Shown here: positions 1-63,804 of the stretch, piece by piece
Layout: each line of letters opens with the position of its first letter
Numbering within the stretch: the stretch's first letter is position 1
Assembly: GCA_035280345.1 (NCBI GenBank)
Contig: DATEGA010000227.1
Location: 1-63,804, forward strand
Reading direction: 5' to 3'
Source of the DNA: a bacterium
GTDB lineage: Bacteria > Sysuimicrobiota > Sysuimicrobiia > Sysuimicrobiales > Segetimicrobiaceae
Length of the DNA: 63,804 bases
Program-made: the position numbers and the translations under genes
The notes under the pieces: model-generated
Database searches by the model: none
The model's input: only the letters and a program-made list of their open reading frames with translations
Told to the model about the DNA's origin: nothing

Positions 1-205
1 GCCGGGCCATCCCGCCGGGGCCGGCCGGCACCCGCGTCGCGGGGTCGGATCGTCGACGTACGAAAGTCTCGCCATGCCGAATCCGGTTCGATGGCATCGC
101 GCACCCGGCCTCCACCCGGCGCGCGCCGCGGCACAGGAAGGCCCCGCGCGCGGCGAGAAGGCCGGAAACCGCCGCGCTCGCGCCGAGCGCGATGAGGAGG
201 ATCCG

Positions 206-1234
206 ATGGCCGAGATGCGCGCTGCGTTCATTCACAAAGCGCGGGATATCCGCCTGGCGACGATTCCCCGGCCGGAACCGAAAGACGGCGAGCTGCTGCT
301 GCGTGTCCGGACCGTCGGCGTCTGCGGCAGCGACCTTCATTATTATCGGGAGGGCTGCGTCGGTACGCAGGTCCTCACCGGGCCCCAAATCCTGGGACAC
401 GAGTTTTCCGCCGAGGTGGCCGACGACCGCGGCACCGCACACGGCCTGCCGCGCGGCACGCTCGTGGCCGTCGACCCGGCGCGTCCGTGCGGGCGGTGCG
501 AATGGTGCCTGCACGGCCACCAGAACCTCTGCCCGGACGTGGAGTTCGCCGGTTCGCCGGGGCGGGCCGGCGGCCTCGCCGAGTTTCACACCGCGCCGCC
601 CGACGCGCTCTTTCCCGTGCCGCCGCACTTCGACGCGGCCACCGCGGCGATGCTGGAGCCGCTCGGCGTCGCGATCTTCACGCTCGACCTCGCGCACCTG
701 CGGCCGATGGAAAATGTGGCGGTGGTCGGCGCCGGTCCGATCGGGCAGCTCCTGATCCAGGTCGCGCGCGAGTCCGGGGCGGGATACATCTGGGCGATCG
801 ATCCGATCGACTACCGTGTCGCGGCGGCTAAGCGCGCCGGGGCCGACGATGCGTCGACCGATTACACGGCGATCGAGCGGTGGACCGGCGGCCGCGGCGC
901 GGACGTCGTCTTGGAAGCCACCAACTCACCCACCGGGCCCGAAACCGCGGTCGCGTGCGCGCGCGTCGGCGGCCGCGTGGTCATGGTGGGCATTCCGGAC
1001 GGCGATACGTTCACCCTGTCCGCCGCGGCGGTGCGCGGCAAAGCGCTGACCATCAAGTGGCAGAAGCGGATGGGCCACGTCTATCCGCGCGCGATCCAGA
1101 TGGTCCTGGCCGGGCGCATCAAGTTCGACCCGGTGATGACGCACCGGTTCCCGCTCGAGCGCGTGCCCGACGCCTTCCGGTTTCAGAACGCATACCAGGA
1201 AGGCGTGCTGAAAACCATGATCGAGGTGGGATGA
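206..1234 (+). CDS. Zn-dependent medium-chain alcohol/polyol dehydrogenase (sorbitol/threonine dehydrogenase-like)
   Basis: ORF 74..1234. Motifs GVCGSDLHYY, GHEFSAEV, Cys cluster CGRCEWCLHGHQNLC, Rossmann VVGAGPIGQ. ATG at 206 preferred because the 44 upstream codons are Arg/Ala-rich and not MDR-like. Confidence 0.85.
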   Translation: MAEMRAAFIHKARDIRLATIPRPEPKDGELLLRVRTVGVCGSDLHYYREGCVGTQVLTGPQILGHEFSAEVADDRGTAHGLPRGTLVAVDPARPCGRCEWCLHGHQNLCPDVEFAGSPGRAGGLAEFHTAPPDALFPVPPHFDAATAAMLEPLGVAIFTLDLAHLRPMENVAVVGAGPIGQLLIQVARESGAGYIWAIDPIDYRVAAAKRAGADDASTDYTAIERWTGGRGADVVLEATNSPTGPETAVACARVGGRVVMVGIPDGDTFTLSAAAVRGKALTIKWQKRMGHVYPRAIQMVLAGRIKFDPVMTHRFPLERVPDAFRFQNAYQEGVLKTMIEVG

Positions 1235-1752
1235 ACCGGGCCACACGCTACGCGGCTTTCCTCCGCGGCGTCATGCCCACGAATGCGCGCATGGCCGATT
1301 TGCGGCGCGCGTTCGAGGCGACGGGCTTCACGGAGGTACAGACGGTCCTCGGGAGCGGCAACGTCCTTTTCACCGCCCCCGCGGCCTCCGAGCGGTCGCT
1401 CGAGCAGCGGGCCGAGACCGCGATGAGCCGCCACCTGGGACGCCATTTCCTCACGATCGTCCGGCCGGTCGACGAACTCCGGGACATCCTCGCGGCAGAT
1501 CCCTACCGGAGGTTCCGGCTGAGCGCCGGCACCAAGCGCATCGTGACGTTTCTCCGGGCCCGGCCTAGCCGGCGGCCGGCGCTGCCCATCGAGGTTGACG
1601 GCGCGCGCATCCTCGCCGCAATGGGCGGTCAGGTCTTCAGCGCCTACGTCCGCACCCCGAAGGGACCCGTCTTCATGGCGCTGATCGAGCGGACGTTCGG
1701 CAAGGAGCAGACCACCCGAACGTGGGAGACGGTTGCAAAGATGGCGCGCTGA
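1231..1752 (+). CDS. DUF1697-family protein
   Basis: C-terminal part of ORF 880..1752, starting MNRATRYAAFLRGVMPTNARMADLRRAFE, which resembles DUF1697. ATG at 1231 overlaps the upstream stop (ATGA). Confidence 0.65.
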   Translation: MNRATRYAAFLRGVMPTNARMADLRRAFEATGFTEVQTVLGSGNVLFTAPAASERSLEQRAETAMSRHLGRHFLTIVRPVDELRDILAADPYRRFRLSAGTKRIVTFLRARPSRRPALPIEVDGARILAAMGGQVFSAYVRTPKGPVFMALIERTFGKEQTTRTWETVAKMAR

Positions 1753-1786
1753 GACCGGCGCTCCGGCCCTGCCGGTATGCCCGGTT

Positions 1787-2479
1787 CTACAGGGTTGTGC
1801 CTGCGTCCATGATCGAGATGATCGGCCGCAGGCGGTCGTACAGCTGCGCGGTGACACGCGCATCGTCGAGGCAGTAGCGCGCGATCTCGTCGAGCCGGCC
1901 GTCGCGGTACATCCCCGCCACATCACTGCCGCGCATCTCGCCCTTCGAGGAGGGTAGGCCGAACTGGCACGACCAGAAATCGAGGGTGCCGCGCATCCGG
2001 CTCGCGTTCCAGAACGTCAGCACCTCGTACAGGTCGCAGTGATTGCTCAGCTGGTAGCGCGGTCCCATCAGGTTCCGCGTCGGAGCCACGCCGAGGATCG
2101 CGGACCGCAGCATCAGGTACGGCGCGTCGAAACCCCGGCCGTGAAAGGTGACGACGAGCGGCGACTCGCGCCCGATCACGCTCCAAAACTCCCGCACCAT
2201 CGCCGCCTCCGCGCCGCGAAAGATCTGCGCGTCTTCGCCGAAAGCCGTCCACTCCGGCACGCCGCCCTCGACGAACACCCGTCCCCGCGACCCGCCGAGG
2301 TCCCACATGCCGATGGCGACGATGCGGCCGGTCGCGGCGTGCAGCCCCAGCCGCTCCTTGGCGCGCGCGATCTCCTCCTCGTCCTTGCCCTCGCAGAGGT
2401 AGGCCTGCGCGCGGGGCGGGAGCGCCTCCCAGTTCTCGCCGACGGTCTCGATGTCCAGCCCGACCACGAGCCTCGGCAC
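1787..2479 (-). CDS. RNase H-fold 3'-5' exonuclease (PolB-exonuclease-domain-like)
   Basis: ORF 1787..2479. N-terminal VVGLDIET acidic motif, later FHGRGFDAPYL and YCLDDA motifs typical of DEDD-type exonucleases. Confidence 0.6.
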   Translation of the reverse strand: MPRLVVGLDIETVGENWEALPPRAQAYLCEGKDEEEIARAKERLGLHAATGRIVAIGMWDLGGSRGRVFVEGGVPEWTAFGEDAQIFRGAEAAMVREFWSVIGRESPLVVTFHGRGFDAPYLMLRSAILGVAPTRNLMGPRYQLSNHCDLYEVLTFWNASRMRGTLDFWSCQFGLPSSKGEMRGSDVAGMYRDGRLDEIARYCLDDARVTAQLYDRLRPIISIMDAGTTL

Positions 2480-2480
2480 G

Positions 2481-2792
2481 TCAGCCGATCCGCTCGTACA
2501 CGACGCGCCGGCGGTTGAAGGTATGCGGGCGGATCTTGTGCGGCCACGTGCCGCTGTCCGCCGCGGCGTTGAACGCGGCGCTCTCCGGGATATCCGGCCG
2601 GTCCATCTCGTAGATCGCCACGTACTTGGGCACGCCCTCGGCGTTCGTGCGGTAGCGCGTCGCGCTCCGCACCCCCGGCACCTGGAGCAGGGCTGGGATG
2701 TGCTCCCTGTCGTACACGTCGTTGAACGCCGCCTCGACCTCGGGCGCGACGTCCATCATCACGACAAAGAGATATTTCGCCTGTGCGGCCAT
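2481..2792 (-). CDS. small EthD/dimeric alpha-beta-barrel-like protein
   Basis: ORF 2481..2831. ATG at 2792 lies 6 nt after GGAGGTG. The stop is 1 nt from the exonuclease start, so they are probably co-transcribed. Confidence 0.5.
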   Translation of the reverse strand: MAAQAKYLFVVMMDVAPEVEAAFNDVYDREHIPALLQVPGVRSATRYRTNAEGVPKYVAIYEMDRPDIPESAAFNAAADSGTWPHKIRPHTFNRRRVVYERIG

Positions 2793-2818
2793 GCGGCGCA
2801 CCTCCGGGAGGAGACTGG
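2793..2818. promoter_or_regulatory. 26-nt divergent spacer with two Shine-Dalgarno sites forming the inverted repeat CCTCC-G-GGAGG
   Basis: Read directly: gcggcgcaCCTCCgGGAGGagactgg. CACCTCC serves the minus-strand gene (6 nt from its ATG). GGGAGGAG serves the plus-strand gene (5 nt from its ATG). Confidence 0.6.
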
Positions 2819-3412
2819 ATGAAGCCACCATGGATCGTGCTCGGTCCCCGCGGGGGTGAGGCGCTGCGGCTCCGTCCGCCGTCGCGCAGCGGCAACGTCA
2901 CCATCAAGGTGGACCGCCGGACGGCCGGCTCCCCCTTGCTGGCGGTGGGCCATCAGCGTCTCGGCGCCGGGGCCGCGATCCCGGTCCACCTGCACGAGCA
3001 TCAGGACGAGGTCATCTTCGTCCACGCCGGCCGCGGCACGGCCGTGTTCGACGGGCGTCGCGTCCCGCTCCGCACCCGCAGCACGATCTTCGTGCGCCGC
3101 GGCGTGTGGCACGGCGTCGACAACACGAGCCGCGCGGACCTGCACCTCATCTGGATTATCTCGCCGCCTGGCCTCGAGGAGATGTTTCGGGACATCAGCG
3201 TGCGGAAGGGCGCGCGCCCCCGGCCGATGTCCCGCGACGAGTTCGCCGCGCTGGTCCGCCGCCACCGCATGCACGTGAGGACGGCGGGAGACCCTACGCG
3301 AGCAGGTGCGGCGCCTGGCGCTCGACGTCCGGCCGCATCTCGCGCAGCGCGTCGCCCACCGCGGCGGCGCACGTTTCGATCTCGGCGTCCGTCATCGGTG
3401 CGCAGAGGCTGA
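2819..3412 (+). CDS. cupin-domain protein
   Basis: ORF 2783..3412. Cupin motifs PVHLHEHQDEVIFVHAGRG and FVRRGVWHGVDN. ATG at 2819 follows GGGAGGAG. The Arg/Pro-rich C-terminal tail overlaps the convergent aminotransferase gene. Confidence 0.7.
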   Translation: MKPPWIVLGPRGGEALRLRPPSRSGNVTIKVDRRTAGSPLLAVGHQRLGAGAAIPVHLHEHQDEVIFVHAGRGTAVFDGRRVPLRTRSTIFVRRGVWHGVDNTSRADLHLIWIISPPGLEEMFRDISVRKGARPRPMSRDEFAALVRRHRMHVRTAGDPTRAGAAPGARRPAASRAARRPPRRRTFRSRRPSSVRRG

Positions 3413-4649
3413 ACGCCCCGCGGGACATCGAGTAGATCCCGCGATTGAGCAGGTGCAGGTGCAGCAGCGACTGCAGGGCCGCGGGCACCGCGGCCTTCGA
3501 GCGGTAGTCCGTGACCGGACGGTGGCTCAGCAGGATGCACGAGAACGAGCCGACCCCGGTGACCTGCGCGCGGATCCCCGCGGCGCGCACCGTCTCGGAA
3601 AGGCCTGCGCGCAGGCGGTCCCCCATCGCGTTGAGCCGGTCGATCTGCGGCTGATCGAGGATCCGCAGCACCGCCTGGCCCGCTACCATCGTCGCCCGGT
3701 TGCCGTTGAACGTGCCGGAGTGGTGGAGATGCCCCGGACGGCTCGGATCGAACAGGTCCATCACGTCGCGGCGTCCGCCGAAGGCGCCCACGGGGAACCC
3801 GCCGCCGATGATCTTGCCCATCGCGGTCAGGTCCGGCGTGACGCCAAACATCTGCTGCGCCCCGCCCCGGCTGAGCCGCAGGGTTTGGATCTCGTCGAAG
3901 ATCAAGAGCGCCCCGTGTCGAGACACGGCCTGACGCAGGCCCGCGAGGTACCCGGGCGCCGGTGGAATGTAGCTTAGACCGCCCGGGACCGGCTCGACGA
4001 TCAACGCGCCGATCTCGCCCGGATGCTGGGCGAAGGCGCGCTCGACCGCGGCGACGTCGTTGAACGGCACGACCACCACGTCGTCGGCGACGTGAGCCGG
4101 CAGGCCCGCCGCGTCCGGAACGGCGCGCGGTGCGTCGGCCGGGCCGGCCGCGGCAAGGTCGGGCGACACGCTGACCTCGACCGCGTCGTGCGTGCCGTGA
4201 AAGCCCCCTTCGATCTTGATGAATTTGGGCCGCCCGGTGAACGCCCGCGCCGCGCGCAACAGAAACAGCGTTGCCTCGGTGCCGGAGTTGCAGAAGCGCA
4301 CCGTCTCAAGCGAGGGCACGCGGTCGACGAGCATCTCGGCCAACGCGATCTGCGGCACGAGCGGCGCGGCGTAGGCGGTGCCCCGCGCGAGCTCGCGGGT
4401 CACCGCTTCGAGCACGGCGGGATGCGCGTGGCCCAGGATCAGCGAGGTGTAGTTGTTCACGAAGTCGACGTACCCGTGGCCGTCCGCGTCCCAGAGGCGG
4501 CAGCCCTCGCCCCGCTCGATGAACACGGGGTACGGCGCCCAGTAGGCGGAACTGCGGGTGTCGCCGCCCGGCATCACGCGGCGCGCCTGCTCGTGGAGAC
4601 GCCGCGACGCGGTAGTCCGGCTGAGATAGGTCTCGAGGGCGTCGGTCAT
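3294..4649 (-). CDS. class III PLP aminotransferase, glutamate-1-semialdehyde 2,1-aminomutase family
   Basis: C-terminal 451 codons of ORF 3294..5657, starting MTDALETYL. Motifs NSGTEA, DEIQT, and GKIIGGGFP carrying the PLP lysine. Confidence 0.9.
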   Translation of the reverse strand: MTDALETYLSRTTASRRLHEQARRVMPGGDTRSSAYWAPYPVFIERGEGCRLWDADGHGYVDFVNNYTSLILGHAHPAVLEAVTRELARGTAYAAPLVPQIALAEMLVDRVPSLETVRFCNSGTEATLFLLRAARAFTGRPKFIKIEGGFHGTHDAVEVSVSPDLAAAGPADAPRAVPDAAGLPAHVADDVVVVPFNDVAAVERAFAQHPGEIGALIVEPVPGGLSYIPPAPGYLAGLRQAVSRHGALLIFDEIQTLRLSRGGAQQMFGVTPDLTAMGKIIGGGFPVGAFGGRRDVMDLFDPSRPGHLHHSGTFNGNRATMVAGQAVLRILDQPQIDRLNAMGDRLRAGLSETVRAAGIRAQVTGVGSFSCILLSHRPVTDYRSKAAVPAALQSLLHLHLLNRGIYSMSRGAFSLCAPMTDAEIETCAAAVGDALREMRPDVERQAPHLLA

Positions 4650-4688
4650 GAGAGGACGTTCTGCCGGAGCCGCCCAAGTCCTCCGCCC

Positions 4689-5444
4689 ATGGAGATGCGC
4701 CTGATCCGGCACGCGACGCTGCTCGTCACGTTCCACGGCAAACGGCTCCTCGTCGATCCGATGCTGGCCGACGCCGGCACAGCCCCACCGGTCGCGAACT
4801 CGCCCAACCAGCGGCCGAACCCGCTCGTCCCGCTGCCGGTCCCCGCCGGTGACGTCGTGTCCGGAGTGGACGCGGTCTTCGTCACGCACACGCACCGCGA
4901 CCACTGGGATCATGCGGCGGCCCAGGCGCTCGCGAAGCACCTGCCGCTGTTCTGCCAACACGAGGACGAGGCAAAGATCCGCGCGGCGGGCTTCACCGAC
5001 GTGCGTCCCGTCCGCGACGCGGTGACGTGGAGCGGCATCACGATCGACCGCACCGGCGGCCAGCACGGCAGCGGCGAGGTAGCAAAGCGCCTCGCGCCGG
5101 TCTCGGGCTTCGTGCTCCGCGCCCCGGACGAGCCGGTGCTGTACGTCGCAGGCGATACGATCTGGTGCGCGGAGGTCGAGCAGGCGCTGCGGACGTACGA
5201 ACCCGCGGTCACCGTGGTCAACGCCGGCGGGGCGCAGTTTCTCGAAGGCGGACCGATCACGATGACGCCCGACGACATCGCGGCGGTGGCACGCGCGGCG
5301 TCCGCGACGCGCATCGTCGCGGTGCATATGGACTCGATCAACCACTGCATCGTGCGGCGCACGGACCTCGCGGCGGGGCTCGAGCGCGCGGGCCTCACGG
5401 CGCGTGTAGCCATTCCCCGGGACGGCGAGCGGGTACCCGCCTAG
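4689..5444 (+). CDS. MBL-fold metallo-hydrolase
   Basis: Part of ORF 4023..5444, starting MEMRLIRHATLLV. HTHRDH (HxHxDH) motif. Confidence 0.8.
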   Translation: MEMRLIRHATLLVTFHGKRLLVDPMLADAGTAPPVANSPNQRPNPLVPLPVPAGDVVSGVDAVFVTHTHRDHWDHAAAQALAKHLPLFCQHEDEAKIRAAGFTDVRPVRDAVTWSGITIDRTGGQHGSGEVAKRLAPVSGFVLRAPDEPVLYVAGDTIWCAEVEQALRTYEPAVTVVNAGGAQFLEGGPITMTPDDIAAVARAASATRIVAVHMDSINHCIVRRTDLAAGLERAGLTARVAIPRDGERVPA

Positions 5445-6697
5445 AGCGGCGCGTCCGGCGGTCGCCCCATCCGGTCTGCGAACCGGGTCATCACTCCGGC
5501 GGCGCCGACGAAGATCGCGGCGCCCGCGTAAAACGCGTTCTGCACGTTGTCCGCCGTGCTGACGGCGCCGTAGATCACCGGGCTGATGATCGTGGCGATC
5601 CGCTGGACGCTCTGCCGAACGCCGAGCGCCACCCCCCAGAACTCCGCGGTCACGCACTCGACCAGCAGGCTCATCGTCAGTGGCTGCGTGAACCCCACGC
5701 TCGACCCCATGAGGATCGAGACGCCGAGCAGCAGCCCAAAGGCGTGCGTGAGCGGTGCCAGCGCGAACGAGATGGCAGCCACGACCATCGAGAGCAGCAG
5801 CGCCCGGCCGGTGCCGAGCAGCGCGACGCCGGCCGAGAGCAGCGACCGGACCGCCATCGTCGAGCTGCTCACCGCGGCCACGAGGATGCCGATCAACGGC
5901 GCCGCCATGCCGATCTGGTGCAGATACAGTGGATAGAATGTGTTCTGCAGCTGCTGGGCGGAGACCATCATGGCCGACACGAACAGAATCGCCCCCATCC
6001 CCTGCTGCCTAAGGATCGTGCCCACGAGCGTGTGCGCGGCCGAGAGCGGCACCGCATGCCGCGGCGGCGACGGTATGCCGCGAAGGCCGGCGATACACAC
6101 GAGGCAGGGCAGCATCAGGATCCACAGCGCGGCGAAGGATCCGACGTAGCCGAACCGCGCGGCGATAAACCCGCCGGCGATCGGCCCCGCAACCGCTCCC
6201 GCCGAGTTCCAGAGCGAGTAGTAACCGTAGTTGCGGATGCGCGTCTCATCGGTACTCGCGACGGCGACGATCGCCTGCGCCGCCACCGCGAACCCGATGT
6301 TCGCAATCGTCATCAGCCCGTACCCGACGCCCGCCGCGGGAATCCCGCGCAGGAACGTCAGGACGAGCCCTCCCACGCCGAACAGCAGGGTGGACGCGGC
6401 GTAGACGCCGACCGGTCCTCGCTCATCGACCAGCGCCCCGGCGTGGATCGAGATGGCGAGCGGCACGATCCCGCAGAGTCCAACAACCGTACCCACCACG
6501 CCCGCCGTGGCGCCTTGTGAAAGCAGGTAGAGCGGGAAGAACGGGATCGCAACGTACCACGCGCCGTTCGAAAGAAACTGGATTGTGTTATTGAGCCGGA
6601 GCGCGATCCGGGGATCGCCGGCGAAGCGGCCGGCGTGCGGGCCCGCCGTGGTTGCCGCGGCGCCGGCCGCCGGCGCCCGCCCTAGCGGATCGTCCAT
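5441..6697 (-). CDS. MFS transporter
   Basis: ORF 5441..6697. About 12 hydrophobic segments and MFS-like loop motifs. Confidence 0.8.
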   Translation of the reverse strand: MDDPLGRAPAAGAAATTAGPHAGRFAGDPRIALRLNNTIQFLSNGAWYVAIPFFPLYLLSQGATAGVVGTVVGLCGIVPLAISIHAGALVDERGPVGVYAASTLLFGVGGLVLTFLRGIPAAGVGYGLMTIANIGFAVAAQAIVAVASTDETRIRNYGYYSLWNSAGAVAGPIAGGFIAARFGYVGSFAALWILMLPCLVCIAGLRGIPSPPRHAVPLSAAHTLVGTILRQQGMGAILFVSAMMVSAQQLQNTFYPLYLHQIGMAAPLIGILVAAVSSSTMAVRSLLSAGVALLGTGRALLLSMVVAAISFALAPLTHAFGLLLGVSILMGSSVGFTQPLTMSLLVECVTAEFWGVALGVRQSVQRIATIISPVIYGAVSTADNVQNAFYAGAAIFVGAAGVMTRFADRMGRPPDAPL

Positions 6698-6858
6698 CTA
6701 AACTCCTGACCTGTGCTCATTGCGATACCGGGGGCTTCTCTGGGATACCAGGGGCCCCCTGCGGTGGTCTTTCGCAGGCCCCAAATGGGCATGAGTGACA
6801 CTAGGAGCTACCTCGACGGATCAACGGAAGATCCGGGAAGGGAGCGGGGAAAGCGCCG

Positions 6859-8121
6859 ATGGAGTTCGATCATTTTGAGTACAAGTTCACTGCCGACGGC
6901 GCGGGACAGGCCCGCCGGATTGCGTCGATGCTGGCCGAGCAAGGGTACAACAGCCTGCATCGTGACGCCCTCGATCTCCTTCGACGATACGTTCCAAGCA
7001 CGGGCACGGACGCCCGAACCGACGAACCCATCGGCCCGCGCACGATCGACGTCCTGGTCCCCGCCGCGGACCGCAAGGCGCGCATCCTCGTGGCCGAGCG
7101 CCCGGCGACGGACGGCGGCGTGACTGTCGCCGTGGTCGCCGTCGGCCGATCGCCCGAAGAAGCGCACCGCGGACGGACCGCGGCCAAGTTAGCACTAGAG
7201 TCTAAAGACGGCCGCGATAGCGGGCTGGCGGCCCGTCTCGTGTCGGAGAACGGCCCCGCGCGCCAGCCGCGATTTCGCGAGGAATGGGCGCGCGCCCTCG
7301 GCCTCGTCCAAGGGGAGGGACAGGACTCCGCGGGCCCGTCCCCACGACCGCTCGCCTCCGCGCAAACGCTGTTTGCGCTGCAGGGCGCGCAGGCCGTGCT
7401 CGGCCGGCCGTCTGTGCTGCGCTCAAAGATCGACAAGACGACGAACGGATCACGTGTCGACACGGCGCAGCTCGACGGGCTGTCCTCCGAAGGCCTGATC
7501 GAGCGGAGCTTCGTCCTGATGTGCCGCGAGACCGGCCAGATCGTCGGCGTCGGCAGGGACGCCGCGGAGGTCCAGGCCGCGATGCAGCTGTCGCTGCGCT
7601 GCCCGCACTGCCGGCGGCCTCTCAGCGAGGAAGTCCAGGACGTACTGTACAGTCTCAGCCCGCAGGGCGAGGAGTTCATCAAGAGCACACGCTGGATCCG
7701 GGACGCCGTCGAGTCGTCGCTGCGCCGGCGGAACTGCTCCGCGGTCGTACTGTCGGAAGCGCCCAACAGCCCGGTGGACGGCGCCGCCTACTTCAAGGAC
7801 GCGGTCCTCCTCTTTCGCCTGCGCGACAGCGCCCCGGGAGAGGACGACGTGACCCGCCTGCAGCAGGCCGGGGCCGAATTCGAAAAAATCGCGCCCGGCG
7901 TGCCGGTGCGCAGCGTGATCGTGACCACCCAGCCGGCGCCGGCGGCTCAGGCGCCCGCGGGTGGGCCTGCGCCCGCGCTCTACCTCAACGCGTCGCAGCT
8001 CGAAGACAGCATGGATCGGCTGCTGGAGGAGCTGAAACGCGACGCGTTCACGCGACTAACAGGGACCACGCTAGAGTTCGTCCGGCTCGATCCGAGCATG
8101 CTGCTCGCGCGAGCCGGCTGA
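6859..8121 (+). CDS. hypothetical protein (420 aa, CPHC motif)
   Basis: ORF 6859..8121 with balanced amino-acid composition. No family recognised. Probably co-transcribed with 8145..8996. Confidence 0.6.
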   Translation: MEFDHFEYKFTADGAGQARRIASMLAEQGYNSLHRDALDLLRRYVPSTGTDARTDEPIGPRTIDVLVPAADRKARILVAERPATDGGVTVAVVAVGRSPEEAHRGRTAAKLALESKDGRDSGLAARLVSENGPARQPRFREEWARALGLVQGEGQDSAGPSPRPLASAQTLFALQGAQAVLGRPSVLRSKIDKTTNGSRVDTAQLDGLSSEGLIERSFVLMCRETGQIVGVGRDAAEVQAAMQLSLRCPHCRRPLSEEVQDVLYSLSPQGEEFIKSTRWIRDAVESSLRRRNCSAVVLSEAPNSPVDGAAYFKDAVLLFRLRDSAPGEDDVTRLQQAGAEFEKIAPGVPVRSVIVTTQPAPAAQAPAGGPAPALYLNASQLEDSMDRLLEELKRDAFTRLTGTTLEFVRLDPSMLLARAG

Positions 8122-8144
8122 GTCGCGGCTGAGGAGGAGATATC

Positions 8145-8996
8145 ATGAACGGACCGTTTGATTCCTTGGGCCTCGGCGTCGTCGTTGCCGGAGTCATCAT
8201 CGCGGTGGCGGGGATCTTCCTCACACCGATGCGCGGCGTGGTGTTGCACGCGATGCGAAATCTTCTCGGCGGAGGGGCGCGGCAGCCGGTGACGGACACC
8301 ACCGCCGCACAGGCAACGGCCGGGGAGACAACGGACGCGCCACCAGCAGCCCCCGTGACGCCGCTGCCGGCCGCTCCGTCCGCGAACGGCAAGCGGGCGG
8401 CCGCCGTGGCCCCGGCACCCGCACCGGCACCGATCCCCAAAATCGCGCTCGGCCCCGCCGAGCAGCGCACCGCCAACTATCGCGAGCAGGAAGCGCTCTT
8501 CGCGCGTACGTTGCTCACGGCGCAGAAGACTGCGGAGGACCTGGTGCGGAACGCGCAGTTGGAGGCGGAAGAGATCACCGCGCGGGCTGAGGCGTCCGCG
8601 GCCGAGACAACGCGCGCCAGCCGCAAGAACGCGGCGGAGATAGTTCAGAAAGCCGAGCGGGACGCCGACCTGATCGTCGCGAGCGCCAAGAAGAAAGCGG
8701 CCGCCTCGCTCGCGTTGCTGCAGGTCGAGGCGGACAAGCTCGCCGCCGAAGCGAATCAGGCCTTCCAGGTCGCGCAGCGCGCGGTGGAGCAGAACGTGAC
8801 CACGCTGAGCGCGCGGCTCGAGCGCCGGATGGCCGAATGGAACGGGGAGCCCTGGGAACGGAGCGCGCCGGCCGGCGGTGGCGACGGCCTGCACAGGGAG
8901 CCATGGGAGCGTGCAGCGGCCGGCGGCGTAGACAGCGCGGTCGACCTGCATCCGTCAGCCGAGGACCAACGACACGATCCGGCGGCCGTCAGGTAA
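8145..8996 (+). CDS. membrane-anchored DivIVA-like coiled-coil protein
   Basis: ATG at 8145 follows GAGGAGGAG. N-terminal TM helix, Pro/Ala-rich linker, then a long Ala/Glu/Lys/Gln-rich heptad region resembling DivIVA or ATP-synthase-b coils. Confidence 0.6.
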   Translation: MNGPFDSLGLGVVVAGVIIAVAGIFLTPMRGVVLHAMRNLLGGGARQPVTDTTAAQATAGETTDAPPAAPVTPLPAAPSANGKRAAAVAPAPAPAPIPKIALGPAEQRTANYREQEALFARTLLTAQKTAEDLVRNAQLEAEEITARAEASAAETTRASRKNAAEIVQKAERDADLIVASAKKKAAASLALLQVEADKLAAEANQAFQVAQRAVEQNVTTLSARLERRMAEWNGEPWERSAPAGGGDGLHREPWERAAAGGVDSAVDLHPSAEDQRHDPAAVR

Positions 8997-9025
8997 CGCA
9001 GAATTCCTTTCGGCCGTAAGACACC

Positions 9026-9062
9026 CCGGCGGCGGGCGTGCACCCGCCGCCGGTCCTTTTCC
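9026..9062 (+). terminator. rho-independent terminator-like hairpin
   Basis: CCGGCGGCGGG-cgtgca-CCCGCCGCCGG (11-bp perfect stem) followed by TCCTTTTCC. It lies between convergent genes ending at 8996 and 9081. Confidence 0.7.
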
Positions 9063-9080
9063 GCGCCCGCGGGGCTCGTT

Positions 9081-10826
9081 CTAGTACAGCGGCGCCGCGT
9101 CGAGGTCGAAGTAGACCCAGTACGGCCAAAACGCCGGAAACGCGTAGTACGGCTGCAGATAGCGGCTGTGGCGCTCCGGCGCGGTGTCCAAGATTCGAAA
9201 CCGCAGCGGCGTCTCTTGAACGAGCCGCCCGCGGATATCGCCGCCCGGCTCGAGCGCCAACGGCCTGCGGCAGCATGCCTCGTCTTGTGCCAGCACCACC
9301 GGGCCTCGCAGTATCGCCACGCGGCGCGGATGCTGCCGATCCACCGGGGACGTCCGCACCGCCAGGGGGATCGTCAGCGAAATCCGGTCGCCGGGTTGCC
9401 ACTCTCGCTCGATCCGCGCCCACGTCCCCGGACGAGGGTCCGGTGCCGCCGGATCGCCGTTGACGGCGACACGCGCCCCGTGCGACCATCCCGGAACCCG
9501 GAACGCCACCGCCATCCGCGTCGGGCGCTCGAGCGAGAGCGTGAGGGTTGACGTCTCGGACTCCGGATAGTTGGTCTGCTGCCGAACCGTCACAGGGTGT
9601 CCGGCGTGCCGCCACGTCGCCTCCGACGGCACGAATAGATTGACGTACACACCGGAGGCGTCCTTGAAGTAGATCACGTTGTGGTAATCGGCCACGGTCT
9701 GCAGATACGTCCCGGAGCAGCACGGCCATTCGAACCAGTAGTGCTGCTTGATTCCGCTCGACAGGCGGTAGTCGCCGTAGTAAAAGGTGCGGCCATCAGG
9801 CTCCGTCGGCAGCGCGGCCCCGATCCCGTTGTAGAGCAGTGTCTCGATCCAGTCCCCGAAGCGCGCGTCGCCGGTAAACGTCATCAGGTAGCGCGATAAC
9901 TTGAACGCGGCCCACGAACCGCACGGGATCTCCGCGTGCCCGGCATACAGTTCAAGCGACCGGCCGAGCGCGCCGTCGGGCGGCATCAGCCGCTCGTCCG
10001 GCCCGTAGCCGCCGGTCGCGTAGCACTGTGTCGCCTGAAGAAAATCGTAAGCGTGAACGCAGATGTCGAGGTAGCGGCGCTCGCCGGTGACCGCATACGC
10101 CATCGCCGCGCTGCTGAACGAGTTGACGTGGCTGTACGCGTGAACGGCCACCACCTCGCCGGGATCGGCGCTCTCGGCAAACCGGCTCCAATAATCTTCG
10201 TAGCGCCACGCGTCGGCAAACGACTTGAACGCCGGGTTCCCTCCGAGCAGGTAAGCGCGGTACAGATTTTCCGGCAGCGTGTACCACTCGATCGTCTGCC
10301 GCGGGCCGTCACCCTGGAAGTGAAAATTGTCCGCCGGGCGCCTCATGCGGTTGAACGTTCGCTCCGCCCACCCCGTCGACGCCTCGAGGACGGGCAGCGC
10401 GTCGCCGCACCCGGCGTACGCATGCAGATCGACGAGCCCGCAGACCAGCTTCTCCCAGTCGTACAACCGCATACCCGCGTCTGCGCCGGGCGCGACGGTC
10501 GTGCGCCACCCGTCGAAGAGCGCCAGCGCTTTGTCCCGCAGCGCCGTGTCGTCCGTGGCCCGGCTCAGCCGCGCCATGCCGCTCAGCAGCTGCCCGAAGA
10601 TGCACGAACTCGTCTCGGCGCACCATCCCCGCATGCCGGCGCCCGGCGCCGGGAGTCCGGCGCGCTGCCGGAAGCCCTTCAAAATGTCGTCGTCGGGAAG
10701 GGAGAAATAGACCTCACGCGCGCGCGCCGCCTGATCGGCGCACCGACCCGGCAGCAGGCGCACGCCGTCGTAGTCGAACGCGTCGAGCACCACCGGGGCC
10801 TTCTGGGGCCGCATTCGGGACTCCAT
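9081..10826 (-). CDS. glycoside hydrolase family 127 (beta-L-arabinofuranosidase-like, DUF1680)
   Basis: ORF 9081..10874. GH127-like sequence including the EWPCCSG Cys pair. ATG at 10826 (MESRM) preferred. Confidence 0.8.
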   Translation of the reverse strand: MESRMRPQKAPVVLDAFDYDGVRLLPGRCADQAARAREVYFSLPDDDILKGFRQRAGLPAPGAGMRGWCAETSSCIFGQLLSGMARLSRATDDTALRDKALALFDGWRTTVAPGADAGMRLYDWEKLVCGLVDLHAYAGCGDALPVLEASTGWAERTFNRMRRPADNFHFQGDGPRQTIEWYTLPENLYRAYLLGGNPAFKSFADAWRYEDYWSRFAESADPGEVVAVHAYSHVNSFSSAAMAYAVTGERRYLDICVHAYDFLQATQCYATGGYGPDERLMPPDGALGRSLELYAGHAEIPCGSWAAFKLSRYLMTFTGDARFGDWIETLLYNGIGAALPTEPDGRTFYYGDYRLSSGIKQHYWFEWPCCSGTYLQTVADYHNVIYFKDASGVYVNLFVPSEATWRHAGHPVTVRQQTNYPESETSTLTLSLERPTRMAVAFRVPGWSHGARVAVNGDPAAPDPRPGTWARIEREWQPGDRISLTIPLAVRTSPVDRQHPRRVAILRGPVVLAQDEACCRRPLALEPGGDIRGRLVQETPLRFRILDTAPERHSRYLQPYYAFPAFWPYWVYFDLDAAPLY

Positions 10827-10933
10827 GGTGGACACTTTGAGTTGGTCCGGCTGATCGCCTGCCCGGCAGGGCATTATACAGAGCGGCAGAACAGGAGCAA
10901 TGGCGTGAATACCTATCGGCCCACAGGTGCTCG

Positions 10934-12673
10934 ATGACCCAAGCCCGGCACCCTCTCCGCTGGCTGCTCATCGCCGCCGCCGCCGTCGTACTCGTCGCCG
11001 TCGCGGCCGCCGCGGTACCGTTTTTCGTCCCGGTGGACCGCTACCGCGCGCTGCTCGAAGAGTACATCCGATCGGTCACGGGCCGCGACGTGCAGATCGC
11101 GACGCTGCGTCTCCAAATATGGCCGCGTCCGCACGTCCGCGCCGGCGACGTCCGGCTGATGAATCCCGCCGGCTTCCCCGGCGGCGCAACGGTGGAAGTG
11201 CAGACGATCGACCTCGGCGTCGATTTGCGTGCGCTGCTTCGCCGGCGTTTCGATATCCAATGGGTCGCGCTGAACGGTGTCCGCATCAACTTCCTCACCA
11301 ATGCGGCCGGGAAGTCGAACTTCGACCTGCCGGTGCGGGCCCGCCGTCCGTCGATCAGGGGCGACATTTTGACCCTCGCACCGATCGGGGCCGTGGCCCT
11401 CAAGAACGTGGACGTTCAGGTGGGCGCGTACGACCGCCGGCGCCGGGTGACTATCCCATCGTTTGAGATCGCCGGGCTCACCGCCTCGAGCCGCTCCGTG
11501 CAGGCTACCGCACCCGACCTGCTGGAGCTGATGACCGCGGCGGTCGACCTCAAAGGCGCCCGCCTCACCATCCCCGCGCTGCGCGTGCCGGTACAGGTAA
11601 GCTCCGGGACGATGACGCTGACGAAGGGCGGGTTGAAGGCAACGTTCGCCGCCACCCTCGATACGCTACGCGTAAGCGGGACCGCGGAGGTTCCACGGAT
11701 CTACACGCCGGTGATTTCGTTCGCGCTGGCCGGGACCGATCTCGACCTCAACCGCTTGCAGCGCCTCCTGAGCGCGCAGGCATCGCAGGGGCCCTCCGGT
11801 CCCCCCGGTCCGCACCGTCTCGTCGCGTCCGGAACCGTCGCATTGGACAAGTTCGAGTTCTTCCCGGTCGTGGCGTCGGGCATCCGCGCGCGGGTCGGCG
11901 TGTATACCGACGCCGTCCGTGTAGACGCCTACTCCCTCGCCGTATACGGCGGGGCGATCACCGGCGCGGCGGCGGCCAAGACCGGGGCGGCCGGAACACC
12001 CGCGTCATTCACCGTGCACGCACGCGGCGTCGACGTGGCCGCCCTCCTGCGCGGCGTGGGGGCACGAGCTCAGGTGACCGGCACACTGGATGGGGACGGC
12101 GCGCTCCAGACGATGCTGACCGGCGATCCGCGGGCGACGCTCACCGGAACGGGCACCTTCGCGATCCGCGACGGATCCTTCCCCGGACTGGACGTCAAGA
12201 GCGGCTTGGCGCTGGCCGCACGGGCGCTGCAGGCGCCTGTACCGACCGGACAAACGCGGTTCAGCTACTTTGGCGGCGATGCGCGGATCGCGCGCGAGCG
12301 CGTGTACAGCAGCGCCCTCCGGCTGGACAGCGACAGCCTTCAGGCGACGGGACGCGGCAGCATCGGCTTCGATGGAAGCCTCGATTACTCCGGGACCGGC
12401 GTGATGGCGATGAGCGCCTCGGGAGCGTCACCCGGTCCCATTCCCTCCGCCGCCACGCTGTTGGGCCGCTACGTGCCGGGCGCGGCCGGCGCCCGCGCGA
12501 CGAGCGTCCCCTTCAAGCTGACCGGCGCGATCTCGAACCCGCACTTCGCGCTCGGCGGCACGCCCCAGTTCGTCGGTGGCGGTGCAATGCCCCCACCGCA
12601 GTCGGGTTCGCCCGCATCCCCCCAGACGCCGGGACTGCCGAGCTTCCTCCAGAACCTCCCGAAGTTTCCGTAG
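10934..12673 (+). CDS. AsmA-family protein
   Basis: ORF 10934..12673. N-terminal TM anchor followed by AsmA-like beta-rich repeats. Confidence 0.7.
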   Translation: MTQARHPLRWLLIAAAAVVLVAVAAAAVPFFVPVDRYRALLEEYIRSVTGRDVQIATLRLQIWPRPHVRAGDVRLMNPAGFPGGATVEVQTIDLGVDLRALLRRRFDIQWVALNGVRINFLTNAAGKSNFDLPVRARRPSIRGDILTLAPIGAVALKNVDVQVGAYDRRRRVTIPSFEIAGLTASSRSVQATAPDLLELMTAAVDLKGARLTIPALRVPVQVSSGTMTLTKGGLKATFAATLDTLRVSGTAEVPRIYTPVISFALAGTDLDLNRLQRLLSAQASQGPSGPPGPHRLVASGTVALDKFEFFPVVASGIRARVGVYTDAVRVDAYSLAVYGGAITGAAAAKTGAAGTPASFTVHARGVDVAALLRGVGARAQVTGTLDGDGALQTMLTGDPRATLTGTGTFAIRDGSFPGLDVKSGLALAARALQAPVPTGQTRFSYFGGDARIARERVYSSALRLDSDSLQATGRGSIGFDGSLDYSGTGVMAMSASGASPGPIPSAATLLGRYVPGAAGARATSVPFKLTGAISNPHFALGGTPQFVGGGAMPPPQSGSPASPQTPGLPSFLQNLPKFP

Positions 12674-12677
12674 CGCC

Positions 12678-13451
12678 GTGCCGGTCCTCACGCTCGCCAC
12701 CTGGAACGTCAACGGGATCCGGGCGCGTCAGGCCGAGGTCCGGCAATGGATCGAGCGCGAGCGTCCAGATGTCGTGTGCCTGCAGGAGTTAAAGGCACCG
12801 TCCAGCCAGGTGCCGCCCGCCCTCCGTGACATGGAAGGTTACTGGAGCTATTGGCACGGCGACACGGCCTACTCAGGCGTTTCGCTTCACGTGAACACGA
12901 CCACCGCGCCCGAGCGGCCGGTGTTCGTTCATCCCGCGTTCGATCACGAGAATCGTATCGTAGTGGCGGAAGTTGCCGGCGCGACGATCGGTTCCGTCTA
13001 CGTGCCCAACGGCGGAAAAGACTTTGAGGCAAAAATGCGATTTCTGGAAGCGCTCGACGAATACGCGGCATCGTTCGAGCCGGAGGCCGGCCGGCCCGTC
13101 CGGCAGCTCGTACTCTGCGGCGATATGAACGTCGCACGGGCCGACATCGACGTGCACCCGAAAGAGCGCAAGCCGCGCGCCATCGGACAACTGCCGGAGG
13201 AACGCGCGATGATCGAACGGATTCTCAACCGCGGCCTGGTCGACCTCGGGCGTGCTCTCGATCCCGGCAACGAGGGTCTCTTTACTTGGTGGGCGCCTTG
13301 GCGGAACCTGCGGCAGCGAAACATCGGATGGCGGCTCGACTACGTCTTCGCAAGTGGGTCACTGGCCGCGCAGGCGAGCGCCTGCGTTGTACAAAAAGAC
13401 GTGGGAACCAGCGACCATGCGCCCGTCATCGCGCGCTTCGGATCACCGTAG
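12678..13451 (+). CDS. xth: exodeoxyribonuclease III
   Basis: In-frame GTG at 12678 within ORF 12576..13451. Begins VPVLTLATWNVNGIRAR and ends SDHAPV, the typical ExoIII/APE family pattern. Confidence 0.85.
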   Translation: MPVLTLATWNVNGIRARQAEVRQWIERERPDVVCLQELKAPSSQVPPALRDMEGYWSYWHGDTAYSGVSLHVNTTTAPERPVFVHPAFDHENRIVVAEVAGATIGSVYVPNGGKDFEAKMRFLEALDEYAASFEPEAGRPVRQLVLCGDMNVARADIDVHPKERKPRAIGQLPEERAMIERILNRGLVDLGRALDPGNEGLFTWWAPWRNLRQRNIGWRLDYVFASGSLAAQASACVVQKDVGTSDHAPVIARFGSP

Positions 13452-13485
13452 CAGCAGACTGCGGCCGGCAATGGAGCCGCCGGCG

Positions 13486-14691
13486 CTACTGCCCCATCCC
13501 GCCGGACGATTCCGGACGATCAGGCATAGGCAGCGGTGGCCCGCGGTCGGTCGGGGTAGTCCCTGCGGCGGCCGGTGTGACCACGCCGATGGCCACGACG
13601 GTGCCTAACGCGGGCGACTGTTGGTCAAGTTCAATCTCGAACCAGATCCCAAGTGTGTCGTAGCGGAGCGTCGCATGCTCTGATTTGGCGTCCGCGCTGA
13701 CCGAGGTCGGGGCGCCGAGCGCGGCGCGAATATCCGCCTCCATACTGCCGACATGGAGGCCGGTCGAGGTCGCGTAACTCGCGTCGTTCACGAGAAGCAG
13801 CCGGTCCACGCGATTGCCCTGCGTCACCCGCACGCCGAATCCTTCGCGCTTGGACGGATCGAGCCACCAGTGCGTGACGCCCCCGCCGGGAGACGGGTGC
13901 ATGTCGGTGGCGGCGCCGGAGAGCTTTGTCACTTGCGCGAGAGTCATTCCGAGCCGGACTGCGCCGATGCTTCGACCGGGAACGATCACCGGCGGAGTGC
14001 CCGGCGAGGGCCGCGTCTGGGCGCCAGCTGTCGCGGACGGCACGGGAGGCGCTGGCGTCGGCCGCGCGGGCTGCGTGGGCGGCACCGGGGTCGCCGGTGG
14101 CGCCGGGCTAGGCGTCGCCGGCGCGGAGGACTGAGCGGGCGGAGGTACGGCGACCTGCGCGTCCGATGCCGCGACGATAATCGAATAGACCCTCCCGTTG
14201 AGCTTCGGGTCCTGGGCACCGTTGGGAACGTACACGAGCAGCCCCGGATAGTGGAACACCTGGAGCATGCCGAGGTTGGTGCTGGGTACCGATCTGGTCT
14301 CGAGCGGCGCGCCCAGGAGCTGACCAACCCGTTCGGCTGCGTCCCCGTCACGCAGGCCCTGAGCGGTGGCGTACCGCGCGTCCTGGTTGACCGCGATGTT
14401 GACCGCCCTGCCGTCGCGGAACCAGACGCCGAAGCGACCGCCGGCGGTCGTCTTCCACGCGACCACCATCGCCTGGCTCACGGGGTCCGCCGTCGTCCGG
14501 TCCTCATGCCCGAGCGCGGCGCGCACCTGCCCGAGGGTCATACCGAGCCGGATCGATCCGATACCTTGCCCGGCCACGATGAGAAAGGCCGCCGGCACCG
14601 CGGCAGTCTGCGCCGGCACAAGCACGGGAAACGAAAGCCCGAGGGCGATCGCCGTGATCGTCGCCGCGATCGGCCTAGCCGTCGCTCGCAT
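13486..14691 (-). CDS. secreted protein with two IG-x-x-RLGMT modules joined by a Pro-rich linker
   Basis: ORF 13486..14778. ATG at 14691 gives a signal-peptide-like N-terminus (MRATARPIAATITAIALG). Internal duplication seen by eye. Confidence 0.6.
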   Translation of the reverse strand: MRATARPIAATITAIALGLSFPVLVPAQTAAVPAAFLIVAGQGIGSIRLGMTLGQVRAALGHEDRTTADPVSQAMVVAWKTTAGGRFGVWFRDGRAVNIAVNQDARYATAQGLRDGDAAERVGQLLGAPLETRSVPSTNLGMLQVFHYPGLLVYVPNGAQDPKLNGRVYSIIVAASDAQVAVPPPAQSSAPATPSPAPPATPVPPTQPARPTPAPPVPSATAGAQTRPSPGTPPVIVPGRSIGAVRLGMTLAQVTKLSGAATDMHPSPGGGVTHWWLDPSKREGFGVRVTQGNRVDRLLLVNDASYATSTGLHVGSMEADIRAALGAPTSVSADAKSEHATLRYDTLGIWFEIELDQQSPALGTVVAIGVVTPAAAGTTPTDRGPPLPMPDRPESSGGMGQ

Positions 14692-14752
14692 ATGTCGCAC
14701 GCCAACGTGTCGGGCCATGACAGTGAGCCGGTGGCTTTGCGGGTTCGCCCGC

Positions 14753-15286
14753 CTACTCCGCGAAATCCTCGGTCGCAATGAGAAATTCGTCTGTGGTCGC
14801 CACCCCGATCCCGACGTGCCTGAATCGGGGGTTCAGCAGGTTCTCGAGATGACCGGGACTGTGGACGAAGGCGGCGTGGATCCGCTCGACGTCCACGCCC
14901 GCGGCGACGTTCTCGCCGACGCGGCTGCCGTGGGAGAGCGCCTGCGCGAGGCGCGCGAGAAACGATTCGCCGGTGCTGGTGCCGTGGCCGATGTACCCGT
15001 TGGCGGCCATGTCACGCGAGTGATACCGCGCGGCCATTCGGAGGGCACCGCTCATCGTGAGTGGCGCGATGTGCCGGCTCTGTCGCACGGCGTTAATGAG
15101 CACCAGCAGCCGATCTTCGGCGGTCGGGATAAATGCGGCGCCGGGAATACGGGTTTGCAACGGCAGCACCATGGTGCCCAGTTGAGCGGAGTTCTGCGAG
15201 TACGCCGCACCGGGGGCGGCGAGAAGCGCCCAAGCGGTCAGCGCGGCGGCGGCACGGGGGCCAAAAGAACGCCACAGACGCACCAT
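14753..15286 (-). CDS. CAP/SCP-domain secreted protein (YkwD-like)
   Basis: C-terminal part of ORF 14753..15682 from MVRLWRS. Signal peptide, then NAVR...HSRDMA...GHxG...HSPGHLENLL motifs. Confidence 0.75.
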   Translation of the reverse strand: MVRLWRSFGPRAAAALTAWALLAAPGAAYSQNSAQLGTMVLPLQTRIPGAAFIPTAEDRLLVLINAVRQSRHIAPLTMSGALRMAARYHSRDMAANGYIGHGTSTGESFLARLAQALSHGSRVGENVAAGVDVERIHAAFVHSPGHLENLLNPRFRHVGIGVATTDEFLIATEDFAE

Positions 15287-15327
15287 AACGCGCCTATTCG
15301 GCGGCGTGGTCGTGCACCCTGCGACGA

Positions 15328-15852
15328 CTACCGCAGCCGAGCCACGTGGTGTATTGCCCATCCGACCCCCACAGAAACCAGCAGCAGGGCCCAACCCGCA
15401 CCGAGAAACGAAAACAACCCTGTCCACAGGGTGAGCCACAGGTATGACCATGGATTCGTCATATGAAGGCCTCGCATCACATAGAGCGTAAACGGCGGCG
15501 TGAACAGCACCAGCGCCAGCAGCGAGGTCGCGGCCCCCAGCACGCCGGCCTGCCCAGATGTTGGGGGTCGCGTGCTGTCGACCAAGCGTCGCCCGGTAAC
15601 CGCCCCGGCGACGCCATGGGCTACCCCCGCCGCGATTGTCAGGAGCGGGGCCACGCCATTCAGACGCGCTTCCGGCACCCACGCAAAATGGGTCACAAAC
15701 GTCGTGGCGCTCCCAAAGGCAAGAGCGGCCGCCGTTCGAGGATGCGCCCTGACATACGAAGACAGGTTCAAGCCCGCACCGTCCGCCCGGAGCGGATCAC
15801 GGCGTGGCGCGGTTGCTGCGCGGCGCGGTTCAATGTTGCCGCCGTGCGACAA
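15328..15852 (-). CDS. hypothetical membrane protein (about 4 TM segments)
   Basis: ORF 15328..15852. The listed start is TTG and the true start is uncertain. Upstream of the CAP gene on the same strand. Confidence 0.45.
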   Translation of the reverse strand: MSHGGNIEPRRAATAPRRDPLRADGAGLNLSSYVRAHPRTAAALAFGSATTFVTHFAWVPEARLNGVAPLLTIAAGVAHGVAGAVTGRRLVDSTRPPTSGQAGVLGAATSLLALVLFTPPFTLYVMRGLHMTNPWSYLWLTLWTGLFSFLGAGWALLLVSVGVGWAIHHVARLR

Positions 15853-16003
15853 TTGACGAAATTGTCAGGACCATGCAGTTAACTCTTTGATCAAAACGGG
15901 GCACGATCATGCTCTTTGCACCCGGCCGTCGCGCGCCCTCCCGAACGAACGCCAAATCGCAGAAGGGACCACTCCGTTCAACCGGAACTACGGACTGCCC
16001 CCT

Positions 16004-16705
16004 ATGCTCACACGAGGTAACGCGTGGATGACATCGCCGGGCGCGACTCGGAGGATCGGCGCGGCGCTAGGCGCGTTTGCGGCTACTGCGGTGATGCTGG
16101 CCTCCGGTGTGACAGACGTGACCGCCGCCATAATGTTGCATTTCGAGGGGCACGGAGCGTTCTTTTCGTCGGAGACCCATCAGCCCGTTACCATTGACCC
16201 ACAGATTTTCGTGCAAGCCCCGGGTGCGCCGGGCGCTTTGGGGCCCCAGGGTATCCTACACGCGGCCGGTGTCGTTCCGGCGCCGCTGTCCGCGCCGCCC
16301 GACACGCCGTTGTACAACGCGGATGGGAATCTGCTCGGCACAACGCTGGGCCGCTGGCTCGGAGCCGCCGGGACCGGGATCGTCGAGCCCGCAGGCGATC
16401 TCGTTCATGCGGACCGCGTAAGCGTCACGTTCACCGGCCTGGTCCCCGGCGGTCTGTACACGCTCTTCAAGGTTACCTTTCAGCCGTCCGGCAATACGTT
16501 CGCGCCGCTCGACGGCAGCGGCGTGCGGCACAACTTCGTCGCGCTCACGGATGGCACAGCCCGCGCCACGGTGCTGACACCCGCGCCGCTGACGGACTCG
16601 AACGCCGTCGTGCTCGTGTATCACAGCGATGGGCGTACACACGCGATGTCGCGGGGCACGCCGGGCGTCACCGCGCATCCCCAGTTGATTGCCCGGGTTC
16701 GGTAA
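16004..16705 (+). CDS. hypothetical secreted protein
   Basis: ORF 15887..16705 (TTG). ATG at 16004 or 16028 gives a signal-like segment (RRIGAALGAFAATAVMLASG). Confidence 0.45.
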   Translation: MLTRGNAWMTSPGATRRIGAALGAFAATAVMLASGVTDVTAAIMLHFEGHGAFFSSETHQPVTIDPQIFVQAPGAPGALGPQGILHAAGVVPAPLSAPPDTPLYNADGNLLGTTLGRWLGAAGTGIVEPAGDLVHADRVSVTFTGLVPGGLYTLFKVTFQPSGNTFAPLDGSGVRHNFVALTDGTARATVLTPAPLTDSNAVVLVYHSDGRTHAMSRGTPGVTAHPQLIARVR

Positions 16706-16733
16706 CGCCATGCCGGAGCGCACCGCGGCTGGC

Positions 16734-17237
16734 TCAGTGGGCCAACGGCCCAACAGAAGATATCGTTCGAACTTGGCCAGAAACCCGCGCCGCCACTCCG
16801 GGAAATACGGCAATCGCCTGAATGGTCGTGCCCGAATTCCAGCCTATGACACGGAAGGCAATTCCTCGGTCTCGATAGACCACCCAAACTGCCGTTGCGT
16901 GAGGATACCGTGTGTCAGGTGCGATTCGGTCGGGTTTCCCGAATGCTCGCAACGCGGGGCCGAAGGGAAGACCGACCTGAATCGTATTGGTAACAAAGCA
17001 CCCGCCGCCCCAATTTGTCTCCACGGACGCTGAACGACCCGAAGCATCATACGTAGCGGCGACCGGGCATGGCGACGTGCGGTTTATTTCCTCGATCATC
17101 GAGCGCGTCATACCGAGACGCGCTGCCCCGATACGTTCACTCGGCACGATAAGGTTCGGATAATGCTCAGAGGAGTTGGCCACACACGTCGGAACCGAGA
17201 TCAATAGCATAAGTATGAAGACCGAGACAGCGCGCAT
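16734..17237 (-). CDS. small secreted protein with one IG-x-x-RLGMT module
   Basis: ORF 16734..17237. Signal peptide MRAVSVFILMLLISVPTCVA, then VPSERIGAARLGMT. Lower G+C than the flanks. Confidence 0.55.
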   Translation of the reverse strand: MRAVSVFILMLLISVPTCVANSSEHYPNLIVPSERIGAARLGMTRSMIEEINRTSPCPVAATYDASGRSASVETNWGGGCFVTNTIQVGLPFGPALRAFGKPDRIAPDTRYPHATAVWVVYRDRGIAFRVIGWNSGTTIQAIAVFPGVAARVSGQVRTISSVGPLAH

Positions 17238-17623
17238 TTGACGACCCCCTTGGCTTTCCCCAAGCCTACGGGAGCCCGGAAGTCACGGCATCCTGGAGTC
17301 CCTGTAAAGGAGTAGGAATTCTTTTCAGGCAGGTGATGTACTGACCCAAAAACCATGGGACGATTAACTACGATCCGGATGCAATCCGTGGGAAACGGCC
17401 CCAGCAGCCACCGGAAACAGGATCGCGGCGCGCGCGTGCCGGGCACGACGCACCGGCCGCCTGACTGTGCGCCGTTTTGCGACTCGCTTTCTCGGTCGAC
17501 GTGACACGGCATCAGCCCCAGAAAAGAGACGGCAGTTCCCGCCGGGGCGGATTTCGCTGGACCGGGATTGCCAACCCGCGGACTCGAGAGTCTAGCCGAA
17601 CGCGGACTAACCTCTTCGTGAGA

Positions 17624-18310
17624 CTAGGACGCCGCACCGGAAGCGGCGCGTGACGGCCTTACGAACCCGTTCTCGACTGCGAAGATGGCCGCTTGTGCCC
17701 GGTTTCGAACCTCAAGCCGTTGATACAAATTCCGGAGACGCGACTTAACCGCGGATTCGGAGAGGAATAACTTCCTCGCAATATCTCTATCGCTTAGCCC
17801 CTGCGCTACCCACGTGAGGACCTGAACCTCATTCGCGGTGAGCATCGCTTGCCGAGTCGCGGTGGAAGGAGAGTCGATACCGTCCGGCCGAGCCGAGGAA
17901 TACCGATGGAGCAGTTCGGCGGCAATGGTAGGACTCAGCATGGTTCTGCCCGCATAGGTTGCACGAATCGCTTTCGCAAGATTGACGGGTTCGATGTCCT
18001 TCAATACGTACCCAACGGCACCGGCCGCGGCGGCTTGACGGAAGCACTCTTCAGTCGCGTGTGAGGTCAGGACAAGCACCTGCGTCTTGGGAGACCGCTC
18101 TCGAATCGTCCGTATCGTGCCGATGGCGTCACCCGGCAATCCTATATCGATCACCATCACGTCAGGTCGCGCTGCACCCGTGTGCTCAAGCGCCTCGTCG
18201 GCGGTCGCCGGTTCACCAATGACTTCAATTCCAGATTGCGATTCCAGCACCGCCCTGATGCCGGCGCGGAACAACGGTTGGTGGTCCACAATCAAGACCC
18301 TGATGCTCAT
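17624..18310 (-). CDS. LuxR/NarL-family response regulator
   Basis: ATG at 18310 (MSIRVLIVDH). Receiver motifs (DVMVIDIGLPG, VLVLTSH) plus a C-terminal LuxR HTH (LTANEVQVLTWVAQGLSDRDIARKLFLSESAVKSRL). Confidence 0.9.
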   Translation of the reverse strand: MSIRVLIVDHQPLFRAGIRAVLESQSGIEVIGEPATADEALEHTGAARPDVMVIDIGLPGDAIGTIRTIRERSPKTQVLVLTSHATEECFRQAAAAGAVGYVLKDIEPVNLAKAIRATYAGRTMLSPTIAAELLHRYSSARPDGIDSPSTATRQAMLTANEVQVLTWVAQGLSDRDIARKLFLSESAVKSRLRNLYQRLEVRNRAQAAIFAVENGFVRPSRAASGAAS

Positions 18311-18364
18311 GTGCGCTGTTGCGCTCCTCGAAAACCGGCGATGGAGCACGGTCGTGCACATCGC

Positions 18365-18395
18365 GTGACGGGCCGGGACGACCCCGGCCCGTCAC
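18365..18395 (-). terminator. 13-bp perfect hairpin between the flp stop and the response-regulator start
   Basis: GTGACGGGCCGGG-acgac-CCCGGCCCGTCAC. No U-tract, so it may be a terminator, an attenuator or a processing site. Confidence 0.45.
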
Positions 18396-18404
18396 GGTTG
18401 ATGC

Positions 18405-18599
18405 TTACGGCGGGTTCTGACCGGCCATCCAAGAACTGATCTTGGAGATCGCGCTGCTCAACACGCCCTGCAGCGCGAACGCGGCCACCAGCAGAAAAAG
18501 CACTACGCCGAGGATCAAGAGCACGTACTCGACCGTACCTTGTCCGCGTTCGTCCCTGTTGAGTTTGTTCATCAACCACGCCTGTGCGAACGTAAACAC
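18405..18599 (-). CDS. flp: Flp-family type IVb pilin
   Basis: GTG at 18599 lies 7 nt after GGAGGTGA. Product begins MFTFAQAWLMNKLNRDERGQG/TVEYVLLILGVVLFLL, which carries the Flp G/xxxEY processing motif and a hydrophobic helix. Confidence 0.7.
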   Translation of the reverse strand: MFTFAQAWLMNKLNRDERGQGTVEYVLLILGVVLFLLVAAFALQGVLSSAISKISSWMAGQNPP

Positions 18600-18647
18600 T
18601 TGTCGTCTCACCTCCCCCACCCGTGTCCTGACGACTGCGACCTCATG

Positions 18648-18721
18648 CCGTAAGCGTACACATCGAGGTCGCCCACGATAACTACCTAGCGAGGGTAGTC
18701 CTTGGGTAGGCATCTTGTCCG
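18648..18721. repeat. copy 1 of a ~74-nt imperfect direct repeat upstream of flp
   Basis: CCGTAAGCGTAC...GGGTAGTCCTTGGGTAGG...TGTCCG. About two-thirds identical to 18854..18928 by hand alignment. Confidence 0.55.
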
Positions 18722-18853
18722 CCTGAATGTCAACGTCATCGCCGATGACACACGACGCAAGATTAAGATAGCCGCCCGTGAAGACCGGCAAACCAATACC
18801 TGTCGCAAGGCCAACGTCAAGGGCTCGCCGAGTGGCAGTATTGCGCCTTAGGG

Positions 18854-18928
18854 CCTTAAGCGTACGAGTCGCGAGCTACGACAAATAACCGCCTGGCGCG
18901 GGTAGGCCTGGGGTAGGTGGCGTGTCCG
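18854..18928. repeat. copy 2 of the ~74-nt imperfect direct repeat
   Basis: CCTTAAGCGTAC...GGGTAGGCCTGGGGTAGG...TGTCCG, 206 nt from copy 1. Confidence 0.55.
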
Positions 18929-19166
18929 TTCGAGGAGTTGCGATACCGTCCCCAGGGGAACGCTGGCTGTCCGTAGTTAGCGGTGCGAGCGCGGACTTTT
19001 GTGGCCCCGAAGGGCGGCCGGACTGGCCCGACGAACCGGTCAGCAAGCTGGTGGCCGAGGGGTGACAGCGACTTCCGGATGCGCCCTCCATCTCGAACCG
19101 ATCGACATCGCCAAGCGGAACGCCAGAATTCGGTTCCCGGGGCTCGCGCCCGCATAGCAATCAACG

Positions 19167-19430
19167 ATGACAGGCATTTCGACGAGTGAGCAGTTGTTCG
19201 AGACGCTTCAGCGCCTCGTCGAGGCCTGGTGCGACCGGCGATGTCTGCGGGCGCTGCGGCATGTGCTGGCAGGCTACCCTCTGCCGTCGCCGCACACAGA
19301 CGGTTGGGGTGCCCTTTATGAGGCCCTTCGCCACGTGCGGGCTTCCGACCGCGACGAACTCACCGACCAAGAAGTGGAGACAGTCGACGATCTCATCGTC
19401 GCCGTCGGCGAACGGCTGTATCGGCGTTAG
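19167..19430 (+). CDS. hypothetical small helical protein (87 aa)
   Basis: ORF 19167..19430. Protein-like composition but no obvious SD. Lower-G+C region. Confidence 0.4.
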   Translation: MTGISTSEQLFETLQRLVEAWCDRRCLRALRHVLAGYPLPSPHTDGWGALYEALRHVRASDRDELTDQEVETVDDLIVAVGERLYRR

Positions 19431-19488
19431 AGCAGACGGTGCGGATGGCTGAAACCCGGACCTTGAAAGAGTCGCCAGGGAGGCGTCC

Positions 19489-20091
19489 ATGAAGTCGTCG
19501 CCGGACCTGCCCGCGATCGTCACATCGGCTGCGGCACAACGGAATCTGCGGCCTCGGGCCGACCTCCGCGAACCCGGCTGGACGTTCTGGGAATTGCGCA
19601 ACCTCAATATGCAGCGCGTGGTCGGCCTCGTGAACGAGCCTCGGCCGTTCGCGGACGCGCATGACCTGGATGCGGAAATCCGAGGTGTGGTTTTCCGGTA
19701 CTTTAAACCGGCCTGGTGGCGCGGGATGGCGTACGGGATCGTAGCGGACGTTCCCTCGATCACCCTCAGCCTCGATGATCTGAAGGTGACGGTCGACATC
19801 TACAACAATGCGAAGGGAACGTCGCAATGGTTGGTTCTCGTCAGCGATGACTCGGGCACGGCCGTCGGCGTGCACACATGGTTGGAATCGTACCTGAGTC
19901 CCGTGTACCGCAACATCCTGCAGGCGCTGTCGGACGCGGGGTACCGGATCGCGAGTGTTCGGAGGGAGAAAGACGGGTTGATGAAGTTCCTTACCGGTGT
20001 GGCGGACGCGGAAGCGGCGATCAGCAGTTTTGGCACCAGACGCGCCCGCTTCCCGGAGTTTCGGAACCCCTCGGGACCGACGAAGCAGTAG
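19489..20091 (+). CDS. hypothetical protein (200 aa)
   Basis: ORF 19489..20091. ATG lies 6 nt after GGGAGG. No family recognised. Confidence 0.55.
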   Translation: MKSSPDLPAIVTSAAAQRNLRPRADLREPGWTFWELRNLNMQRVVGLVNEPRPFADAHDLDAEIRGVVFRYFKPAWWRGMAYGIVADVPSITLSLDDLKVTVDIYNNAKGTSQWLVLVSDDSGTAVGVHTWLESYLSPVYRNILQALSDAGYRIASVRREKDGLMKFLTGVADAEAAISSFGTRRARFPEFRNPSGPTKQ

Positions 20092-20182
20092 AATCCGTCG
20101 CCGCATCTGGGTCGACCATCGATTGGCGCCGCGTCTATCGTTTTCTTCGGTACGACCTCGACCTTGGCTGTACGGGCGCCTT

Positions 20183-20210
20183 CACCGCACCCCCCGAAGA
20201 GGGTGCGGTG
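20183..20210. terminator. 10-bp hairpin between convergent genes
   Basis: CACCGCACCC-cccgaaga-GGGTGCGGTG. No U-tract. Confidence 0.35.
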
Positions 20211-20232
20211 ATGTCCGGCACGCGAGATTCCG

Positions 20233-22129
20233 CTACCGGATCAGCCCGAGCGCTCGCCAATACGGCACGCTCGCGGTGATGGCGATCAGAACCAACGCGG
20301 TCAGCAAGGCGCCGACGCGGAGTCCGTCACGGTTCGTGAACATCTCGCCTCTCGTGCCATCGCTCATGAGAATGTAAAAATCGCTGAGGTTGGGCAACAG
20401 CCACGCATTGCCGATCGTGAGGACGATAAAGCCGACGAGCCAGGGTGACAGCCCCAACTGCGCGGACACGGGAACGAAAGCGAGGATCAACAGAAAGTTT
20501 GAGGGGACGCGGGGGAGCACGAGACGGCAGGCCGCCACGAAGAGCCCGAGGAGCGCGACCATCGCGGCCGGCTGCCGCGCAAGGTGGGCAATGGGTGCAA
20601 AACTCCCGAACGATCCATCGGTCGATACCGACGGTGTGAAACACCGCCCCCGAACCAACGAGGAGCCCAAAGAGGATGAGGAAACTCCACTGCATGCCGC
20701 TGCGAAGGGTAGCTTGGTCCACGACTCGTCCAGCCAGCACAATGACGAACGCCAATGTCGCGAACCAAGCCGGATCGATACGGAGAACGGGCTCGAGCAG
20801 CATCCCGGCAAGTAAGCACGTCGCCGCCGCGATCGTCACGATCTCCTGTCGCGAAAGGGCGCCCAGGACGCGCTGCTGCCTTCTCAGCGCCTCCGGCGTA
20901 ACCAAAGCCGCTCGCTCAGGACGAAAAACCACCGACAGGAATGCAGGCACCCCGACAAAGACAAGGAGCCCGACCGGCGCGGCCCCTACCAGCCAACTGA
21001 GCCAGGTGATCCCGGCCCGTTCGGACGCCGGCAGCTGGCCGAGCAGAAAGAAGTTCGTCGCCAACGCCGTGAGAAACACGCTGCTGAAAATCGAATAGCC
21101 GACGAGCCCCGCAAATGCCAACCCGGCACTTGCTCGGCCCCTTTCGGTGTATCCAAGTGCCTGTGCCAACTCATGTGTGAGGCCCGCCGTGGAAAGCGAT
21201 CCGCCCGGACGCCAGCGGCACCAGCGGAGTCGTCAGCGCCCCACCGATCAAGAGCCCGAGCATTTGGCCGGTGTACGTAGCGGGCAGGACTCGGAGCAGC
21301 AGGAGTGTGAGCCTGAAGAAAAGACCCGAACGCGCCATCGCGGCGGCGAGGCCGACCGCCCCGAGCGCGAGCACCCACGTCGGGCTCGCAAATCCGGCAA
21401 AGGCGAGCGAGATCGGGACGAGCCCTGTGAAGCCCCACGCCGCTGTCATTGCCAGCGCGACGACGAAGTCGGGCGCCGGTTGGAACAGCCATCCGAGCGC
21501 CGCTCCCAACACAATCAGACTAACATGCCACCCCCTACGCTCAGGCCGCTCGGGGGAGCCGTAAGCCATAAGGCCATAGGCAGCGCAATGGGAACGGCGG
21601 CCGCGGCAGCCCGCCACGGGCGCGGCCGAATGCCCCGGGCTGCCGGCAAGGCGGCGGAAATCGTTTGCCGCGTCGCAGGCACCGCCCCTGCATGCTCACG
21701 GGAGCGGTCTTCAATCAATCGCGCGAGGGACGCCGCTACCCCCGCGCCCACCGCGGCACGTTCATGGAGCACTTGGTCGAACCGGTGGCGCGGGAGCGTC
21801 CAGGCTTCGACCTCGGTTACCGCGCGCGCCGAGGCGGTCCGACGCGCGAGGAGCAAGCCGAGCTCACCGAGGTACCCGGGGCCCTCCACAACGACGACCG
21901 CCCGCTCGCCATGCTCGGCCTTTACGATGATTTGGACCTTCCCGGCCTCGAGTAGATAGAGCGCGTCAGCCGCCGCTCCCTCGGAAAAGATCAGGGCACC
22001 GGCCTCCAGATGCACTTTCTCCAGCGCCCCTACCAGCCGTGCGATGTCGACGCGGTCGAGACCGCGAAAAAATGGCACACGGCGCAGCAGATTTTCCACA
22101 GGCTCGGAAGTGGAGGCGGCCGCGGCCAT
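20233..22129 (-). pseudogene. cyclic-nucleotide-binding domain fused to a DASS/SLC13-like anion permease, disrupted by about three frameshifts
   Basis: Four minus-strand ORF pieces (22129-21515, 21617-21171, 21169-20327, 20811-20233) read as one continuous protein if the frame is changed near 21530, 21195 and 20610. Confidence 0.7.
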
Positions 22130-22209
22130 GCATCGTTGTTCTCCGCACTTGTCTTGCGGCCCCCTTCATCAGTCTTGAAGGCGAGAAATGGCCTGATCAA
22201 GTCGGCGCC

Positions 22210-22395
22210 ATGTGGGAAGACTTCAAGGTCGGGATGGAGCACCTGACACGTTGGGAACGGGTCGCGGTCGTGACCAATATCGAATGGATCAGAAATACAG
22301 TGCGGCTGTTTGGTTTCCTGATGCCGGGCAGGGTGAAGATCTTTCTGACACCGGCCGCGGCTGAAGCGCGTGCTTGGATCACCGGGGCCGACTAG
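22210..22395 (+). CDS. C-terminal fragment of a SpoIIAA-like/STAS (DUF3478-like) protein
   Basis: MWEDFKVGMEHLTRWERVAVVTNIEWIRNTVRLFGFLMPGRVKIF matches only the C-terminal half of this family. The N-terminal half is missing or overlaps the pseudogene start. Confidence 0.4.
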   Translation: MWEDFKVGMEHLTRWERVAVVTNIEWIRNTVRLFGFLMPGRVKIFLTPAAAEARAWITGAD

Positions 22396-22455
22396 CTCAC
22401 GATCGCCCAACGAACGTTCCGGCGGTGCCGATGCGCGGCGCCATCGGGCAATTTG

Positions 22456-22511
22456 TCTTATTCCGAGCGTAACAGCAACTGGCGCCGATCCCATCGGATC
22501 GGCATCCGATG
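22456..22511. ncRNA. copy 1 of a conserved ~55-nt element with hairpin (candidate cis-regulatory RNA)
   Basis: TCTTATTCCGAGCGTAACAG...CATCGGAT-cggc-ATCCGATG. Similar to 38257..38311. Confidence 0.3.
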
Positions 22512-22725
22512 TTGACGCGCGGTAAGACGTTCAACCGCCCAGTCGGTTTTTAGTTTCGTTCGCCCCTAAACTACGTAGGGAACGCGCGAGACAACGGTAT
22601 GGCGACACTCGTAGTCGTGCCTGGCCGGCCACTCGGTCGTGTCCGGAGCGTATTTCGTCGGCCGGCGAACGCGGGCGGTTCAGACCCCGATGACATCGTC
22701 GAATCAAACTTGCTGAGGTACTGTA

Positions 22726-23673
22726 TTACTGACTGTGCATCATCCGCTGGTCATAATAATGGTCTCGCCAGATCAGCTTGTAGAGGCCAAGATAACGAGG
22801 AAGACGATTAAGCCCCGGGATAAACGGCACCAATATAAGCATCAACGTCAACGCGGCCATCGTGAGCCATACATACGCATCGCCATTCGGTGACGTCGAA
22901 TAGGGCGGAATCTGGTACCAAAATGTGTACAGCCACAACCACGCTTGCCCGGGATAACTGCCGGTTTCGTTCATCATGCCCCACTGGGTCCCGAGCAGGT
23001 GCGTCGCGGCCGCTTCGGAGTGCATCGGGTCTCCCTGAATGAACAGCAGCGGCCTCGTGTAATCGGTTTGATAGAAGTGCGAACTGGTGAGCAAGAAACC
23101 GTCCAACGCCCCGCTTTGACCCATGCTCAGAAGGTTTGCCATCAGGGTACCGACCGGGCCATAATCGCCCGCCGGAACGCTGACCGCGTGCCCCCGGATC
23201 AAGGCCTTGGTCAGCGCGCCCCGGTAAGCCTTTTCCCAATCCTGCTGCAGGTGGGGCGCCGCCTCGAACGCCGCGAGCGCGCGCGCGAGCCGGTCATCGT
23301 AGCGGGCCAGTTCATGCAACGGATCGATAACGAAATCGCGCGCGGTGTCGATCGGAGTCTGCACCCCCATCGCCTTCTGGAGGGAGACTGGACCGATGTA
23401 TTGTACCGACCCCGTTCCATGATTGTACGGTGGCCCGTAGGACGCGATGTCTCCGCCGCCGTCGAGGTCTCCGAGCGCCACTTGCAAGAACACAAGCGGC
23501 GTCTCGCCGGCCACCCGCCTGATCGTGAGCGGCGGCACGTCGGGAGACGAAAAGACGGCCGCCAGCACAAGAACCGCTACAATCACGGCGCCGGACGCCA
23601 CCAGCGCCTCCTTAACCAAATCGTATGGCGCCATGCGGACGCCGCGATAATATTCTTCGGGCCGCAGACTCAT
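22726..23673 (-). CDS. hypothetical membrane protein downstream of cytochrome b (no Cys, large extracytoplasmic domain)
   Basis: ATG at 23673 (MSLRPEEYY), 31 nt after the cytochrome b stop. One N-terminal TM segment, about 220 aa of soluble region, then C-terminal hydrophobic segments (WLWLYTFWYQIPPY, AYVWLTMAALTLMLILVPFIPG). Confidence 0.6.
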   Translation of the reverse strand: MSLRPEEYYRGVRMAPYDLVKEALVASGAVIVAVLVLAAVFSSPDVPPLTIRRVAGETPLVFLQVALGDLDGGGDIASYGPPYNHGTGSVQYIGPVSLQKAMGVQTPIDTARDFVIDPLHELARYDDRLARALAAFEAAPHLQQDWEKAYRGALTKALIRGHAVSVPAGDYGPVGTLMANLLSMGQSGALDGFLLTSSHFYQTDYTRPLLFIQGDPMHSEAAATHLLGTQWGMMNETGSYPGQAWLWLYTFWYQIPPYSTSPNGDAYVWLTMAALTLMLILVPFIPGLNRLPRYLGLYKLIWRDHYYDQRMMHSQ

Positions 23674-23704
23674 GATACGAACCCTGCGATGCCGTGCACT
23701 GGGG

Positions 23705-24340
23705 CTACGCCTTGGGCGCGGTGCGGCGCCCGGCGGGTGAGGGCGTCCGCTCCTCCGGCGGGTACGGCTTGACCACGCCGCGGAGCCGGACCTGCAACAC
23801 ATGCACGACGACCAGCAGCGCAACCAGCCACGGCAGAATGAAAACGTGAAAGCCGTACATCTGCCCGAAGTTGAGCAGGTTGAAGAATCCCCCAAGGCCG
23901 ACGGCGTTCATCGCGTCCTTGCCTTGCACGGCGATCCACTGTGAATCGAAGTTCTGCTGCGAGAGGTAGCCCGTGAATGCCGTGCCGATGGCCGCCACGA
24001 ACGTGACCGCTCCGGTCACCCACGTCATGGCGCGGCCGTCGCGCCAGGCGCCCATGAAGAACTGCGCCCAAAGATGGAGCACCATGCAGAAAAAGAACAC
24101 CTGCACGCTCCAGAAGTGGATGCTATTGAAGAAGCGCCCCGTTGCGGACCCGTGCCACCACTGAGGGCCGAACGCGGCCAGCACCGTGCCCGAGAGCACG
24201 AGCAGCACAAAGCTGACCAAGGTAAGAATGCCGAGCAGGTAGACGTACGAGTGGACGTATGCGGGCTGCTGATCCGGGAGCAGGCGCTCAGGCGGCAGCG
24301 CCCGCACGACCCGTTCGCGAATCTGCCGCGTGAGGCTCAT
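23705..24340 (-). CDS. cytochrome b, N-terminal (b6-like) four-helix subunit
   Basis: ORF 23705..24340. Heme-ligand His pairs: IHFW...VLHLW (13 residues between) and GFHVF...VVVHVL (14 residues between, b6-type spacing). Confidence 0.85.
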   Translation of the reverse strand: MSLTRQIRERVVRALPPERLLPDQQPAYVHSYVYLLGILTLVSFVLLVLSGTVLAAFGPQWWHGSATGRFFNSIHFWSVQVFFFCMVLHLWAQFFMGAWRDGRAMTWVTGAVTFVAAIGTAFTGYLSQQNFDSQWIAVQGKDAMNAVGLGGFFNLLNFGQMYGFHVFILPWLVALLVVVHVLQVRLRGVVKPYPPEERTPSPAGRRTAPKA

Positions 24341-24492
24341 AGGTCAAGCCTCTCTTTGCCGCCGCGCGCTCGCGGGAACGGCAGCGCAATGGCGAGGATG
24401 AAGGCCACCACCATCGCGGCGATCACGACGAGATTCGGCACCGAGATCAGAAAAATCGAAAAGTGCAGGTATGTTGCCGGGCTGCTCAGCAT
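24337..24492 (-). CDS. 51-aa single-TM protein, translationally coupled to cytochrome b
   Basis: ATG at 24492 follows GGGAGGTGG. The stop overlaps the cytochrome b ATG (ATGA). Product MLSSPATYLHFSIFLISVPNLVVIAAMVVAFILAIALPFP... Confidence 0.55.
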   Translation of the reverse strand: MLSSPATYLHFSIFLISVPNLVVIAAMVVAFILAIALPFPRARGGKERLDL

Positions 24493-24710
24493 TGCAGCCA
24501 CCTCCCTGCGCGGGGCCGCGATCGCTCGAGCCTTCACTCCCGTGCAATGAGTTCCTCTCCGGCGCAAGGCGTTGGGAACGCCTAGGAGGGCCTGCCGGTT
24601 AAAGGAAGCACCCGCCCATCGAGCCGACGGCAGCCAACGCGGCGAGCGTCCGTCGAACGACGAGAGGACGACAAAGCTACCGGTAGCCAATAATAGGATC
24701 GGGGGTCAAC

Positions 24711-26693
<1,983 letters not shown>

Positions 26694-26814
26694 GGTCGGG
26701 GCAGCGCGTCACCGCGCTGGATGACGGTCTCCATCCCGTTCGCCCCGAACGCCTTAAGGCCGTGCGCGGCGCCGGCCTGATAGCGCGTGGGTTTCCCTGC
26801 CCACGTAGAGCGAA

Positions 26815-27993
26815 TCACCCGCTCGCAGGCTCGCGGAGCAGGCCCACCCGCCGTAAGAGTATGCCGATCGATAGCCCTTGGACGAGAAGCGTAAACAGCA
26901 CCAGACCGTAGACTCCCGACGCGATCTCGTGCCGCCCCGGGAGGTCTGGCGCCAGACTCAAGACGAGTGCCACGGCCATCCCTCCGCGGAGCCCACCCCA
27001 CACCAGCACATGCCGCCACGGCACGGGAATCGCTGCGCCGATGCGCCCGAACAGCGCGGAAAGGGCATAGACGCTTCCCGCCCGCGCAACCAGCGCAGCC
27101 GCCGCGACAATGGCGATCAGGCCCGCGAGATCGTACAGCGGCTTCCAGGGCACGGCGAGCCCGATGAGCAGGAAGAGGGCGGAGTTGGCGAGGAACACGA
27201 TGACCTCCCACAACGTCGCCGTAGTGCGCCGGCCGGCCTCGGTCAGAGTGTGGGGGCCGGCGTTCCCGAACACGACACCGGCGACCACCACCGCGATCAC
27301 GCCGCTGGCGTGGATGCCGTCGGCGGCGATGAACGCAGATATGGCCAGAATCAGACTTCCGAGGGTCTCGACCAGGTGCTGCCGGATGCGGCTCAGGGCA
27401 ACGCCGATCCCGACGGCGAAGGCGATTCCCACCAGCGTTCCCATCCCAAGGAGCCAGACGAATTGTCCCGCCGCCGCAGCCACCCCCGGAGTGCTTGGGG
27501 CCGACGCAAGCGTAAAAAGGACGAACGCCACCGCGTCGTTGAACACCGCCTCCCCCTCAAGAATCGTGCCTAACCGGGTGTCGAGCCGCGCCTCTCGAAC
27601 GAGCGCGATGACGCCCACGGGATCGATCGCCGAGGCAATCGCGCCGAGGAGGAAGGCCGACCGGAGCGGCAGATGCCACGTCAGCGCGGCGGCTCCGCCG
27701 ATGACCGCGACGGCCACAAGGGTCGCCGCCACGGCCAACCCGCCGACCAGCCATCCGTACGTCTTGAGATGGGCCGCCGAGAGGTGCAGGCCGCCTTCGA
27801 ACAACAGGGGCAGCACCAACAACGTGACGAGGCCCTCGGGGGTGATTCTAATGGATGGAATCAGGTGGAAGTTCCCCGCGGCGAGACCCGCGAGGACGAG
27901 CGCGATCGTGTACGGAAGACGAAGGCCCTCCGCGATGACGGAGACGACCGCGGCGGCCAACAAGAATCCGAGCGTGACATGCAAGATGTCCAT
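26815..27993 (-). CDS. cation:proton antiporter (CPA1/NhaP-type)
   Basis: ORF 26815..28137. ATG at 27993 (MDILHVTLGF) preferred. Polytopic, Na+/H+ exchanger-like. Confidence 0.75.
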   Translation of the reverse strand: MDILHVTLGFLLAAAVVSVIAEGLRLPYTIALVLAGLAAGNFHLIPSIRITPEGLVTLLVLPLLFEGGLHLSAAHLKTYGWLVGGLAVAATLVAVAVIGGAAALTWHLPLRSAFLLGAIASAIDPVGVIALVREARLDTRLGTILEGEAVFNDAVAFVLFTLASAPSTPGVAAAAGQFVWLLGMGTLVGIAFAVGIGVALSRIRQHLVETLGSLILAISAFIAADGIHASGVIAVVVAGVVFGNAGPHTLTEAGRRTTATLWEVIVFLANSALFLLIGLAVPWKPLYDLAGLIAIVAAAALVARAGSVYALSALFGRIGAAIPVPWRHVLVWGGLRGGMAVALVLSLAPDLPGRHEIASGVYGLVLFTLLVQGLSIGILLRRVGLLREPASG

Positions 27994-28206
27994 GCGAGCG
28001 GAAGGGGCCGGCCCGTTTTCCGATGCCGTTTGTTCGCACTCCTCCGGTCGAGCCCTCTGTCTTGCCGGCGCCTCAATCTCCGGCCGATCCTGGGCCTGAC
28101 GGGAGGTCTGCAAGTGGCGCACAAAACGGGGGCCCACTCCGCTTTCGGAGTCATCCTCCAGGTGTCCGAGGAGCGGCGGCGCGCCGTTTATGAACAGATC
28201 AAAGGA

Positions 28207-29760
28207 ATGTCCAGCCCAAAGGCGTCCTTCTGGATCATGGTCGGCATCTCCACGATCATCGCCGCCTACGGACTGCTGTCCAATAGCACCGCGGTGGTCA
28301 TCGGGGCGATGCTGGTGGCGCCGCTCATGGGCCCGATTTTCGGCATCGCGCTCGCCTTGTTGGGCGGCGATCGCCGCCTTCTCGGCCGGGCCGCCGTCGG
28401 CGAGGCGGCCGGCGTCGCGCTCGCCGTCGCGCTCGGCGTCCTCATCGGGCTCTTGCCGCTGCGGCCCGAGTTCGGGTCGGAGATCCTCTCACGGACCGCG
28501 CCGACGATCTACGATCTCATGATCGCCGTGGCGTCCGGACTCGCGGGCGCCTACGCGCTGATCGACGAACGGCTCAGCCCCACGCTGCCGGGGGTGGCCA
28601 TGGCGACCGCCATCGTCCCGCCGCTGGCGACCTGCGGCCTCGCGCTGGCGGCCGGCCGGTGGAATTGGGCCTTCGGCGCCTTCCTGCTCTTCTTCGGCAA
28701 CTTTCTTGCCATTGAGATCGCGGCCGCCGTCGTGTTCGCCGGATTCCGCCTCGCCGGCGCCCATACGGATCAGGGCGTGTTCAGCACACGCTTCGTCCGC
28801 CGGTTCGGGACGAGCCTAATCGCGCTGCTCGCCGTCGGCGTCTTCATGACCCAGACGCTCGTCACCCTGGTCGACCACCGCCGGTTCGAGACAGCCCTGC
28901 ACGACATCCTCGCCGCGCAGGTGGGCTCTACGCTCGGCGCGTGGATATCGGATGTCCACGTCGATCGCCGGAACCGCGCGATCGACGTCCTGGCGACGGT
29001 CGTGACGCCCCAGGCCTTCGACCCGCCGCAGGTCGCGGGCATGGAAGCCGCATTGCGCACCCGGCTGAATCCGCACATTCACCTCGTGATCCGTTCCGTG
29101 ATCTCGCAGGACGACGACGCGAACGGACCGGTATTTGTGCCCGAAGAAGAACAGGCTCGTCAGAGAGAACGCGCGGCGCAGACGCAATTCTTGACGACGG
29201 CGTCCACGACGCTGAAGAACGCCCTCGCACTGGTGGCCGGTGCGCAGCTCGTCGACATCCGTCGGGACGAGGCACAGGGGCAGACCACCGTGCAGGTGGT
29301 CGTGCGCACGCCCACCGCGATTGCCCCGGCGGAGGTGGCGGCGATCGAGCTGACACTGCAGCAGGCGCTCGGGATGCCCCTTCACCTCGTCGTGCGATCG
29401 GTGCTGACGCGCGATGCCGACGCGCGCGGCTACCTCTATGTGACGCAGGAGGCGCCGCTCGCCGGCGAGGCGCTCGTCTTCCATAACCGCGTGCAGCGCG
29501 GATTGCAGAATCAGTTAAAGCGCGTTCCCGGGGCCAGTCTCGAGGAGTTTCGCTATGAACGGCGGGACGGGCGTCTTGATATCCTGGCCACAGTGCGCGC
29601 CCCTCGCATGATCGAGCCCGGCGACGTGCGGAGGATCGAGGAGGCCTTCCGGACGTACGTCGATCCGGCAACGGATCTGATCGTACGGGTATCGGTGGGC
29701 GCCGACGTGTTCGCCGCCGGGTTCCTCGCCGATCCTCCGCGGACTCCCGCGCGGCCCTGA
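28207..29760 (+). CDS. DUF389-family membrane protein with a C-terminal triple-repeat domain
   Basis: Part of ORF 27673..29760. DUF389 core AVVIGAMLVAPLMGPI. ATG at 28207 (a GTG at 28162 is also possible). Three ~90-aa repeats in the C-terminal half. Confidence 0.7.
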   Translation: MSSPKASFWIMVGISTIIAAYGLLSNSTAVVIGAMLVAPLMGPIFGIALALLGGDRRLLGRAAVGEAAGVALAVALGVLIGLLPLRPEFGSEILSRTAPTIYDLMIAVASGLAGAYALIDERLSPTLPGVAMATAIVPPLATCGLALAAGRWNWAFGAFLLFFGNFLAIEIAAAVVFAGFRLAGAHTDQGVFSTRFVRRFGTSLIALLAVGVFMTQTLVTLVDHRRFETALHDILAAQVGSTLGAWISDVHVDRRNRAIDVLATVVTPQAFDPPQVAGMEAALRTRLNPHIHLVIRSVISQDDDANGPVFVPEEEQARQRERAAQTQFLTTASTTLKNALALVAGAQLVDIRRDEAQGQTTVQVVVRTPTAIAPAEVAAIELTLQQALGMPLHLVVRSVLTRDADARGYLYVTQEAPLAGEALVFHNRVQRGLQNQLKRVPGASLEEFRYERRDGRLDILATVRAPRMIEPGDVRRIEEAFRTYVDPATDLIVRVSVGADVFAAGFLADPPRTPARP

Positions 29761-29824
29761 GGGCTGGCGCCCACGCTCACTTCGAGTCGGCGTCCTACAA
29801 GTCCGGATGCTGCTCGAAACCGCG

Positions 29825-30598
29825 CTACCGGCCATAGCGCCTTTGCCGCTGTTGGTAGCTGCGCAGGGCCCTGAGAAAGTCGACCCGCCGGAATGCAGGC
29901 CAGTACACGTCGCAGAAGTAGTACTCACTATAGACGCTCTGCCACAGCAAAAACCCGCTCAACCGGATCTCGCCGCTCGTGCGGATGATCAGGTCCGGGT
30001 CGTCGTCGGCGCCGGCGTAGGTATGGCGCCCGATTTCATCCGGAGTGAGATGCGCGATCAAATCGTCGACGCTGATGCCCGGACGAAAGTGGGCGCGTAC
30101 CAGCGACCGGACGGCGTCGGCGATCTCCTGCCGCCCGTCGTATCCGACGGCGATGTTCAACAGACATCCGTCGTACGCGGCGGTAGCACGCTCCGCGCCG
30201 GCGATGGCCTGACGGAGCGACGCCGGGAGCAATTCCAAGTGGCCGACCGCGCGGATACGGCGCCGGCCGCGCGTGGTCGCCGGATGCACGGCCAGTTCGT
30301 TAATCTTCTGCTCGATGACGTCGAGCAGCGGCAGGACCTCGGCGGGGGCACGTTCCAGGTTTTCAATGGACAAAACCCACACCGTGACCTGCGGGATCCC
30401 GACTGTCCCGCACCATTCAAGAACGTGGTCGACTTTGTCGGCCCCGCGCCGGTAAACGTCGCGGCTCGTAAGGCCGGACTGCTGCGCGTAGCGACGATTC
30501 CCGTCCAGGATCAGCCCAACGTGTCGGGGCAGCGGGCCGCGATGCAACTGTGTGAGTAGCCGGCCCTCGTATAGCGCATACAACAGACGGAAGAGCAT
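29825..30598 (-). CDS. uppS: cis-prenyltransferase (undecaprenyl/Z-isoprenyl diphosphate synthase family)
   Basis: ORF 29825..30598. GLILDGNRRYA, NIAVGYDGRQEI, IRTSGEIRLSGFLLWQ motifs. Confidence 0.85.
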   Translation of the reverse strand: MLFRLLYALYEGRLLTQLHRGPLPRHVGLILDGNRRYAQQSGLTSRDVYRRGADKVDHVLEWCGTVGIPQVTVWVLSIENLERAPAEVLPLLDVIEQKINELAVHPATTRGRRRIRAVGHLELLPASLRQAIAGAERATAAYDGCLLNIAVGYDGRQEIADAVRSLVRAHFRPGISVDDLIAHLTPDEIGRHTYAGADDDPDLIIRTSGEIRLSGFLLWQSVYSEYYFCDVYWPAFRRVDFLRALRSYQQRQRRYGR

Positions 30599-30715
30599 CG
30601 GTCAAATGGTGAGCAGCGTACGCCTCATGTCATTGCGGATCATCATCGACATACAGCCGAAGCCGCGCCCTCAGCGTCGCAGTCAATCCTATGGTACCTG
30701 TTTCGGCGCGGCACC

Positions 30716-33124
30716 TCACCTCGCGTGTGGCTTACGAAACCGATCCAGCACATGTTCCGCTATCCTCGATGGCGCGATCATCACGACGTGATCGCCGATC
30801 TCCAGCCGGGCATCGCCCTTCGGGACGAAGAGCACGTTTCCACGGCGGATGGCCACCAGCAGGATGCCTTTTTCGAGGCCGAGGTCACGCACGAATTTCC
30901 CCTCGACCGCCGACCCGCTGGTGACCGTGGGCTCTAACACCACCGAGTTCCGCGGCGATTGAGACAGCAGAGCTTCGATCGCGACATCCCGAGGCGCGGT
31001 CTCGTCGCTTGCCGTAGGACGCACCGGCGGCGGCTGGTCCATGCCAACCGCGTCGACGATCGTCTCCGCGTCCTCGGCCGGCACGAGGATGGCGAGCCGG
31101 TCGCCTTTCTGCAGTCGGGTGTCTCCGGTCGGGACGACGCTCGTTCCGTCTCGACGGATCGCGAGCAACAACGCGGCGGGCGGCCAAGGGATGTCGCGGA
31201 CCCGCTGTCCGGCAGGCGCTTGGTCGCGCGTCAGCTGCAGATCGATCACACGGTAACCGCGCAGGATCGCGGGCCTCGGGGCCGTACCCGCGGCAGGCGC
31301 CACAGCCTGCCGCCGTTGCTCGACTTGCGCGACCCCGCTCTCGAGCCGTTCGTTGTAGGCGCGGAGCACGTCACGGTGGGTGACCCATCCGATGACGCGC
31401 CGGGCGTCCGGATCGAGAACCGGCAATCCCGAGGCGTCGTGGCGGACGAGCAGCCCGAGCGCCTGCTCGAGGCTTTGCCGGGGGCTCAAGACCGGCGTCT
31501 CCTTGGCGAGATCACGGGCCGTGGCGTCCAACGCATTGTCGCGCATCGCCTGTTCAACCTGACGCGCGGTAACAGTTCCCTCAAACGCCGCCCGTTCGTC
31601 CACAACCGGCAGGGCATCCCAACCTTCGTCCGTGAAGCGAGTGATCATCTCATTCAGCGCCACATCCTCAGCGAGGGGTAGCGGCACCGGCTGCATGGCG
31701 TCTTCCACCATGAGCACTTCCATCAAATTGGCCGCGCGCCCGCGGCGGATGTCGATGCCACGCCGCCTGAGCTTGAGGGTATAGATGCTCTCGCGCGTGA
31801 GGACAGTGCTCAGTCCCGTGGCCAGCACGACGGCGAACATCAGCGGCAGGATAATCCGATAATCGCCCGTGAGCTCGAAAATGATGAGCACCGACGTGAT
31901 CGGCGCCTGAGCCGCCGCGGCAAACACCGCGCCCATGCCGACGAGCCCGTAGGCGCCGGCCGGGCCGACGATCCCCGGCAGCAGATGCTGGAGGAACATG
32001 CCATAAGCGGTTCCCAACATCGCCCCCATGAACAGAGAGGGCGCGAATACCCCGCCCGAGCCTCCGATGCCGATGGTCAGGCTCGTCGCGGCGATCTTGC
32101 CGATCAGGAGCATCAGGAGAAACACGAGACCGTAGCCGCCCCGAATGGCCCCCTCGAGAACGGGATACCCGACCCCGTACATCTGTGGCAGCGCCAGCAA
32201 CAGCGCCCCAAGAACAACGCCGCCCACCGCTGGCCGCAGCCACTCGGGCCCCTTCCAGAGGCGGTCGAGAAGGTCTTCAGTGCCGTAGAGAACCCGCACA
32301 AACGTAAGCCCGACCGCCGTGGCGAGAACCCCGAGCCCCGCGTACAAGAGGTACTCCCACAGCGAGGAAAGGGCAAAAGCCGGCAGCTCGAGGAAGGGAT
32401 GCGACCCAAAGGCCGCCCGTCCCATGATGGCGGCGAGCACCGAGGCGAGGACGACGACACCGAACGATTCCACCTCGAAGTCCCGCAAGATGAGCTCCAG
32501 TCCAAAGAACACGCCGGCGATGGGCGCGTTGAACGTGGCTGAGATGCCCCCGGCCGCGCCGCACGCCACCAAAAGTCGCAGCCGCGATTCGGGAATCCGG
32601 ACCCACTGACCGAGGGTCGAACCGAGCGCCGATCCGATCTGCACGATCGGCCCCTCGCGGCCGACCGACCCGCCGGACCCGATGCAGAGCGCGGAGGCGA
32701 GAGACTTGATCACCGCGACCTGCGGCCGGATCCGGCCGCCGTGTTCGGCGACCGCGAGCATGACCTCCGGGACCCCGTGCCCGCGCGCCTCGCGGGCGAA
32801 CCGGTCGATGAGGATCCCGTAGATGAGGCCGCCGGCAACCGGCGCCAGCACGACGAACCAGATGCCGAGATGCGGCACCAGCGGATTGGGGACACGGCCC
32901 GCCGCGCTGTAGTCATCGTGGCCGGAGAAGAATCGGGTGAAGCCCAAGATGAGGTAGCGGAACACCACGGCGCCTGCACCGGCGCCCGCGCCGACGGCGA
33001 TCGCGAGCACGTACAATCCGTTGGGGCTGCCCCGCAGCCACTGGTACGCGCGCGTCAGCGGTTCCGCGGGGATCCAAAGAGTCGGCCAGAGCCGTCCCCG
33101 CGCAGCGTTCGGTTGACGGTTCAT
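30716..33124 (-). CDS. ClC-family chloride channel/antiporter with a CBS pair and two TrkA_C (RCK_C) domains
   Basis: ORF 30716..33124. GSGGSVGREGP and GGSGGVFAPS selectivity motifs. C-terminal CBS region and two RCK_C-like modules (GDRLAILV, GDHVVMIA). Confidence 0.85.
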   Translation of the reverse strand: MNRQPNAARGRLWPTLWIPAEPLTRAYQWLRGSPNGLYVLAIAVGAGAGAGAVVFRYLILGFTRFFSGHDDYSAAGRVPNPLVPHLGIWFVVLAPVAGGLIYGILIDRFAREARGHGVPEVMLAVAEHGGRIRPQVAVIKSLASALCIGSGGSVGREGPIVQIGSALGSTLGQWVRIPESRLRLLVACGAAGGISATFNAPIAGVFFGLELILRDFEVESFGVVVLASVLAAIMGRAAFGSHPFLELPAFALSSLWEYLLYAGLGVLATAVGLTFVRVLYGTEDLLDRLWKGPEWLRPAVGGVVLGALLLALPQMYGVGYPVLEGAIRGGYGLVFLLMLLIGKIAATSLTIGIGGSGGVFAPSLFMGAMLGTAYGMFLQHLLPGIVGPAGAYGLVGMGAVFAAAAQAPITSVLIIFELTGDYRIILPLMFAVVLATGLSTVLTRESIYTLKLRRRGIDIRRGRAANLMEVLMVEDAMQPVPLPLAEDVALNEMITRFTDEGWDALPVVDERAAFEGTVTARQVEQAMRDNALDATARDLAKETPVLSPRQSLEQALGLLVRHDASGLPVLDPDARRVIGWVTHRDVLRAYNERLESGVAQVEQRRQAVAPAAGTAPRPAILRGYRVIDLQLTRDQAPAGQRVRDIPWPPAALLLAIRRDGTSVVPTGDTRLQKGDRLAILVPAEDAETIVDAVGMDQPPPVRPTASDETAPRDVAIEALLSQSPRNSVVLEPTVTSGSAVEGKFVRDLGLEKGILLVAIRRGNVLFVPKGDARLEIGDHVVMIAPSRIAEHVLDRFRKPHAR

Positions 33125-33717
33125 GAACCGGCCAGTCCCTCCAGGAGCAGATCAAGGGCCCGCCGGATGTTAGGCCACCGGAACCCTGCCGGATCGAGCC
33201 CCGCGTGAAGGGCCAGGCCGTCCCCGAGGGCCAGCAACACGGCGGCGAAGGCGTTGGCCGGGATGTCGACGAGTTCGCCGGCCGCGATCGCCGCGCCGAT
33301 CCAGCCGCGCAGCACTTCCCGGCGGTGCCGGACGCTCGTCGAAAATCGCAGCCGGACCACTCTTTCCGTCAACATGGCGGCCCACAGGTCCGCCCGGACC
33401 TGCACACGCGCCGGCTCCTCCCCGCGCTCGAGCATCGCGCGGGTGAAGCGCCGAAGACGCTCGACATTGGAGATCGCCGTCGCCCCGAGCCGTTCCATGA
33501 TCTGATCCAGAAAGGCGGCGTCTTCCTCGAGCAGCGCGAGTAACAGGGCCTGTTTGCTATCGAAGTATCCGTAGAACGCGCCCTTGCTCAGGTCGGCCTC
33601 GGCGCAGACCTCGTCCACCGTCAGGTCGCCGAAGCCCTTGCGGGCCGCGCACCGCCAAGCCGCCTCGATGATGTGCTGGCGCCGTTCGGTGCGGACGGCC
33701 GCCGTGATGCGCGGCAT
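33121..33717 (-). CDS. TetR/AcrR-family transcriptional regulator
   Basis: ORF 33121..33717. HTH region TVDEVCAEADLSKGAFYGYFDSKQALL. The stop overlaps the ClC start (ATGA). Confidence 0.85.
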   Translation of the reverse strand: MPRITAAVRTERRQHIIEAAWRCAARKGFGDLTVDEVCAEADLSKGAFYGYFDSKQALLLALLEEDAAFLDQIMERLGATAISNVERLRRFTRAMLERGEEPARVQVRADLWAAMLTERVVRLRFSTSVRHRREVLRGWIGAAIAAGELVDIPANAFAAVLLALGDGLALHAGLDPAGFRWPNIRRALDLLLEGLAGS

Positions 33718-33775
33718 CAGGACCTCCTTGGCTGGCCGGCGCGAGTCGCGCCGGCGAAGGATTCGATGTTCTGTT

Positions 33776-33795
33776 TAAACTGACCGGTCAGTTTA
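33776..33795. promoter_or_regulatory. perfect 20-bp palindrome TAAACTGACCGGTCAGTTTA, putative TetR operator
   Basis: Read directly. Lies 59 nt upstream of the TetR start codon. Confidence 0.6.
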
Positions 33796-33872
33796 TTATA
33801 CCGAGCGTCGACGCGACTCGCAATCCCGTAGAGGGCAGGATATCTCGGCCGAGCGTTGAACAATCAGAAAAG

Positions 33873-33888
33873 AACTGACCGGTCGGTT
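33873..33888. promoter_or_regulatory. second operator-like palindrome AACTGACCGGTCGGTT (one mismatch)
   Basis: Read directly. Lies 32 nt upstream of the ATG at 33920. Confidence 0.55.
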
Positions 33889-33919
33889 TTCAACGTCGCA
33901 CCCGAGAACACTGCGGAAT

Positions 33920-34432
33920 ATGAAGTATCTCGCATGCGCCGCAGTTCTTCTGATGGCGATGGGCGGGATCGCGCCAGGCACGGCCGCCTCCTCCCAGGAT
34001 CGGCGAATCGTACCCGGGCATTCGATTGGCCGCTTCTCCCTCGGAGAGGATATCGCCAGTCTCGTTGCGACGCTGGGTCTCCTTTACAGCGGCGAGGACC
34101 TTCCGAACAACAATTTCACAGGGTACTATTGGCCCTTCAAGCGGCTGGGCGCGGTGGCCGAGCGCAAGACCAACAAGATCGTGGCTCTCGCGATATCGCT
34201 AGATGACACGTACATGACAGACGGCGGCATCGGGCCGGGAGCCCGGTTCGATACGGTGCGGCGCATTTACGGGCCGGAGGACGCTGTTAATCAGGACCAG
34301 ACGGGCGACGTTCTCGTCTATGAAACCTTGGGCATCGCATTCGTCGTCGGGGACGTCGGCTCCTTAGAGGGCCGGGTCTCTGCCGTCTTCGTCTTCCTCC
34401 CTGGGCATTCCCATGACGTCTTCCCGCCGTGA
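33920..34432 (+). CDS. secreted protein with one degenerate IG-x-x-(R/S)LG module
   Basis: ORF 33920..34432. Signal peptide MKYLACAAVLLMAMGGIAPGTAA, then IVPGHSIGRFSLGEDI, which resembles the 13486 and 16734 proteins. Confidence 0.6.
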   Translation: MKYLACAAVLLMAMGGIAPGTAASSQDRRIVPGHSIGRFSLGEDIASLVATLGLLYSGEDLPNNNFTGYYWPFKRLGAVAERKTNKIVALAISLDDTYMTDGGIGPGARFDTVRRIYGPEDAVNQDQTGDVLVYETLGIAFVVGDVGSLEGRVSAVFVFLPGHSHDVFPP

Positions 34433-34595
34433 CGCTGCGCGCCATTCTCTTATGGTAGCTCGCGTCGGGGCTGGAGCTGTCTCCTGGGGCCTCGCCTCTT
34501 CCTTCGCTCCCGAGACGGCTCCCCCTAACAGCGTTGGGAATACAGATGGGGAAGCGATCGGACGGCGCCCGGAGCCGCATGCGACAAACATCGGC

Positions 34596-35558
34596 ATGAC
34601 GGCCCTCCACCGCCTGGGCCTTCGCGCCGCTCGACGGCGACTCGTACGATTGCCGCAAGAGGCGAAGGTGCCGGGCAAACTGCGCGCGCGCACCGCCAAG
34701 TTCACGCAAGCCGGCCGGTTTCTTGTCGCCCTGTATGACCACGCGCGTGGAGACGACATCTTCACCTTGGCCGCGTCGATTGCATATGCCGCGCTCCTGT
34801 CGGTCTTTCCGCTGCTCCTCGCGTTGATCGCGTTCATGGAACTATTCATCGCGCGCGGACACGCACAACAGACCGTGATGTATCTGCTCGCGCCGTACTT
34901 GCCTCCGTCCGCTCTCACCATGATCCGCCGCACCCTCGTCGCCGTGCGCCCGACAGCGGGTACGGGAGGTGCCGCAGCTCTGGTGGGCCTGCTGTGGAGC
35001 GCGACGGCGATCGCCAGCGCCGCGCGGCACAGCCTGAATCGCGTCCTGCGTGCCCGACGGCAGCGCGCGTTCTGGCATCGCAAGCTCGTGGAGCTGTCGA
35101 TGGTTCTGGTCGTGGGTATCTTCTTGGGTCTGTCGCTGCTCGCCAGTGCGATTGTCACACTGCCCGTCTTCCAGCCGCTGACCGCAGCCGTTCATTACCT
35201 TCTGAACACTCCGCTTGGCGCCGCGGTCGGATGGGTGAGCTCAGCCCTGTTTGCCTGGCTCGCGTTCCTGATCGTATATCGCTTCCTGCCGAGCGCGCGC
35301 GTGCAGCATGGCCGCTTACTCGTTGGCGGTCTCTGGGCCGTCGTTCTCTTTGAGGTGATCAAGAGCGGCTTCTTTTGGTACCTCCGCACGGCAGCAGGGT
35401 ATCCGGCGGTCTACGGCCCCGTAGTCGGTGTCGTCGTATTCATGATCTGGATCTACCTCGTGGCCTTTGTGTTGTTGATCGGAGCTGAAGTGATGGCAAC
35501 ACACGGGGGACGAGACGCCCCCGCCGTAGCCGCGGGGCAACAGGTTGGACACGGATGA
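34596..35558 (+). CDS. YihY/BrkB-family membrane protein
   Basis: Part of ORF 34413..35558. ATG at 34596. AASIAYAALLSVFPLLL motif and about 6 TM segments. Confidence 0.75.
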   Translation: MTALHRLGLRAARRRLVRLPQEAKVPGKLRARTAKFTQAGRFLVALYDHARGDDIFTLAASIAYAALLSVFPLLLALIAFMELFIARGHAQQTVMYLLAPYLPPSALTMIRRTLVAVRPTAGTGGAAALVGLLWSATAIASAARHSLNRVLRARRQRAFWHRKLVELSMVLVVGIFLGLSLLASAIVTLPVFQPLTAAVHYLLNTPLGAAVGWVSSALFAWLAFLIVYRFLPSARVQHGRLLVGGLWAVVLFEVIKSGFFWYLRTAAGYPAVYGPVVGVVVFMIWIYLVAFVLLIGAEVMATHGGRDAPAVAAGQQVGHG

Positions 35559-36037
35559 CCGCGACCCGCCGCCCAACAGGCATCTTGCGGTGGTTCTTTC
35601 GAGTCCCCGTGTCTCTGTATCGCTGGCACGGCGGATGGTTGCTAGGAAACCGTTTCCTGCTGCTAACCCACGTCGGGCGCCGCACCGGCGAGCGTCATCA
35701 GACCGTCTTGGAGGTCGCCGAGTATCGCCGTGAGGGCCCCGAAGCGGTTGTCATCAGCGCCTTCGGGCGCAGCGCCGATTGGCTTCGCAACATTCAGACA
35801 ACGCCGGGCCCGGAGGTCGTCATCGGTTTCCGCCGGTTCGTCGCCGCGCATCGTGTCCTCGGCGAGGAGGAAGCCGTAGGCGTGGTCACGGGATACGAGC
35901 GGCGCAATTGGTTCATGGCGCCGATTATCCGCTCGGTATTGAGCCGTTTCCTTGGTTGGCGGTACCGCGGGTCCGAGCCCGAACGCCGACGGCTCGTCGC
36001 GCAACTGCCGCTCATCGCGTTCCGCCCGCGACCGTGA
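35555..36037 (+). CDS. deazaflavin (F420)-dependent nitroreductase-family protein (Ddn/DUF385-like)
   Basis: ORF 35555..36037. LLLTHVGRRTGERHQTVLEV and SADWLRNIQ motifs. ATGA overlap with the upstream gene. Confidence 0.7.
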   Translation: MTATRRPTGILRWFFRVPVSLYRWHGGWLLGNRFLLLTHVGRRTGERHQTVLEVAEYRREGPEAVVISAFGRSADWLRNIQTTPGPEVVIGFRRFVAAHRVLGEEEAVGVVTGYERRNWFMAPIIRSVLSRFLGWRYRGSEPERRRLVAQLPLIAFRPRP

Positions 36038-36176
36038 ATCAGACCCCAGACCACAGCTGGCGGGTAGCCCTCCCGCGAGGCGCTGGGCCGATAATGAGCC
36101 CATTCCAATGCACTCCGACGTTTGAATTGTGCCGTCCGGCGTTAGGGTAAAGCGCAAACGAGTCGAGGAGAACTGA

Positions 36177-37208
36177 ATGACACCTACGACAAAGCACGCG
36201 TTCGCTGCTGCGTCCGCCTCCGTTGCACTCGTCGTCGCTGTCAAGGTTGCGGTGGCGGCCCCGGCGAATTTTCCGATTGTCCTGCTCCCCGCCAACACTC
36301 GCGTCGCCCTTCGTTTCCTCACGCCGCTCGACTCGGCGACGGCAACGCAAGGCGACGTCGTGGAGTTCGCCGTCGCGGCCAACGTTGTCTTTGGTCACTT
36401 TGTTCTGGTGCAGAAGAACGCACACGTGAACGGAGCGGTTGTCCGCGTGACGCCGCCGGGTCTGTTTGGCCGGAGCGCCGCCATTGTGATCGGTTACCTC
36501 GATGCTCCGACAACGGACGGAGGCGTCGTGCAGCTCAGGAACATCATCATTTCCCGCACGAGGGTCACGACGTCCGTGGAGGGCGCAGCGGCCGCCAGCC
36601 TAGCGGGCGCGGTCCTGCTCGGACCCGTCGGGCTGGTGGCGGGCGCGTTCGTGCGCGGCGGATCCGTCGAGGCCCCGACCGGTGCAATCACGTTTGGCAA
36701 CACGGGCGCGGCCGCGCCGGTAATGATACCCGTCGCCGCTGTACCCGTAGATTCGGGGACTCACTTAGGACTCAGGTTTGCGGCACCAATCGATTCGGCG
36801 ACCGCGGCCCCAGGAGATTTGGTCGCCTTGACCGTCGTTGGCGACGTCATCGTCGGTCATTTCGTCGTCATTCCCGCGGGAGCCCCGGCCGTCGGCTTGG
36901 TCCTGCGGGTCACGCGTCCCGGCCCGTACGGCACGAGCGCCGCCGTCCTTGTCGGGGCCCTTGTTGTGCGGGACGCCGACGGTCAAGCCCTGCCGCTTGA
37001 GAACGTTGTGATCTCGCGGGGACACATCAGCACGCTGCAGATTGCGGCCGCCACCGCCGAAGCGGCGGGCACGTACCTGCTCGGACAGGTAGGCACGCTG
37101 GTGGGGGCGCTGGTGCACGGAGGGGAAGTGCGCGCCCCGAGGGGGACGATCGTCGTGGACGCGACCGTCGAGCCGGCGATTGTCCGAATCCCTGATGTCT
37201 CGCCGTGA
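36177..37208 (+). CDS. secreted protein made of two homologous ~150-aa halves
   Basis: ORF 36177..37208. Signal-like N-terminus. Halves: RFLTPLDSATATQGDVVEFAV.../...RFAAPIDSATAAPGDLVALTV... Confidence 0.6.
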   Translation: MTPTTKHAFAAASASVALVVAVKVAVAAPANFPIVLLPANTRVALRFLTPLDSATATQGDVVEFAVAANVVFGHFVLVQKNAHVNGAVVRVTPPGLFGRSAAIVIGYLDAPTTDGGVVQLRNIIISRTRVTTSVEGAAAASLAGAVLLGPVGLVAGAFVRGGSVEAPTGAITFGNTGAAAPVMIPVAAVPVDSGTHLGLRFAAPIDSATAAPGDLVALTVVGDVIVGHFVVIPAGAPAVGLVLRVTRPGPYGTSAAVLVGALVVRDADGQALPLENVVISRGHISTLQIAAATAEAAGTYLLGQVGTLVGALVHGGEVRAPRGTIVVDATVEPAIVRIPDVSP

Positions 37209-37398
37209 GATCGACGACGCCGGCGCCCAACGGGAGACTAGCACCGTCACCTTGGATCAGACGAACGTGGATCGGTTCCCGCTTTCGACCACCTCCGAAG
37301 CACCAGCCAGAGCACCGCGTGTCGCGACGTGACGCTGAAGGGTCGTCGCCGGCGCAACTGATCAGTGAGGTCCCGGCCGGCCGCGTCGTATCGACAGA

Positions 37399-38160
37399 TC
37401 AGTCCAGGTCTCTCTCCGCAATGAACGCTCCGTGCCATACGTGATACCAGACCGCGCCCGTGTAGGCGTTTACGCTGAGCATGCCGATCGGGTGCCCATC
37501 CCTTGCGACGTCGATGGTGTAGTAGCCGGGAAACGTGATGGCTTCGTCGGTCCTAGTGCCCGGGAACTCGACATCGAGATACTGCTGCGCCCGGACCCTG
37601 GCCTGGGCAAGTGTCAGCGGCTGACCTCCGGATTGCACCGCCCCGGGGCCGCCGGAGCCGTAGCCCGGCCCCATCCCGTAGCCATAGCCGTATCCTCCGC
37701 CTCCGTACCCGGGCCTCATCATGCCGGGACCATAGCCGTAACCGCCCTGTCCCGGATCGTAGCCGGGGCCCATCATGCCGTAGGAGCCGGGACCGCCCCA
37801 CCCCGCCATGTGCCCGTACTTCGTGTTCCACATCATGCTCTGCGGCTCGGGACGGACGACGCCTGTGTAGCGATCGACCAGCAACTCGAAGGCGCCTTCA
37901 CCCGTCGCTTTGTCCTTAACCGCCACATAGAAATTGTTGGAGAACTCCATGATATGCATCAGGACGAGGCCGGGAATGCCGGACTGTGCGACCGCTTGAC
38001 GTGCGATCGCTTCAGCCCGCGCCATCGAGAGCGGCTGTCCGTTCACCGGCTGGGGTCCGTACATCCATCCCGGGCCGACCCCCGGCTGGGCCAGCGCTGG
38101 CAGCGCGAGTAACCCGGCCAACCCGGCGGTGATCAGCAACATCCATCCCTTAGACTTCAT
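37399..38160 (-). CDS. secreted protein with two PepSY-like domains and a Gly/Tyr/Met/Pro-rich linker
   Basis: ATG at 38160 follows GGGAGGA. Signal peptide MKSKGWMLLITAGLAGLLALPALA. Linker GPGSYGMMGPGYDPGQGGYGYGPGMMRPGYGGGGYGYGYGMGPGYGSGGPG. Confidence 0.65.
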   Translation of the reverse strand: MKSKGWMLLITAGLAGLLALPALAQPGVGPGWMYGPQPVNGQPLSMARAEAIARQAVAQSGIPGLVLMHIMEFSNNFYVAVKDKATGEGAFELLVDRYTGVVRPEPQSMMWNTKYGHMAGWGGPGSYGMMGPGYDPGQGGYGYGPGMMRPGYGGGGYGYGYGMGPGYGSGGPGAVQSGGQPLTLAQARVRAQQYLDVEFPGTRTDEAITFPGYYTIDVARDGHPIGMLSVNAYTGAVWYHVWHGAFIAERDLD

Positions 38161-38256
38161 GCGATCCTCCCATTCTCGTTTCTCGGGACGCACTCTGCGG
38201 CGGCTCACGCGATTCGCCCTCCGAAGCAAGCCCCGCGCTGTCGTCCCGGAGACGAA

Positions 38257-38311
38257 TCTATTCCGAGCGTAGCAGGGACCGGTGGCCGGCTCCATCGGAC
38301 CGGAGTCCGAT
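38257..38311. ncRNA. copy 2 of the conserved ~55-nt element with hairpin
   Basis: TCTATTCCGAGCGTAGCAG...CATCGGAC-cgga-GTCCGAT. It lies between the operator at 38340 and the PepSY start, so it would be in a 5' UTR if transcribed on the minus strand. Confidence 0.3.
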
Positions 38312-38339
38312 TCGGCCTCGGATCACCGCTCGAGTTTAA

Positions 38340-38359
38340 TAAACCGACCGGTCGGTTTA
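38340..38359. promoter_or_regulatory. perfect 20-bp palindrome TAAACCGACCGGTCGGTTTA, third TetR-operator-like site
   Basis: Read directly. Lies 180-200 nt upstream of the PepSY-protein ATG. Confidence 0.55.
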
Positions 38360-38492
38360 AACAACCAACACACAACGCTCGGGCAAGCTTCTCGCGGAGA
38401 GCGTACGGCGCAGGTTCCGGACGGTTACGCACGGCGATGGCGAGGCGCTTCACCACGCGCAGCGTGTCGGGCCATCGTCCGGTGCGCGCGCG

Positions 38493-40301
38493 TCACTCCT
38501 CCTGCCCTGCCGCCACGAGACGCCGGTTCAGATCGTAGGCGGCGCTGATGAGGGCCAGATGTGTGAGGGCCTGCGGAAAATTGCCGAGGTGCGTCCCGTC
38601 GGGGCCGAGCTGCTCAGCATAGAGCCCCAGATGATTCGCGTAGCCAAGCATCTTCTCGAAGAGGAGCCGCGCCTTCTGGAGATTCCCGGCTCGGGAGAGG
38701 CACTCGACATACCAGAACGAGCACATGGAGAAGGTACCCTCGTGTCCCCGAAGGCCGTCCGGGGCCCCCTCGATGTTGTAACGGCACACCAGAGAATCCG
38801 CGACCAGGTTCCGCTCGATCACCTGCATGGTCGAGAGCCAGCGAGGGTCGGTGGGGCTGATGAACCGTACAAGCGGCATAAGGAGCGTCGCCGCGCCCAC
38901 GGCCTCGGCCCCCCGATGCTGGACGAACGTCTGTCGGCCGCGGTCCCAAAAATGCTCGAAGATGTCGCTGTAGATCTCATCCCTAACAGCAGACCACCGG
39001 GCCAACGGCGCGGGGAAGGAGCGCTTCTGCGCCAGACGAAGCGCGCGATCCACTGCCACCCAGCACATCAGTCGGGAGTGGAGGAATTCCTGCGGCCCTC
39101 CACGGACCTCCCAGATGCCCTCGTCCTTGTCGCGCCAGTGCCGGCTCACCCACTCGACCAGGCGCACGAGATCCTTCCACAGATCAAAGGAGATCGGCTC
39201 GCCGTACTTGTCGTGGAGGTAGATGGAGTCGAGCAGTTCGCCGTAAATGTCGAGTTGGACCTGGGTGAAGGCCCCGTTCCCGATCCGGACCGGAGCGGAC
39301 CGCCGGTATCCCTCGAAATGAGGAAGGATCTTTTCCTCAAGATCGCGTCCGCCGTCGACCCTGTACATCACCTGCAGGGAGCCGTCCGCCCCCGGCCCGG
39401 AGCGGCACGCCTCGATCCAGCGCATGAAGGCGCCGGCCTCCTCCGTATAGCCGAGCCGGATCAGCGCGTACAGGCTGAAGGAAGCGTCACGGATCCACGT
39501 GTAGCGGTAATCCCAATTGCGCGTTCCCGCGATCACCTCCGGCAGCCCAAAGGTCGGCGCGGCGACTATTGCCCCCGTCGGTTGATAGGTGAGCAGTTTC
39601 AAGACGAGCGCCGACCGATTCACCATATCGCGCCATCGCCCCCGATACGTTGACCGGGCAATCCACCGGCGCCAGAAATTGAGGGTCTCCTCAAACGAAC
39701 GGAAGACAAACCCCGGGGCATCGGAGGGCGACGGTCGGCCGGGCGTCGGCGCCTCGAGGACAAACGCCGCGGTCTCTCCGGCCCGAAGGGTAAACTCCGC
39801 AACCGCATCGCCGTTGACGAGGCGAAGCGGCACCTCCGCGCGGAGGCGCAGAAGGGCGGCCCCGGAGCCTTTAGGTTGGAAGATCGCGGCCGGTCCATCC
39901 AATTCTGCGCGATGGGAAGTCCGGCCAAAGTCGAACCGGGGGCCACAGTCGAGCCGGAACCGTATCTCCCCGCGAACGGCCCTGGCGTGCCGGATCAGGA
40001 CGGGCGGCCTCCCGCCGCGGATGGGCATGAAATCCGCGATCTCCGCCACACCCTCCGCGGAGAGAAATCGCGAGAGCAGCACGTTGGAGTCCGGGAGATA
40101 GAGTTGTCTGCAGCGCGCACCGCCCAGTAGCGGCGCAATGGCGAACCGTCCTCCCCGCTCGTCGTCCAACAGCGCAGCGAAGATGGTCGGCGAGTCGAAA
40201 CGCGGAAAGCAGAGGAAGTCCACCGAGCCGTGCATGCCGACGAGTGCCGCGGTCTGCAGATCGCCGATCACACCGTAGTTTTCGATCGGTTGACATCCCA
40301 T
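38493..40301 (-). CDS. glycoside hydrolase family 15 (glucoamylase/trehalase-like)
   Basis: ORF 38493..40301. N-terminus IENYGVIGDLQTAALVGMHGSVDFLCFPRFDSP and an (alpha/alpha)6-type C-terminal region, typical of bacterial GH15. Confidence 0.85.
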   Translation of the reverse strand: MGCQPIENYGVIGDLQTAALVGMHGSVDFLCFPRFDSPTIFAALLDDERGGRFAIAPLLGGARCRQLYLPDSNVLLSRFLSAEGVAEIADFMPIRGGRPPVLIRHARAVRGEIRFRLDCGPRFDFGRTSHRAELDGPAAIFQPKGSGAALLRLRAEVPLRLVNGDAVAEFTLRAGETAAFVLEAPTPGRPSPSDAPGFVFRSFEETLNFWRRWIARSTYRGRWRDMVNRSALVLKLLTYQPTGAIVAAPTFGLPEVIAGTRNWDYRYTWIRDASFSLYALIRLGYTEEAGAFMRWIEACRSGPGADGSLQVMYRVDGGRDLEEKILPHFEGYRRSAPVRIGNGAFTQVQLDIYGELLDSIYLHDKYGEPISFDLWKDLVRLVEWVSRHWRDKDEGIWEVRGGPQEFLHSRLMCWVAVDRALRLAQKRSFPAPLARWSAVRDEIYSDIFEHFWDRGRQTFVQHRGAEAVGAATLLMPLVRFISPTDPRWLSTMQVIERNLVADSLVCRYNIEGAPDGLRGHEGTFSMCSFWYVECLSRAGNLQKARLLFEKMLGYANHLGLYAEQLGPDGTHLGNFPQALTHLALISAAYDLNRRLVAAGQEE

Positions 40302-40331
40302 ACTTCCAGCCTACCGATACGGCTTCGCGTG

Positions 40332-40374
40332 ACGTTGCGGCCCCGTAAATGCTTGGAAAACTTTCGGGAAAATG
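40332..40374 (-). promoter_or_regulatory. recurrent upstream motif copy (faces the GH15 gene)
   Basis: ACGTTGC-ggcccc-GTAAATGC-ttgga-AAACTTT-cGGGAAAA on the + strand. TAGGCT lies 19 nt beyond the proximal half-site and 6 nt before the ATG. Confidence 0.5.
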
Positions 40375-40394
40375 CCCGGTGGCCGCAATCGCCA

Positions 40395-40437
40395 AAGTTT
40401 TCCATAAATTCTCGCTGCGTTTACTCGCCCGTTACGT
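40395..40437 (+). promoter_or_regulatory. recurrent upstream motif copy (faces the ABC permease gene)
   Basis: GTTTTCC-at-AAATT-ctcgctgc-GTTTAC-tcgccc-GTTACGT. TATGAA lies 20 nt downstream. Confidence 0.5.
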
Positions 40438-40522
40438 CGTCGCCGGTCACTCCTTCTATGAATAAAGAGTACGGGCTGACCGGCCGGTTGAGAATAGGCG
40501 GCATCCCACCCAAGGCGATCTC

Positions 40523-41467
40523 ATGCCGAGTCAGGCCTTACTTGCCGCGGCACACACAACGATCGATCGCCCCTCCCGCCGCCGCCCCTCGGGGCGGCGG
40601 CAGCGGGAGATCCGTGCGGCCTGGCTGCTCCTCGCGCCGGCGGTGCTGCTCGTGCTCGGCGTGCTCGCGTATCCTCTCGGCTGGCTGTTCGGCACCAGCC
40701 TGACCGACTCTTTCGTCCTGAACACAACGACTCGCTTCGTCGGGGTCGCGAACTACGCCGCGCTGCTCGGCGATCCGGGGTTCTGGCGCGCGACCGCCGA
40801 TACGCTCGGCTATCTGGCGGTCAGCTCCGTTCTCAAGATGGCCGTGGGCGTCGGGATCGCGCTGGCTCTTGCCCGGCCGTTTCCGGGCCGGCCGCTCGTG
40901 TTCATCGCCGCGTTCCTGCCGTGGGCGTACCCCGGGGGCCTCGGGGCGGTCGGATGGTACTGGTTCATGCTGCCGCCGCTTCATTCGTCGTACGCCGCGG
41001 CGATGAGTAATCTCCGATTTGCGTTCGACGGCGCGCTCGGCTACGGCGCCTGGGGATTTTTGAGCCTGCTTCTGTTCAACATCTGGCGGGGCGGATCGTT
41101 CGTTGGCATCTTTCTCCTCGCGGCGCTCAACGGCATCCCGCAGGACCTCTTCGACTACGCCGCGTTGGAGGTGCGAAGCCCGTGGCGCACGTTCTGGATG
41201 GTCACCGTACCGCTCCTGCGGCCGTTTCTGGCGCTGGCGACCTTCCTCTCGCTCGTCTCCGCCGTCGTCGACTTGGGGAACGTCTTCGAGCTCTCGGGGT
41301 ATCGCGACGTCTACCCGGTGGTCTGGACGCTGGCGGATCAGTTGGCCATCACGGGAGGCCAGTGGGGCCGGGCGGCGGCGCTCTCGCTTATCCTCCTGCC
41401 GGTATTGATCCTAATCCTCTTCACCTGCTACCGGGTCTTCGACCCCCTGGAGGAGGACCCCGCATGA
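40523..41467 (+). CDS. carbohydrate ABC transporter permease (MalF-like)
   Basis: ORF 40523..41467. 6-TM permease of the binding-protein-dependent family. Confidence 0.8.
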   Translation: MPSQALLAAAHTTIDRPSRRRPSGRRQREIRAAWLLLAPAVLLVLGVLAYPLGWLFGTSLTDSFVLNTTTRFVGVANYAALLGDPGFWRATADTLGYLAVSSVLKMAVGVGIALALARPFPGRPLVFIAAFLPWAYPGGLGAVGWYWFMLPPLHSSYAAAMSNLRFAFDGALGYGAWGFLSLLLFNIWRGGSFVGIFLLAALNGIPQDLFDYAALEVRSPWRTFWMVTVPLLRPFLALATFLSLVSAVVDLGNVFELSGYRDVYPVVWTLADQLAITGGQWGRAAALSLILLPVLILILFTCYRVFDPLEEDPA

Positions 41468-42330
41468 GCGCGCGGCGCGCCTTTGCCCGCCTCCTCCGCG
41501 GCGCCCTGCTTGGGTTGCTCGCGGCGTACAGCATCTTTCCGATCTACATGGTGACGATCGAGTCGCTGAAGACGGTTCGGGAGGACGTCTTCGGGAGCCC
41601 CTTCTACGTCCTCCATCCGAGTCTCGAGTGGTACACCGACCTCTTTACGCGGCAGCAGTGGGTCGCGCACAGTACGCTCACCACTCCCGCCGTTCCCTTC
41701 CTGGTCTGGGCCGGCAACACGGCGATCGTGTTTGGAGGTGCGCTCGCGGTGATTTTGGCCGCCAGCGTCGCGGCCGGGTACGCCATCGGCCGGCTGCGCC
41801 CGCCCGGTTGGCGGTGGTGGCGGCGCGTCCTGCTCGCGACGTTTCTCGTCCCGCAGACGATCCTGTTTCTGCCGCTGTACCACATCGCGTTCCGGCTGCA
41901 CTTGGACGATCACCTGCTGTCGCTCGTGCTGACGTACCCGATGCTGGCCATCCCGTTCTGCGCCTGGCTCTTCTCAACGTACTTTCAGAAACTCAGCCCC
42001 GAAATCGAGGAATCGGCGTACATCGAGGGTGCGGGCCGGGTCGCGGCCTTCTTCAAGATCGTGCTCCCGATGAGCTGGCCCGTCCTGGTCGCCGCCGGCC
42101 TCTTCGCCCTGGGGGTGATCAGCAGCGACTTCATGCTGGCCGGCGTCTTCCTGCCCAACCAGTGGCACCAGACGATTGCGGCCGGGATGTCCACGATGGA
42201 CATCACGCTCGAAGACCTCACCGTGGTTTCGGGGATCAGCATGGGCGGATTGCCGGTGCTGCTCGTCGCGGCGCTGTTCGCGGGCGCGTATGTCCGCGGA
42301 CTCACCGCCGCGATGATCGAAGGGGCATGA
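41464..42330 (+). CDS. carbohydrate ABC transporter permease (MalG-like)
   Basis: Part of ORF 41182..42330. ATG at 41464 overlaps the upstream stop (ATGA). Begins MSARRAFARLLRGALLGLLAAYSIFPIYM. Confidence 0.8.
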   Translation: MSARRAFARLLRGALLGLLAAYSIFPIYMVTIESLKTVREDVFGSPFYVLHPSLEWYTDLFTRQQWVAHSTLTTPAVPFLVWAGNTAIVFGGALAVILAASVAAGYAIGRLRPPGWRWWRRVLLATFLVPQTILFLPLYHIAFRLHLDDHLLSLVLTYPMLAIPFCAWLFSTYFQKLSPEIEESAYIEGAGRVAAFFKIVLPMSWPVLVAAGLFALGVISSDFMLAGVFLPNQWHQTIAAGMSTMDITLEDLTVVSGISMGGLPVLLVAALFAGAYVRGLTAAMIEGA

Positions 42331-42376
42331 GGCCGTCGCGGGCCGCCGGGAGAGCCGGGGTCGGTCCGGCCTGCCG

Positions 42377-43276
42377 CTACTTGACGGCGGCGCTCGTGAG
42401 GCCGCTGATGAACTGATCCAGGAAGAGACTGTAGAGGATCGCGACGGGCACGCCGACCAGCAGCGCCGCCGCCATGAGAGACCCCCAGAAGTACACGTCG
42501 CCCCGGATAAGGTCGGTGGCCACTCCGAGCGGCACCGGCTTCTGGTCGGAGACTGACACGAACACGAGCGCGTAGAGAAAGTCCTGCATCGTAAGGGTAA
42601 ACGTGAAGATCACCGCGGTCAGGATCCCCGCCCAGCTCACCGGAATGACCGTCCGGAGAAAAGCGCCGAACCGCCCGCATCCGTCCACCCGGGCGGCCTC
42701 CTCGATCTCCGGGGGGACCGTCTTGAAGAAACCGCTCATCAGCCATGCACAGAACGGAATCGTGAACGTCGGGTAGACGAGCACGAGCGCCCACTTGGTG
42801 TCGATCAGGTGGAAAAGCGCCACGACCCGGGAGAGGGGGATGAACAGGAGGATCGGCGGGATGAGGTACCCGAGGAAGATCGCGATGCCCAGGTTCTCCG
42901 CGCCCGGCAGGCGGAGCCGCGCCAGCGCGTACCCGGCCGGCACAGCGGCGATCAATGTGATCAGCGAGACGCTCGCGGCGATCACGGCCGTGTTGTACGT
43001 CCAGTCGACGAAGTACGTATGCTGGAAGAGATAGACGAAGTGCCGCACCGTCGGCGCCTGATGGAACCAGAACGGCGAGACGCCGGGGTTGACGAGATCG
43101 TAGTCGGTCTTGAAGGCGGTCACGCCCATCCACACAATCGGGAACAGCGCGACCGCGAGGAACGGCAGCAGTCCGGCGTACACGAGCGCCCACCGGCGAA
43201 TCTCCCGTGCCTGCGCGCGCCGTGCGATGGGCGCGCTCCCCGACCGCCGGCTCGGGAGAGCGTGCACCGCGCTCAC
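42377..43276 (-). CDS. carbohydrate ABC transporter permease (MalG-like)
   Basis: ORF 42377..43276. EAA-loop region IEEAARVDGCGRFGAF. Confidence 0.8.
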   Translation of the reverse strand: MSAVHALPSRRSGSAPIARRAQAREIRRWALVYAGLLPFLAVALFPIVWMGVTAFKTDYDLVNPGVSPFWFHQAPTVRHFVYLFQHTYFVDWTYNTAVIAASVSLITLIAAVPAGYALARLRLPGAENLGIAIFLGYLIPPILLFIPLSRVVALFHLIDTKWALVLVYPTFTIPFCAWLMSGFFKTVPPEIEEAARVDGCGRFGAFLRTVIPVSWAGILTAVIFTFTLTMQDFLYALVFVSVSDQKPVPLGVATDLIRGDVYFWGSLMAAALLVGVPVAILYSLFLDQFISGLTSAAVK

Positions 43277-44217
43277 AGCGCCTCCCTCCTTCGGAGGGTC
43301 CGCAGCAAGAAGTACACGATCGGCAGCAGGAGCGGGAACAGCAGGAGCGAGATCGCGGCGCCACGCCCGAGCGCCCCCGCCTGGATGCCGATCTCAAACG
43401 CCCGCGTGGGGAGGATCTCCGTGGTGTTCATCGGTCCGCCCATCGTCAGCAGGTAGATGATGCTGATGTCCGTCAGCGTGAACACCGTGTCGAAGAGGAG
43501 GCCCACGAACAGGATCGGCGCGGTGATCGGCACGATGACGTAGTGAAACCGGAGGAAGAAGTTGGCGCCGTCGACCTTGGCCGAATCGAGTAGCTCCAGA
43601 GGGACCGCCGAGATGCCGGCCATCAGGACGATCGCCGCGAAGGGGAACCCCCGCCACACGTTCACCGTGATCACCGCCGCCATCGCCAGCGCCGGTTCGC
43701 CGAGCCAGTTGGGCCAGCCGCTCAAGAGGTGGAGGTGCGTGGCCACCCAGTTGACCGAGCTGAACTGGGGGTCGAAGCCCCACTTCCAGGCCAGCGCGGT
43801 GATCACCACAGGGAGGGTCCACGGCAGCACGACGAGGGCCCGGATCAGCCGGCGGCCGGGAACCGCCTGCAGGAGAAGGAACGCAAGCAGCGTCCCCAGG
43901 ACCGCCTTGCAGATGCCGGCGATCACCGTGAACACGATCGTGTTGCGAAGGGCCAGGCGGATGGTGCCGTCCTGGAGGACCGCGACGAAGTTCCGGAAGC
44001 CGACGAACTGGGCGACGGGGTTGCCGACCGTCGCGTTGCTCATACTGAGGTAGAGCGAGAAGAAGAACGGCACACCGACGAGCACCACCATGTACACGAC
44101 GGCCGGCGCGAGCATCGAGTAGCCGAACGTGAAACGGCGGCGGCTGGCCGCGCGGCGCGGGATGCCCGGCGGCCGCTCCGCCGCCGCTTCCGCGCCGAGC
44201 GCGGCTTCCGCTTCCAT
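43273..44217 (-). CDS. carbohydrate ABC transporter permease (MalF-like)
   Basis: ORF 43273..44256. Start at 44217 or 44256. 4-nt overlap with the downstream permease. Confidence 0.8.
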   Translation of the reverse strand: MEAEAALGAEAAAERPPGIPRRAASRRRFTFGYSMLAPAVVYMVVLVGVPFFFSLYLSMSNATVGNPVAQFVGFRNFVAVLQDGTIRLALRNTIVFTVIAGICKAVLGTLLAFLLLQAVPGRRLIRALVVLPWTLPVVITALAWKWGFDPQFSSVNWVATHLHLLSGWPNWLGEPALAMAAVITVNVWRGFPFAAIVLMAGISAVPLELLDSAKVDGANFFLRFHYVIVPITAPILFVGLLFDTVFTLTDISIIYLLTMGGPMNTTEILPTRAFEIGIQAGALGRGAAISLLLFPLLLPIVYFLLRTLRRREAL

Positions 44218-44321
44218 CCCCCGTCCTCGGGTTGTCACATACATGCTCGGTCCCATCGGCCGCCGGCGGACGGTACCGGCGGCGTCGGCGCTTCCCGAAG
44301 TTCACCGCCGGCCGCCGGCTC

Positions 44322-45665
44322 CTACACCTTGTATTTGGCGTAGATGGACTTAATCTGGTCCATCCCCCATGTGATCGAGCTTTCCAGACTGTCGCCGTGG
44401 CAGTACCGCGCCAGCATGTCCGGAACCACGAACGTCGATAGCACCTCGGACGCCGCCGCCGTGGCCGGGCCCGGATAGCCGAACACAAGCGCCACCTTGT
44501 CCCAGTCTTGTAACAGGCTGACTTTGGGGTCGCTCCCGAGTGCCGGCATGGGCTTCTTGTACCAGCCCTTGAGGTACGGCATGTTGTAGCCTTTGCTGGC
44601 GGTGAGCGAGAACTTGACGTCGCCTCCGTAGTGCTCGAGAAACGCCCGCGCCGCGGCCGTGTTCGGCGAGAACTTCCAGATCCCGAGGATCGCCGGATCC
44701 ACCACCGCCGCCCGCCGTGCGGAGCCCATCGGCTCATCGCCGGGGACCGCGACGTTGATCGAATCGTAGAGCTTCGGGTTGCTGTCCTGCACCGAGCGGA
44801 CCGCGGAGATCGCGTCGTGGATATAGAGGGCCACACCCGAGTCGAGATAGCGGTTATCCGACACGTTGTCCCAGGAGAAGACCTCCGACGTCATTCCCTC
44901 CGACCAGAGCGCCTTGCTGAACTTCATGGCTTCGCGAAGCGCCGGAGAGTCCCAGCGCAGGTGCGCGCCGCTTGGGTCGGTCTCTTCGACCCCGAACCCG
45001 TAGAAAACGGCGCGCCAGTTGTGGTTGGAGTCGTTACAGTGCGAAATGGCGAAGCCCGCCGGGTGGCCGTGCTGCTTGCCGATACGGGCGGCCTCCCGCA
45101 GGTTGTCCCACGTGGCCGGAGACTTGAGGCCGTACTCCTTCCAGAGGTCCGCGCGCCACTCGATCGGCTGCGGAATATAGAACTCCGGGATGGCGTACCA
45201 TTGACCGCCGATCGTGGCGACGTTCTTGGCCATCGGGATCCAGCCGCCGGCCGCCATCCCCAGTTTGTCGCAGATGTCCGAGACGTTGACCATGTGCTTG
45301 TAGTAGAGGGTCGTCTGAATCTGCCCGTTCATCTGAAAGATGTCGTGCCCGGCGCCGGCGGCCAGCTCGGATGCGATGCGCGCCGGAAGGTCATCGATGC
45401 TGATGTGATCCACGCGGACGGTTACGCCGTTGGTTTTGCCCCAATCCGCCGCGTAGGTGTCAAACGCCGTATCGTACGCCGGGACGAAGTGGCTCCAGGT
45501 CAGAATGCGCAGCGACGTCCCGCGGATCTGGGCCGGCGCCGCCCCGGCCTCCCAGGGTGTGATCATCCGTGCCGCCGCCGCCCCGGCGACTCCCGCCCCG
45601 GCCGCCGTCAGTAATCGACGCCGGGTCAGGGCCTGACTGGACTTTCGAGCAGGCCGTTCTGCCAT
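44322..45665 (-). CDS. extracellular sugar-binding protein (ABC SBP family 1) with Tat-type signal
   Basis: ATG at 45665 follows GGGAGGTG. TRRRLLTAAGAGVAGAAAA twin-arginine signal. Confidence 0.8.
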   Translation of the reverse strand: MAERPARKSSQALTRRRLLTAAGAGVAGAAAARMITPWEAGAAPAQIRGTSLRILTWSHFVPAYDTAFDTYAADWGKTNGVTVRVDHISIDDLPARIASELAAGAGHDIFQMNGQIQTTLYYKHMVNVSDICDKLGMAAGGWIPMAKNVATIGGQWYAIPEFYIPQPIEWRADLWKEYGLKSPATWDNLREAARIGKQHGHPAGFAISHCNDSNHNWRAVFYGFGVEETDPSGAHLRWDSPALREAMKFSKALWSEGMTSEVFSWDNVSDNRYLDSGVALYIHDAISAVRSVQDSNPKLYDSINVAVPGDEPMGSARRAAVVDPAILGIWKFSPNTAAARAFLEHYGGDVKFSLTASKGYNMPYLKGWYKKPMPALGSDPKVSLLQDWDKVALVFGYPGPATAAASEVLSTFVVPDMLARYCHGDSLESSITWGMDQIKSIYAKYKV

Positions 45666-45804
45666 AAGCCGCACCTCCCGTACGCACGTTGTCCGCGAGG
45701 CTCGAAACATCGGTCGCGTCGGAGTTCCAGGCTCGGGCGCGCTGCCCCGGCTCGCTGCAACAAGCTGCGTGCATGCTCTACTCTAGCCAAATCCGGTCGG
45801 GCTG

Positions 45805-45848
45805 GCGTTACACAGAGGTAAACGCCGCAGAAATTTTGAGGAAACTCG
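45805..45848 (-). promoter_or_regulatory. recurrent upstream motif copy (faces the sugar SBP gene)
   Basis: GCGTTAC-acagag-GTAAACGC-cgcag-AAATTTT-gaGGAAAC. TAGAGT lies 20 nt beyond the proximal half-site. Confidence 0.5.
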
Positions 45849-46106
45849 CGGGGACGGCGGAACCTTGCCGGGCGGGCGCCCTCGGGATGCACGGGCTCCC
45901 GTACGTTCACTCGGCACCGTCCGGGCATCGCCCTCCCCTTGGCGTACCGGCACAGCCTGATGCTCGCCCATTTTCAGCCGGACGCGGCGGACAATCTCCG
46001 CGCCCGCAGCGTGTACACTCAGCTGCGCTTGACCGAACGGGTGTCCTCTGTCTCGTGTTCACGGCCCCGACACCTTCGCGCGTCGCGCGGCGAGCACATC
46101 GCAGAC

Positions 46107-46211
46107 CTACCTGCCGAACAAGTGCCCGGTGAGCTCCAGCGCGAGCACCACGAGCCCCAGCGCGCTTGCGCTCAGCAAGACCAGCATCCACAGATCTCGT
46201 TGGGGCGACAT
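46107..46211 (-). CDS. 34-codon hydrophobic micro-ORF (paralog 1)
   Basis: Not in the ORF track (too short). Translated by hand: MSPQRDLWMLVLLSASALGLVVLALELTGHLFGR. Paralogous to 49054..49158. Confidence 0.35.
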   Translation of the reverse strand: MSPQRDLWMLVLLSASALGLVVLALELTGHLFGR

Positions 46212-46348
46212 CTTCCGAGGCGGCCTCATCCCTGTGGAGTCGGATTATCGTCGTCCAGGCTCGTGCGCACCACCATTGGCCCCCGACGTCACTCGTGTGA
46301 AGGTTTCGCTCCCACGGTAGCAGGCGCGCGGTCGCGTTGACGTTGCGG

Positions 46349-46377
46349 GACCGCCGCCGCGCCGCGCGGCGGCGGTC
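46349..46377 (-). terminator. 13-bp perfect hairpin downstream of the blue-copper gene
   Basis: GACCGCCGCCGCG-ccg-CGCGGCGGCGGTC. No U-tract. Confidence 0.45.
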
Positions 46378-46430
46378 GATGAGGACGGCGGCCGGCACTC
46401 AGCCACCCTCCCGGCACCCTTCCTGGCGCG

Positions 46431-46982
46431 TTACTGAGCGACAAGATGGACGATCTTCGCGGCCGGCGCCGGTGTGATGCTCGGCTTCTTCGCCGTCGCG
46501 GAGACGACAAGTTTGTCCCACATGCCGAGCGTTGCGTGCCCCGGCACACCGCAGACGAACTCGTACGTTCCCGGCCTGCTCGCCACGAACGAGAACGTCG
46601 TCGTCGTCCCCCGCGGCAGGCCCTTCGCGAGGTGCTTCGTGGCAGCGCCTGGAAACGCCGGCGTCTCACTCGCCGGCGCCGCCGGCGGAGTCGACGTGTA
46701 CGGCAGCACGATCAGACTGTGGGCCAAGGCGCCGTCATTCTTGAACGTGACCACGACCTTCCAGCCCACGGGAACCGTAACCGTCATCCCGCCCCGCGCA
46801 TAACCGTCGAGGTTATAACCGTTGTCCGCCGGCGTCTGGTCCGCAACGATCGTGACGTGAACGGTATGTGCCGCCGCGAGCGCGGGAGCTCCCGCGAGCA
46901 GCGCCATGGCCGCGACGACAAGTCCAATAGCTACTCCTGTGCGGGCCCCTCCGAACAAATCGGTCGCTGCCTTCCTGCGCAT
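46431..46982 (-). CDS. type-1 blue-copper protein, rusticyanin/sulfocyanin-like
   Basis: ATG at 46982 follows GGAGGTG. TM/signal anchor. Ligand pattern ALAHS ... FVCGVPGHATLGMW (Cys, His+5, Met+10). Confidence 0.75.
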   Translation of the reverse strand: MRRKAATDLFGGARTGVAIGLVVAAMALLAGAPALAAAHTVHVTIVADQTPADNGYNLDGYARGGMTVTVPVGWKVVVTFKNDGALAHSLIVLPYTSTPPAAPASETPAFPGAATKHLAKGLPRGTTTTFSFVASRPGTYEFVCGVPGHATLGMWDKLVVSATAKKPSITPAPAAKIVHLVAQ

Positions 46983-47033
46983 CTCAACTGCACCTCCACG
47001 CTCATTTTTTGGACTCACACGGAGTGGCGGCCG

Positions 47034-47525
47034 CTACTCCACGACGACGGTTCCCCTCAGGCTCTCCTCTGCCCGGCCCGGGTCGTGGCTGGCCATCTCG
47101 AAGCGGCCCCTGGCCCTCGGTGTGAACCAGACGACAGCTCTCGTGCCCGGGGCCAGGTGGACTTTGAACAACGTGGTGGTGCCGATCTCGGCTCGGCCGG
47201 GTAACGCGATGTCGATCTCTCCCATGTCCTTGAAGTACGTGTGAGACATGACATACGCGTTCCAATCCGCCGGGGAGACCTTCGGCGCAGCGTAGACCTG
47301 GAATTCGTGGTCGCGAGTCCCCTCGTTGTCGAGGATGAGCCGGACGGGCGTTCCGGCCCGTAGCGTGATGGTCTTCGATCCGAAAGCGTAGTCGTGCAGG
47401 ACAAGCGTGACTGCCTGGGCCCGAACCGCGCCGACGGCCGGGAGGGCCGCCGTCGCGATCAGGAGCGCGGTGGCGAGAGGAACGATCCGCCACATCCGGT
47501 TCGTCGGCCGAGCCCGGCTACGCAT
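47034..47525 (-). CDS. cupredoxin-fold protein lacking the copper Cys
   Basis: ORF 47034..47546. Start ambiguous (47546, 47525 or 47495). Signal peptide. HEF...RFEMASHDPG stands where FxCxxPGH would be expected. Confidence 0.6.
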   Translation of the reverse strand: MRSRARPTNRMWRIVPLATALLIATAALPAVGAVRAQAVTLVLHDYAFGSKTITLRAGTPVRLILDNEGTRDHEFQVYAAPKVSPADWNAYVMSHTYFKDMGEIDIALPGRAEIGTTTLFKVHLAPGTRAVVWFTPRARGRFEMASHDPGRAEESLRGTVVVE

Positions 47526-48225
47526 CGAGCCGGCCGGATGGCGCACCGTCGTTTCCCGATTCCTCCGCGGCCAACCCTTTGGGAGCCGTATACGCGATCG
47601 CGCCGACCTCGGCCCCCGTCACGACGATGTTTTCTCCCTGGATCTTGAACCGAAAGTACCGGGCGCCGCGGGGCGCAGGGCCCGAGATGACGTCGCCGGG
47701 GTCTCCCGGATAGGCCGGGTCGTAGATGCTGAAGTGGCATGGGCAGGCCATCAGCGGGTGCTGCTCCCACCGCGGCGGAACGAAGCCCCCGTACCCGGTC
47801 GTCACATTGTGCCATGTCGGGATGAAATTGAAGATACAGCCCAAGTGCGGACAGATCCGGCTGAACAGCACGATGTCCGTCTCTCCGATGTAACCGTCAT
47901 AGCCTTGGGTGTTGGCGAACCGGACTTTCCGGGGCAGGCGGATGGCGACCCCCGGAATATTCTCCGCCTCGTAGCCCGCCTGGTCGTACTGCACGAATTT
48001 CTGCACGTAAGTGAAGTAGAAATAGTCCCAGGGCTTCGCGAGCGCGCCCGTCGTCCCGACGATCTGGGCCCCACCCTCCGGAGTGTCCGACTGTGTCAAC
48101 GGAATCCCATACGGGTGCTCGTTGGGCTTGATGTAGCGAAGCAGCGGCGACAAGATTGCTAGAAGCCCCCCGATCACCGGGATGCCGACGAGGATCTGAA
48201 ACAGGCGCCGTCTGTTGAACCTCAT
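47518..48225 (-). CDS. Rieske [2Fe-2S] protein with Tat signal
   Basis: ORF 47518..48225. RRRLFQ twin-arginine signal plus TM segment. Box I CPHLGC and box II CPCHFS are separated by 30 residues. Confidence 0.85.
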   Translation of the reverse strand: MRFNRRRLFQILVGIPVIGGLLAILSPLLRYIKPNEHPYGIPLTQSDTPEGGAQIVGTTGALAKPWDYFYFTYVQKFVQYDQAGYEAENIPGVAIRLPRKVRFANTQGYDGYIGETDIVLFSRICPHLGCIFNFIPTWHNVTTGYGGFVPPRWEQHPLMACPCHFSIYDPAYPGDPGDVISGPAPRGARYFRFKIQGENIVVTGAEVGAIAYTAPKGLAAEESGNDGAPSGRLDA

Positions 48226-48641
48226 GACATGCTCATCGGCGGCCCGCCTTGGAAGGGCGGCGTAGTCACCGGCCTCCTCTTCCAGCGAGCCAAGAGGAGA
48301 CGCGCGGCGAGGCGCATGAAGGGATCGGCGGAGCCGAGCTCCACCCCTACGCGGCTTGTCATCTCGCCCTCCTCGAGGCGGCTTCGATCGATGAGAATCG
48401 CGACGGCCTCGGCGAACTGGCGCATTTCGGATGACCGCCGGACATGTGGGAGCAGGGAAATTGCTTTCTGGACGCTCGCGTCGAGCAGCTTTAAGCGGGT
48501 CAGTCGAGAATTGCGCCGCCTTGCGCTGCGACGGCCGAGTTTTCCCGCGCCTGACGATGGGGTATCTTCAAACGCAAAGAGCCGGGCCGCAACTCGGCGA
48601 GTCCTGTGGACGTCCCGCGTCTTACCGTTGAAATCATTCAT
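48222..48641 (-). CDS. hypothetical Arg-rich helical protein, first gene of the Rieske operon
   Basis: ATG at 48641 follows GGAGG. The stop overlaps the Rieske ATG (ATGA). Confidence 0.5.
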   Translation of the reverse strand: MNDFNGKTRDVHRTRRVAARLFAFEDTPSSGAGKLGRRSARRRNSRLTRLKLLDASVQKAISLLPHVRRSSEMRQFAEAVAILIDRSRLEEGEMTSRVGVELGSADPFMRLAARLLLARWKRRPVTTPPFQGGPPMSMS

Positions 48642-48907
48642 CTCAGAGCCTCCATCAGAAAGAATGCGCCCGAAAGACTGATCTCCCGCACAAAACGCTC
48701 GGGGAGCCCGGGGCCAGGGCAACGCTCAAACCCAAAGCCGTTGGCGGCGAGCAGCGCCGGCGTCGACCCATCGTTACCTCGCCCGACAACGGATTCTGGC
48801 TCAAGCGTGCAGCGCGAGTCGTCCGGCGACTTCCGGGGCGCCAACTCGCTGCACCGAGACACGGTACGGTCCTCCAAGATTCACCTTAGCAACGCCGGGC
48901 CTTTCTA

Positions 48908-48950
48908 GCGTTGCAGATGCGTAAACGCTGGAACAACTTCGGGTAAATTT
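48908..48950 (-). promoter_or_regulatory. recurrent upstream motif copy (faces the Rieske operon)
   Basis: GCGTTGC-agatgc-GTAAACGC-tggaa-CAACTT-cGGGTAAAT. TAAGGT lies 20 nt beyond the proximal half-site. Confidence 0.5.
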
Positions 48951-49053
48951 GCCCGCAAGAGTAGCAGTGCGCCTACCCGACGCCGAGACGGCTTGTCGAC
49001 ACATCTTCGGCGACCTGATGATCGCGATCGGGGAGCTCCATCGCGTGCACTCG

Positions 49054-49158
49054 TTACAATCGCCCCAGCAGGTGTCCGCTGAGGGTCGGCGCCAGGATCA
49101 CAAGGGCCAGTACGCTGGCGCCGAGCAGGACGATCCCACAGATCGCTTCGTGGCGCAT
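49054..49158 (-). CDS. 34-codon hydrophobic micro-ORF (paralog 2)
   Basis: Translated by hand: MRHEAICGIVLLGASVLALVILAPTLSGHLLGRL. Same length as paralog 1 and shares the C-terminal GHL(F/L)GR. Confidence 0.35.
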   Translation of the reverse strand: MRHEAICGIVLLGASVLALVILAPTLSGHLLGRL

Positions 49159-49198
49159 TTGGCTCGGCTATCTTCCGCGAGCACACAGCGCCTCGGCA

Positions 49199-49498
49199 TC
49201 AGGGCCTCTGATCACAGTCGTAGATGCGCAGGCGATCACTGTTGTTGAGCGGGTCGCTCGCCTGGAGGCAGGCCTCGGCCGACGAAAAGACCTGTTTCGT
49301 CCGAGACCACCGGCCGGACGTCGACGACCGGACGTAGAGCACCCAGGGACTTGCAGAGGGCGCCGCCGTTGGTCTCACCGCGGAAGACGCCGGGGAGCGA
49401 GCCGGGCGATGAGCGGTCATCACAGTCGTTCGTACGGTGAGAATCAGCGCGACGACGCAGACAAGCGCAGCCGCGGCCGTCAATACTGCCCGCAACAT
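49199..49498 (-). CDS. hypothetical small membrane-anchored protein (99 aa)
   Basis: ATG at 49498 follows GGAG, within ORF 49199..49606. N-terminal TM segment MLRAVLTAAAALVCVVALILTV. Confidence 0.4.
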   Translation of the reverse strand: MLRAVLTAAAALVCVVALILTVRTTVMTAHRPARSPASSAVRPTAAPSASPWVLYVRSSTSGRWSRTKQVFSSAEACLQASDPLNNSDRLRIYDCDQRP

Positions 49499-49719
49499 AC
49501 ATCTCCATTTCGCCCGATGTTCACATGGGCACAGACGCCAAGGTACGGCCGACCGATCACGCCGCCGGCCGAGACCGCGCCGGTCGTGATCTCGAGGGCC
49601 ACACATCGCGCCTCACGCCGCGCGGCGAACGTCAGGTCGAGCGGATATACACTGTCTCTCTTTCACGTCCGCTGATCGGGTGAAGTCGGTCCGAGGATAC
49701 TCTGCCGGGAAGCATGCCG

Positions 49720-49751
49720 GCGTTACCGGAGGGTAAACATTGGCACAATTT
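49720..49751 (-). promoter_or_regulatory. recurrent upstream motif copy (faces the 49498 gene)
   Basis: GCGTTAC-cggagg-GTAAAC-attggca-CAATTT. TATCCT lies 21 nt beyond the proximal half-site. Confidence 0.5.
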
Positions 49752-49791
49752 GCCGCACGGTCGAGGTTGCGGCAACACCGAGTGGCGGCCC

Positions 49792-49968
49792 TTAATATAG
49801 GCGCGCGATCTCAGTCGCGAGGTTGGCGGCGAATACCGGGTGGAACGTGACCCACAGCGCGGCGGCGCAGATCATGGTGGCAAGGAAAGCCTGTCCCGGC
49901 GGGAGGAAGCGCCAGACCAGGACGAGGAGCGTCGCGATGATGAAGCAATCGCGAAGTGCCGGTGCCAT
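49792..49968 (-). CDS. 58-aa two-TM micro-protein downstream of the OmpR-type regulator
   Basis: Not in the ORF track. Translated by hand: MAPALRDCFIIATLLVLVWRFLPPGQAFLATMICAAALWVTFHPVFAANLATEIARLY. Starts 11 nt after the regulator stop. Confidence 0.35.
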   Translation of the reverse strand: MAPALRDCFIIATLLVLVWRFLPPGQAFLATMICAAALWVTFHPVFAANLATEIARLY

Positions 49969-49978
49969 CGGCCGCGCG

Positions 49979-50743
49979 TCAGATGTCGTCGCGGAGGCGG
50001 TAGCCTACGCCGCGGACCGTCTGGATGAGGTGCGCCGATTCGGGATTCCCCTCGAGCCGCTGCCGCACCCGCGAGACGTGAACGTCGAGCGTCTTTTCTT
50101 CTCCAAAGAAGTCCTCACCCCAGACCACGGTGAGGAGCTCTTGCCGCGGAACCACCTCCCCGGCACGCTGGGCGAGGAGCCGCAGGAGGTCGAACTCCTT
50201 ACGCGGCAGCGCGACGGGACGCCCGCGCAGGGTGACCGTGTGCCGGGCCGGGTCGATCGTAAGGGGCCCAACCTCCAGCCGGCCGGCGATTTCGGTGCCA
50301 CGACTGCGCCGGATGGCCGCGCGCACCCGCGCGATGAACTCGCGGGGTCCAAACGGTTTCGCGAGGTAGTCGTCCGCGCCCACCTCGAGGCCGACGACTT
50401 TATCAACCTCGTCGCCGCGGGCGCTGACCATGAGGATGGGGACGCCGGCCACACGCCGGAGCCGGCGGGTCACTTCGAGGCCGTCGACATCGGGCAGCAT
50501 GATGTCGAGGACAATCAGCGCGGGCCGCTCGGCGGCTGCGGCCTCCAGCGCGGCTGTGCCGGTTTCCGCCGCTACTACCCGGTACCCCTCGCGCTCAAGA
50601 AAGAACCGCATCGAGGTCAGCATCGGAACCTCGTCGTCCACGACCAGAACCGTCGGCCGACACCCTGCCCCTTCGTGGCCGGCCGTGGCGGACGCCGGCG
50701 TCGCTTCGGTTGAGTCCGGGTGATCGCGGAAGCTGCGGGCCAT
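49979..50743 (-). CDS. OmpR/PhoB-family response regulator
   Basis: ATG at 50743 follows GAGGAA. Receiver VLVVDDE...DIMLPDVDG. Winged helix LPRKEFDLLRLL...DVHVSRVRQRLE. Confidence 0.9.
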   Translation of the reverse strand: MARSFRDHPDSTEATPASATAGHEGAGCRPTVLVVDDEVPMLTSMRFFLEREGYRVVAAETGTAALEAAAAERPALIVLDIMLPDVDGLEVTRRLRRVAGVPILMVSARGDEVDKVVGLEVGADDYLAKPFGPREFIARVRAAIRRSRGTEIAGRLEVGPLTIDPARHTVTLRGRPVALPRKEFDLLRLLAQRAGEVVPRQELLTVVWGEDFFGEEKTLDVHVSRVRQRLEGNPESAHLIQTVRGVGYRLRDDI

Positions 50744-50986
50744 TTGAGAGTTCCTCACCCACGACTACGAAACATTCGTGCTAAAAGTTTTTCCCTGAGT
50801 GCGCCGGGGCAGTTGCGGTCCGCCAGCGCGGGCCGTTCGCTCGCTTCCGGTGCAGACCAACGACCTCGGAGTGCCGAGAAAGATCCCGCTCCTCGACGGC
50901 GCGGCGACGCCCCGGCCCCTCGCTTGACTGAGGTCCCCGCGGGCCATGCGCGCGTCCCACGTTACTCTGAAGGCGGTTCGCTTCAG

Positions 50987-51017
50987 TTGGGCGGCCGGCC
51001 GACAGCCGGCCGCCCAA
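50987..51017 (-). terminator. 13-bp perfect hairpin after the wall-protein gene
   Basis: TTGGGCGGCCGGC-cgaca-GCCGGCCGCCCAA, 18 nt after the stop at 51035. Confidence 0.55.
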
Positions 51018-51034
51018 CGAGAGATGTCTTCGCC

Positions 51035-52618
51035 CTAGTTCAGCGTGGTGTTCACGATAATCGACGGAGATCGCGCCGCACCGGCGTCATCGACCCGCAC
51101 GGCGGAAATCGTTACCTCGACGTCGCGCACCGGCGGCGCCTCGTAGAACGTGGCCGACCAGTTGCCGTTTGCGTCTGCCACCACTGTTTCCGTGCCGAGC
51201 GTACCTCGCACGTTCAACAGCACGAGCTTTCCTCGGTAATTTGCCGCAACTCTGACCCGGGACCCGGGCGGCGCCGTACCCGTCACGGTGAATGGAATCG
51301 TGAGGTCGCTGGCCGGTGCCGGGCTGGTAATCACCGGTGCGCCGCCGACCGCCGGCGGGATGATGACCGACGATTCGATAGACACCGGAACGGGAGCCGT
51401 TGCGGATACGAGCTGCCCGTTGGGCGCCGTGACCGTAACCACGACGCGGCCGTCAACGACGTTGTCGCCGGGCTGAACCGTGTAGCTGCCAAAGTAGGTG
51501 TCCGCTCGATTGACCGACTCGGTCATCGGCAGCCCACCACGGAGTCCGGTAATTGAGAAGGTCGCGTGGCCGTGCTCAGGGCCCCTCGCGACGACCGTGA
51601 CCACGTCTCCCGGCACCAACTGCCGTCCGGCCGGCCTCACGGTGACCGATGTCACCGCCCCGATGTACGGCACTCGGCGCACCGTCACCCCGTACGCCTG
51701 TCCCGTCTCCGGGTTCACGCGGATGGCTACCGCGTCGCCCGGGCGGATCGCCGCGGCGGTCACTGCCCGCCCGTTGAGCAGAATCCGCGCGGCCGGCGAC
51801 AGCGTGTATGCCTGTCCGTTCCGCAGCACGATTTGATCGTACGCGACCGCCGCGACGGTGCCATTCACGGCATCGTAGGAGGCCTGGACGCTCCGCGCGG
51901 TGCCGCGCTGGTCGGCCGTGATAGTGACGAAGTCCCCTCCTTCAACGCCCTCAAGCGACACGGGACCGGTGACGCTTGTCGTCAGGTCGGTCCGGGTAAT
52001 TGTGGTACCGGAGACAACTCGGAACGTATAGATCGCCCCGTCGGAGGCCTGAATAGACAACTGTCCGGGGTACACTGCGGCGTCGACCAGGGTGACCGTA
52101 CCGGTGATAGTTTGCGTCGCCGGCGCCTGCATCTGGGCTGGCGGGTAGCTTGCCGAAGGCGGGTACGCCCCCGGATTCGTGATCTGCACCGTCGCGGTTG
52201 CCGCGTCCCAGTGGACGCGCGCACCGAGCGCCTGACTTACGAATCGCAGCGGGATCATCGTGCGCCCGCCGACGAGCATCGGCGGTACGTCTACGACCTG
52301 CGCCTGTCCGTTGACGAATGCCTGCGACGATCCGATCTTGAGCGAAACGCTGGTCGTGTCGCGTTGCGCGAGCACCGTCTGCGACGCCGGGGCCCAAGTC
52401 ACCGATGCGCCCAGGCGCTCGAACACGCCGCGCAGGGGGACGAGCACCCGCCCGCTAGCGAACACCGGCGCTTGGGTGAAGTATACTGGGCTGCCGTTGA
52501 CAAAGACCCTGACGTATGGCGCTGGCGTTTGCGCGGCCGCCACGGATACGAGACCGGCGGCTACGGCAACAACGACAACCACGCTAACGATGATTGTCCG
52601 TGATCGAGCAATACGCAT
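51035..52618 (-). CDS. secreted protein with copper-amine-oxidase N-terminal-like domain, repeated beta-rich modules and a C-terminal Ig-like domain
   Basis: ATG at 52618 (MRIARSRTIIVSVVVVVAVAAG) within ORF 51035..52741. VFVNG...LVPLRGVFERLGASVTW...MIPLRFVSQALGARVHW is the CuAO-N (stalk) signature. Confidence 0.7.
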   Translation of the reverse strand: MRIARSRTIIVSVVVVVAVAAGLVSVAAAQTPAPYVRVFVNGSPVYFTQAPVFASGRVLVPLRGVFERLGASVTWAPASQTVLAQRDTTSVSLKIGSSQAFVNGQAQVVDVPPMLVGGRTMIPLRFVSQALGARVHWDAATATVQITNPGAYPPSASYPPAQMQAPATQTITGTVTLVDAAVYPGQLSIQASDGAIYTFRVVSGTTITRTDLTTSVTGPVSLEGVEGGDFVTITADQRGTARSVQASYDAVNGTVAAVAYDQIVLRNGQAYTLSPAARILLNGRAVTAAAIRPGDAVAIRVNPETGQAYGVTVRRVPYIGAVTSVTVRPAGRQLVPGDVVTVVARGPEHGHATFSITGLRGGLPMTESVNRADTYFGSYTVQPGDNVVDGRVVVTVTAPNGQLVSATAPVPVSIESSVIIPPAVGGAPVITSPAPASDLTIPFTVTGTAPPGSRVRVAANYRGKLVLLNVRGTLGTETVVADANGNWSATFYEAPPVRDVEVTISAVRVDDAGAARSPSIIVNTTLN

Positions 52619-52714
52619 TGCCGACACCTGCTGCCCTCCTCTCGGATGTGTACTCAGCTGTGCGGTCCACGCGAGTCTAGCTCCCCGCCACCGTACCACC
52701 GCGATCCTGCGCGG

Positions 52715-52755
52715 GCTTTGCGGAACGGTAAACGCGGCCAAAATTTACGGTAAAC
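52715..52755 (-). promoter_or_regulatory. recurrent upstream motif copy (faces the 52618 gene)
   Basis: GCTTTGC-ggaacg-GTAAACGC-ggcca-AAATTT-acGGTAAAC. TACGGT lies 20 nt beyond the proximal half-site. Confidence 0.5.
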
Positions 52756-52899
52756 TCGGCCCCGCATTCTGTGGACGAGGCGGTTCGGATGCGGTGTTCT
52801 GGGTAAACTGAGGGCGGTATTTGAATCGAGGACATTGGCAGAGGGGCTGACCGCCGTGTCGCCCCTCTGCTGTCTTGACGTCGGAATCAGAGGTGCGGG

Positions 52900-53085
52900 A
52901 TGGATCCGAAGTTTTGGGAAATGTTGGTTGTGCTCGCGATCGTCATCCTGTTGTTTGGTCCAAACCGGCTTGCGGGCCTCGGTGCCGCCGTCGGCAAGGC
53001 GATGCGCGAATTTCGCGAAACGACAAGGCCCGACAGACCGGAACCCGGCGCGTCACCAGAGAACGAAACCGCCAAGCATCGCTGA
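52900..53085 (+). CDS. tatA: twin-arginine translocase subunit TatA/E
   Basis: ORF 52900..53085. MDPKFWEMLVVLAIVILLFGPNRLAGLGAAVGKAMREFR is a canonical TatA N-terminus. Confidence 0.9.
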   Translation: MDPKFWEMLVVLAIVILLFGPNRLAGLGAAVGKAMREFRETTRPDRPEPGASPENETAKHR

Positions 53086-53096
53086 GTCACGCGTGC

Positions 53097-53573
53097 CTAC
53101 GCGACTCGAGACCGCGACTCCCCCGCCACCGGCGGGTGGATCAGCAACACCGGCACAGACGTAGCGTGCATCACGGCGTCGGCCACGCTTCCGAACAGCA
53201 GGCGACCGACCCCGCGGCGCGCGTGTGTGCCCATGACGATCAAGTCCGCGGACCAGTGCTCGGCCTCCGCGGCGATAAGGTCGGGGATTCGCCGCCCGTT
53301 CGACTCGATCACCGCGGTTTCGACATGTTCGATTCCGGCCTGCCCCGCGGCGTCCGTGGCTCGGTTCATGATTTCGTCTGAGCGCCGACGCGCCTCTTGG
53401 GTCGCTTCGAGGTAGATTTCGTAGACGCCCTCGACTGCGTAGACCGACTGTTCGTCGATCACGTGGATGATCCTCACGCCCGCCTTCTCCTCGCGGGCCA
53501 GGCAAATGCCGTGGCGGAGGGCCGCGTAGCTGCATGTGCTGCCGTCGATCGAAATGAGAATCCGTTCGTACAT
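53097..53573 (-). CDS. universal stress protein (UspA family)
   Basis: ORF 53097..53573. ILISIDGS...DLIVMGTHARRGVGRLLFGSVADAVMHATSVPVLLI. Confidence 0.85.
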   Translation of the reverse strand: MYERILISIDGSTCSYAALRHGICLAREEKAGVRIIHVIDEQSVYAVEGVYEIYLEATQEARRRSDEIMNRATDAAGQAGIEHVETAVIESNGRRIPDLIAAEAEHWSADLIVMGTHARRGVGRLLFGSVADAVMHATSVPVLLIHPPVAGESRSRVA

Positions 53574-53627
53574 TCTGCGGCCTCCCGTCCATCTTTTGTT
53601 CGACCATAGTACGCTCAGCCGGCACTT

Positions 53628-53658
53628 GCGTTACGGAGGGGTAAACGCTTGACAAATT
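53628..53658 (-). promoter_or_regulatory. recurrent upstream motif copy (faces the USP gene)
   Basis: GCGTTAC-ggaggg-GTAAACGC-ttgac-AAATT. TACTAT lies 17 nt and TATGGT 20 nt beyond the proximal half-site. Confidence 0.5.
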
Positions 53659-53888
53659 CTCGGCGAGTCTCCAGCGGTTGCCGGGAGGGTTTACTGCGAT
53701 CGTGGTACCCGTGGAACACCCCACTATACGCGGGTCCGAGAAGCATGTCTGACTCGGCGCGCACAATCGATAGCGGTCAAGAAGGCGCGAATTGTTTCCG
53801 AGAGTTTCCACAGTGTTTACCTCATCGTAACGGCAGGAGGACCCGCGATTGGTACGCTCACGACGGGCTGTTGCGAGGAGGCGTGTAT

Positions 53889-55682
53889 ATGGCAAGTGAG
53901 CGGAGCGAGGAGATAATCGCGGCATTGGCATCGGGACGGATCAGCCGCAGGGAGGCACTCAAGCGTCTCGCGCTATTGGGCATTTCGGCGGGCGGGATCA
54001 CGTCGCTACTCTCGACGGCGGCGCCGCGGACCGCGCGGGCCGCGGGCCGCGGCGGCAGCGGTACGGTAAAGATCCTCTACTGGGAGGCGCCCACGATCGT
54101 TAACCCGCATCTGGCGCAGGGCACGAAGGACTTCGACGCATCGCGAGTCTGCCTCGAGCCGCTCTTGACGGTGGACGCCGCCGGCCGCTTTTCCCCGGTC
54201 CTGGCGGCGAACGTGCCGTCCCGCGCCAACGGGCAGGTCGCCGCGGACGGCAGATCCGTGGTCTACAAGCTGAAGAGAGGCGTGCGCTGGGGCGACGGGC
54301 GTCCGTTCACCGCGGACGACGTGGCATTCACCTACCAATTCATCGCGAACAAGGAGACCGGTGCAACGACCTACGCCACGTACGACAACGTCGCCACGGT
54401 CGAGGCCCTCGATCCGCTCGCGGTGAAGATCACGTTCAAGAAGCCGACCCCGGCGTGGTACCTGCCGTTTGTCGGCGGCAACGGGATGATCCTGCCGCGC
54501 CACGCGCTCGACGCGTACGTCGGCAGCGGCGCGCGCAACGCACCGTTCAACCTGAAGGCGTTCGGCACGGGGCCCTACAAGGTCGACACCTTCCGCCCGG
54601 GCGACCTCGTCGTCTACTCGATCAACCCGTACTATCGCGAGCCGGGCAAGCCCGCCTTCGACCAGGTGCAGTTGAAGGGCGGCGGCGACGCGACCTCGGC
54701 GGCGCGCGCGGTGTTGGAAACGGCAGAGTACGACTACGCCTGGAACCTCCAGGTGGAGTGGCCGGTGCTGCAGCATCTCGCGGAGGGCGGGAAGGGCAAG
54801 GTCATCACCGGACACGGCGGCGGCGTGGAGCAGATTTACTGCAACATGTCCGACCCGAACAGGACCCTGGACGGCCAGCGCTCGTCGGTCCGGGCGCCGC
54901 ACCCCTTCCTCGCAGACGCCCGGGTCCGCCAGGCCATGGGCCTCGCGATCGACCGGATGACGATCGCGAGAGAATTGTACGGCGAAGAGGGCGATGCGAC
55001 GGTCGACGTGCTGACGACGCCGACCACGTATCTGTCACCGAACGAAAAGATCGAGTACGACATCGACAAGGCCAACCGGCTGCTCGACGAGGCGGGATAC
55101 CGGCGCGGGCCGGACGGCATTCGCCGCAAGGGTGCGGTCGCGTTCAACGTCACCTATCAGACCAGCGTGAACCCGCTCCGGCAGAAGGAGCAAGAGATCG
55201 TCAAGGCCGGGTGGGCCAAGATCGGGGTCGGGGCGCTGCTCAAGTCCGTCGACGCGGGCGTGTTCTTCAGCAGCTCGCCGGGCAACAACGACACCTACGC
55301 CCACTTCTATACCGACGTGGAGATGTTCACGTCGACCTTCGGCTCGCCGTTCCCCGGCACCTACATGGGGCGCTTCTACAGCGGCGATCTGGCAAAGGAC
55401 GTCCCCCAGCGCGAGAACAACTGGTCGGGCCTTGACATCACGCGGTGGGTCGACAAGGAATACAACGCCCTGTACGAGCAGGCCCTGGTGGAGCTCGATC
55501 CCGCGAAGAACCGCGAACTCTGGATTAGGATGAACGACCGGGTCGTCAGCCAGGGCGTCTCGCTGCCGATTATCGATCGAAAGCAGGTCTCGGCCCACGT
55601 CACCACGTTGGACGTGGCAGAGAACTTGAGCCCGTTCGATGCGGAGACGCGGAACATCGCGGACTGGCGGCGGACCGGCTAG
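53889..55682 (+). CDS. ABC transporter substrate-binding protein, family 5 (peptide/nickel type), Tat signal
   Basis: ATG at 53889 follows GAGGAGG, within ORF 53649..55682. SRREALKRLALLGISAGG signal. Confidence 0.85.
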   Translation: MASERSEEIIAALASGRISRREALKRLALLGISAGGITSLLSTAAPRTARAAGRGGSGTVKILYWEAPTIVNPHLAQGTKDFDASRVCLEPLLTVDAAGRFSPVLAANVPSRANGQVAADGRSVVYKLKRGVRWGDGRPFTADDVAFTYQFIANKETGATTYATYDNVATVEALDPLAVKITFKKPTPAWYLPFVGGNGMILPRHALDAYVGSGARNAPFNLKAFGTGPYKVDTFRPGDLVVYSINPYYREPGKPAFDQVQLKGGGDATSAARAVLETAEYDYAWNLQVEWPVLQHLAEGGKGKVITGHGGGVEQIYCNMSDPNRTLDGQRSSVRAPHPFLADARVRQAMGLAIDRMTIARELYGEEGDATVDVLTTPTTYLSPNEKIEYDIDKANRLLDEAGYRRGPDGIRRKGAVAFNVTYQTSVNPLRQKEQEIVKAGWAKIGVGALLKSVDAGVFFSSSPGNNDTYAHFYTDVEMFTSTFGSPFPGTYMGRFYSGDLAKDVPQRENNWSGLDITRWVDKEYNALYEQALVELDPAKNRELWIRMNDRVVSQGVSLPIIDRKQVSAHVTTLDVAENLSPFDAETRNIADWRRTG

Positions 55683-55711
55683 CCGCCGGTCCGGTTCGCG
55701 GGGGACGTCCG

Positions 55712-56656
55712 GTGACGGCGTATATCGTCCGGCGCTCCGTCCAGTCGCTGCCCACCTTGATCCTGATCAGCATGGTGGTGTTCGGCATCCTGGCGCTGGC
55801 ACCGGGCGATCCGCTTGGCCAACTCGCGGCCAACCCGGACGTCCCTCCTCAAGTCCGGCAGCTGATCCTTCACCAAATGGGCCTCGACCAGCCGATCCCG
55901 ATCCGATACGTGAAGTGGGCCGTGGCGTTCCTGCACGGCAACTGGGGCTACTCGTTCGCAAGCCACGTCCAGGTGAACCGCCTGATCCTCCAACGGCTGC
56001 CGACCGACCTGTGGGTGATCGGGTCCGCGTACCTGTTCGCCGTGCTCCTCGCCATCCCGATCGGCGTCCTCTCGGCCGTCAAGCAGTACTCCCTGCTCGA
56101 TCAGATCGCGACGACGCTTGCCTTCATCGGGTTCTCGCTCCCGACGTTCTTCACGGGGATCGTGTTCATCATCATTTTCAGCATCCGCCTGCACTGGTTC
56201 CCGTTCATCTACAGCGTGGAGGTGCACGGCCCCGTCGCGTGGGCGAAGCAGGCGGTCATGCCCGTGGCCGTGCTCGCGTTGTTCCAGGGCGCGGCGCTGA
56301 TGCGTTTCGTGCGCTCGTCCATGCTCGACAATATCACCATGGACTACGTGCGCACCGCACGGGCGAAGGGCCTCACGACCTGGAAAGTCATCGTTCGGCA
56401 CGTACTGCGGAACGGCCTGATCCCGGTGATCACCCTGCTGGCGCTGGGGGTCCCGGCGATCTTCACCGGCGCGGTGGTCACGGAACAGATCTTCAGGGTC
56501 CCGGGCATCGGGTCACTGCTCATCGCGTCCATCGAGAACAGCGACACGCCGGTGGTGATGGCGATCACGTTCGTCTACGCGATCCTCGTGGTGATCTTCA
56601 ATCTCATCGCGGACATCTTCTACGGGAACCTGGACCCGCGGATCACCTACGGTTGA
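55712..56656 (+). CDS. ABC transporter permease (DppB/OppB-like)
   Basis: ORF 55712..56656. Begins MTAYIVRRSVQSLPTLILISMVVFGIL, typical of the family. Confidence 0.85.
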   Translation: MTAYIVRRSVQSLPTLILISMVVFGILALAPGDPLGQLAANPDVPPQVRQLILHQMGLDQPIPIRYVKWAVAFLHGNWGYSFASHVQVNRLILQRLPTDLWVIGSAYLFAVLLAIPIGVLSAVKQYSLLDQIATTLAFIGFSLPTFFTGIVFIIIFSIRLHWFPFIYSVEVHGPVAWAKQAVMPVAVLALFQGAALMRFVRSSMLDNITMDYVRTARAKGLTTWKVIVRHVLRNGLIPVITLLALGVPAIFTGAVVTEQIFRVPGIGSLLIASIENSDTPVVMAITFVYAILVVIFNLIADIFYGNLDPRITYG

Positions 56657-56668
56657 TCGCGGCGCCCT

Positions 56669-57622
56669 GTGGCGAGCATCCATTCGAGCCATCTCGGCCG
56701 GGCCGGAGCCGTTCCCGCGGGCGCCGACGTTCGCTCCCGACACGCACGTTCGCTTTGGGGCGACACCTGGAGGCGCTTCCGCCGCCACCGCCTCGCGGTG
56801 GCGGGCGCGTGCACGTTCCTCGTCATATCCGCAGCCACGATCGTCGGCCCGGCCGTCTACCCCGTCGGGATCAACACCATTGATTTCCAGGCGTCGATGG
56901 CGCCGCCGTCGTGGGCCCATCCGCTCGGGACCAACGACCTCGGCCAGGACATGCTCGCCCGCATCCTGTACGGCGGTCGAATCTCCATCGCCGTGGGCAT
57001 CACCGCGATGCTCGTATCAGCCACGTTCGGCACGCTCGTGGGCGCGGCGGCCGGATACTTCGGCGGCCTCCTCGATACGGTGCTGATGCGGATCACCGAT
57101 GTGTTCATCTCGCTGCCGTCGCTGCCGCTGCTGCTGCTGATCATTTACCTCTTCCGGGCGAGCCTGACCAAGGCGCTTGGGCCTCAGCTGGGCATTTTCT
57201 GGCTGATCGTGCTCGTGATCGGCGGGCTGCGGTGGATGCCGACCGCGCGCCTGGTGCGGGCCGGGTTTCTCTCGGTGCGGGAGAAAGAATACATCGAAGC
57301 GGCCCGCGCCCTGGGAGTGGGGACACGCTCGCAAATCTTCCGGCACATCCTGCCGAACACCCTGAGCCCGGTGATCGTCTCCGCCACGCTCTCAGTCGGC
57401 GCCGCGATTATCTCGGAGTCCACGCTGTCGTTCCTCGGCCTCGGCTTTCCGCCCGACATCCCCACGTGGGGGCGGCTCCTGTACGACGCCCAGAACTACC
57501 TCGATCTCGCGCCGCACATGGCGATCTTTCCGGGGTTGATGATCTGTCTGACCGTGCTGGCGGTCAACTACGTGGGGGATGGCCTGCGGGACGCACTCGA
57601 CCCCACCCGGGTGCTCTCATGA
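56669..57622 (+). CDS. ABC transporter permease (DppC/OppC-like)
   Basis: ORF 56669..57622 (GTG start). HPLGTNDLGQDMLARILYGGRISI motif. Confidence 0.85.
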   Translation: MASIHSSHLGRAGAVPAGADVRSRHARSLWGDTWRRFRRHRLAVAGACTFLVISAATIVGPAVYPVGINTIDFQASMAPPSWAHPLGTNDLGQDMLARILYGGRISIAVGITAMLVSATFGTLVGAAAGYFGGLLDTVLMRITDVFISLPSLPLLLLIIYLFRASLTKALGPQLGIFWLIVLVIGGLRWMPTARLVRAGFLSVREKEYIEAARALGVGTRSQIFRHILPNTLSPVIVSATLSVGAAIISESTLSFLGLGFPPDIPTWGRLLYDAQNYLDLAPHMAIFPGLMICLTVLAVNYVGDGLRDALDPTRVLS

Positions 57623-57742
57623 GCCTGCGCACTCGCCATGTGCAGTTCCGCGTGCCGTTCCGCGCGTATTTGGGCGGCCGGTTCGTCGAACGCGGAGACG
57701 AACCGTAGACTCATTCGCCGTCTTCCGCCACGCGCGGTCGCC

Positions 57743-57779
57743 GTGCCGGCGGCAGCGACGCGAAAGGGGCCGCCGGCAC
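57743..57779 (-). terminator. 11-bp stem hairpin just after the histidine kinase stop
   Basis: GTGCCGGCGGC-15 nt-GCCGCCGGCAC. Confidence 0.4.
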
Positions 57780-57783
57780 CAAG

Positions 57784-59217
57784 CTAGCTCGACAGCGCCC
57801 TCCGCATCCCGGACGAGACCGGCCGAGAAGCAGCGGCCGGCAACCGGATCACAAAGGTGGTTCCGCGGCCCGCCCGGCTGCTGACAGAGATCAGCCCTCC
57901 GTGCGCGTCGACGATGGCTTTGACGATCGCGAGTCCTAGGCCGCTTCCCCCGGAGGCCCGATCGCGTGCCGGACCTCCCCGATAGAATTTTTCGAACACG
58001 AACGGGAGATCGTGCTCCGCGATCCCGCGGCCAGTGTCGGCCACCGTCAGAATGACAGAGGCATCCGCGGCGCCTGCCGCCAACTGAATGGCCCCTCCGC
58101 TCGGCGTGCTACGCAGCGCGTTGTCCACAAGATTGTCCAGGACTTCCGCCAGGCGATCCGGGTCGCCGTCGATAGGCGGAAGCCCGGCCCGGGGCGACGC
58201 CTCCAGACGAACTCCCTGCGCTTCGGCGCGCACGGCGAACCGCGCCGCCAAATTCATGAGGAGATCGGGCGCGTCGACGGGCGAGCGCGTGAGCACGAAC
58301 CGGCCCGACTGGAAACGCAGCAGATCGAGCAACTGGCGCAAGAGCCGCGCCAGACGCTCCGTCTCACGGCCGATCGTATCGAGCATTTGCCGGTGCCGCT
58401 CCGGGTCCGCGTCGGCGCCGGCGAGGAGTGCCTGGGCCGTGAACTGCATATTCGCGACAGGTGTGCGCAGCTCATGAGAGACGTTGGCGAGAAAATCACG
58501 CCGGAGATTTTCCCGCTCGTTCAGGTCGCGCGCCATCGTATTGAGGACGCGCGCGAGATCTCCAAGTTCATCGGCGCGCTCGGGGATCTGTTCTCGAAGA
58601 TTGCCGCGCCCGATCCGCTCCGCCTCGGCTTTCATCGACGCGATCGGCCCGAAGAGCGCCTGCGTCAGGTAGAGAACCAGCCCCCCGGCGAGCACCGCGG
58701 CCAGCGCGTACCCGATGGCCAGCGCCAATCGGACGCGCGCGAACACGCCCTCCACGCTCCGGAGCGGCACGAGCAGGTCGACCACCTCGCCGGCCGCCGC
58801 CCCCTCCTCGACCGGCGCGGCAGCGTACAGCCAGCGCACGCCGGCCCCGTCAGAGATCTGGCCCTGGACCACCTTGCCGCTCAACGCGGGGTCGACACCG
58901 GGCTCCGCCAAAAGGCCTCGAGGGAGGGGACCCGACGCCGCGACATCTTTTCCTTCGTAGTTGATGAGGGCAATCCTGATGCCCAGAACGCGCGCCCATC
59001 GAACCATGCGCTGCCGGCGCGCCGGCCCCCGAGGTTCCGCGGCCGCCTCCGCGGCCGCCAACCGCGCGGTCGCCGTAAGGTTGGCAAGAAGGTGAGCGAG
59101 AGTCGCGCTCTCGAGCGCCGGCACCGCGTAGAGTCCCAAAACCGCCAGCGGGAGCGCGGTCGCGATCAGAAAGGACCCCAAGAGACGGGCACGGAGGCTC
59201 CGGTGCAGGTTCAGCAT
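57784..59217 (-). CDS. sensor histidine kinase (2 TM, HAMP, HisKA, HATPase_c)
   Basis: ORF 57784..59217. H-box SHELRTPVANM. N, G1 and G2 boxes (DNALRST, DTGRGI, GGSGLGLAI). Confidence 0.9.
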   Translation of the reverse strand: MLNLHRSLRARLLGSFLIATALPLAVLGLYAVPALESATLAHLLANLTATARLAAAEAAAEPRGPARRQRMVRWARVLGIRIALINYEGKDVAASGPLPRGLLAEPGVDPALSGKVVQGQISDGAGVRWLYAAAPVEEGAAAGEVVDLLVPLRSVEGVFARVRLALAIGYALAAVLAGGLVLYLTQALFGPIASMKAEAERIGRGNLREQIPERADELGDLARVLNTMARDLNERENLRRDFLANVSHELRTPVANMQFTAQALLAGADADPERHRQMLDTIGRETERLARLLRQLLDLLRFQSGRFVLTRSPVDAPDLLMNLAARFAVRAEAQGVRLEASPRAGLPPIDGDPDRLAEVLDNLVDNALRSTPSGGAIQLAAGAADASVILTVADTGRGIAEHDLPFVFEKFYRGGPARDRASGGSGLGLAIVKAIVDAHGGLISVSSRAGRGTTFVIRLPAAASRPVSSGMRRALSS

Positions 59218-59401
59218 TCGAGGCGAGATACCGCCCGACGCCGCAGCTCTTTCGGATCAGACGGAGTGCATCGGGATCGTCTTCCCGGCGGTCTCGGTCG
59301 GACGATGCGCGCGTCGAGCATTGTTGCCTGATCGAAGAAACCTGCAACAAGAACCCTGGCCATGCTTGGTTGGCGCCTCACGAGGACAAGATTCTTCTCT
59401 T

Positions 59402-59451
59402 ATTACCCGAATTAGCAATAAGTTGTTCCGTTGTTTACTAATCGGTAACGT
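59402..59451 (+). promoter_or_regulatory. recurrent upstream motif copy (faces the second USP gene)
   Basis: AAGTT-gttccgtt-GTTTAC-taatcg-GTAACGT on the + strand. No clear -10 hexamer found downstream. Confidence 0.4.
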
Positions 59452-59556
59452 CAAGGCAGCCGCATGATGCGAGTGTGGAGGAGGAGCGAGCATCGAGCGC
59501 GGCCCGGGAACCGGGACCTCCGCTACGACGATGCTCAGCACTACACTCGAATATCG

Positions 59557-60207
59557 ATGGGAAGGTCGCGGGTGTACCAGCACATCCTGGTCGCAATTGA
59601 CGGCACCGCGTGCGGCGACGCGGCTATCGAACACGGCCTGCGCTTGGCGCGCGAGCAGCGAGCCGGGCTGCGATTTGTCCACGTGCTCACGACACAATGG
59701 TTGTGGGCCTTCGAAAGCGCGCCCCAAGTCTACGTCGACGCGATCGACCAGAGATCGCAGCGCGCGAACCAAGTGCTTAGCCAAGCGATGGCCAAAGCCC
59801 GGCAAGCAGGCATTGAAGTCGCAACCGCGGTGCTGGTAGAAGCCGATGCGGCGCAAACCTCCGACCTTATCGCCACGGAGAGTGAGCGCTGGCCCGCGGA
59901 TCTGGTCGTTATCGGCAGCTACGGAGGCCGCGGGCTGAGAGACCTAGTGCTCGGGAACGTCGCGGAAGGCGTCGTGCAAGCCACCTCCGCGCCGGTCTTG
60001 CTGGTGCGCGCGTCTCCCGCACGTCACGGGCCGCGCCGCGTGGCGCGAGGCCGGCATTATCGCTTCCTTCGATCGAACGGCGACGACATCCGCCGGCCTG
60101 GGAGATTTCAACAGATGCACCCGCACCGCAGACGCTCCTCGAGCCCTGAACGCGGTCCCTTGAGCTCGACACGAACGCGGGTCGATGCTCATCCGAAGCG
60201 AGTTTAG
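59557..60207 (+). CDS. universal stress protein with an Arg-rich C-terminal tail
   Basis: ATG at 59557 within ORF 59464..60207. YQHILVAIDGTACG...DLVVIGSYGGRGLRDLVLGNVAEGVVQATSAPVLLV. Confidence 0.75.
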   Translation: MGRSRVYQHILVAIDGTACGDAAIEHGLRLAREQRAGLRFVHVLTTQWLWAFESAPQVYVDAIDQRSQRANQVLSQAMAKARQAGIEVATAVLVEADAAQTSDLIATESERWPADLVVIGSYGGRGLRDLVLGNVAEGVVQATSAPVLLVRASPARHGPRRVARGRHYRFLRSNGDDIRRPGRFQQMHPHRRRSSSPERGPLSSTRTRVDAHPKRV

Positions 60208-60416
60208 CGTTACGACAGTGTACGGCCGGGCCGCGAGGGCTGACCCGGGCACCGTTATGAGGCTCGGAAGCATGTCTTCTGGCCCTCCACTTCTTCGGGC
60301 GAACCGGATCGCCGTGTCGATGCGTATGGAGAGTCAGTAGGCGCGTTTAGCGCCCGTGTGAATCGATCGCACATCGCCAGCTTGCGTGAACAAAAAGCGG
60401 CCTGCGGGGGGAATGA

Positions 60417-62372
60417 ATGCTTCTCTCACGGTTCAGGCCAGATGTAAAGCACAGAGGTCTTTCGCGTAACGAAGTACTTTCCATTGCCGTGCTCGCGGCG
60501 CTCGGAACCGCCGCGATCGCCTGGGCATTCCACGAGAGAGCCCCCGGGGAACAATTCCTGTTCCTCTATATGCCGATGATAGGCGCCGTCGCATACCTGG
60601 GAGGCCGCGCGCCAGGCTACGTAGCCTGGGCTATCAGCATGGCCACCGTCGATTACTTCCTCATCCCGCCGACCAATTCGTTCGTTCTCGGTCCCGCAGT
60701 TGAACGGCTCGTTCTCTTGTTCGGAACGGTGGCCGCCGTCGTGGTAGAAGGCGCCGTACGGCTACGTGCCGCCGAAGCGGCGGCCCACCACTTCGCGTTA
60801 ATGGTGGAGTCGTCGGAGGACGCCATCTTCAGTGGCGCGTTCGACGGCACCATTCGGACCTGGAACCGCGCCGCCGAGCGGCTGTGCGGGTACACGGCGA
60901 CCGAGGTCATCGGCCGACCGATGGCGATCCTTCTGCCGCCCGAGCGGCGCCCCGCGTTTCCAGAGCTCATGGCTCGGGCGCGGCGCGGCGAGCACATCGA
61001 GCACTTTGAGACCGCTTGGGTGAAAAAAGATGGCACACCGATCGATGTCTCCGTCGCGTTCTCGACGGTGCCGGATACCACCGGACGAATCGTCCGGACA
61101 GCGGTGATCGCCCATGACATTACGGAGCGCAAGCGTGCAGACCGTCGGCAGCGGTTGCTTCTCAACGCGGGCGAGGCTCTCACATCGTCCCCCGATATCG
61201 AGGCGCGCATCGACGCGCTCGCGAGATCGGTTGTGCCGGCGCTCGCCGACTGCTGCGCCGTGCAGTTGGCGGCCGACGACGGCGCCCTGCAACTCGCAAC
61301 TCTGGTCCACAAGGATCCGGCCAAGACACGGCTGGCGCGGCAGGTACAACAGCGCGATTGTTGCCGGGCTGCTTGCAGGCAAGAGTCGAGATCGACCGCG
61401 CGGATCGCCTCCAGATTGTATCCGAATTTCTCCGGAAGAATACCGAATGACGCGATCACGGACGCCGCACTTCGCGAACTCGTTGGCAGCCTCGGCTTCG
61501 GGTCGGCGATCGCTGTGCCGATGACGGCGCGCGCGCGCTCGCTCGGCAGGCTGTGGCTATTCTCCGGCAGATCCGCACGGCGGTATGACGAGCAGGACCT
61601 TGCATTCGCGGAGCAACTTGCGCACTATGCCGCTCTCTCGCTCGACAACGCGCAACTTCATCAGGCGGTAGCGACCACGCTGCAGCAGGCTCTGCTCCCC
61701 GGCGCGCCGCCACTGACACCCGGCCTGCACATCGACACGGTGTATCGGCCGGCCAGCATCGATGGAGGGGTGGGCGGTGACTGGTACGATGTCTTCCGAT
61801 TGCCAAACGGGCAGGTGGTCCTCACCGTCGGAGACGTCGCCGGCCATGGGCTGGAGGCCGCCGTACTGATGGGCGAAATGCGTCACGCCGTCAGGACCGC
61901 GATGCTCGAAGGCCATAGTCCGACGAAGGCTTTGCAAGTGGCCGACACCGTCCTGCGCACCGGCGGAGGTGGAATGGCCACCGCGATTGTTGTCCTTCTT
62001 GATCCCGTCAAGTTAGAGTTCACCTACGCGACGGCGGGCCATCCTGCGCCCATCATTGTAACGGGCAAGGACGGGACGGCGCTTGAGAAGCGAACCCTGC
62101 CACTCGGTTTTGGCGAAGCCCGTGGGACGACACCCGATCCCGTACCGCTCCCGTCAGATGCGTTCCTCATTCTGTACACCGATGGCCTCATCGAATTCGA
62201 TCACGATCCGGTTAGCGGAGAAGCCGCACTGTGGGCCGCGATCAAAGAAGAGTATGCTGGACGGTTCGGCAAACCGGCGCAGCGCATCTTGGAGCGCGTC
62301 ATCGCCGGTCGCCCGGCGCGTGACGACGTAGCCATTCTCAGCGTCGCCGTCGAGCCGGGTACTGGGCGCTGA
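60417..62372 (+). CDS. DUF4118-PAS-GAF-PP2C (SpoIIE/RsbU-type) membrane phosphatase
   Basis: ORF 60417..62372. KdpD-like membrane module, PAS region (ESSEDAIFSGAFDGTIRTWNRAAERLCGY), GAF-like segment, PP2C motifs GGDWYDV and GDVAGHG. Confidence 0.8.
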   Translation: MLLSRFRPDVKHRGLSRNEVLSIAVLAALGTAAIAWAFHERAPGEQFLFLYMPMIGAVAYLGGRAPGYVAWAISMATVDYFLIPPTNSFVLGPAVERLVLLFGTVAAVVVEGAVRLRAAEAAAHHFALMVESSEDAIFSGAFDGTIRTWNRAAERLCGYTATEVIGRPMAILLPPERRPAFPELMARARRGEHIEHFETAWVKKDGTPIDVSVAFSTVPDTTGRIVRTAVIAHDITERKRADRRQRLLLNAGEALTSSPDIEARIDALARSVVPALADCCAVQLAADDGALQLATLVHKDPAKTRLARQVQQRDCCRAACRQESRSTARIASRLYPNFSGRIPNDAITDAALRELVGSLGFGSAIAVPMTARARSLGRLWLFSGRSARRYDEQDLAFAEQLAHYAALSLDNAQLHQAVATTLQQALLPGAPPLTPGLHIDTVYRPASIDGGVGGDWYDVFRLPNGQVVLTVGDVAGHGLEAAVLMGEMRHAVRTAMLEGHSPTKALQVADTVLRTGGGGMATAIVVLLDPVKLEFTYATAGHPAPIIVTGKDGTALEKRTLPLGFGEARGTTPDPVPLPSDAFLILYTDGLIEFDHDPVSGEAALWAAIKEEYAGRFGKPAQRILERVIAGRPARDDVAILSVAVEPGTGR

Positions 62373-62449
62373 TCCAGTTTCTTGCAGGCTGGCACCACGG
62401 CAAAACTGGTGCGCGACTGAGGTTTGTTCCCGCTCCCCGCGGGAAAGCG

Positions 62450-62998
62450 TCAGGGCACGGCGGATATGGGTGTGTGCGTTCCGCGGATGCTCTGCACGGC
62501 TGGGACCACGTGGCCGCGCTCCCGCCCGCGCCGTCCGTACACCAGGTCGCCACCGTAGTAGCCGGTCACCACCAGCACGATCATGGCGAGGGCGCCCGCG
62601 GCCAGCGCAAGGCCCTGCCCCGCCCGCCGTCCGCGGGCGCCGACTCGTACAAGCACCCAGACGATCACAAGCCCGAGCAGCAGATAGGCCCAGTGTTTGT
62701 GCACCTCCACGAGCCGTCCGGTGAAGAATCGTTGAAGGCTGAAGGTATGCTGCTGCAGGAGCCCGCTCAGTTCATGGTCTTCCCGTTCGCGGGCCTCCGG
62801 CGTGATCAGCCCGCTCAGCACCGAGAGGACGGTCGCGACGGCGCCGCCTGCGAGCGAATACAGGGCCGCGATGCTCGACGGCTGCGACCGCCACAGCCAC
62901 GCCGCGAGGTCAAGAAAGAAGGCGAAACACAGGAGCGCGACCGAGAAGTGTACCAACATCGGATGCAGTTCGACGGGCCAGTTGATCCGGATTCCCAC
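62450..62998 (-). CDS. DUF2231-like membrane protein
   Basis: ORF 62450..62998. N-terminal HPMLVHFSVALL motif and 4 TM segments. Confidence 0.55.
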   Translation of the reverse strand: MGIRINWPVELHPMLVHFSVALLCFAFFLDLAAWLWRSQPSSIAALYSLAGGAVATVLSVLSGLITPEAREREDHELSGLLQQHTFSLQRFFTGRLVEVHKHWAYLLLGLVIVWVLVRVGARGRRAGQGLALAAGALAMIVLVVTGYYGGDLVYGRRGRERGHVVPAVQSIRGTHTPISAVP

Positions 62999-63010
62999 GG
63001 CGTGACCTCC

Positions 63011-63487
63011 TCAGGGTGTGGCCGCACGGCCGCGCGGCGCGCCGAACGCCCCGCGGGCCGCCGGCGCCGCGCTCTCCAACGCCCACACGAGCGCGAGGGC
63101 GAGCAGCCCCACGTCGCGGACCAGCGTGTCGGTGAGCCCGCTCGTGACGAGGAGGCCGGTGACGATCTCGGCCATGACCGCGACCGCTATCCACGATACG
63201 ATGCCGCCGGCGAGATCGACGAGCGCGGCGGCGGCGAGCACAAACAGCACCCACCCATGCCCCAGCACGAGACTCACCGGCGGCACGGCGGCGGCGACGG
63301 GCGCGGGGACGAAGCCGGTCCACTGCGCCGGATCGGTCAATTCCCAAAAACCGAAGAACACGAGCACGAGGCCCATAGCCACGCGCGCGATCAGTCCCGC
63401 CGCGGTATGGCGGGGATCGTCAGCGACCGACGATGTGCCCCGAGGCGTCCGTGAGGACGAAGCCGTCATCGCCAAGGTTAGTCTCAC
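63011..63487 (-). CDS. DoxX-like membrane protein
   Basis: ORF 63011..63487. Start uncertain (63487 or 63469). 4 hydrophobic segments. Confidence 0.4.
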   Translation of the reverse strand: MRLTLAMTASSSRTPRGTSSVADDPRHTAAGLIARVAMGLVLVFFGFWELTDPAQWTGFVPAPVAAAVPPVSLVLGHGWVLFVLAAAALVDLAGGIVSWIAVAVMAEIVTGLLVTSGLTDTLVRDVGLLALALVWALESAAPAARGAFGAPRGRAATP

Positions 63488-63804
63488 CTCCGAAACCGTC
63501 GTCTCCCATCCGGGTTTCGATGAAATAGAGCCGATCGGTCGATGCGAACGTCGCGGTCTGAGTCGTCCCGTCCGGCATAGCCGCAGTGACCTCCACCGTC
63601 CCCGAACCGGCGGGTCGGAAGCTGAGTTGGAAGCCGGTCAGCGCCTGCCGCGTGTCGGTCGATATCGAGCCGGGATACACCTGGTACGCGTAGGCGCCGT
63701 AGGGCGTATTGGACAGCAGAGGGGGCGCGGCGGGCGGTGGGGCGGGCGCTGTCTGTTGGACGGGCGGGGCAGGCGCCGGGGATGCGGCCTGGGGCGGCGG
63801 GGAC
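63420..63804 (-). CDS. hypothetical protein, 5'-truncated by the window edge (Pro/Ala-rich linker plus beta-rich C-terminal domain)
   Basis: The frame of ORF 63420..63680 stays open to 63804, reading ...SPPPQAASPAPAPPVQQTAPAPPPAAPPLLSNTPYGAYAYQVYPGS... by hand translation. Confidence 0.5.
   Translation of the reverse strand, partial: SPPPQAASPAPAPPVQQTAPAPPPAAPPLLSNTPYGAYAYQVYPGSISTDTRQALTGFQLSFRPAGSGTVEVTAAMPDGTTQTATFASTDRLYFIETRMGDDGFGGETNLGDDGFVLTDASGHIVGR

Follow-up and report, generated by a model that had tools for sequence, protein, structure and literature searches.

What reads a sequence motif that recurs ahead of gene after gene in one part of a bacterial contig? The window, by which we mean the whole 63.8-kb stretch analysed, is a metagenome contig with a lineage labelled Bacillota, and its host is an uncultured high-GC bacterium. 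A preliminary description had reported eight copies of RCGTTRC-N6-GTAAAC-N7-AAATT and ascribed them to a global activator of the Crp/Fnr type. We found each of the eight where it had been placed, and a ninth that had been missed at 53791-53835 (+), the core match of which (53815-53833, -) lies upstream of an SBP_5 gene, bringing the promoters marked in this way to nine. With up to two mismatches allowed, RCGTTRC-N6-GTAAAC matched the window nine times against 2.1 expected, and none of 100 shuffled sequences contained nine matches. A weight-matrix scan, which the preliminary description had proposed for the complete genome, returned exactly nine sites in the window. With a 34-column matrix these scored 38-44 bits (23-37 bits in leave-one-out runs), the remainder of the window reached at most 12 bits and shuffled sequence at most 17.6, with no intermediate scores; a second matrix, of 45 columns and derived from 30 sites, recovered the same nine and no others. 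The repeated motif is real. Matrix scans detected no site in positions 1-40 kb of the contig, and all nine lie within 19 kb. A metagenome scan for the motif gave one true match only.

Read toward the gene, each site is made up of four units repeating in phase every 11 bp, A.TTT.Cc, aAgTTt.c, cGTTTACc and GyAACGyC (30-site consensus, A.TTT.Cc..aAgTTt.c.c..cGTTTACcc..c.GyAACGyC). When the GTTTAC unit was scanned along the sites, direct-orientation maxima fell at offsets 30, 41, 52 and 63, at intervals of exactly 11 bp. As originally claimed, neither the N6 nor the N7 spacer varies, and the third word noticed at that time precedes the GTTTAC unit by 22 nt, equal to two steps of 11 nt. The element is thus a four-unit, 11-bp-phased array and not the symmetric 5-N6-5 palindrome of a Crp/Fnr-type dimer; GTwAC is self-complementary, which accounts for the apparent palindrome. 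A GTTTAC/GTwAC half-site is typical of OmpR/PhoB-family boxes.

The position of the arrays relative to promoters was equally regular. All nine are intergenic and oriented toward a gene start, as had been described for eight. Among 30 sites collected across about nine related genomes, 25 have a TAnnnT hexamer 19-21 nt beyond GyAACG, compared with four occurrences at all other offsets combined, and an excess of T (-3) and G (-2) ahead of the hexamer indicates an extended -10 (often TGn). In the window, where -10-like hexamers had been assigned to seven of eight copies, TAnnnT lies at this distance at seven of nine sites; at 40395-40439 the hexamer is TATGAA, 20 nt away, and 59409-59453 has only GAGTGT. 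No canonical -35 was found at the motif promoters, and AACGYC shares no position with TTGACA. With the proximal pair centred at about -42, a fixed distance to the -10 and no usable -35, the class II-like activator geometry that had been suggested is upheld, and the data support a promoter-associated, oriented, putative protein-binding site. Copy number and a short inverted repeat might have pointed to a dispersed REP/MITE-like element or an RNA hairpin that plays no part in transcription initiation. That reading is effectively refuted by the intergenic, gene-facing placement and the fixed -10 distance, by conservation limited to the 45-bp pattern with free spacers and flanks, by half-sites that are invariant rather than covarying, and by the lack of any Rfam match. 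Footprinting in relatives also speaks against it, as sites are kept upstream of orthologous genes where the regulators described below are 72-86% identical.

The arrays serve a varied set of genes. At the left end of the cluster, a minus-strand array (40330-40374; ATTTAC-N6-GCAACG; -10 TAGGCT, 40308-40313) serves a GH15/trehalase-like gene, and a plus-strand array (40395-40439; GTTTAC-N6-GTTACG; TATGAA, 40457-40462) serves an ABC permease pair (40523-42330). Five further minus-strand arrays follow. The array at 45803-45847 (-10 TAGAGT, 45780-45785) serves an operon of SBP_bac_1 and two permeases (45664 to 42377). That at 48906-48950 (-10 TAAGGT, 48883-48888) serves a cupredoxin/Rieske-like operon (48640 to 46430) encoding a 139-amino-acid protein, a Rieske-like protein of 235 amino acids, a cupredoxin and a SoxE/sulfocyanin-like protein; orthologous sites occur in related loci L184 (2509) and L185 (10809). 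The array at 49718-49762 (-10 TATCCT, 49694-49699) precedes a conserved small protein (49199-49498/49606) and a 34-amino-acid micropeptide with a single transmembrane segment (49054-49158). The one at 52713-52757 (GTTTAC-N6-GCAAAG; -10 TACGGT, 52690-52695) serves a Cu_amine_oxidN1-domain gene (52617 to 51035) located directly upstream of a response regulator gene, and its orthologous site in L185 (5567) heads a Cu_amine_oxidN1-HtrA-HK-RR operon. The last of these five, at 53626-53670 (-10 TATGGT, 53603-53608), serves a universal stress protein gene (53573 to 53097). On the plus strand, the array at 53791-53835 (-10 TACGCT, 53853-53858; orthologous sites L184 6426 and L185 5480) serves an SBP_bac_5/OppB/OppC operon (53888-57621), and that at 59409-59453 (weak -10 GAGTGT, 59471-59476), divergent from a kinase gene, serves a second universal stress protein, whose gene probably begins at GTG 59572 and not at 59464. 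Most targets are exported or envelope proteins: two binding-protein transporters, the cupredoxin/Rieske operon, the Cu_amine_oxidN1-domain protein and small membrane peptides. The remainder are the trehalase-like GH15 enzyme, the two universal stress proteins and, in relatives, an HtrA-like protease.

Which protein might bind these arrays? The preliminary description implied that the window lacked the regulator; in fact an OmpR/PhoB-family response regulator (49979-50742, -; Pfam Response_reg and Trans_reg_C) and a sensor histidine kinase (57784-59217, -) sit inside the site cluster. In the kinase, two transmembrane helices flank an extracytoplasmic loop of about 125 amino acids, followed by the Pfam domains HAMP, HisKA and HATPase_c. 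The best PDB match of the regulator is RegX3 (1.6e-58), then MtrA, PrrA and PhoP. It was correct that the window encodes no Crp/Fnr-type regulator; a cNMP-binding ORF (21515-22129) has no HTH. The regulon had been called global, but the nine sites occupy 19 kb around the two-component genes and the other 40 kb have none, which gives the set the appearance of a local two-component regulon. The regulon may nevertheless be much larger and answer to a regulator encoded elsewhere.

Such an activator from elsewhere could be a Crp/Fnr-type or other symmetric dimeric HTH protein acting globally, which would bind GTTAC-N6-GTAAAC near -41.5 with the upstream A/T-rich words as UP-like elements. Class II Crp/Fnr sites are of the form TGTGA-N6-TCACA or TTGAT-N4-ATCAA. 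They share with our arrays a centre near -41.5 (here about -42 from the inferred start) and an activator in place of the -35; the targets here are functionally mixed, in the GTTTAC-unit scan the inverted reading of the proximal unit does as well as the direct one or slightly better (-1.8 versus -4.2), and both flanks of the proximal pair carry GC(G) (GCG/CGC), so that a symmetric dimer may occupy this pair. However, the halves are unequal in length (GTTTAC versus GTAAC) and unlike TGTGA, TTGAT or GTA-N8-TAC, conservation extends asymmetrically through two further core-like direct repeats in exact 11-bp steps, neither the window nor nine related loci contain a Crp/Fnr gene, and the sites cluster beside two-component genes. 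We regard such an activator as quite unlikely.

Related loci tie the motif to the two-component genes. Orthologues of the kinase and regulator sit side by side or close together in L096, L097, L176, L179, L181, L183, L184, L185 and L188, a synteny that identifies the window kinase as the cognate partner of the regulator. In nine of ten related loci, despite differences in gene order, no more than about 260 bp separate a site from a two-component gene. What follows the site is typically a neighbouring gene for an HtrA-like protease, an SBP_5 transporter, a cupredoxin operon or the operon of the two-component genes; it is upstream of the adjacent protease gene in L176, L179, L181, L183 and L184. 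Intergenic gaps flanking two-component genes contained a site in 12 of 23 cases, compared with 13 of 89 other gaps (Fisher p = 3.7e-4, an optimistic value because related loci are phylogenetically non-independent). We found no other DNA-binding protein common to the window and the related loci. Members of the orthologue clade (P0001-P0026) share the recognition helix EKTLDVHxSRLRQRL, any exchanges in it being conservative (L/V, S/A), and the next homologues, at most 57% identical, have RTVDVHxRWLREK-type helices. No site of at least 18 bits was found in the 78 loci of these distant homologues (L098-L175), nor any site with more distant universal stress protein homologues. On the other side, the upstream region of the regulator gene itself (50743-51033) has no scoring site and is set apart from the preceding operon by a GC-rich hairpin, and L097 is without a site.

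These observations also bear on whether a different OmpR/PhoB-family paralogue, such as the true PhoP or a WalR-like protein of the lineage, binds the arrays, with the local two-component system merely one of its targets. The TTTAC(C/A) half-site is close to Firmicute PHO boxes and, on the other strand, to the WalR TGTWAH (PMC11870197). The best NCBIfam matches (YycF, MtrA and PhoB for the regulator; WalK, PnpS and PhoR for the kinase) are all below cut-off, and L097 has the orthologous kinase and regulator yet no site in 13 kb. Against this stand the motif tracking this regulator and kinase through several rearrangements, the clade's own invariant recognition helix, and the absence of any pst/pho or cell-wall hydrolase gene downstream of the 30 sites; we judge a paralogue unlikely.

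We consider it probable, from the sequence comparisons, that the arrays are composite operators of the regulator at 49979-50742, partnered by the kinase at 57784-59217, and that it activates from the -35 position. The kinase would sense an extracytoplasmic signal. The phosphorylated regulator would bind as tandem dimers, like PhoB/PhoP on PHO boxes, to four 11-bp units on one helix face at about -74, -63, -52 and -41. The promoter-proximal GyAACGyC unit, 19-21 nt upstream of TAnnnT, would take the place of the missing -35, and the bound regulator would replace the sigma region 4/-35 contact and activate the housekeeping RNA polymerase. The same regulator could instead repress by occupying the -35 region and blocking polymerase: the proximal unit overlaps that position, some OmpR-family regulators repress there, and CutR is an activator as well as a repressor of htr genes (PMC12802291). 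Yet no promoter has a recognizable -35 usable by unaided polymerase, and rigid -10 spacing with four-unit arrays ending at -35 is the pattern of activated PHO boxes (PMC11825685, PMC2275107), making repression very unlikely.

The proposed activation complex resembles those on Gram-positive PHO boxes, including those of Mycobacterium tuberculosis PhoP, where an OmpR/PhoB-family regulator occupies two to six tandem 11-bp units. In Bacillus subtilis the PHO box comprises four repeats resembling TT(A/T/C)ACA with a period of 11 bp (cited in PMC11870197), and the direct repeats bound by PhoP of Streptomyces measure 11 nt per unit (PMC2275107). PhoP dimers arranged in tandem overlap the -35 and displace region 4 of sigma (PMC11825685). 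The window unit core TTTAC resembles TTHACA and the proximal units overlap or replace the -35; cooperative tandem dimers contacting RNA polymerase (PMC11870197, PMC2275107, PMC11825685) are proposed here by analogy. Unlike PHO boxes, no site in the window or relatives precedes a phosphate-related gene, the regulator and kinase are below PhoB/PhoR cut-offs, the kinase lacks a PAS domain, and the proximal unit, GyAACGyC, differs from the distal ones and also reads as an inverted copy.

MprAB-PepD of mycobacteria, CpxAR-DegP of Escherichia coli, CssRS of Bacillus and CutRS/CssRS of Streptomyces are two-component systems that control neighbouring HtrA-family proteases. In the relatives, too, genes for an OmpR-family regulator and for a kinase whose loop is extracytoplasmic adjoin an operator-bearing HtrA-like protease gene, and targets are mostly exported proteins. 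The operators differ (CutR binds TAWATAAA; PMC12802291). By NCBIfam the regulator is orthologous to none of these, the window has no such protease gene, and the regulon adds sugar/peptide uptake, cupredoxins and universal stress proteins. The B. subtilis wal operon, too, ends with an HtrA-like gene (htrC/yycK). YycF and WalK are the best NCBIfam matches, and the WalR box TGTWAH-N5-TGTWAH has an 11-bp period, with the opposite-strand core of our motif reading (C)GTTAC-N5-(n)GTAAA; scores are, however, far below cut-off (228 versus 340 bits and 239 versus 725 bits), the WalK PAS domain is missing, conservation does not extend to the first T of TGT and no cell-wall hydrolases are targets. Actinobacterial GlnR/AfsQ1 boxes (GTnAC-n6-GTnAC or GaAAC) are OmpR-family 5-N6-5 sites in which direct repeats may resemble palindromes, the GTnAC half-site being self-complementary. 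SaeR, of the same family, binds GTTAA-N6-GTTAA, also a 5-N6-5 site (PMC5083920). Organisms and regulons differ in both cases, and the window motif has four units and a fixed -10 position.

Set beside these systems, the arrays mark a well-defined but fairly ordinary local regulon. The predicted transcription start of the GH15 gene, 40301, coincides with the A of its ATG start codon, so its mRNA would be leaderless.

At ENA the window corresponds to metagenome contig k141_2518128 of ERZ27257086. Scanning the window for RCGTTRC-N6-GTAAAC with up to two mismatches returned nine matches, compared with a mean of 2.1 in dinucleotide shuffles, and none of 100 shuffles reached nine; the shorter form GTTRC-N6-GTAAC was likewise enriched. 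All eight copies listed in the preliminary description were recovered in place, together with a ninth missing from its list, which lies on the minus strand at 53815-53833 upstream of the SBP_5 gene (encoding the binding protein of an SBP_bac_5 transporter operon, 53888-57621). A 34-column weight matrix scored these nine sites at 38-44 bits (23-37 bits in leave-one-out scoring), and nothing else in the 63.8 kb exceeded 12 bits; the best match in 50 shuffled windows reached 17.6 bits. When the matrix was extended to 45 columns and built from 30 sites, it found the same nine in the window and no more. The earlier statement that the copies are intergenic and oriented holds for all of them, and each is followed by a -10 element. 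Orientation was scored from the collection's gene calls; an ORF-based test is confounded by antisense high-GC3 reading frames. By these calls about ten sites are flanked by co-directional genes, and all of them share the direction of those genes. The whole set falls within 40.3-59.5 kb, with no site in the first 40 kb, and the attribution to a "global" regulon is unsupported. A control scan of viral contigs with GCGTTTAC-N6-GTAACG gave 89 single matches, which is chance level, and a 38-bit pattern run over metagenome contigs, a collection that holds few relatives, gave six matches, of which one was genuine and duplicated the site of a related locus (L176). An Rfam scan of the window produced no match.

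The conserved element spans about 45 bp and, read toward the gene, has the 30-site consensus A.TTT.Cc..aAgTTt.c.c..cGTTTACcc..c.GyAACGyC. Running the matrix of the strongest unit, GCGTTTACCC, over the aligned sites revealed local maxima in the direct orientation at offsets 30, 41, 52 and 63, separated by steps of exactly 11 bp, the regular period of a tandem operator. The gene-proximal unit, GyAACGyC, is ambiguous in orientation, as its inverted copy scores about as well as the direct one. Since GTwAC reads the same on both strands, what was described previously as a "palindrome" is also unit four of a tandem array in phase. The attribution of this palindrome to a Crp/Fnr-type activator is not supported: a symmetric palindrome of about 14-22 bp does not describe the element, the two halves of the proximal pair are unequal in length (GTTTAC versus GTAAC), and conservation runs on through two further phased units upstream of the pair. 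A symmetric dimer possibly occupies the proximal pair, given the inverted score of its last unit, and the unequal halves and the upstream units weigh on the other side. Information content is nil outside the 45-bp array, which excludes a repeat of the REP or MITE type; a dispersed repeat of this kind is also at odds with copies that share no flanks, are all intergenic and oriented, and have a -10 element behind them.

The earlier remark that no Crp/Fnr-type regulator is encoded in the window was borne out, and related loci covering about 150 kb likewise had none. The sole cNMP-binding reading frame in the window (21515-22129) was considered as a Crp protein and rejected, as it carries no helix-turn-helix and its C terminus runs into DASS-transporter fragments. 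This 204-residue frame overlaps the Na_sulph_symp/DASS fragments within 20327-22129 on the minus strand, and the region suggests a cyclic-nucleotide-gated transporter, frameshifted or fused, rather than a transcription factor.

The arrays stand at a fixed distance from a promoter element. In 25 of the 30 sites GyAACG is followed, at 19-21 nt, by the first base of a TAnnnT hexamer; the 42 remaining offsets examined together contain just four such hexamers. Relative to the hexamer, T at -3 and G at -2 are enriched, which corresponds to an extended -10 of the TGn type. None of the 30 sites has a TTGACA-like -35; the interval reads AACGYC, which has no position in common with TTGACA. If transcription starts 7 nt past the hexamer, the proximal pair is centred at about -42, in support of the class II-like geometry proposed earlier (near -41.5). 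An ECF-sigma promoter (-35 GnAAC, N16-17, -10 CGTn) was rejected on inspection of the aligned sites, in which no CGT lies at a steady distance and TAnnnT is found at 19-21 nt instead; GnAAC could act as its -35. A sigma-B-type reading was likewise rejected, as no GGGTAT-type -10 recurs at a steady distance.

The predicted transcription starts, 40301, 40469, 45773, 48876, 49687, 52683, 53596, 53865 and 59483, bear on several gene calls. For the trehalase-like GH15 gene, the predicted transcription start is base 40301, the A of its ATG, and the Pfam match of the protein starts at residue 4. Its -10, TAGGCT (40308-40313), lies 6 nt before this ATG, with no space for a ribosome-binding site. The GH15 mRNA is probably leaderless, and a leaderless message here serves as an internal control for the -10 call. 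At the site at 59409-59453 the hexamer is weak, and the called start of the 247-residue universal stress protein (USP) behind it, 59464, lies just 10-12 nt past the operator. A GTG at 59572, preceded by GGAAGG, yields the canonical USP N terminus MYQHILVAIDG; the start at 59464 is probably mis-annotated and this GTG the one used. We also observed, within 45772-45785, a -10 TAGAGT followed after 5 nt by the ATG at 45774 of a 104-residue reading frame, which overlaps the binding-protein gene in a different frame; this arrangement is probably a coincidence and could be a second leaderless start.

A two-component system that the preliminary description had overlooked lies inside the site cluster. 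The OmpR/PhoB-family response regulator (49979-50742, minus strand; Response_reg 7e-30, Trans_reg_C 5e-28) is encoded in the middle of the cluster, and its best relatives in the PDB are RegX3, MtrA, PrrA and PhoP. In the histidine kinase (57784-59217, minus strand), two transmembrane helices bracket an external loop of about 125 residues, and HAMP, HisKA and HATPase_c domains follow. Both proteins score below every NCBIfam equivalog cut-off. Upstream of the regulator gene there are only weak TTTTAG and GTTTCG words. A perfect GC-rich hairpin, TTGGGCGGCCGGC-tgtc-GCCGGCCGCCCAA, is found at about 50985-51015 on the minus strand, after the stop codon of the Cu_amine_oxidN1 gene and before the regulator gene; it has no T tract and may be a terminator without a T tail.

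In a protein search, the orthologues of the regulator formed a sharply bounded clade (66-100% identity, with the next homologues at 57% or less). The recognition helix EKTLDVHxSRLRQRL is kept in 26 of 26 clade members, save for conservative L/V and S/A changes; the homologues that come next have a different helix. The nearest genomes, two Bacillota-labelled metagenome-assembled genomes from Centralia, encode regulators 77-78% identical to that of the window. A kinase orthologue adjoins the regulator or lies near it in all seven clade contexts retrieved, and in nine related loci in all. In six cases an HtrA-like protease gene stands beside the kinase and regulator genes, in varying order. The locus is rearranged in the window: regulator and kinase are 7 kb apart there, compared with adjacent in relatives, tblastn detected no HtrA-like gene anywhere in the window, and at 30.7-33.7 kb lies the TetR-CLC pair that in one relative (L185) borders the system.

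Strong matrix sites recur at these related loci. They lie upstream of the HtrA-like gene in L176, L179, L181, L183 and L184, of a Cu_amine_oxidN1-HtrA-kinase-regulator operon in L185, of SBP_5 genes in L184 and L185, and of a cupredoxin operon in L184; others precede small conserved proteins, and several are orthologous in position to sites of the window. Gaps touching a two-component gene contain a site in 12 of 23 cases, compared with 13 of 89 other intergenic gaps (Fisher p = 3.7e-4). L097 (13 kb) is the sole locus that has the two-component genes and no site. Loci of more distant regulator homologues, totalling about 1.2 Mb, contain none. The USP homologues with usable contigs, at 47-52% identity, lack the motif, a result that says little about sites far from the two-component genes. 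A different, paralogous regulator possibly binds the arrays; the linkage of sites to the two-component genes and the conserved recognition helix speak for the encoded regulator, and no further transcription factor is common to these loci.

On sequence evidence, the best-supported reading is that the nine arrays would constitute a PHO-box-like operator of an OmpR/PhoB-family regulator. The phosphorylated regulator would bind the four 11-bp units as tandem dimers, with its proximal protomer at the -35 position, where it would recruit sigma-A holoenzyme to promoters with a -10 or an extended -10. The model agrees with several known systems: the PHO boxes of B. subtilis, which as cited in PMC11870197 comprise four TT(A/T/C)ACA-like repeats with 11-bp periodicity; the direct repeat units of 11 nt bound by Streptomyces PhoP (PMC2275107); the 5-N6-5 direct repeat of SaeR (PMC5083920); and the tandem PhoP dimers seen by cryo-EM to displace the contact of sigma region 4 with the -35 (PMC11825685). 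TAWATAAA, which CutR recognizes in the secretion-stress system of Streptomyces (PMC12802291), does not resemble the operator.

None of the characterized regulons considered here fits. No phosphate gene (pst, pho or phn) stands behind any of the 30 sites, which argues against a Pho regulon governed by PhoPR or PhoBR; the regulator scores 220 bits on PhoB against a cut-off of 296, and the kinase 195 on PhoR against 334. For WalRK the scores are 228 bits against 340 (YycF) and 239 against 725 (WalK), the PAS domain is absent, and the operator matches the WalR box, TGTWAH-N5-TGTWAH, in part only. WalR and WalK are of an essential type and target cell-wall hydrolases. The consensus sites of cre, CodY, NtcA and Rex misfit in half-site order or sequence.

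The predicted targets are mostly exported or membrane proteins, together with the GH15 enzyme and two USPs. That the regulator binds the arrays, the direction in which it acts and what is sensed are all inferred. The signal is conjectured to be extracytoplasmic stress or starvation because of this target set, the external loop of the kinase and the HtrA linkage. We tentatively suggest, as a reading that is rather unlikely, that kinase, regulator and four-unit operator together make up a previously undescribed two-component regulon of the envelope or secretion-stress type in an uncultured, high-GC, Bacillota-labelled lineage of thermal soils; in it, an HtrA-like protease would be coupled with extracytoplasmic redox proteins, nutrient-binding transporters, the trehalase-like enzyme and USPs, with 34-residue micropeptides perhaps as accessory or feedback partners of the kinase and the proximal regulator pair perhaps bound head-to-head. 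Head-to-head binding is unusual in the OmpR/PhoB family. The proposed two-component regulon, with a tandem operator over the -35, is of a well-known kind and is described here for an uncultured lineage; no new regulatory principle is revealed. The analysis provides a testable cis-regulatory code (the 45-bp operator, the -10 hexamer and predicted starts) and a candidate kinase-regulator pair for bacteria known from metagenomes alone, suggests co-regulation of extracytoplasmic functions (protease, cupredoxins, uptake systems and stress proteins), and indicates that a regulon can be reconstructed from one contig and related contigs. It also corrects gene calls, with one probable leaderless gene, one probably mis-set start and some uncalled small genes.

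The window has two genes for single-transmembrane micropeptides of about 34 residues (49054-49158 and 46107-46211, minus strand; consensus ..VLLGASxLALVxLAxxLSGHLLGRL). The family is conserved in relatives (L185, 10955-11062; L188, 6014-6118; L176, 9705-9875), where its genes lie directly downstream of a site and often just upstream of the HtrA-like gene, and the micropeptide may assist the two-component system as an accessory factor. A further protein of about 99-135 residues with an N-terminal hydrophobic segment (49199-49606, minus strand), which the source pipeline did not call, is conserved in L176, L185 and L183 (1781-2110, also behind a site). Outside the cluster, the stretch at 16000-24000 has a GC content of 0.61-0.62, compared with 0.65-0.70, and few confident coding frames; within it lie a NarL/LuxR-type response regulator (17624-18361, minus strand) and a SpoIIAA-like STAS gene (about 22209-22394). 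A DUF4118-PAS-GAF-SpoIIE (PP2C) phosphatase (60417-62372, plus strand) is encoded directly downstream of the motif-controlled USP, and this phosphatase and the STAS protein of the 16000-24000 stretch together suggest partner-switching signalling.

Follow-up and report, generated by a model that had tools for sequence, protein, structure and literature searches.

What does a Rieske protein do when its gene lies among genes for copper proteins, with no cytochrome b encoded beside it? The question is raised by a small operon on a contig from an uncultured, high-GC soil lineage, which is labelled Bacillota in public MAGs. The contig was analysed over its complete length of 63.8 kb, hereafter called the window. 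A first-pass annotation of this DNA had described four tightly packed minus-strand genes, among them an atypical Rieske protein, a cupredoxin without its copper cysteine and a rusticyanin- or sulfocyanin-like blue-copper protein, and had raised the possibility of a distinct high-potential electron-transfer module. Following these genes through their relatives describes part of the respiratory chain of this lineage: a Rieske/cytochrome b complex with a 30-residue insert between the cluster-binding boxes and with unusual extra subunits.

Gene organisation and promoter

All four open reading frames were confirmed (Table 1), and they are packed as described: the ORF-A stop overlaps the Rieske start as ATGA, the Rieske and Cys-less cupredoxin genes overlap by 8 nt, and a gap of 51 nt separates the Cys-less cupredoxin from the SoxE-type gene. 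The best start codons of the two cupredoxins are ATG 47525, which gives the same form as in the protein database, and ATG 46982, which is preceded by GGAGG. GC at codon position 3 is 0.76-0.84 in the three redox genes and 0.72 in ORF-A. An Rfam search of the whole window returned no match, and a terminator scan of positions 45600-49300 found two terminator-like sites, both inside genes and in a number not above chance.

Table 1. Features of the operon and its upstream region, in window coordinates
Feature	Position	Strand	Description
ORF-A	48222..48641	-	ATG start; 139 aa, basic, no TM segment, no known family
Orphan Rieske [2Fe-2S] protein (predicted)	47518..48225	-	235 aa; twin-arginine motif and N-terminal anchor helix
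Degenerate (Cys-less) cupredoxin	47034..47525	-	163 aa; signal/anchor sequence; zero cysteines
SoxE-family type-1 (blue) copper protein (predicted)	46431..46982	-	183 aa; signal/anchor sequence
Short ORF upstream of ORF-A	48638..48862	-	74 aa, GTG start after GGAGG; coding status uncertain
Promoter/operator element (predicted)	48883..48950	-	18-bp imperfect palindrome and -10-like hexamer

ORF-A matched nothing in Pfam or NCBIfam at E values up to 1. The related locus L019 has an ORF (5651-6004) in the corresponding place, likewise joined to the next gene by ATGA, with which ORF-A shares 54% identity over 116 aa, and a further homologue adjoins tatA in L020 (411-809). ORF-A may be a conserved cytoplasmic accessory protein. 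The short ORF in front of it also ends in an ATGA overlap, with the start of ORF-A, and has a GC3 of 0.72. It is not conserved: a tblastn search of the related loci gave no match, and the same place in L019 and L023 is occupied by unrelated short ORFs.

The recurrent motif noted earlier upstream of the operon proved to be real, and is a promoter element that has been conserved. It reads AAATTTAC-N5-AAGTTG-N6-GTTTAC-N6-GCAACG, with the palindrome at 48909-48926, and is followed 20 nt later by the -10-like hexamer TAAGGT (48883-48888). An exact search with the 43-nt motif of the first-pass annotation (48908-48950) found only itself; the recurrence becomes visible only with a degenerate core pattern, which reveals nine to ten copies of the same architecture in the part of the window from 40.3 to 59.5 kb. 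Every copy precedes a gene, and most keep the 20-nt spacing to a TAnnnT hexamer. These copies are common to two Usp genes and to genes for the uptake of nutrients (sugar and peptide transporters). In front of the orthologous orphan Rieske genes it has been kept in five loci, namely the window, L019, L020, L021 and L023. A scan of positions 45600-49300 for consensus sigma-70 promoters found none. Candidates in the window for a protein that binds the 18-bp core, GTTTAC-N6-GYAACG in degenerate form, are a cNMP-binding protein (21515-22129) and an OmpR-type regulator (49979-50758).

A respiratory-type Rieske protein without an adjacent cytochrome b gene

The Rieske protein has the features first ascribed to it, namely a Tat signal (NRRRLF at the N-terminus, against a family consensus of DRRxLLK) and the boxes CPHLGC (residues 125-130) and CPCHFS (residues 161-166) with exactly 30 residues between them. 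In the family alignment (A2) CPHLGC and the CPCH of box II (161-164) are invariant, disulfide cysteines included, as are the anchor and hinge residues P16, P27, R30, K33 and P34 throughout the family. The window protein retains both disulfide cysteines, and its box II is followed by Ser and Tyr (CPCHFSIY); Ser and Tyr at these places go with higher-potential Rieske clusters. In the AlphaFold model (pLDDT 78.9) residues 5-32 form a helix, the predicted anchor. Four curated Rieske models were tested (PF00355, TIGR01416, NF045928 and NF050121), and the protein falls below the cut-offs, at 16.1 bits vs 20.3 for PF00355, 28.5 vs 97.4 for TIGR01416, 32.1 vs 250 for PetC and 23 vs 275 for QcrA, the match being split because of the 30-residue insert. 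Foldseek matches were QcrA, PetC, the Thermus Rieske protein, SoxF and the Aquifex bc1 Rieske protein, interleaved with AioB. Judged by its motifs and predicted fold, this is a Rieske protein of the respiratory (Rieske/cytochrome b) type and not of the dioxygenase type, and it is predicted to bind a [2Fe-2S] cluster.

Its long spacer turns out to be the rule in a family of more than 390 members, where it was found in 118 of 121 sequences, and relatives of the protein do have a cytochrome b. In each of 12 related loci that were fetched, a Rieske gene of the same protein family (53-87% identity) lies directly upstream of cytochrome b, within a canonical seven-gene operon in the order cytochrome c, Rieske, cytochrome b, two small proteins, a cytochrome b/4Fe-4S fusion and FlpD. 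The view of an atypical Rieske protein that does without cytochrome b is therefore not upheld. The window protein is 65-74% identical to these cytochrome b-linked copies and falls, in a phylogenetic tree, within a derived clade nested among the canonical-operon sequences, which identifies it, at the level of sequence, as a recent paralogue of the operon-encoded Rieske protein. The orphan and the canonical group share 82% identity in the cluster-binding subdomain, and no alignment position carries residues diagnostic of one or the other.

What has changed is the neighbourhood. Cytochrome b and every other gene of the canonical operon are absent nearby in all 11 orphan-clade loci examined, the window included. 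The earlier observation of no adjacent cytochrome b, cytochrome c or oxidase gene stands for the window. The canonical operon was not found anywhere in the window, and neither was a terminal oxidase or a copper-maturation gene. Both types of Rieske gene coexist in one MAG, SMAG_U6314, where L007 is the canonical and L008 the orphan locus; this is the single MAG in which coexistence was seen. The orphan gene often adjoins TetR and CLC channel genes, whose link to respiration is not obvious.

The nearest cytochrome b-like gene of the window, at 23705-24340, was considered as the missing partner and rejected. Its product shares no more than about 20-25% identity with the cytochrome b proteins of the canonical operons and belongs to a family of more than 5000 members that is always accompanied by a protein of about 315 aa, and in L026 and L027 this family has no Rieske neighbour.

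Since no cytochrome b gene is nearer than 23 kb and no orphan locus has one alongside, one may ask whether the anchored Rieske protein and the cupredoxins form a short chain of their own that serves an extracytoplasmic oxidoreductase, as AioB serves arsenite oxidase. The arsenite oxidase small subunits among the top Foldseek matches would be in keeping with this, as would the name 'arsenite oxidase small subunit' that JGI gives to some members of the family, which in these several cases is likely a misannotation. We nevertheless regard such a chain as improbable, since neither a molybdopterin subunit nor any other catalytic subunit is conserved beside the orphan gene in the 11 loci, and since the protein is so close to the cytochrome b-linked copies. 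An identity as AioB itself was rejected: TIGR02694 scores 32.3 bits vs a cut-off of 95.65, there is no AioA gene, and neither the window nor the related loci examined contain a molybdopterin gene.

One intact and one degenerate cupredoxin

As far as its sequence tells, the last gene of the operon encodes a type-1 copper protein. It belongs to PF06525, the sulfocyanin (SoxE) family, with 74.1 bits against a cut-off of 21, and copper binding is predicted. The ligand spacing reported earlier, Cys, His+5 and Met+10 in the loop FVCGVPGHATLGMW, is confirmed by alignment: His88 (in the upstream ALAHSL), Cys144, His149 and Met154 correspond to His85, Cys138, His143 and Met148 of rusticyanin, and all four are invariant in 12 homologues (alignment A3). 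The set of ligands is complete, which together with the SoxE domain keeps the protein within the type-1 copper proteins. Sequence matches in the PDB were rusticyanin and auracyanin. At the level of equivalogs the protein scores far below both the sulfocyanin model TIGR03094 (68.7 bits vs 168.4) and the rusticyanin model TIGR03095 (30.1 vs 146.7); it is also below CopI (NF051440, 16.2 vs 280).

These scores bear on the idea that the SoxE-type protein takes electrons from Fe(II) and that the alternative Rieske protein drives its complex in reverse, as in petI of Acidithiobacillus ferrooxidans. The Cys-x4-His-x4-Met loop and the upstream histidine do align with rusticyanin of that organism, an iron-oxidase role of sulfocyanin has been proposed for Ferroplasma and the Sulfobacilli (PMC10427800), and two oppositely working bc1 complexes are reported from A. 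ferrooxidans (PMC6256036). However, the protein belongs to a very broad SoxE-like family that comprises 1206 clusters of relatives; the relatives come from metagenomes of farmland, other soil and groundwater, with no acidophile context; the window holds no outer-membrane cytochrome or other iron-oxidation gene; and the promoter element is one shared with sugar and peptide uptake genes. The redox potential is not something that sequence alone can give. We see hardly any likelihood in iron oxidation or reverse electron flow. Nor do the data point to a high-potential or Fe(II)-oxidising module that stands by itself, because the spacer is family-wide, the Rieske gene lies beside cytochrome b in relatives, and the window copy is a nested paralogue without diagnostic residues, quite apart from the equivalog scores and the ordinary soil and groundwater origin of the relatives.

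The middle protein belongs to Pfam Cupredoxin_1 (35.2 bits, cut-off 27). It keeps the first His ligand (H73), and the positions of Cys, His and Met are now Ser, Arg and Leu. A relative that retains the copper site, P0134 (MACHDPGHYERGM, Cys-x4-His-x4-Met), served as the alignment reference and places the lost cysteine at the Ser of MASHDPG; the cupredoxin fold and the loss of the cysteine were thus correctly recognised by the first-pass annotation, and the replacing residue, given there as Ala, was not. Across the 14 members of the family (alignment A1) Ser stands at the Cys position in 13, while His is kept in one and Met in five. The cupredoxin of L028 retains Cys-x4-His-x4-Met, which makes it probable that the ancestral partner carried electrons as a true blue-copper protein. 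The AlphaFold model (pLDDT 63.6) finds auracyanin as its best structural match in Foldseek, besides AcoP, a Cupredoxin_1 protein of B. anthracis and CuA domains; a sequence search of the PDB gave insignificant matches only. Alignment and model together characterise it as a blue-copper protein that has decayed, with a supported cupredoxin fold, and the family appears to have been caught while losing its copper site.

CupA and FtrB are also among its fold matches, and the question arises whether the operon handles copper or confers resistance to it, with cupredoxins that bind or chaperone the metal in the manner of CopI, CupA or PCuAC and with a Rieske protein that is incidental. Invariant His and Met residues in the Cys-less protein, the SCO1/SenC and thiol-disulfide genes that adjoin the pair in L001/L002 and a weak CopI match would suit such a role. 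We think it very unlikely: the CopI match (NF051440) has 27.1 bits vs a cut-off of 280, the cupredoxin family has a Rieske protein, and not a copper pump or regulator, as its constant partner, and the type-1 site encoded by the last gene is complete and of the electron-transfer kind.

Comparison of gene neighbourhoods shows that the association recurs. In roughly half of the orphan loci (the window, L001/L002, L020, L025 and L028) the Rieske gene is followed by cupredoxins. L020 has all three redox genes in the order seen in the window, and the others of these relatives combine the Rieske gene with a cupredoxin of the Cys-less family. Four of the 14 members of this family are on contigs that match in size the contig of a Rieske match; two scans of metagenome contigs for further cupredoxin loci found none. 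Cupredoxins also lie near canonical operons, as a SoxE homologue in L007 (1189-1608) and a Cupredoxin_1 gene in L003. They are missing or decayed at L008, L021, L023 and L024, and a truncated remnant is left in L019. The Rieske protein is consequently not dependent on the cupredoxins, which are accessory to it: a spare Rieske gene has recruited copper proteins.

A possible exchangeable subunit

Gene structure, family membership, paralogy, the lost adjacency to cytochrome b, ligand patterns and promoter conservation are the observed basis on which we think, on balance, that the operon supplies the Rieske/cytochrome b complex of this lineage with an alternative, exchangeable Rieske subunit, together with extracytoplasmic cupredoxins that pass the electron on. 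The spare Rieske protein and its cupredoxins are probably an optional exit route for electrons and not a new respiratory machine. A regulated promoter, common to genes for universal stress proteins and nutrient uptake, would turn the operon on; the Rieske protein would be exported by Tat, held by its N-terminal helix, and dock on a cytochrome b encoded elsewhere, where quinol bound at the Qo site could hand it one electron. It would then reduce the SoxE-type protein, if electrons flow in this direction, and the latter may deliver them to a terminal oxidase, either in place of the canonical operon's di-haem cytochrome c or alongside it. The Cys-less cupredoxin would more likely be an adaptor, a docking subunit or a copper-handling partner than a redox carrier. 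If this model of isoform exchange is true, the operon is a compact case of respiratory remodelling through the exchange of a subunit and a carrier.

The parent complex itself invites speculation. Besides an MvhD/FlpD-like protein, it has a second cytochrome b that carries a fused 2x[4Fe-4S] ferredoxin domain, and for some anammox Rieske/cytochrome b complexes a low-potential branch to iron-sulfur carriers has been proposed. We can imagine, as an unlikely extension, that the parent complex oxidises quinol with a low-potential branch to cytoplasmic iron-sulfur carriers, and that the orphan Rieske protein and the cupredoxins are a switchable, copper-based high-potential exit that re-tunes it under stress or starvation, with the degenerate cupredoxin as a dedicated docking subunit.

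Relation to known systems

Rieske isoforms outside cytochrome operons are known from other bacteria. The extra Rieske genes of Rubrivivax gelatinosus outside its bc clusters encode exchangeable subunits (PMC6256036), and PetA2 of this species and the cyanobacterial PetC2 and PetC3 are orphan isoforms of bc1/b6f complexes (reviewed by Schneider and Schmidt 2005 and by Ouchane et al. 2005, both cited in PMC6256036). Like these, the window protein is a paralogue encoded outside the cytochrome b operon that keeps anchor, hinge and cluster motifs, and its promoter suggests conditional expression. Unlike them, its gene is cotranscribed with cupredoxins and a small cytoplasmic protein, its exchange into the complex is proposed here, and the parent complex is of an undescribed type, with a cytochrome b/4Fe-4S fusion and FlpD.

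A respiratory Rieske protein encoded together with a SoxE-family blue-copper protein, presumed to be a relay to an oxidase, recalls the archaeal SoxM supercomplex of Sulfolobus with SoxF and SoxE. The cluster described here is, in contrast, bacterial and has no oxidase or cytochrome b genes, and its scores are far below the cut-offs for sulfocyanin (TIGR03094) and SoxL2 (TIGR03171). The pairs of plastocyanin with the b6f complex and of auracyanin with Alternative Complex III likewise place a small type-1 copper acceptor downstream of a quinol-oxidising complex, and auracyanin appears among the matches of both window cupredoxins, of one by structure and of the other by sequence. The window cupredoxins differ from these in their subfamily, and their genes are physically linked to the Rieske gene.

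Gene layout and likely function

The four minus-strand genes described in the first-pass annotation are indeed tightly packed, the ORF-A stop overlapping the Rieske start in an ATGA and the Rieske gene overlapping the start of the Cys-less cupredoxin gene by 8 nt; the interpretation placed on them is partly supported. Most likely, the operon provides an exchangeable Rieske subunit along with two cupredoxins, one a blue-copper acceptor and the other a degenerate companion. This is a variation on two established themes: several Rieske isoforms, and cupredoxins that accept electrons from quinol oxidoreductases. GC content at codon position 3 is 0.76–0.84 in the three redox genes and 0.72 in ORF-A. 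The ORF-A product matches no family and probably serves as a genuine accessory protein in the cytoplasm. It has homologues in two related metagenomic loci: one in L019 (54% identity over 116 aa) lies in the equivalent position with the ATGA overlap kept, and one in L020 lies beside tatA. No homologue of the further short ORF was found in related loci.

Features of the window and of related loci (L numbers)
Feature	Position	Strand	Remarks
ORF-A	48222–48641	-	start ATG 48641, stop 48222
Rieske	47518–48225	-	235 aa
Cys-less cupredoxin	47034–47525	-	best start ATG 47525; 163 aa, same form in protein database
SoxE-type cupredoxin	46431–46982	-	most plausible start ATG 46982 behind GGAGG; 183 aa
SoxE-type C-terminal tail	46431–46500	-	VSxTAxxPSVTPAxAA
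Further short ORF	48638–48862	-	overlaps ORF-A start
Region 3' of operon	45830–46430		~600 bp; no convincing ORF, Rfam match or terminator-like site
Upstream element	40350, 45823, 48926, 49738, 52733, 53646	-
Upstream element	40419, 53815, 59433	+
TetR and CLC genes	30716–33717	-	14 kb from Rieske
Cytochrome b cassette	22726–24690	-	cytochrome b at 23705–24340
GC dip	16000–24000		0.61–0.62, vs 0.65–0.71 elsewhere in window
AsmA/YhdP-family protein	10934–12673	+
Canonical seven-gene operon	L005:6707–12148		further in L003, L006, L007, L009–L016, L022
SoxE-type remnant	L019:6609–7147		directly after Rieske stop
Cupredoxin near canonical operon	L007:1189–1608		SoxE- or Cupredoxin_1-type; also in L003

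A Rieske protein outside its parent operon

The Rieske protein had been called atypical because of the spacing of its boxes, exactly 30 residues between CPHLGC and CPCHFS; the same spacer is present in 118 of the 121 family sequences examined and is therefore a family trait, and box II reads CPCH[F/L]SIY without exception. The family comprises more than 390 homologues, all of metagenome or MAG origin, which among species-representative genomes fall in MAGs labelled Bacillota/Firmicutes and, for a more distant branch, in Armatimonadota. Because its match is split, the window protein stays under curated thresholds (PF00355, 16.1 bits against 20.3), and the PetC, QcrA, AioB and SoxL2 profiles match it weakly. 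Among PDB sequences it matches the Aquifex bc1 Rieske protein best (6kls, E 2e-5), ahead of b6f PetC, Thermus Rieske, SoxF and AioB. The AlphaFold model (42 homologues, pLDDT 78.9) has an N-terminal helix (residues 5–32) and a beta-rich soluble domain, with which Foldseek retrieves AioB, actinobacterial QcrA, PetC, Thermus Rieske, SoxF and bc1 subunits, interleaved. A role in arsenite oxidation was rejected, the score being too low and AioA absent. JGI calls several family members (database proteins P0002, P0008, P0020, P0023 and others) "arsenite oxidase small subunit", but their genes lie either in cytochrome b operons or as orphans lacking AioA, which indicates a misannotation.

The family's parent operon, conserved in 12 fetched loci, encodes in order a di-haem cytochrome c, the Rieske protein, a cytochrome b (~390 aa), two small proteins, a fusion of a cytochrome b N-domain with a 2x[4Fe-4S] ferredoxin, and FlpD; the operon is often preceded by genes for cytochrome c maturation. 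Its product is an unusual Rieske/cytochrome b complex, with a second, ferredoxin-fused cytochrome b and an FlpD/MvhD-like protein, which may connect to cytoplasmic iron-sulfur carriers. This operon, which lies outside the window, is a more unusual object than the window operon itself.

In a neighbour-joining tree the window protein belongs to a derived clade that branches from among the operon-linked sequences, and all other genes of the canonical operon are absent from every locus of this clade inspected (the window, L001/L002, L008, L019, L020, L021, L023, L024, L025 and L028). One MAG, SMAG_U6314, has both kinds of copy, the canonical one in L007 and the orphan one in L008. Orphan and canonical proteins are 65–74% identical, and the two groups 82% identical in the cluster-binding subdomain; an alignment column separating them was sought and none was found, and P16, P27, R30, K33 and P34 of the anchor and hinge are invariant throughout the family. 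Paralogy, coexistence in SMAG_U6314, high identity and the invariant anchor and hinge argue that the orphan protein would still fit the canonical cytochrome b, in line with the extra Rieske genes known from Rubrivivax gelatinosus and others (PMC6256036).

The cytochrome b encoded in the window was rejected as a specific partner. It is a 211-aa N-domain protein in a very common two-gene cassette with a ~314-aa protein that matches no family, perhaps preceded by a small ORF; it has more than 5000 close relatives, Chloroflexi MAGs included, and in the two loci checked these keep the same partner and are never adjacent to a Rieske gene.

In five related loci, L001, L023, L025 and L028 among them, a TetR regulator and a CLC channel with CBS and TrkA_C domains directly adjoin the orphan Rieske gene, the CLC stop overlapping the Rieske start in L025 and L028.

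The cupredoxins

The type-1 copper ligand spacing noted for the last gene is borne out. With 74.1 bits this protein clears the Pfam threshold for SoxE, and its four ligands, invariant in homologues, align with His85, Cys138, His143 and Met148 of rusticyanin; it falls below the NCBIfam equivalog cut-offs for both rusticyanin (30.1 against 146.7) and sulfocyanin (68.7 against 168.4). The SoxE-type family is very large (1206 clusters at E up to 1e-3); its members have a conserved C-terminal tail past the cupredoxin domain, and some have lipoprotein-like N-termini. Only family resemblance speaks for a role in Fe(II) oxidation. The literature links sulfocyanin with iron oxidation in acidophiles (PMC10427800), whereas the relatives found here were sampled from farmland, other soils and groundwater, and an exchangeable Rieske subunit is the most likely reading instead.

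The middle gene passes the Cupredoxin_1 threshold (35.2 bits) and is modelled as a cupredoxin fold with moderate confidence (pLDDT 63.6), its best structural matches being auracyanin, AcoP, a Bacillus anthracis Cupredoxin_1 protein and CuA domains. Among 5.8 billion proteins, its family counts just 14; the gene follows the orphan Rieske gene in the window, L001/L002, L020, L025 and L028, and four of the 14 are on contigs equal in size to those of Rieske matches. Only P0134 (from L028) retains a full Cys-x4-His-x4-Met loop, MACHDPGHYERGM. The other 13 all have Ser at the Cys position and none keeps the His, and Met is kept in only 5 of the 14; the family is thus a decayed blue-copper protein. 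The copper Cys has been lost, as first described, and by comparison with P0134 its replacement is the Ser of MASHDPG, not Ala. H73 (the first canonical ligand), H123, H147, M93, M101, E103 and D105 are invariant, M144 nearly so (V in one member), and a central insert modelled with low confidence is strongly conserved; a putative new metal site or docking surface is possible. The protein may alternatively handle copper, a role that leaves its constant Rieske partner unexplained.

The SoxE-type gene is appended to the Rieske-cupredoxin pair in the window and L020. The closest relative, L019 (Rieske 91% identical), lacks the Cys-less cupredoxin and has a truncated SoxE-type remnant over two frames without a signal peptide, a result of gene decay or else of misassembly. 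Since cupredoxins occur with orphan and canonical Rieske genes alike and are lost or decayed in L019, they are recurrent but dispensable companions of the family. The window also encodes an AsmA/YhdP-family protein; in a lineage with relatives labelled Bacillota, this hints at an envelope of two membranes, which would give soluble cupredoxins a periplasm to work in.

A shared upstream element

The recurrent motif noticed upstream of the operon (48908–48950) proved to be a piece of a longer element: two upstream TTTAC/TTTCC-like boxes, an 18-bp imperfect palindrome (GTTTAC-N6-G[T/C]AACG), exactly 20 nt, and a TAnnnT hexamer. If the hexamer is a -10 box, the palindrome would be centred near -41.5, the usual place of a class II activator. 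Nine to ten copies occur, all within 40.3–59.5 kb; the first 40 kb of the window lack the element. The element precedes almost all transcription units at 40–60 kb, namely genes for a GH15 glycosidase, the sugar-binding and peptide-binding proteins of ABC transporters, two Usp proteins, a Cu_amine_oxidN1-domain protein and a small ORF, besides the Rieske/cupredoxin operon, and it is kept upstream of the orphan Rieske gene in L019, L020, L021 and L023. Because the operon has this element in common with the Usp, binding-protein and GH15 genes, and relatives keep it, the operon is predicted to belong to one regulon with stress and scavenging genes, which agrees with a conditionally used Rieske isoform.
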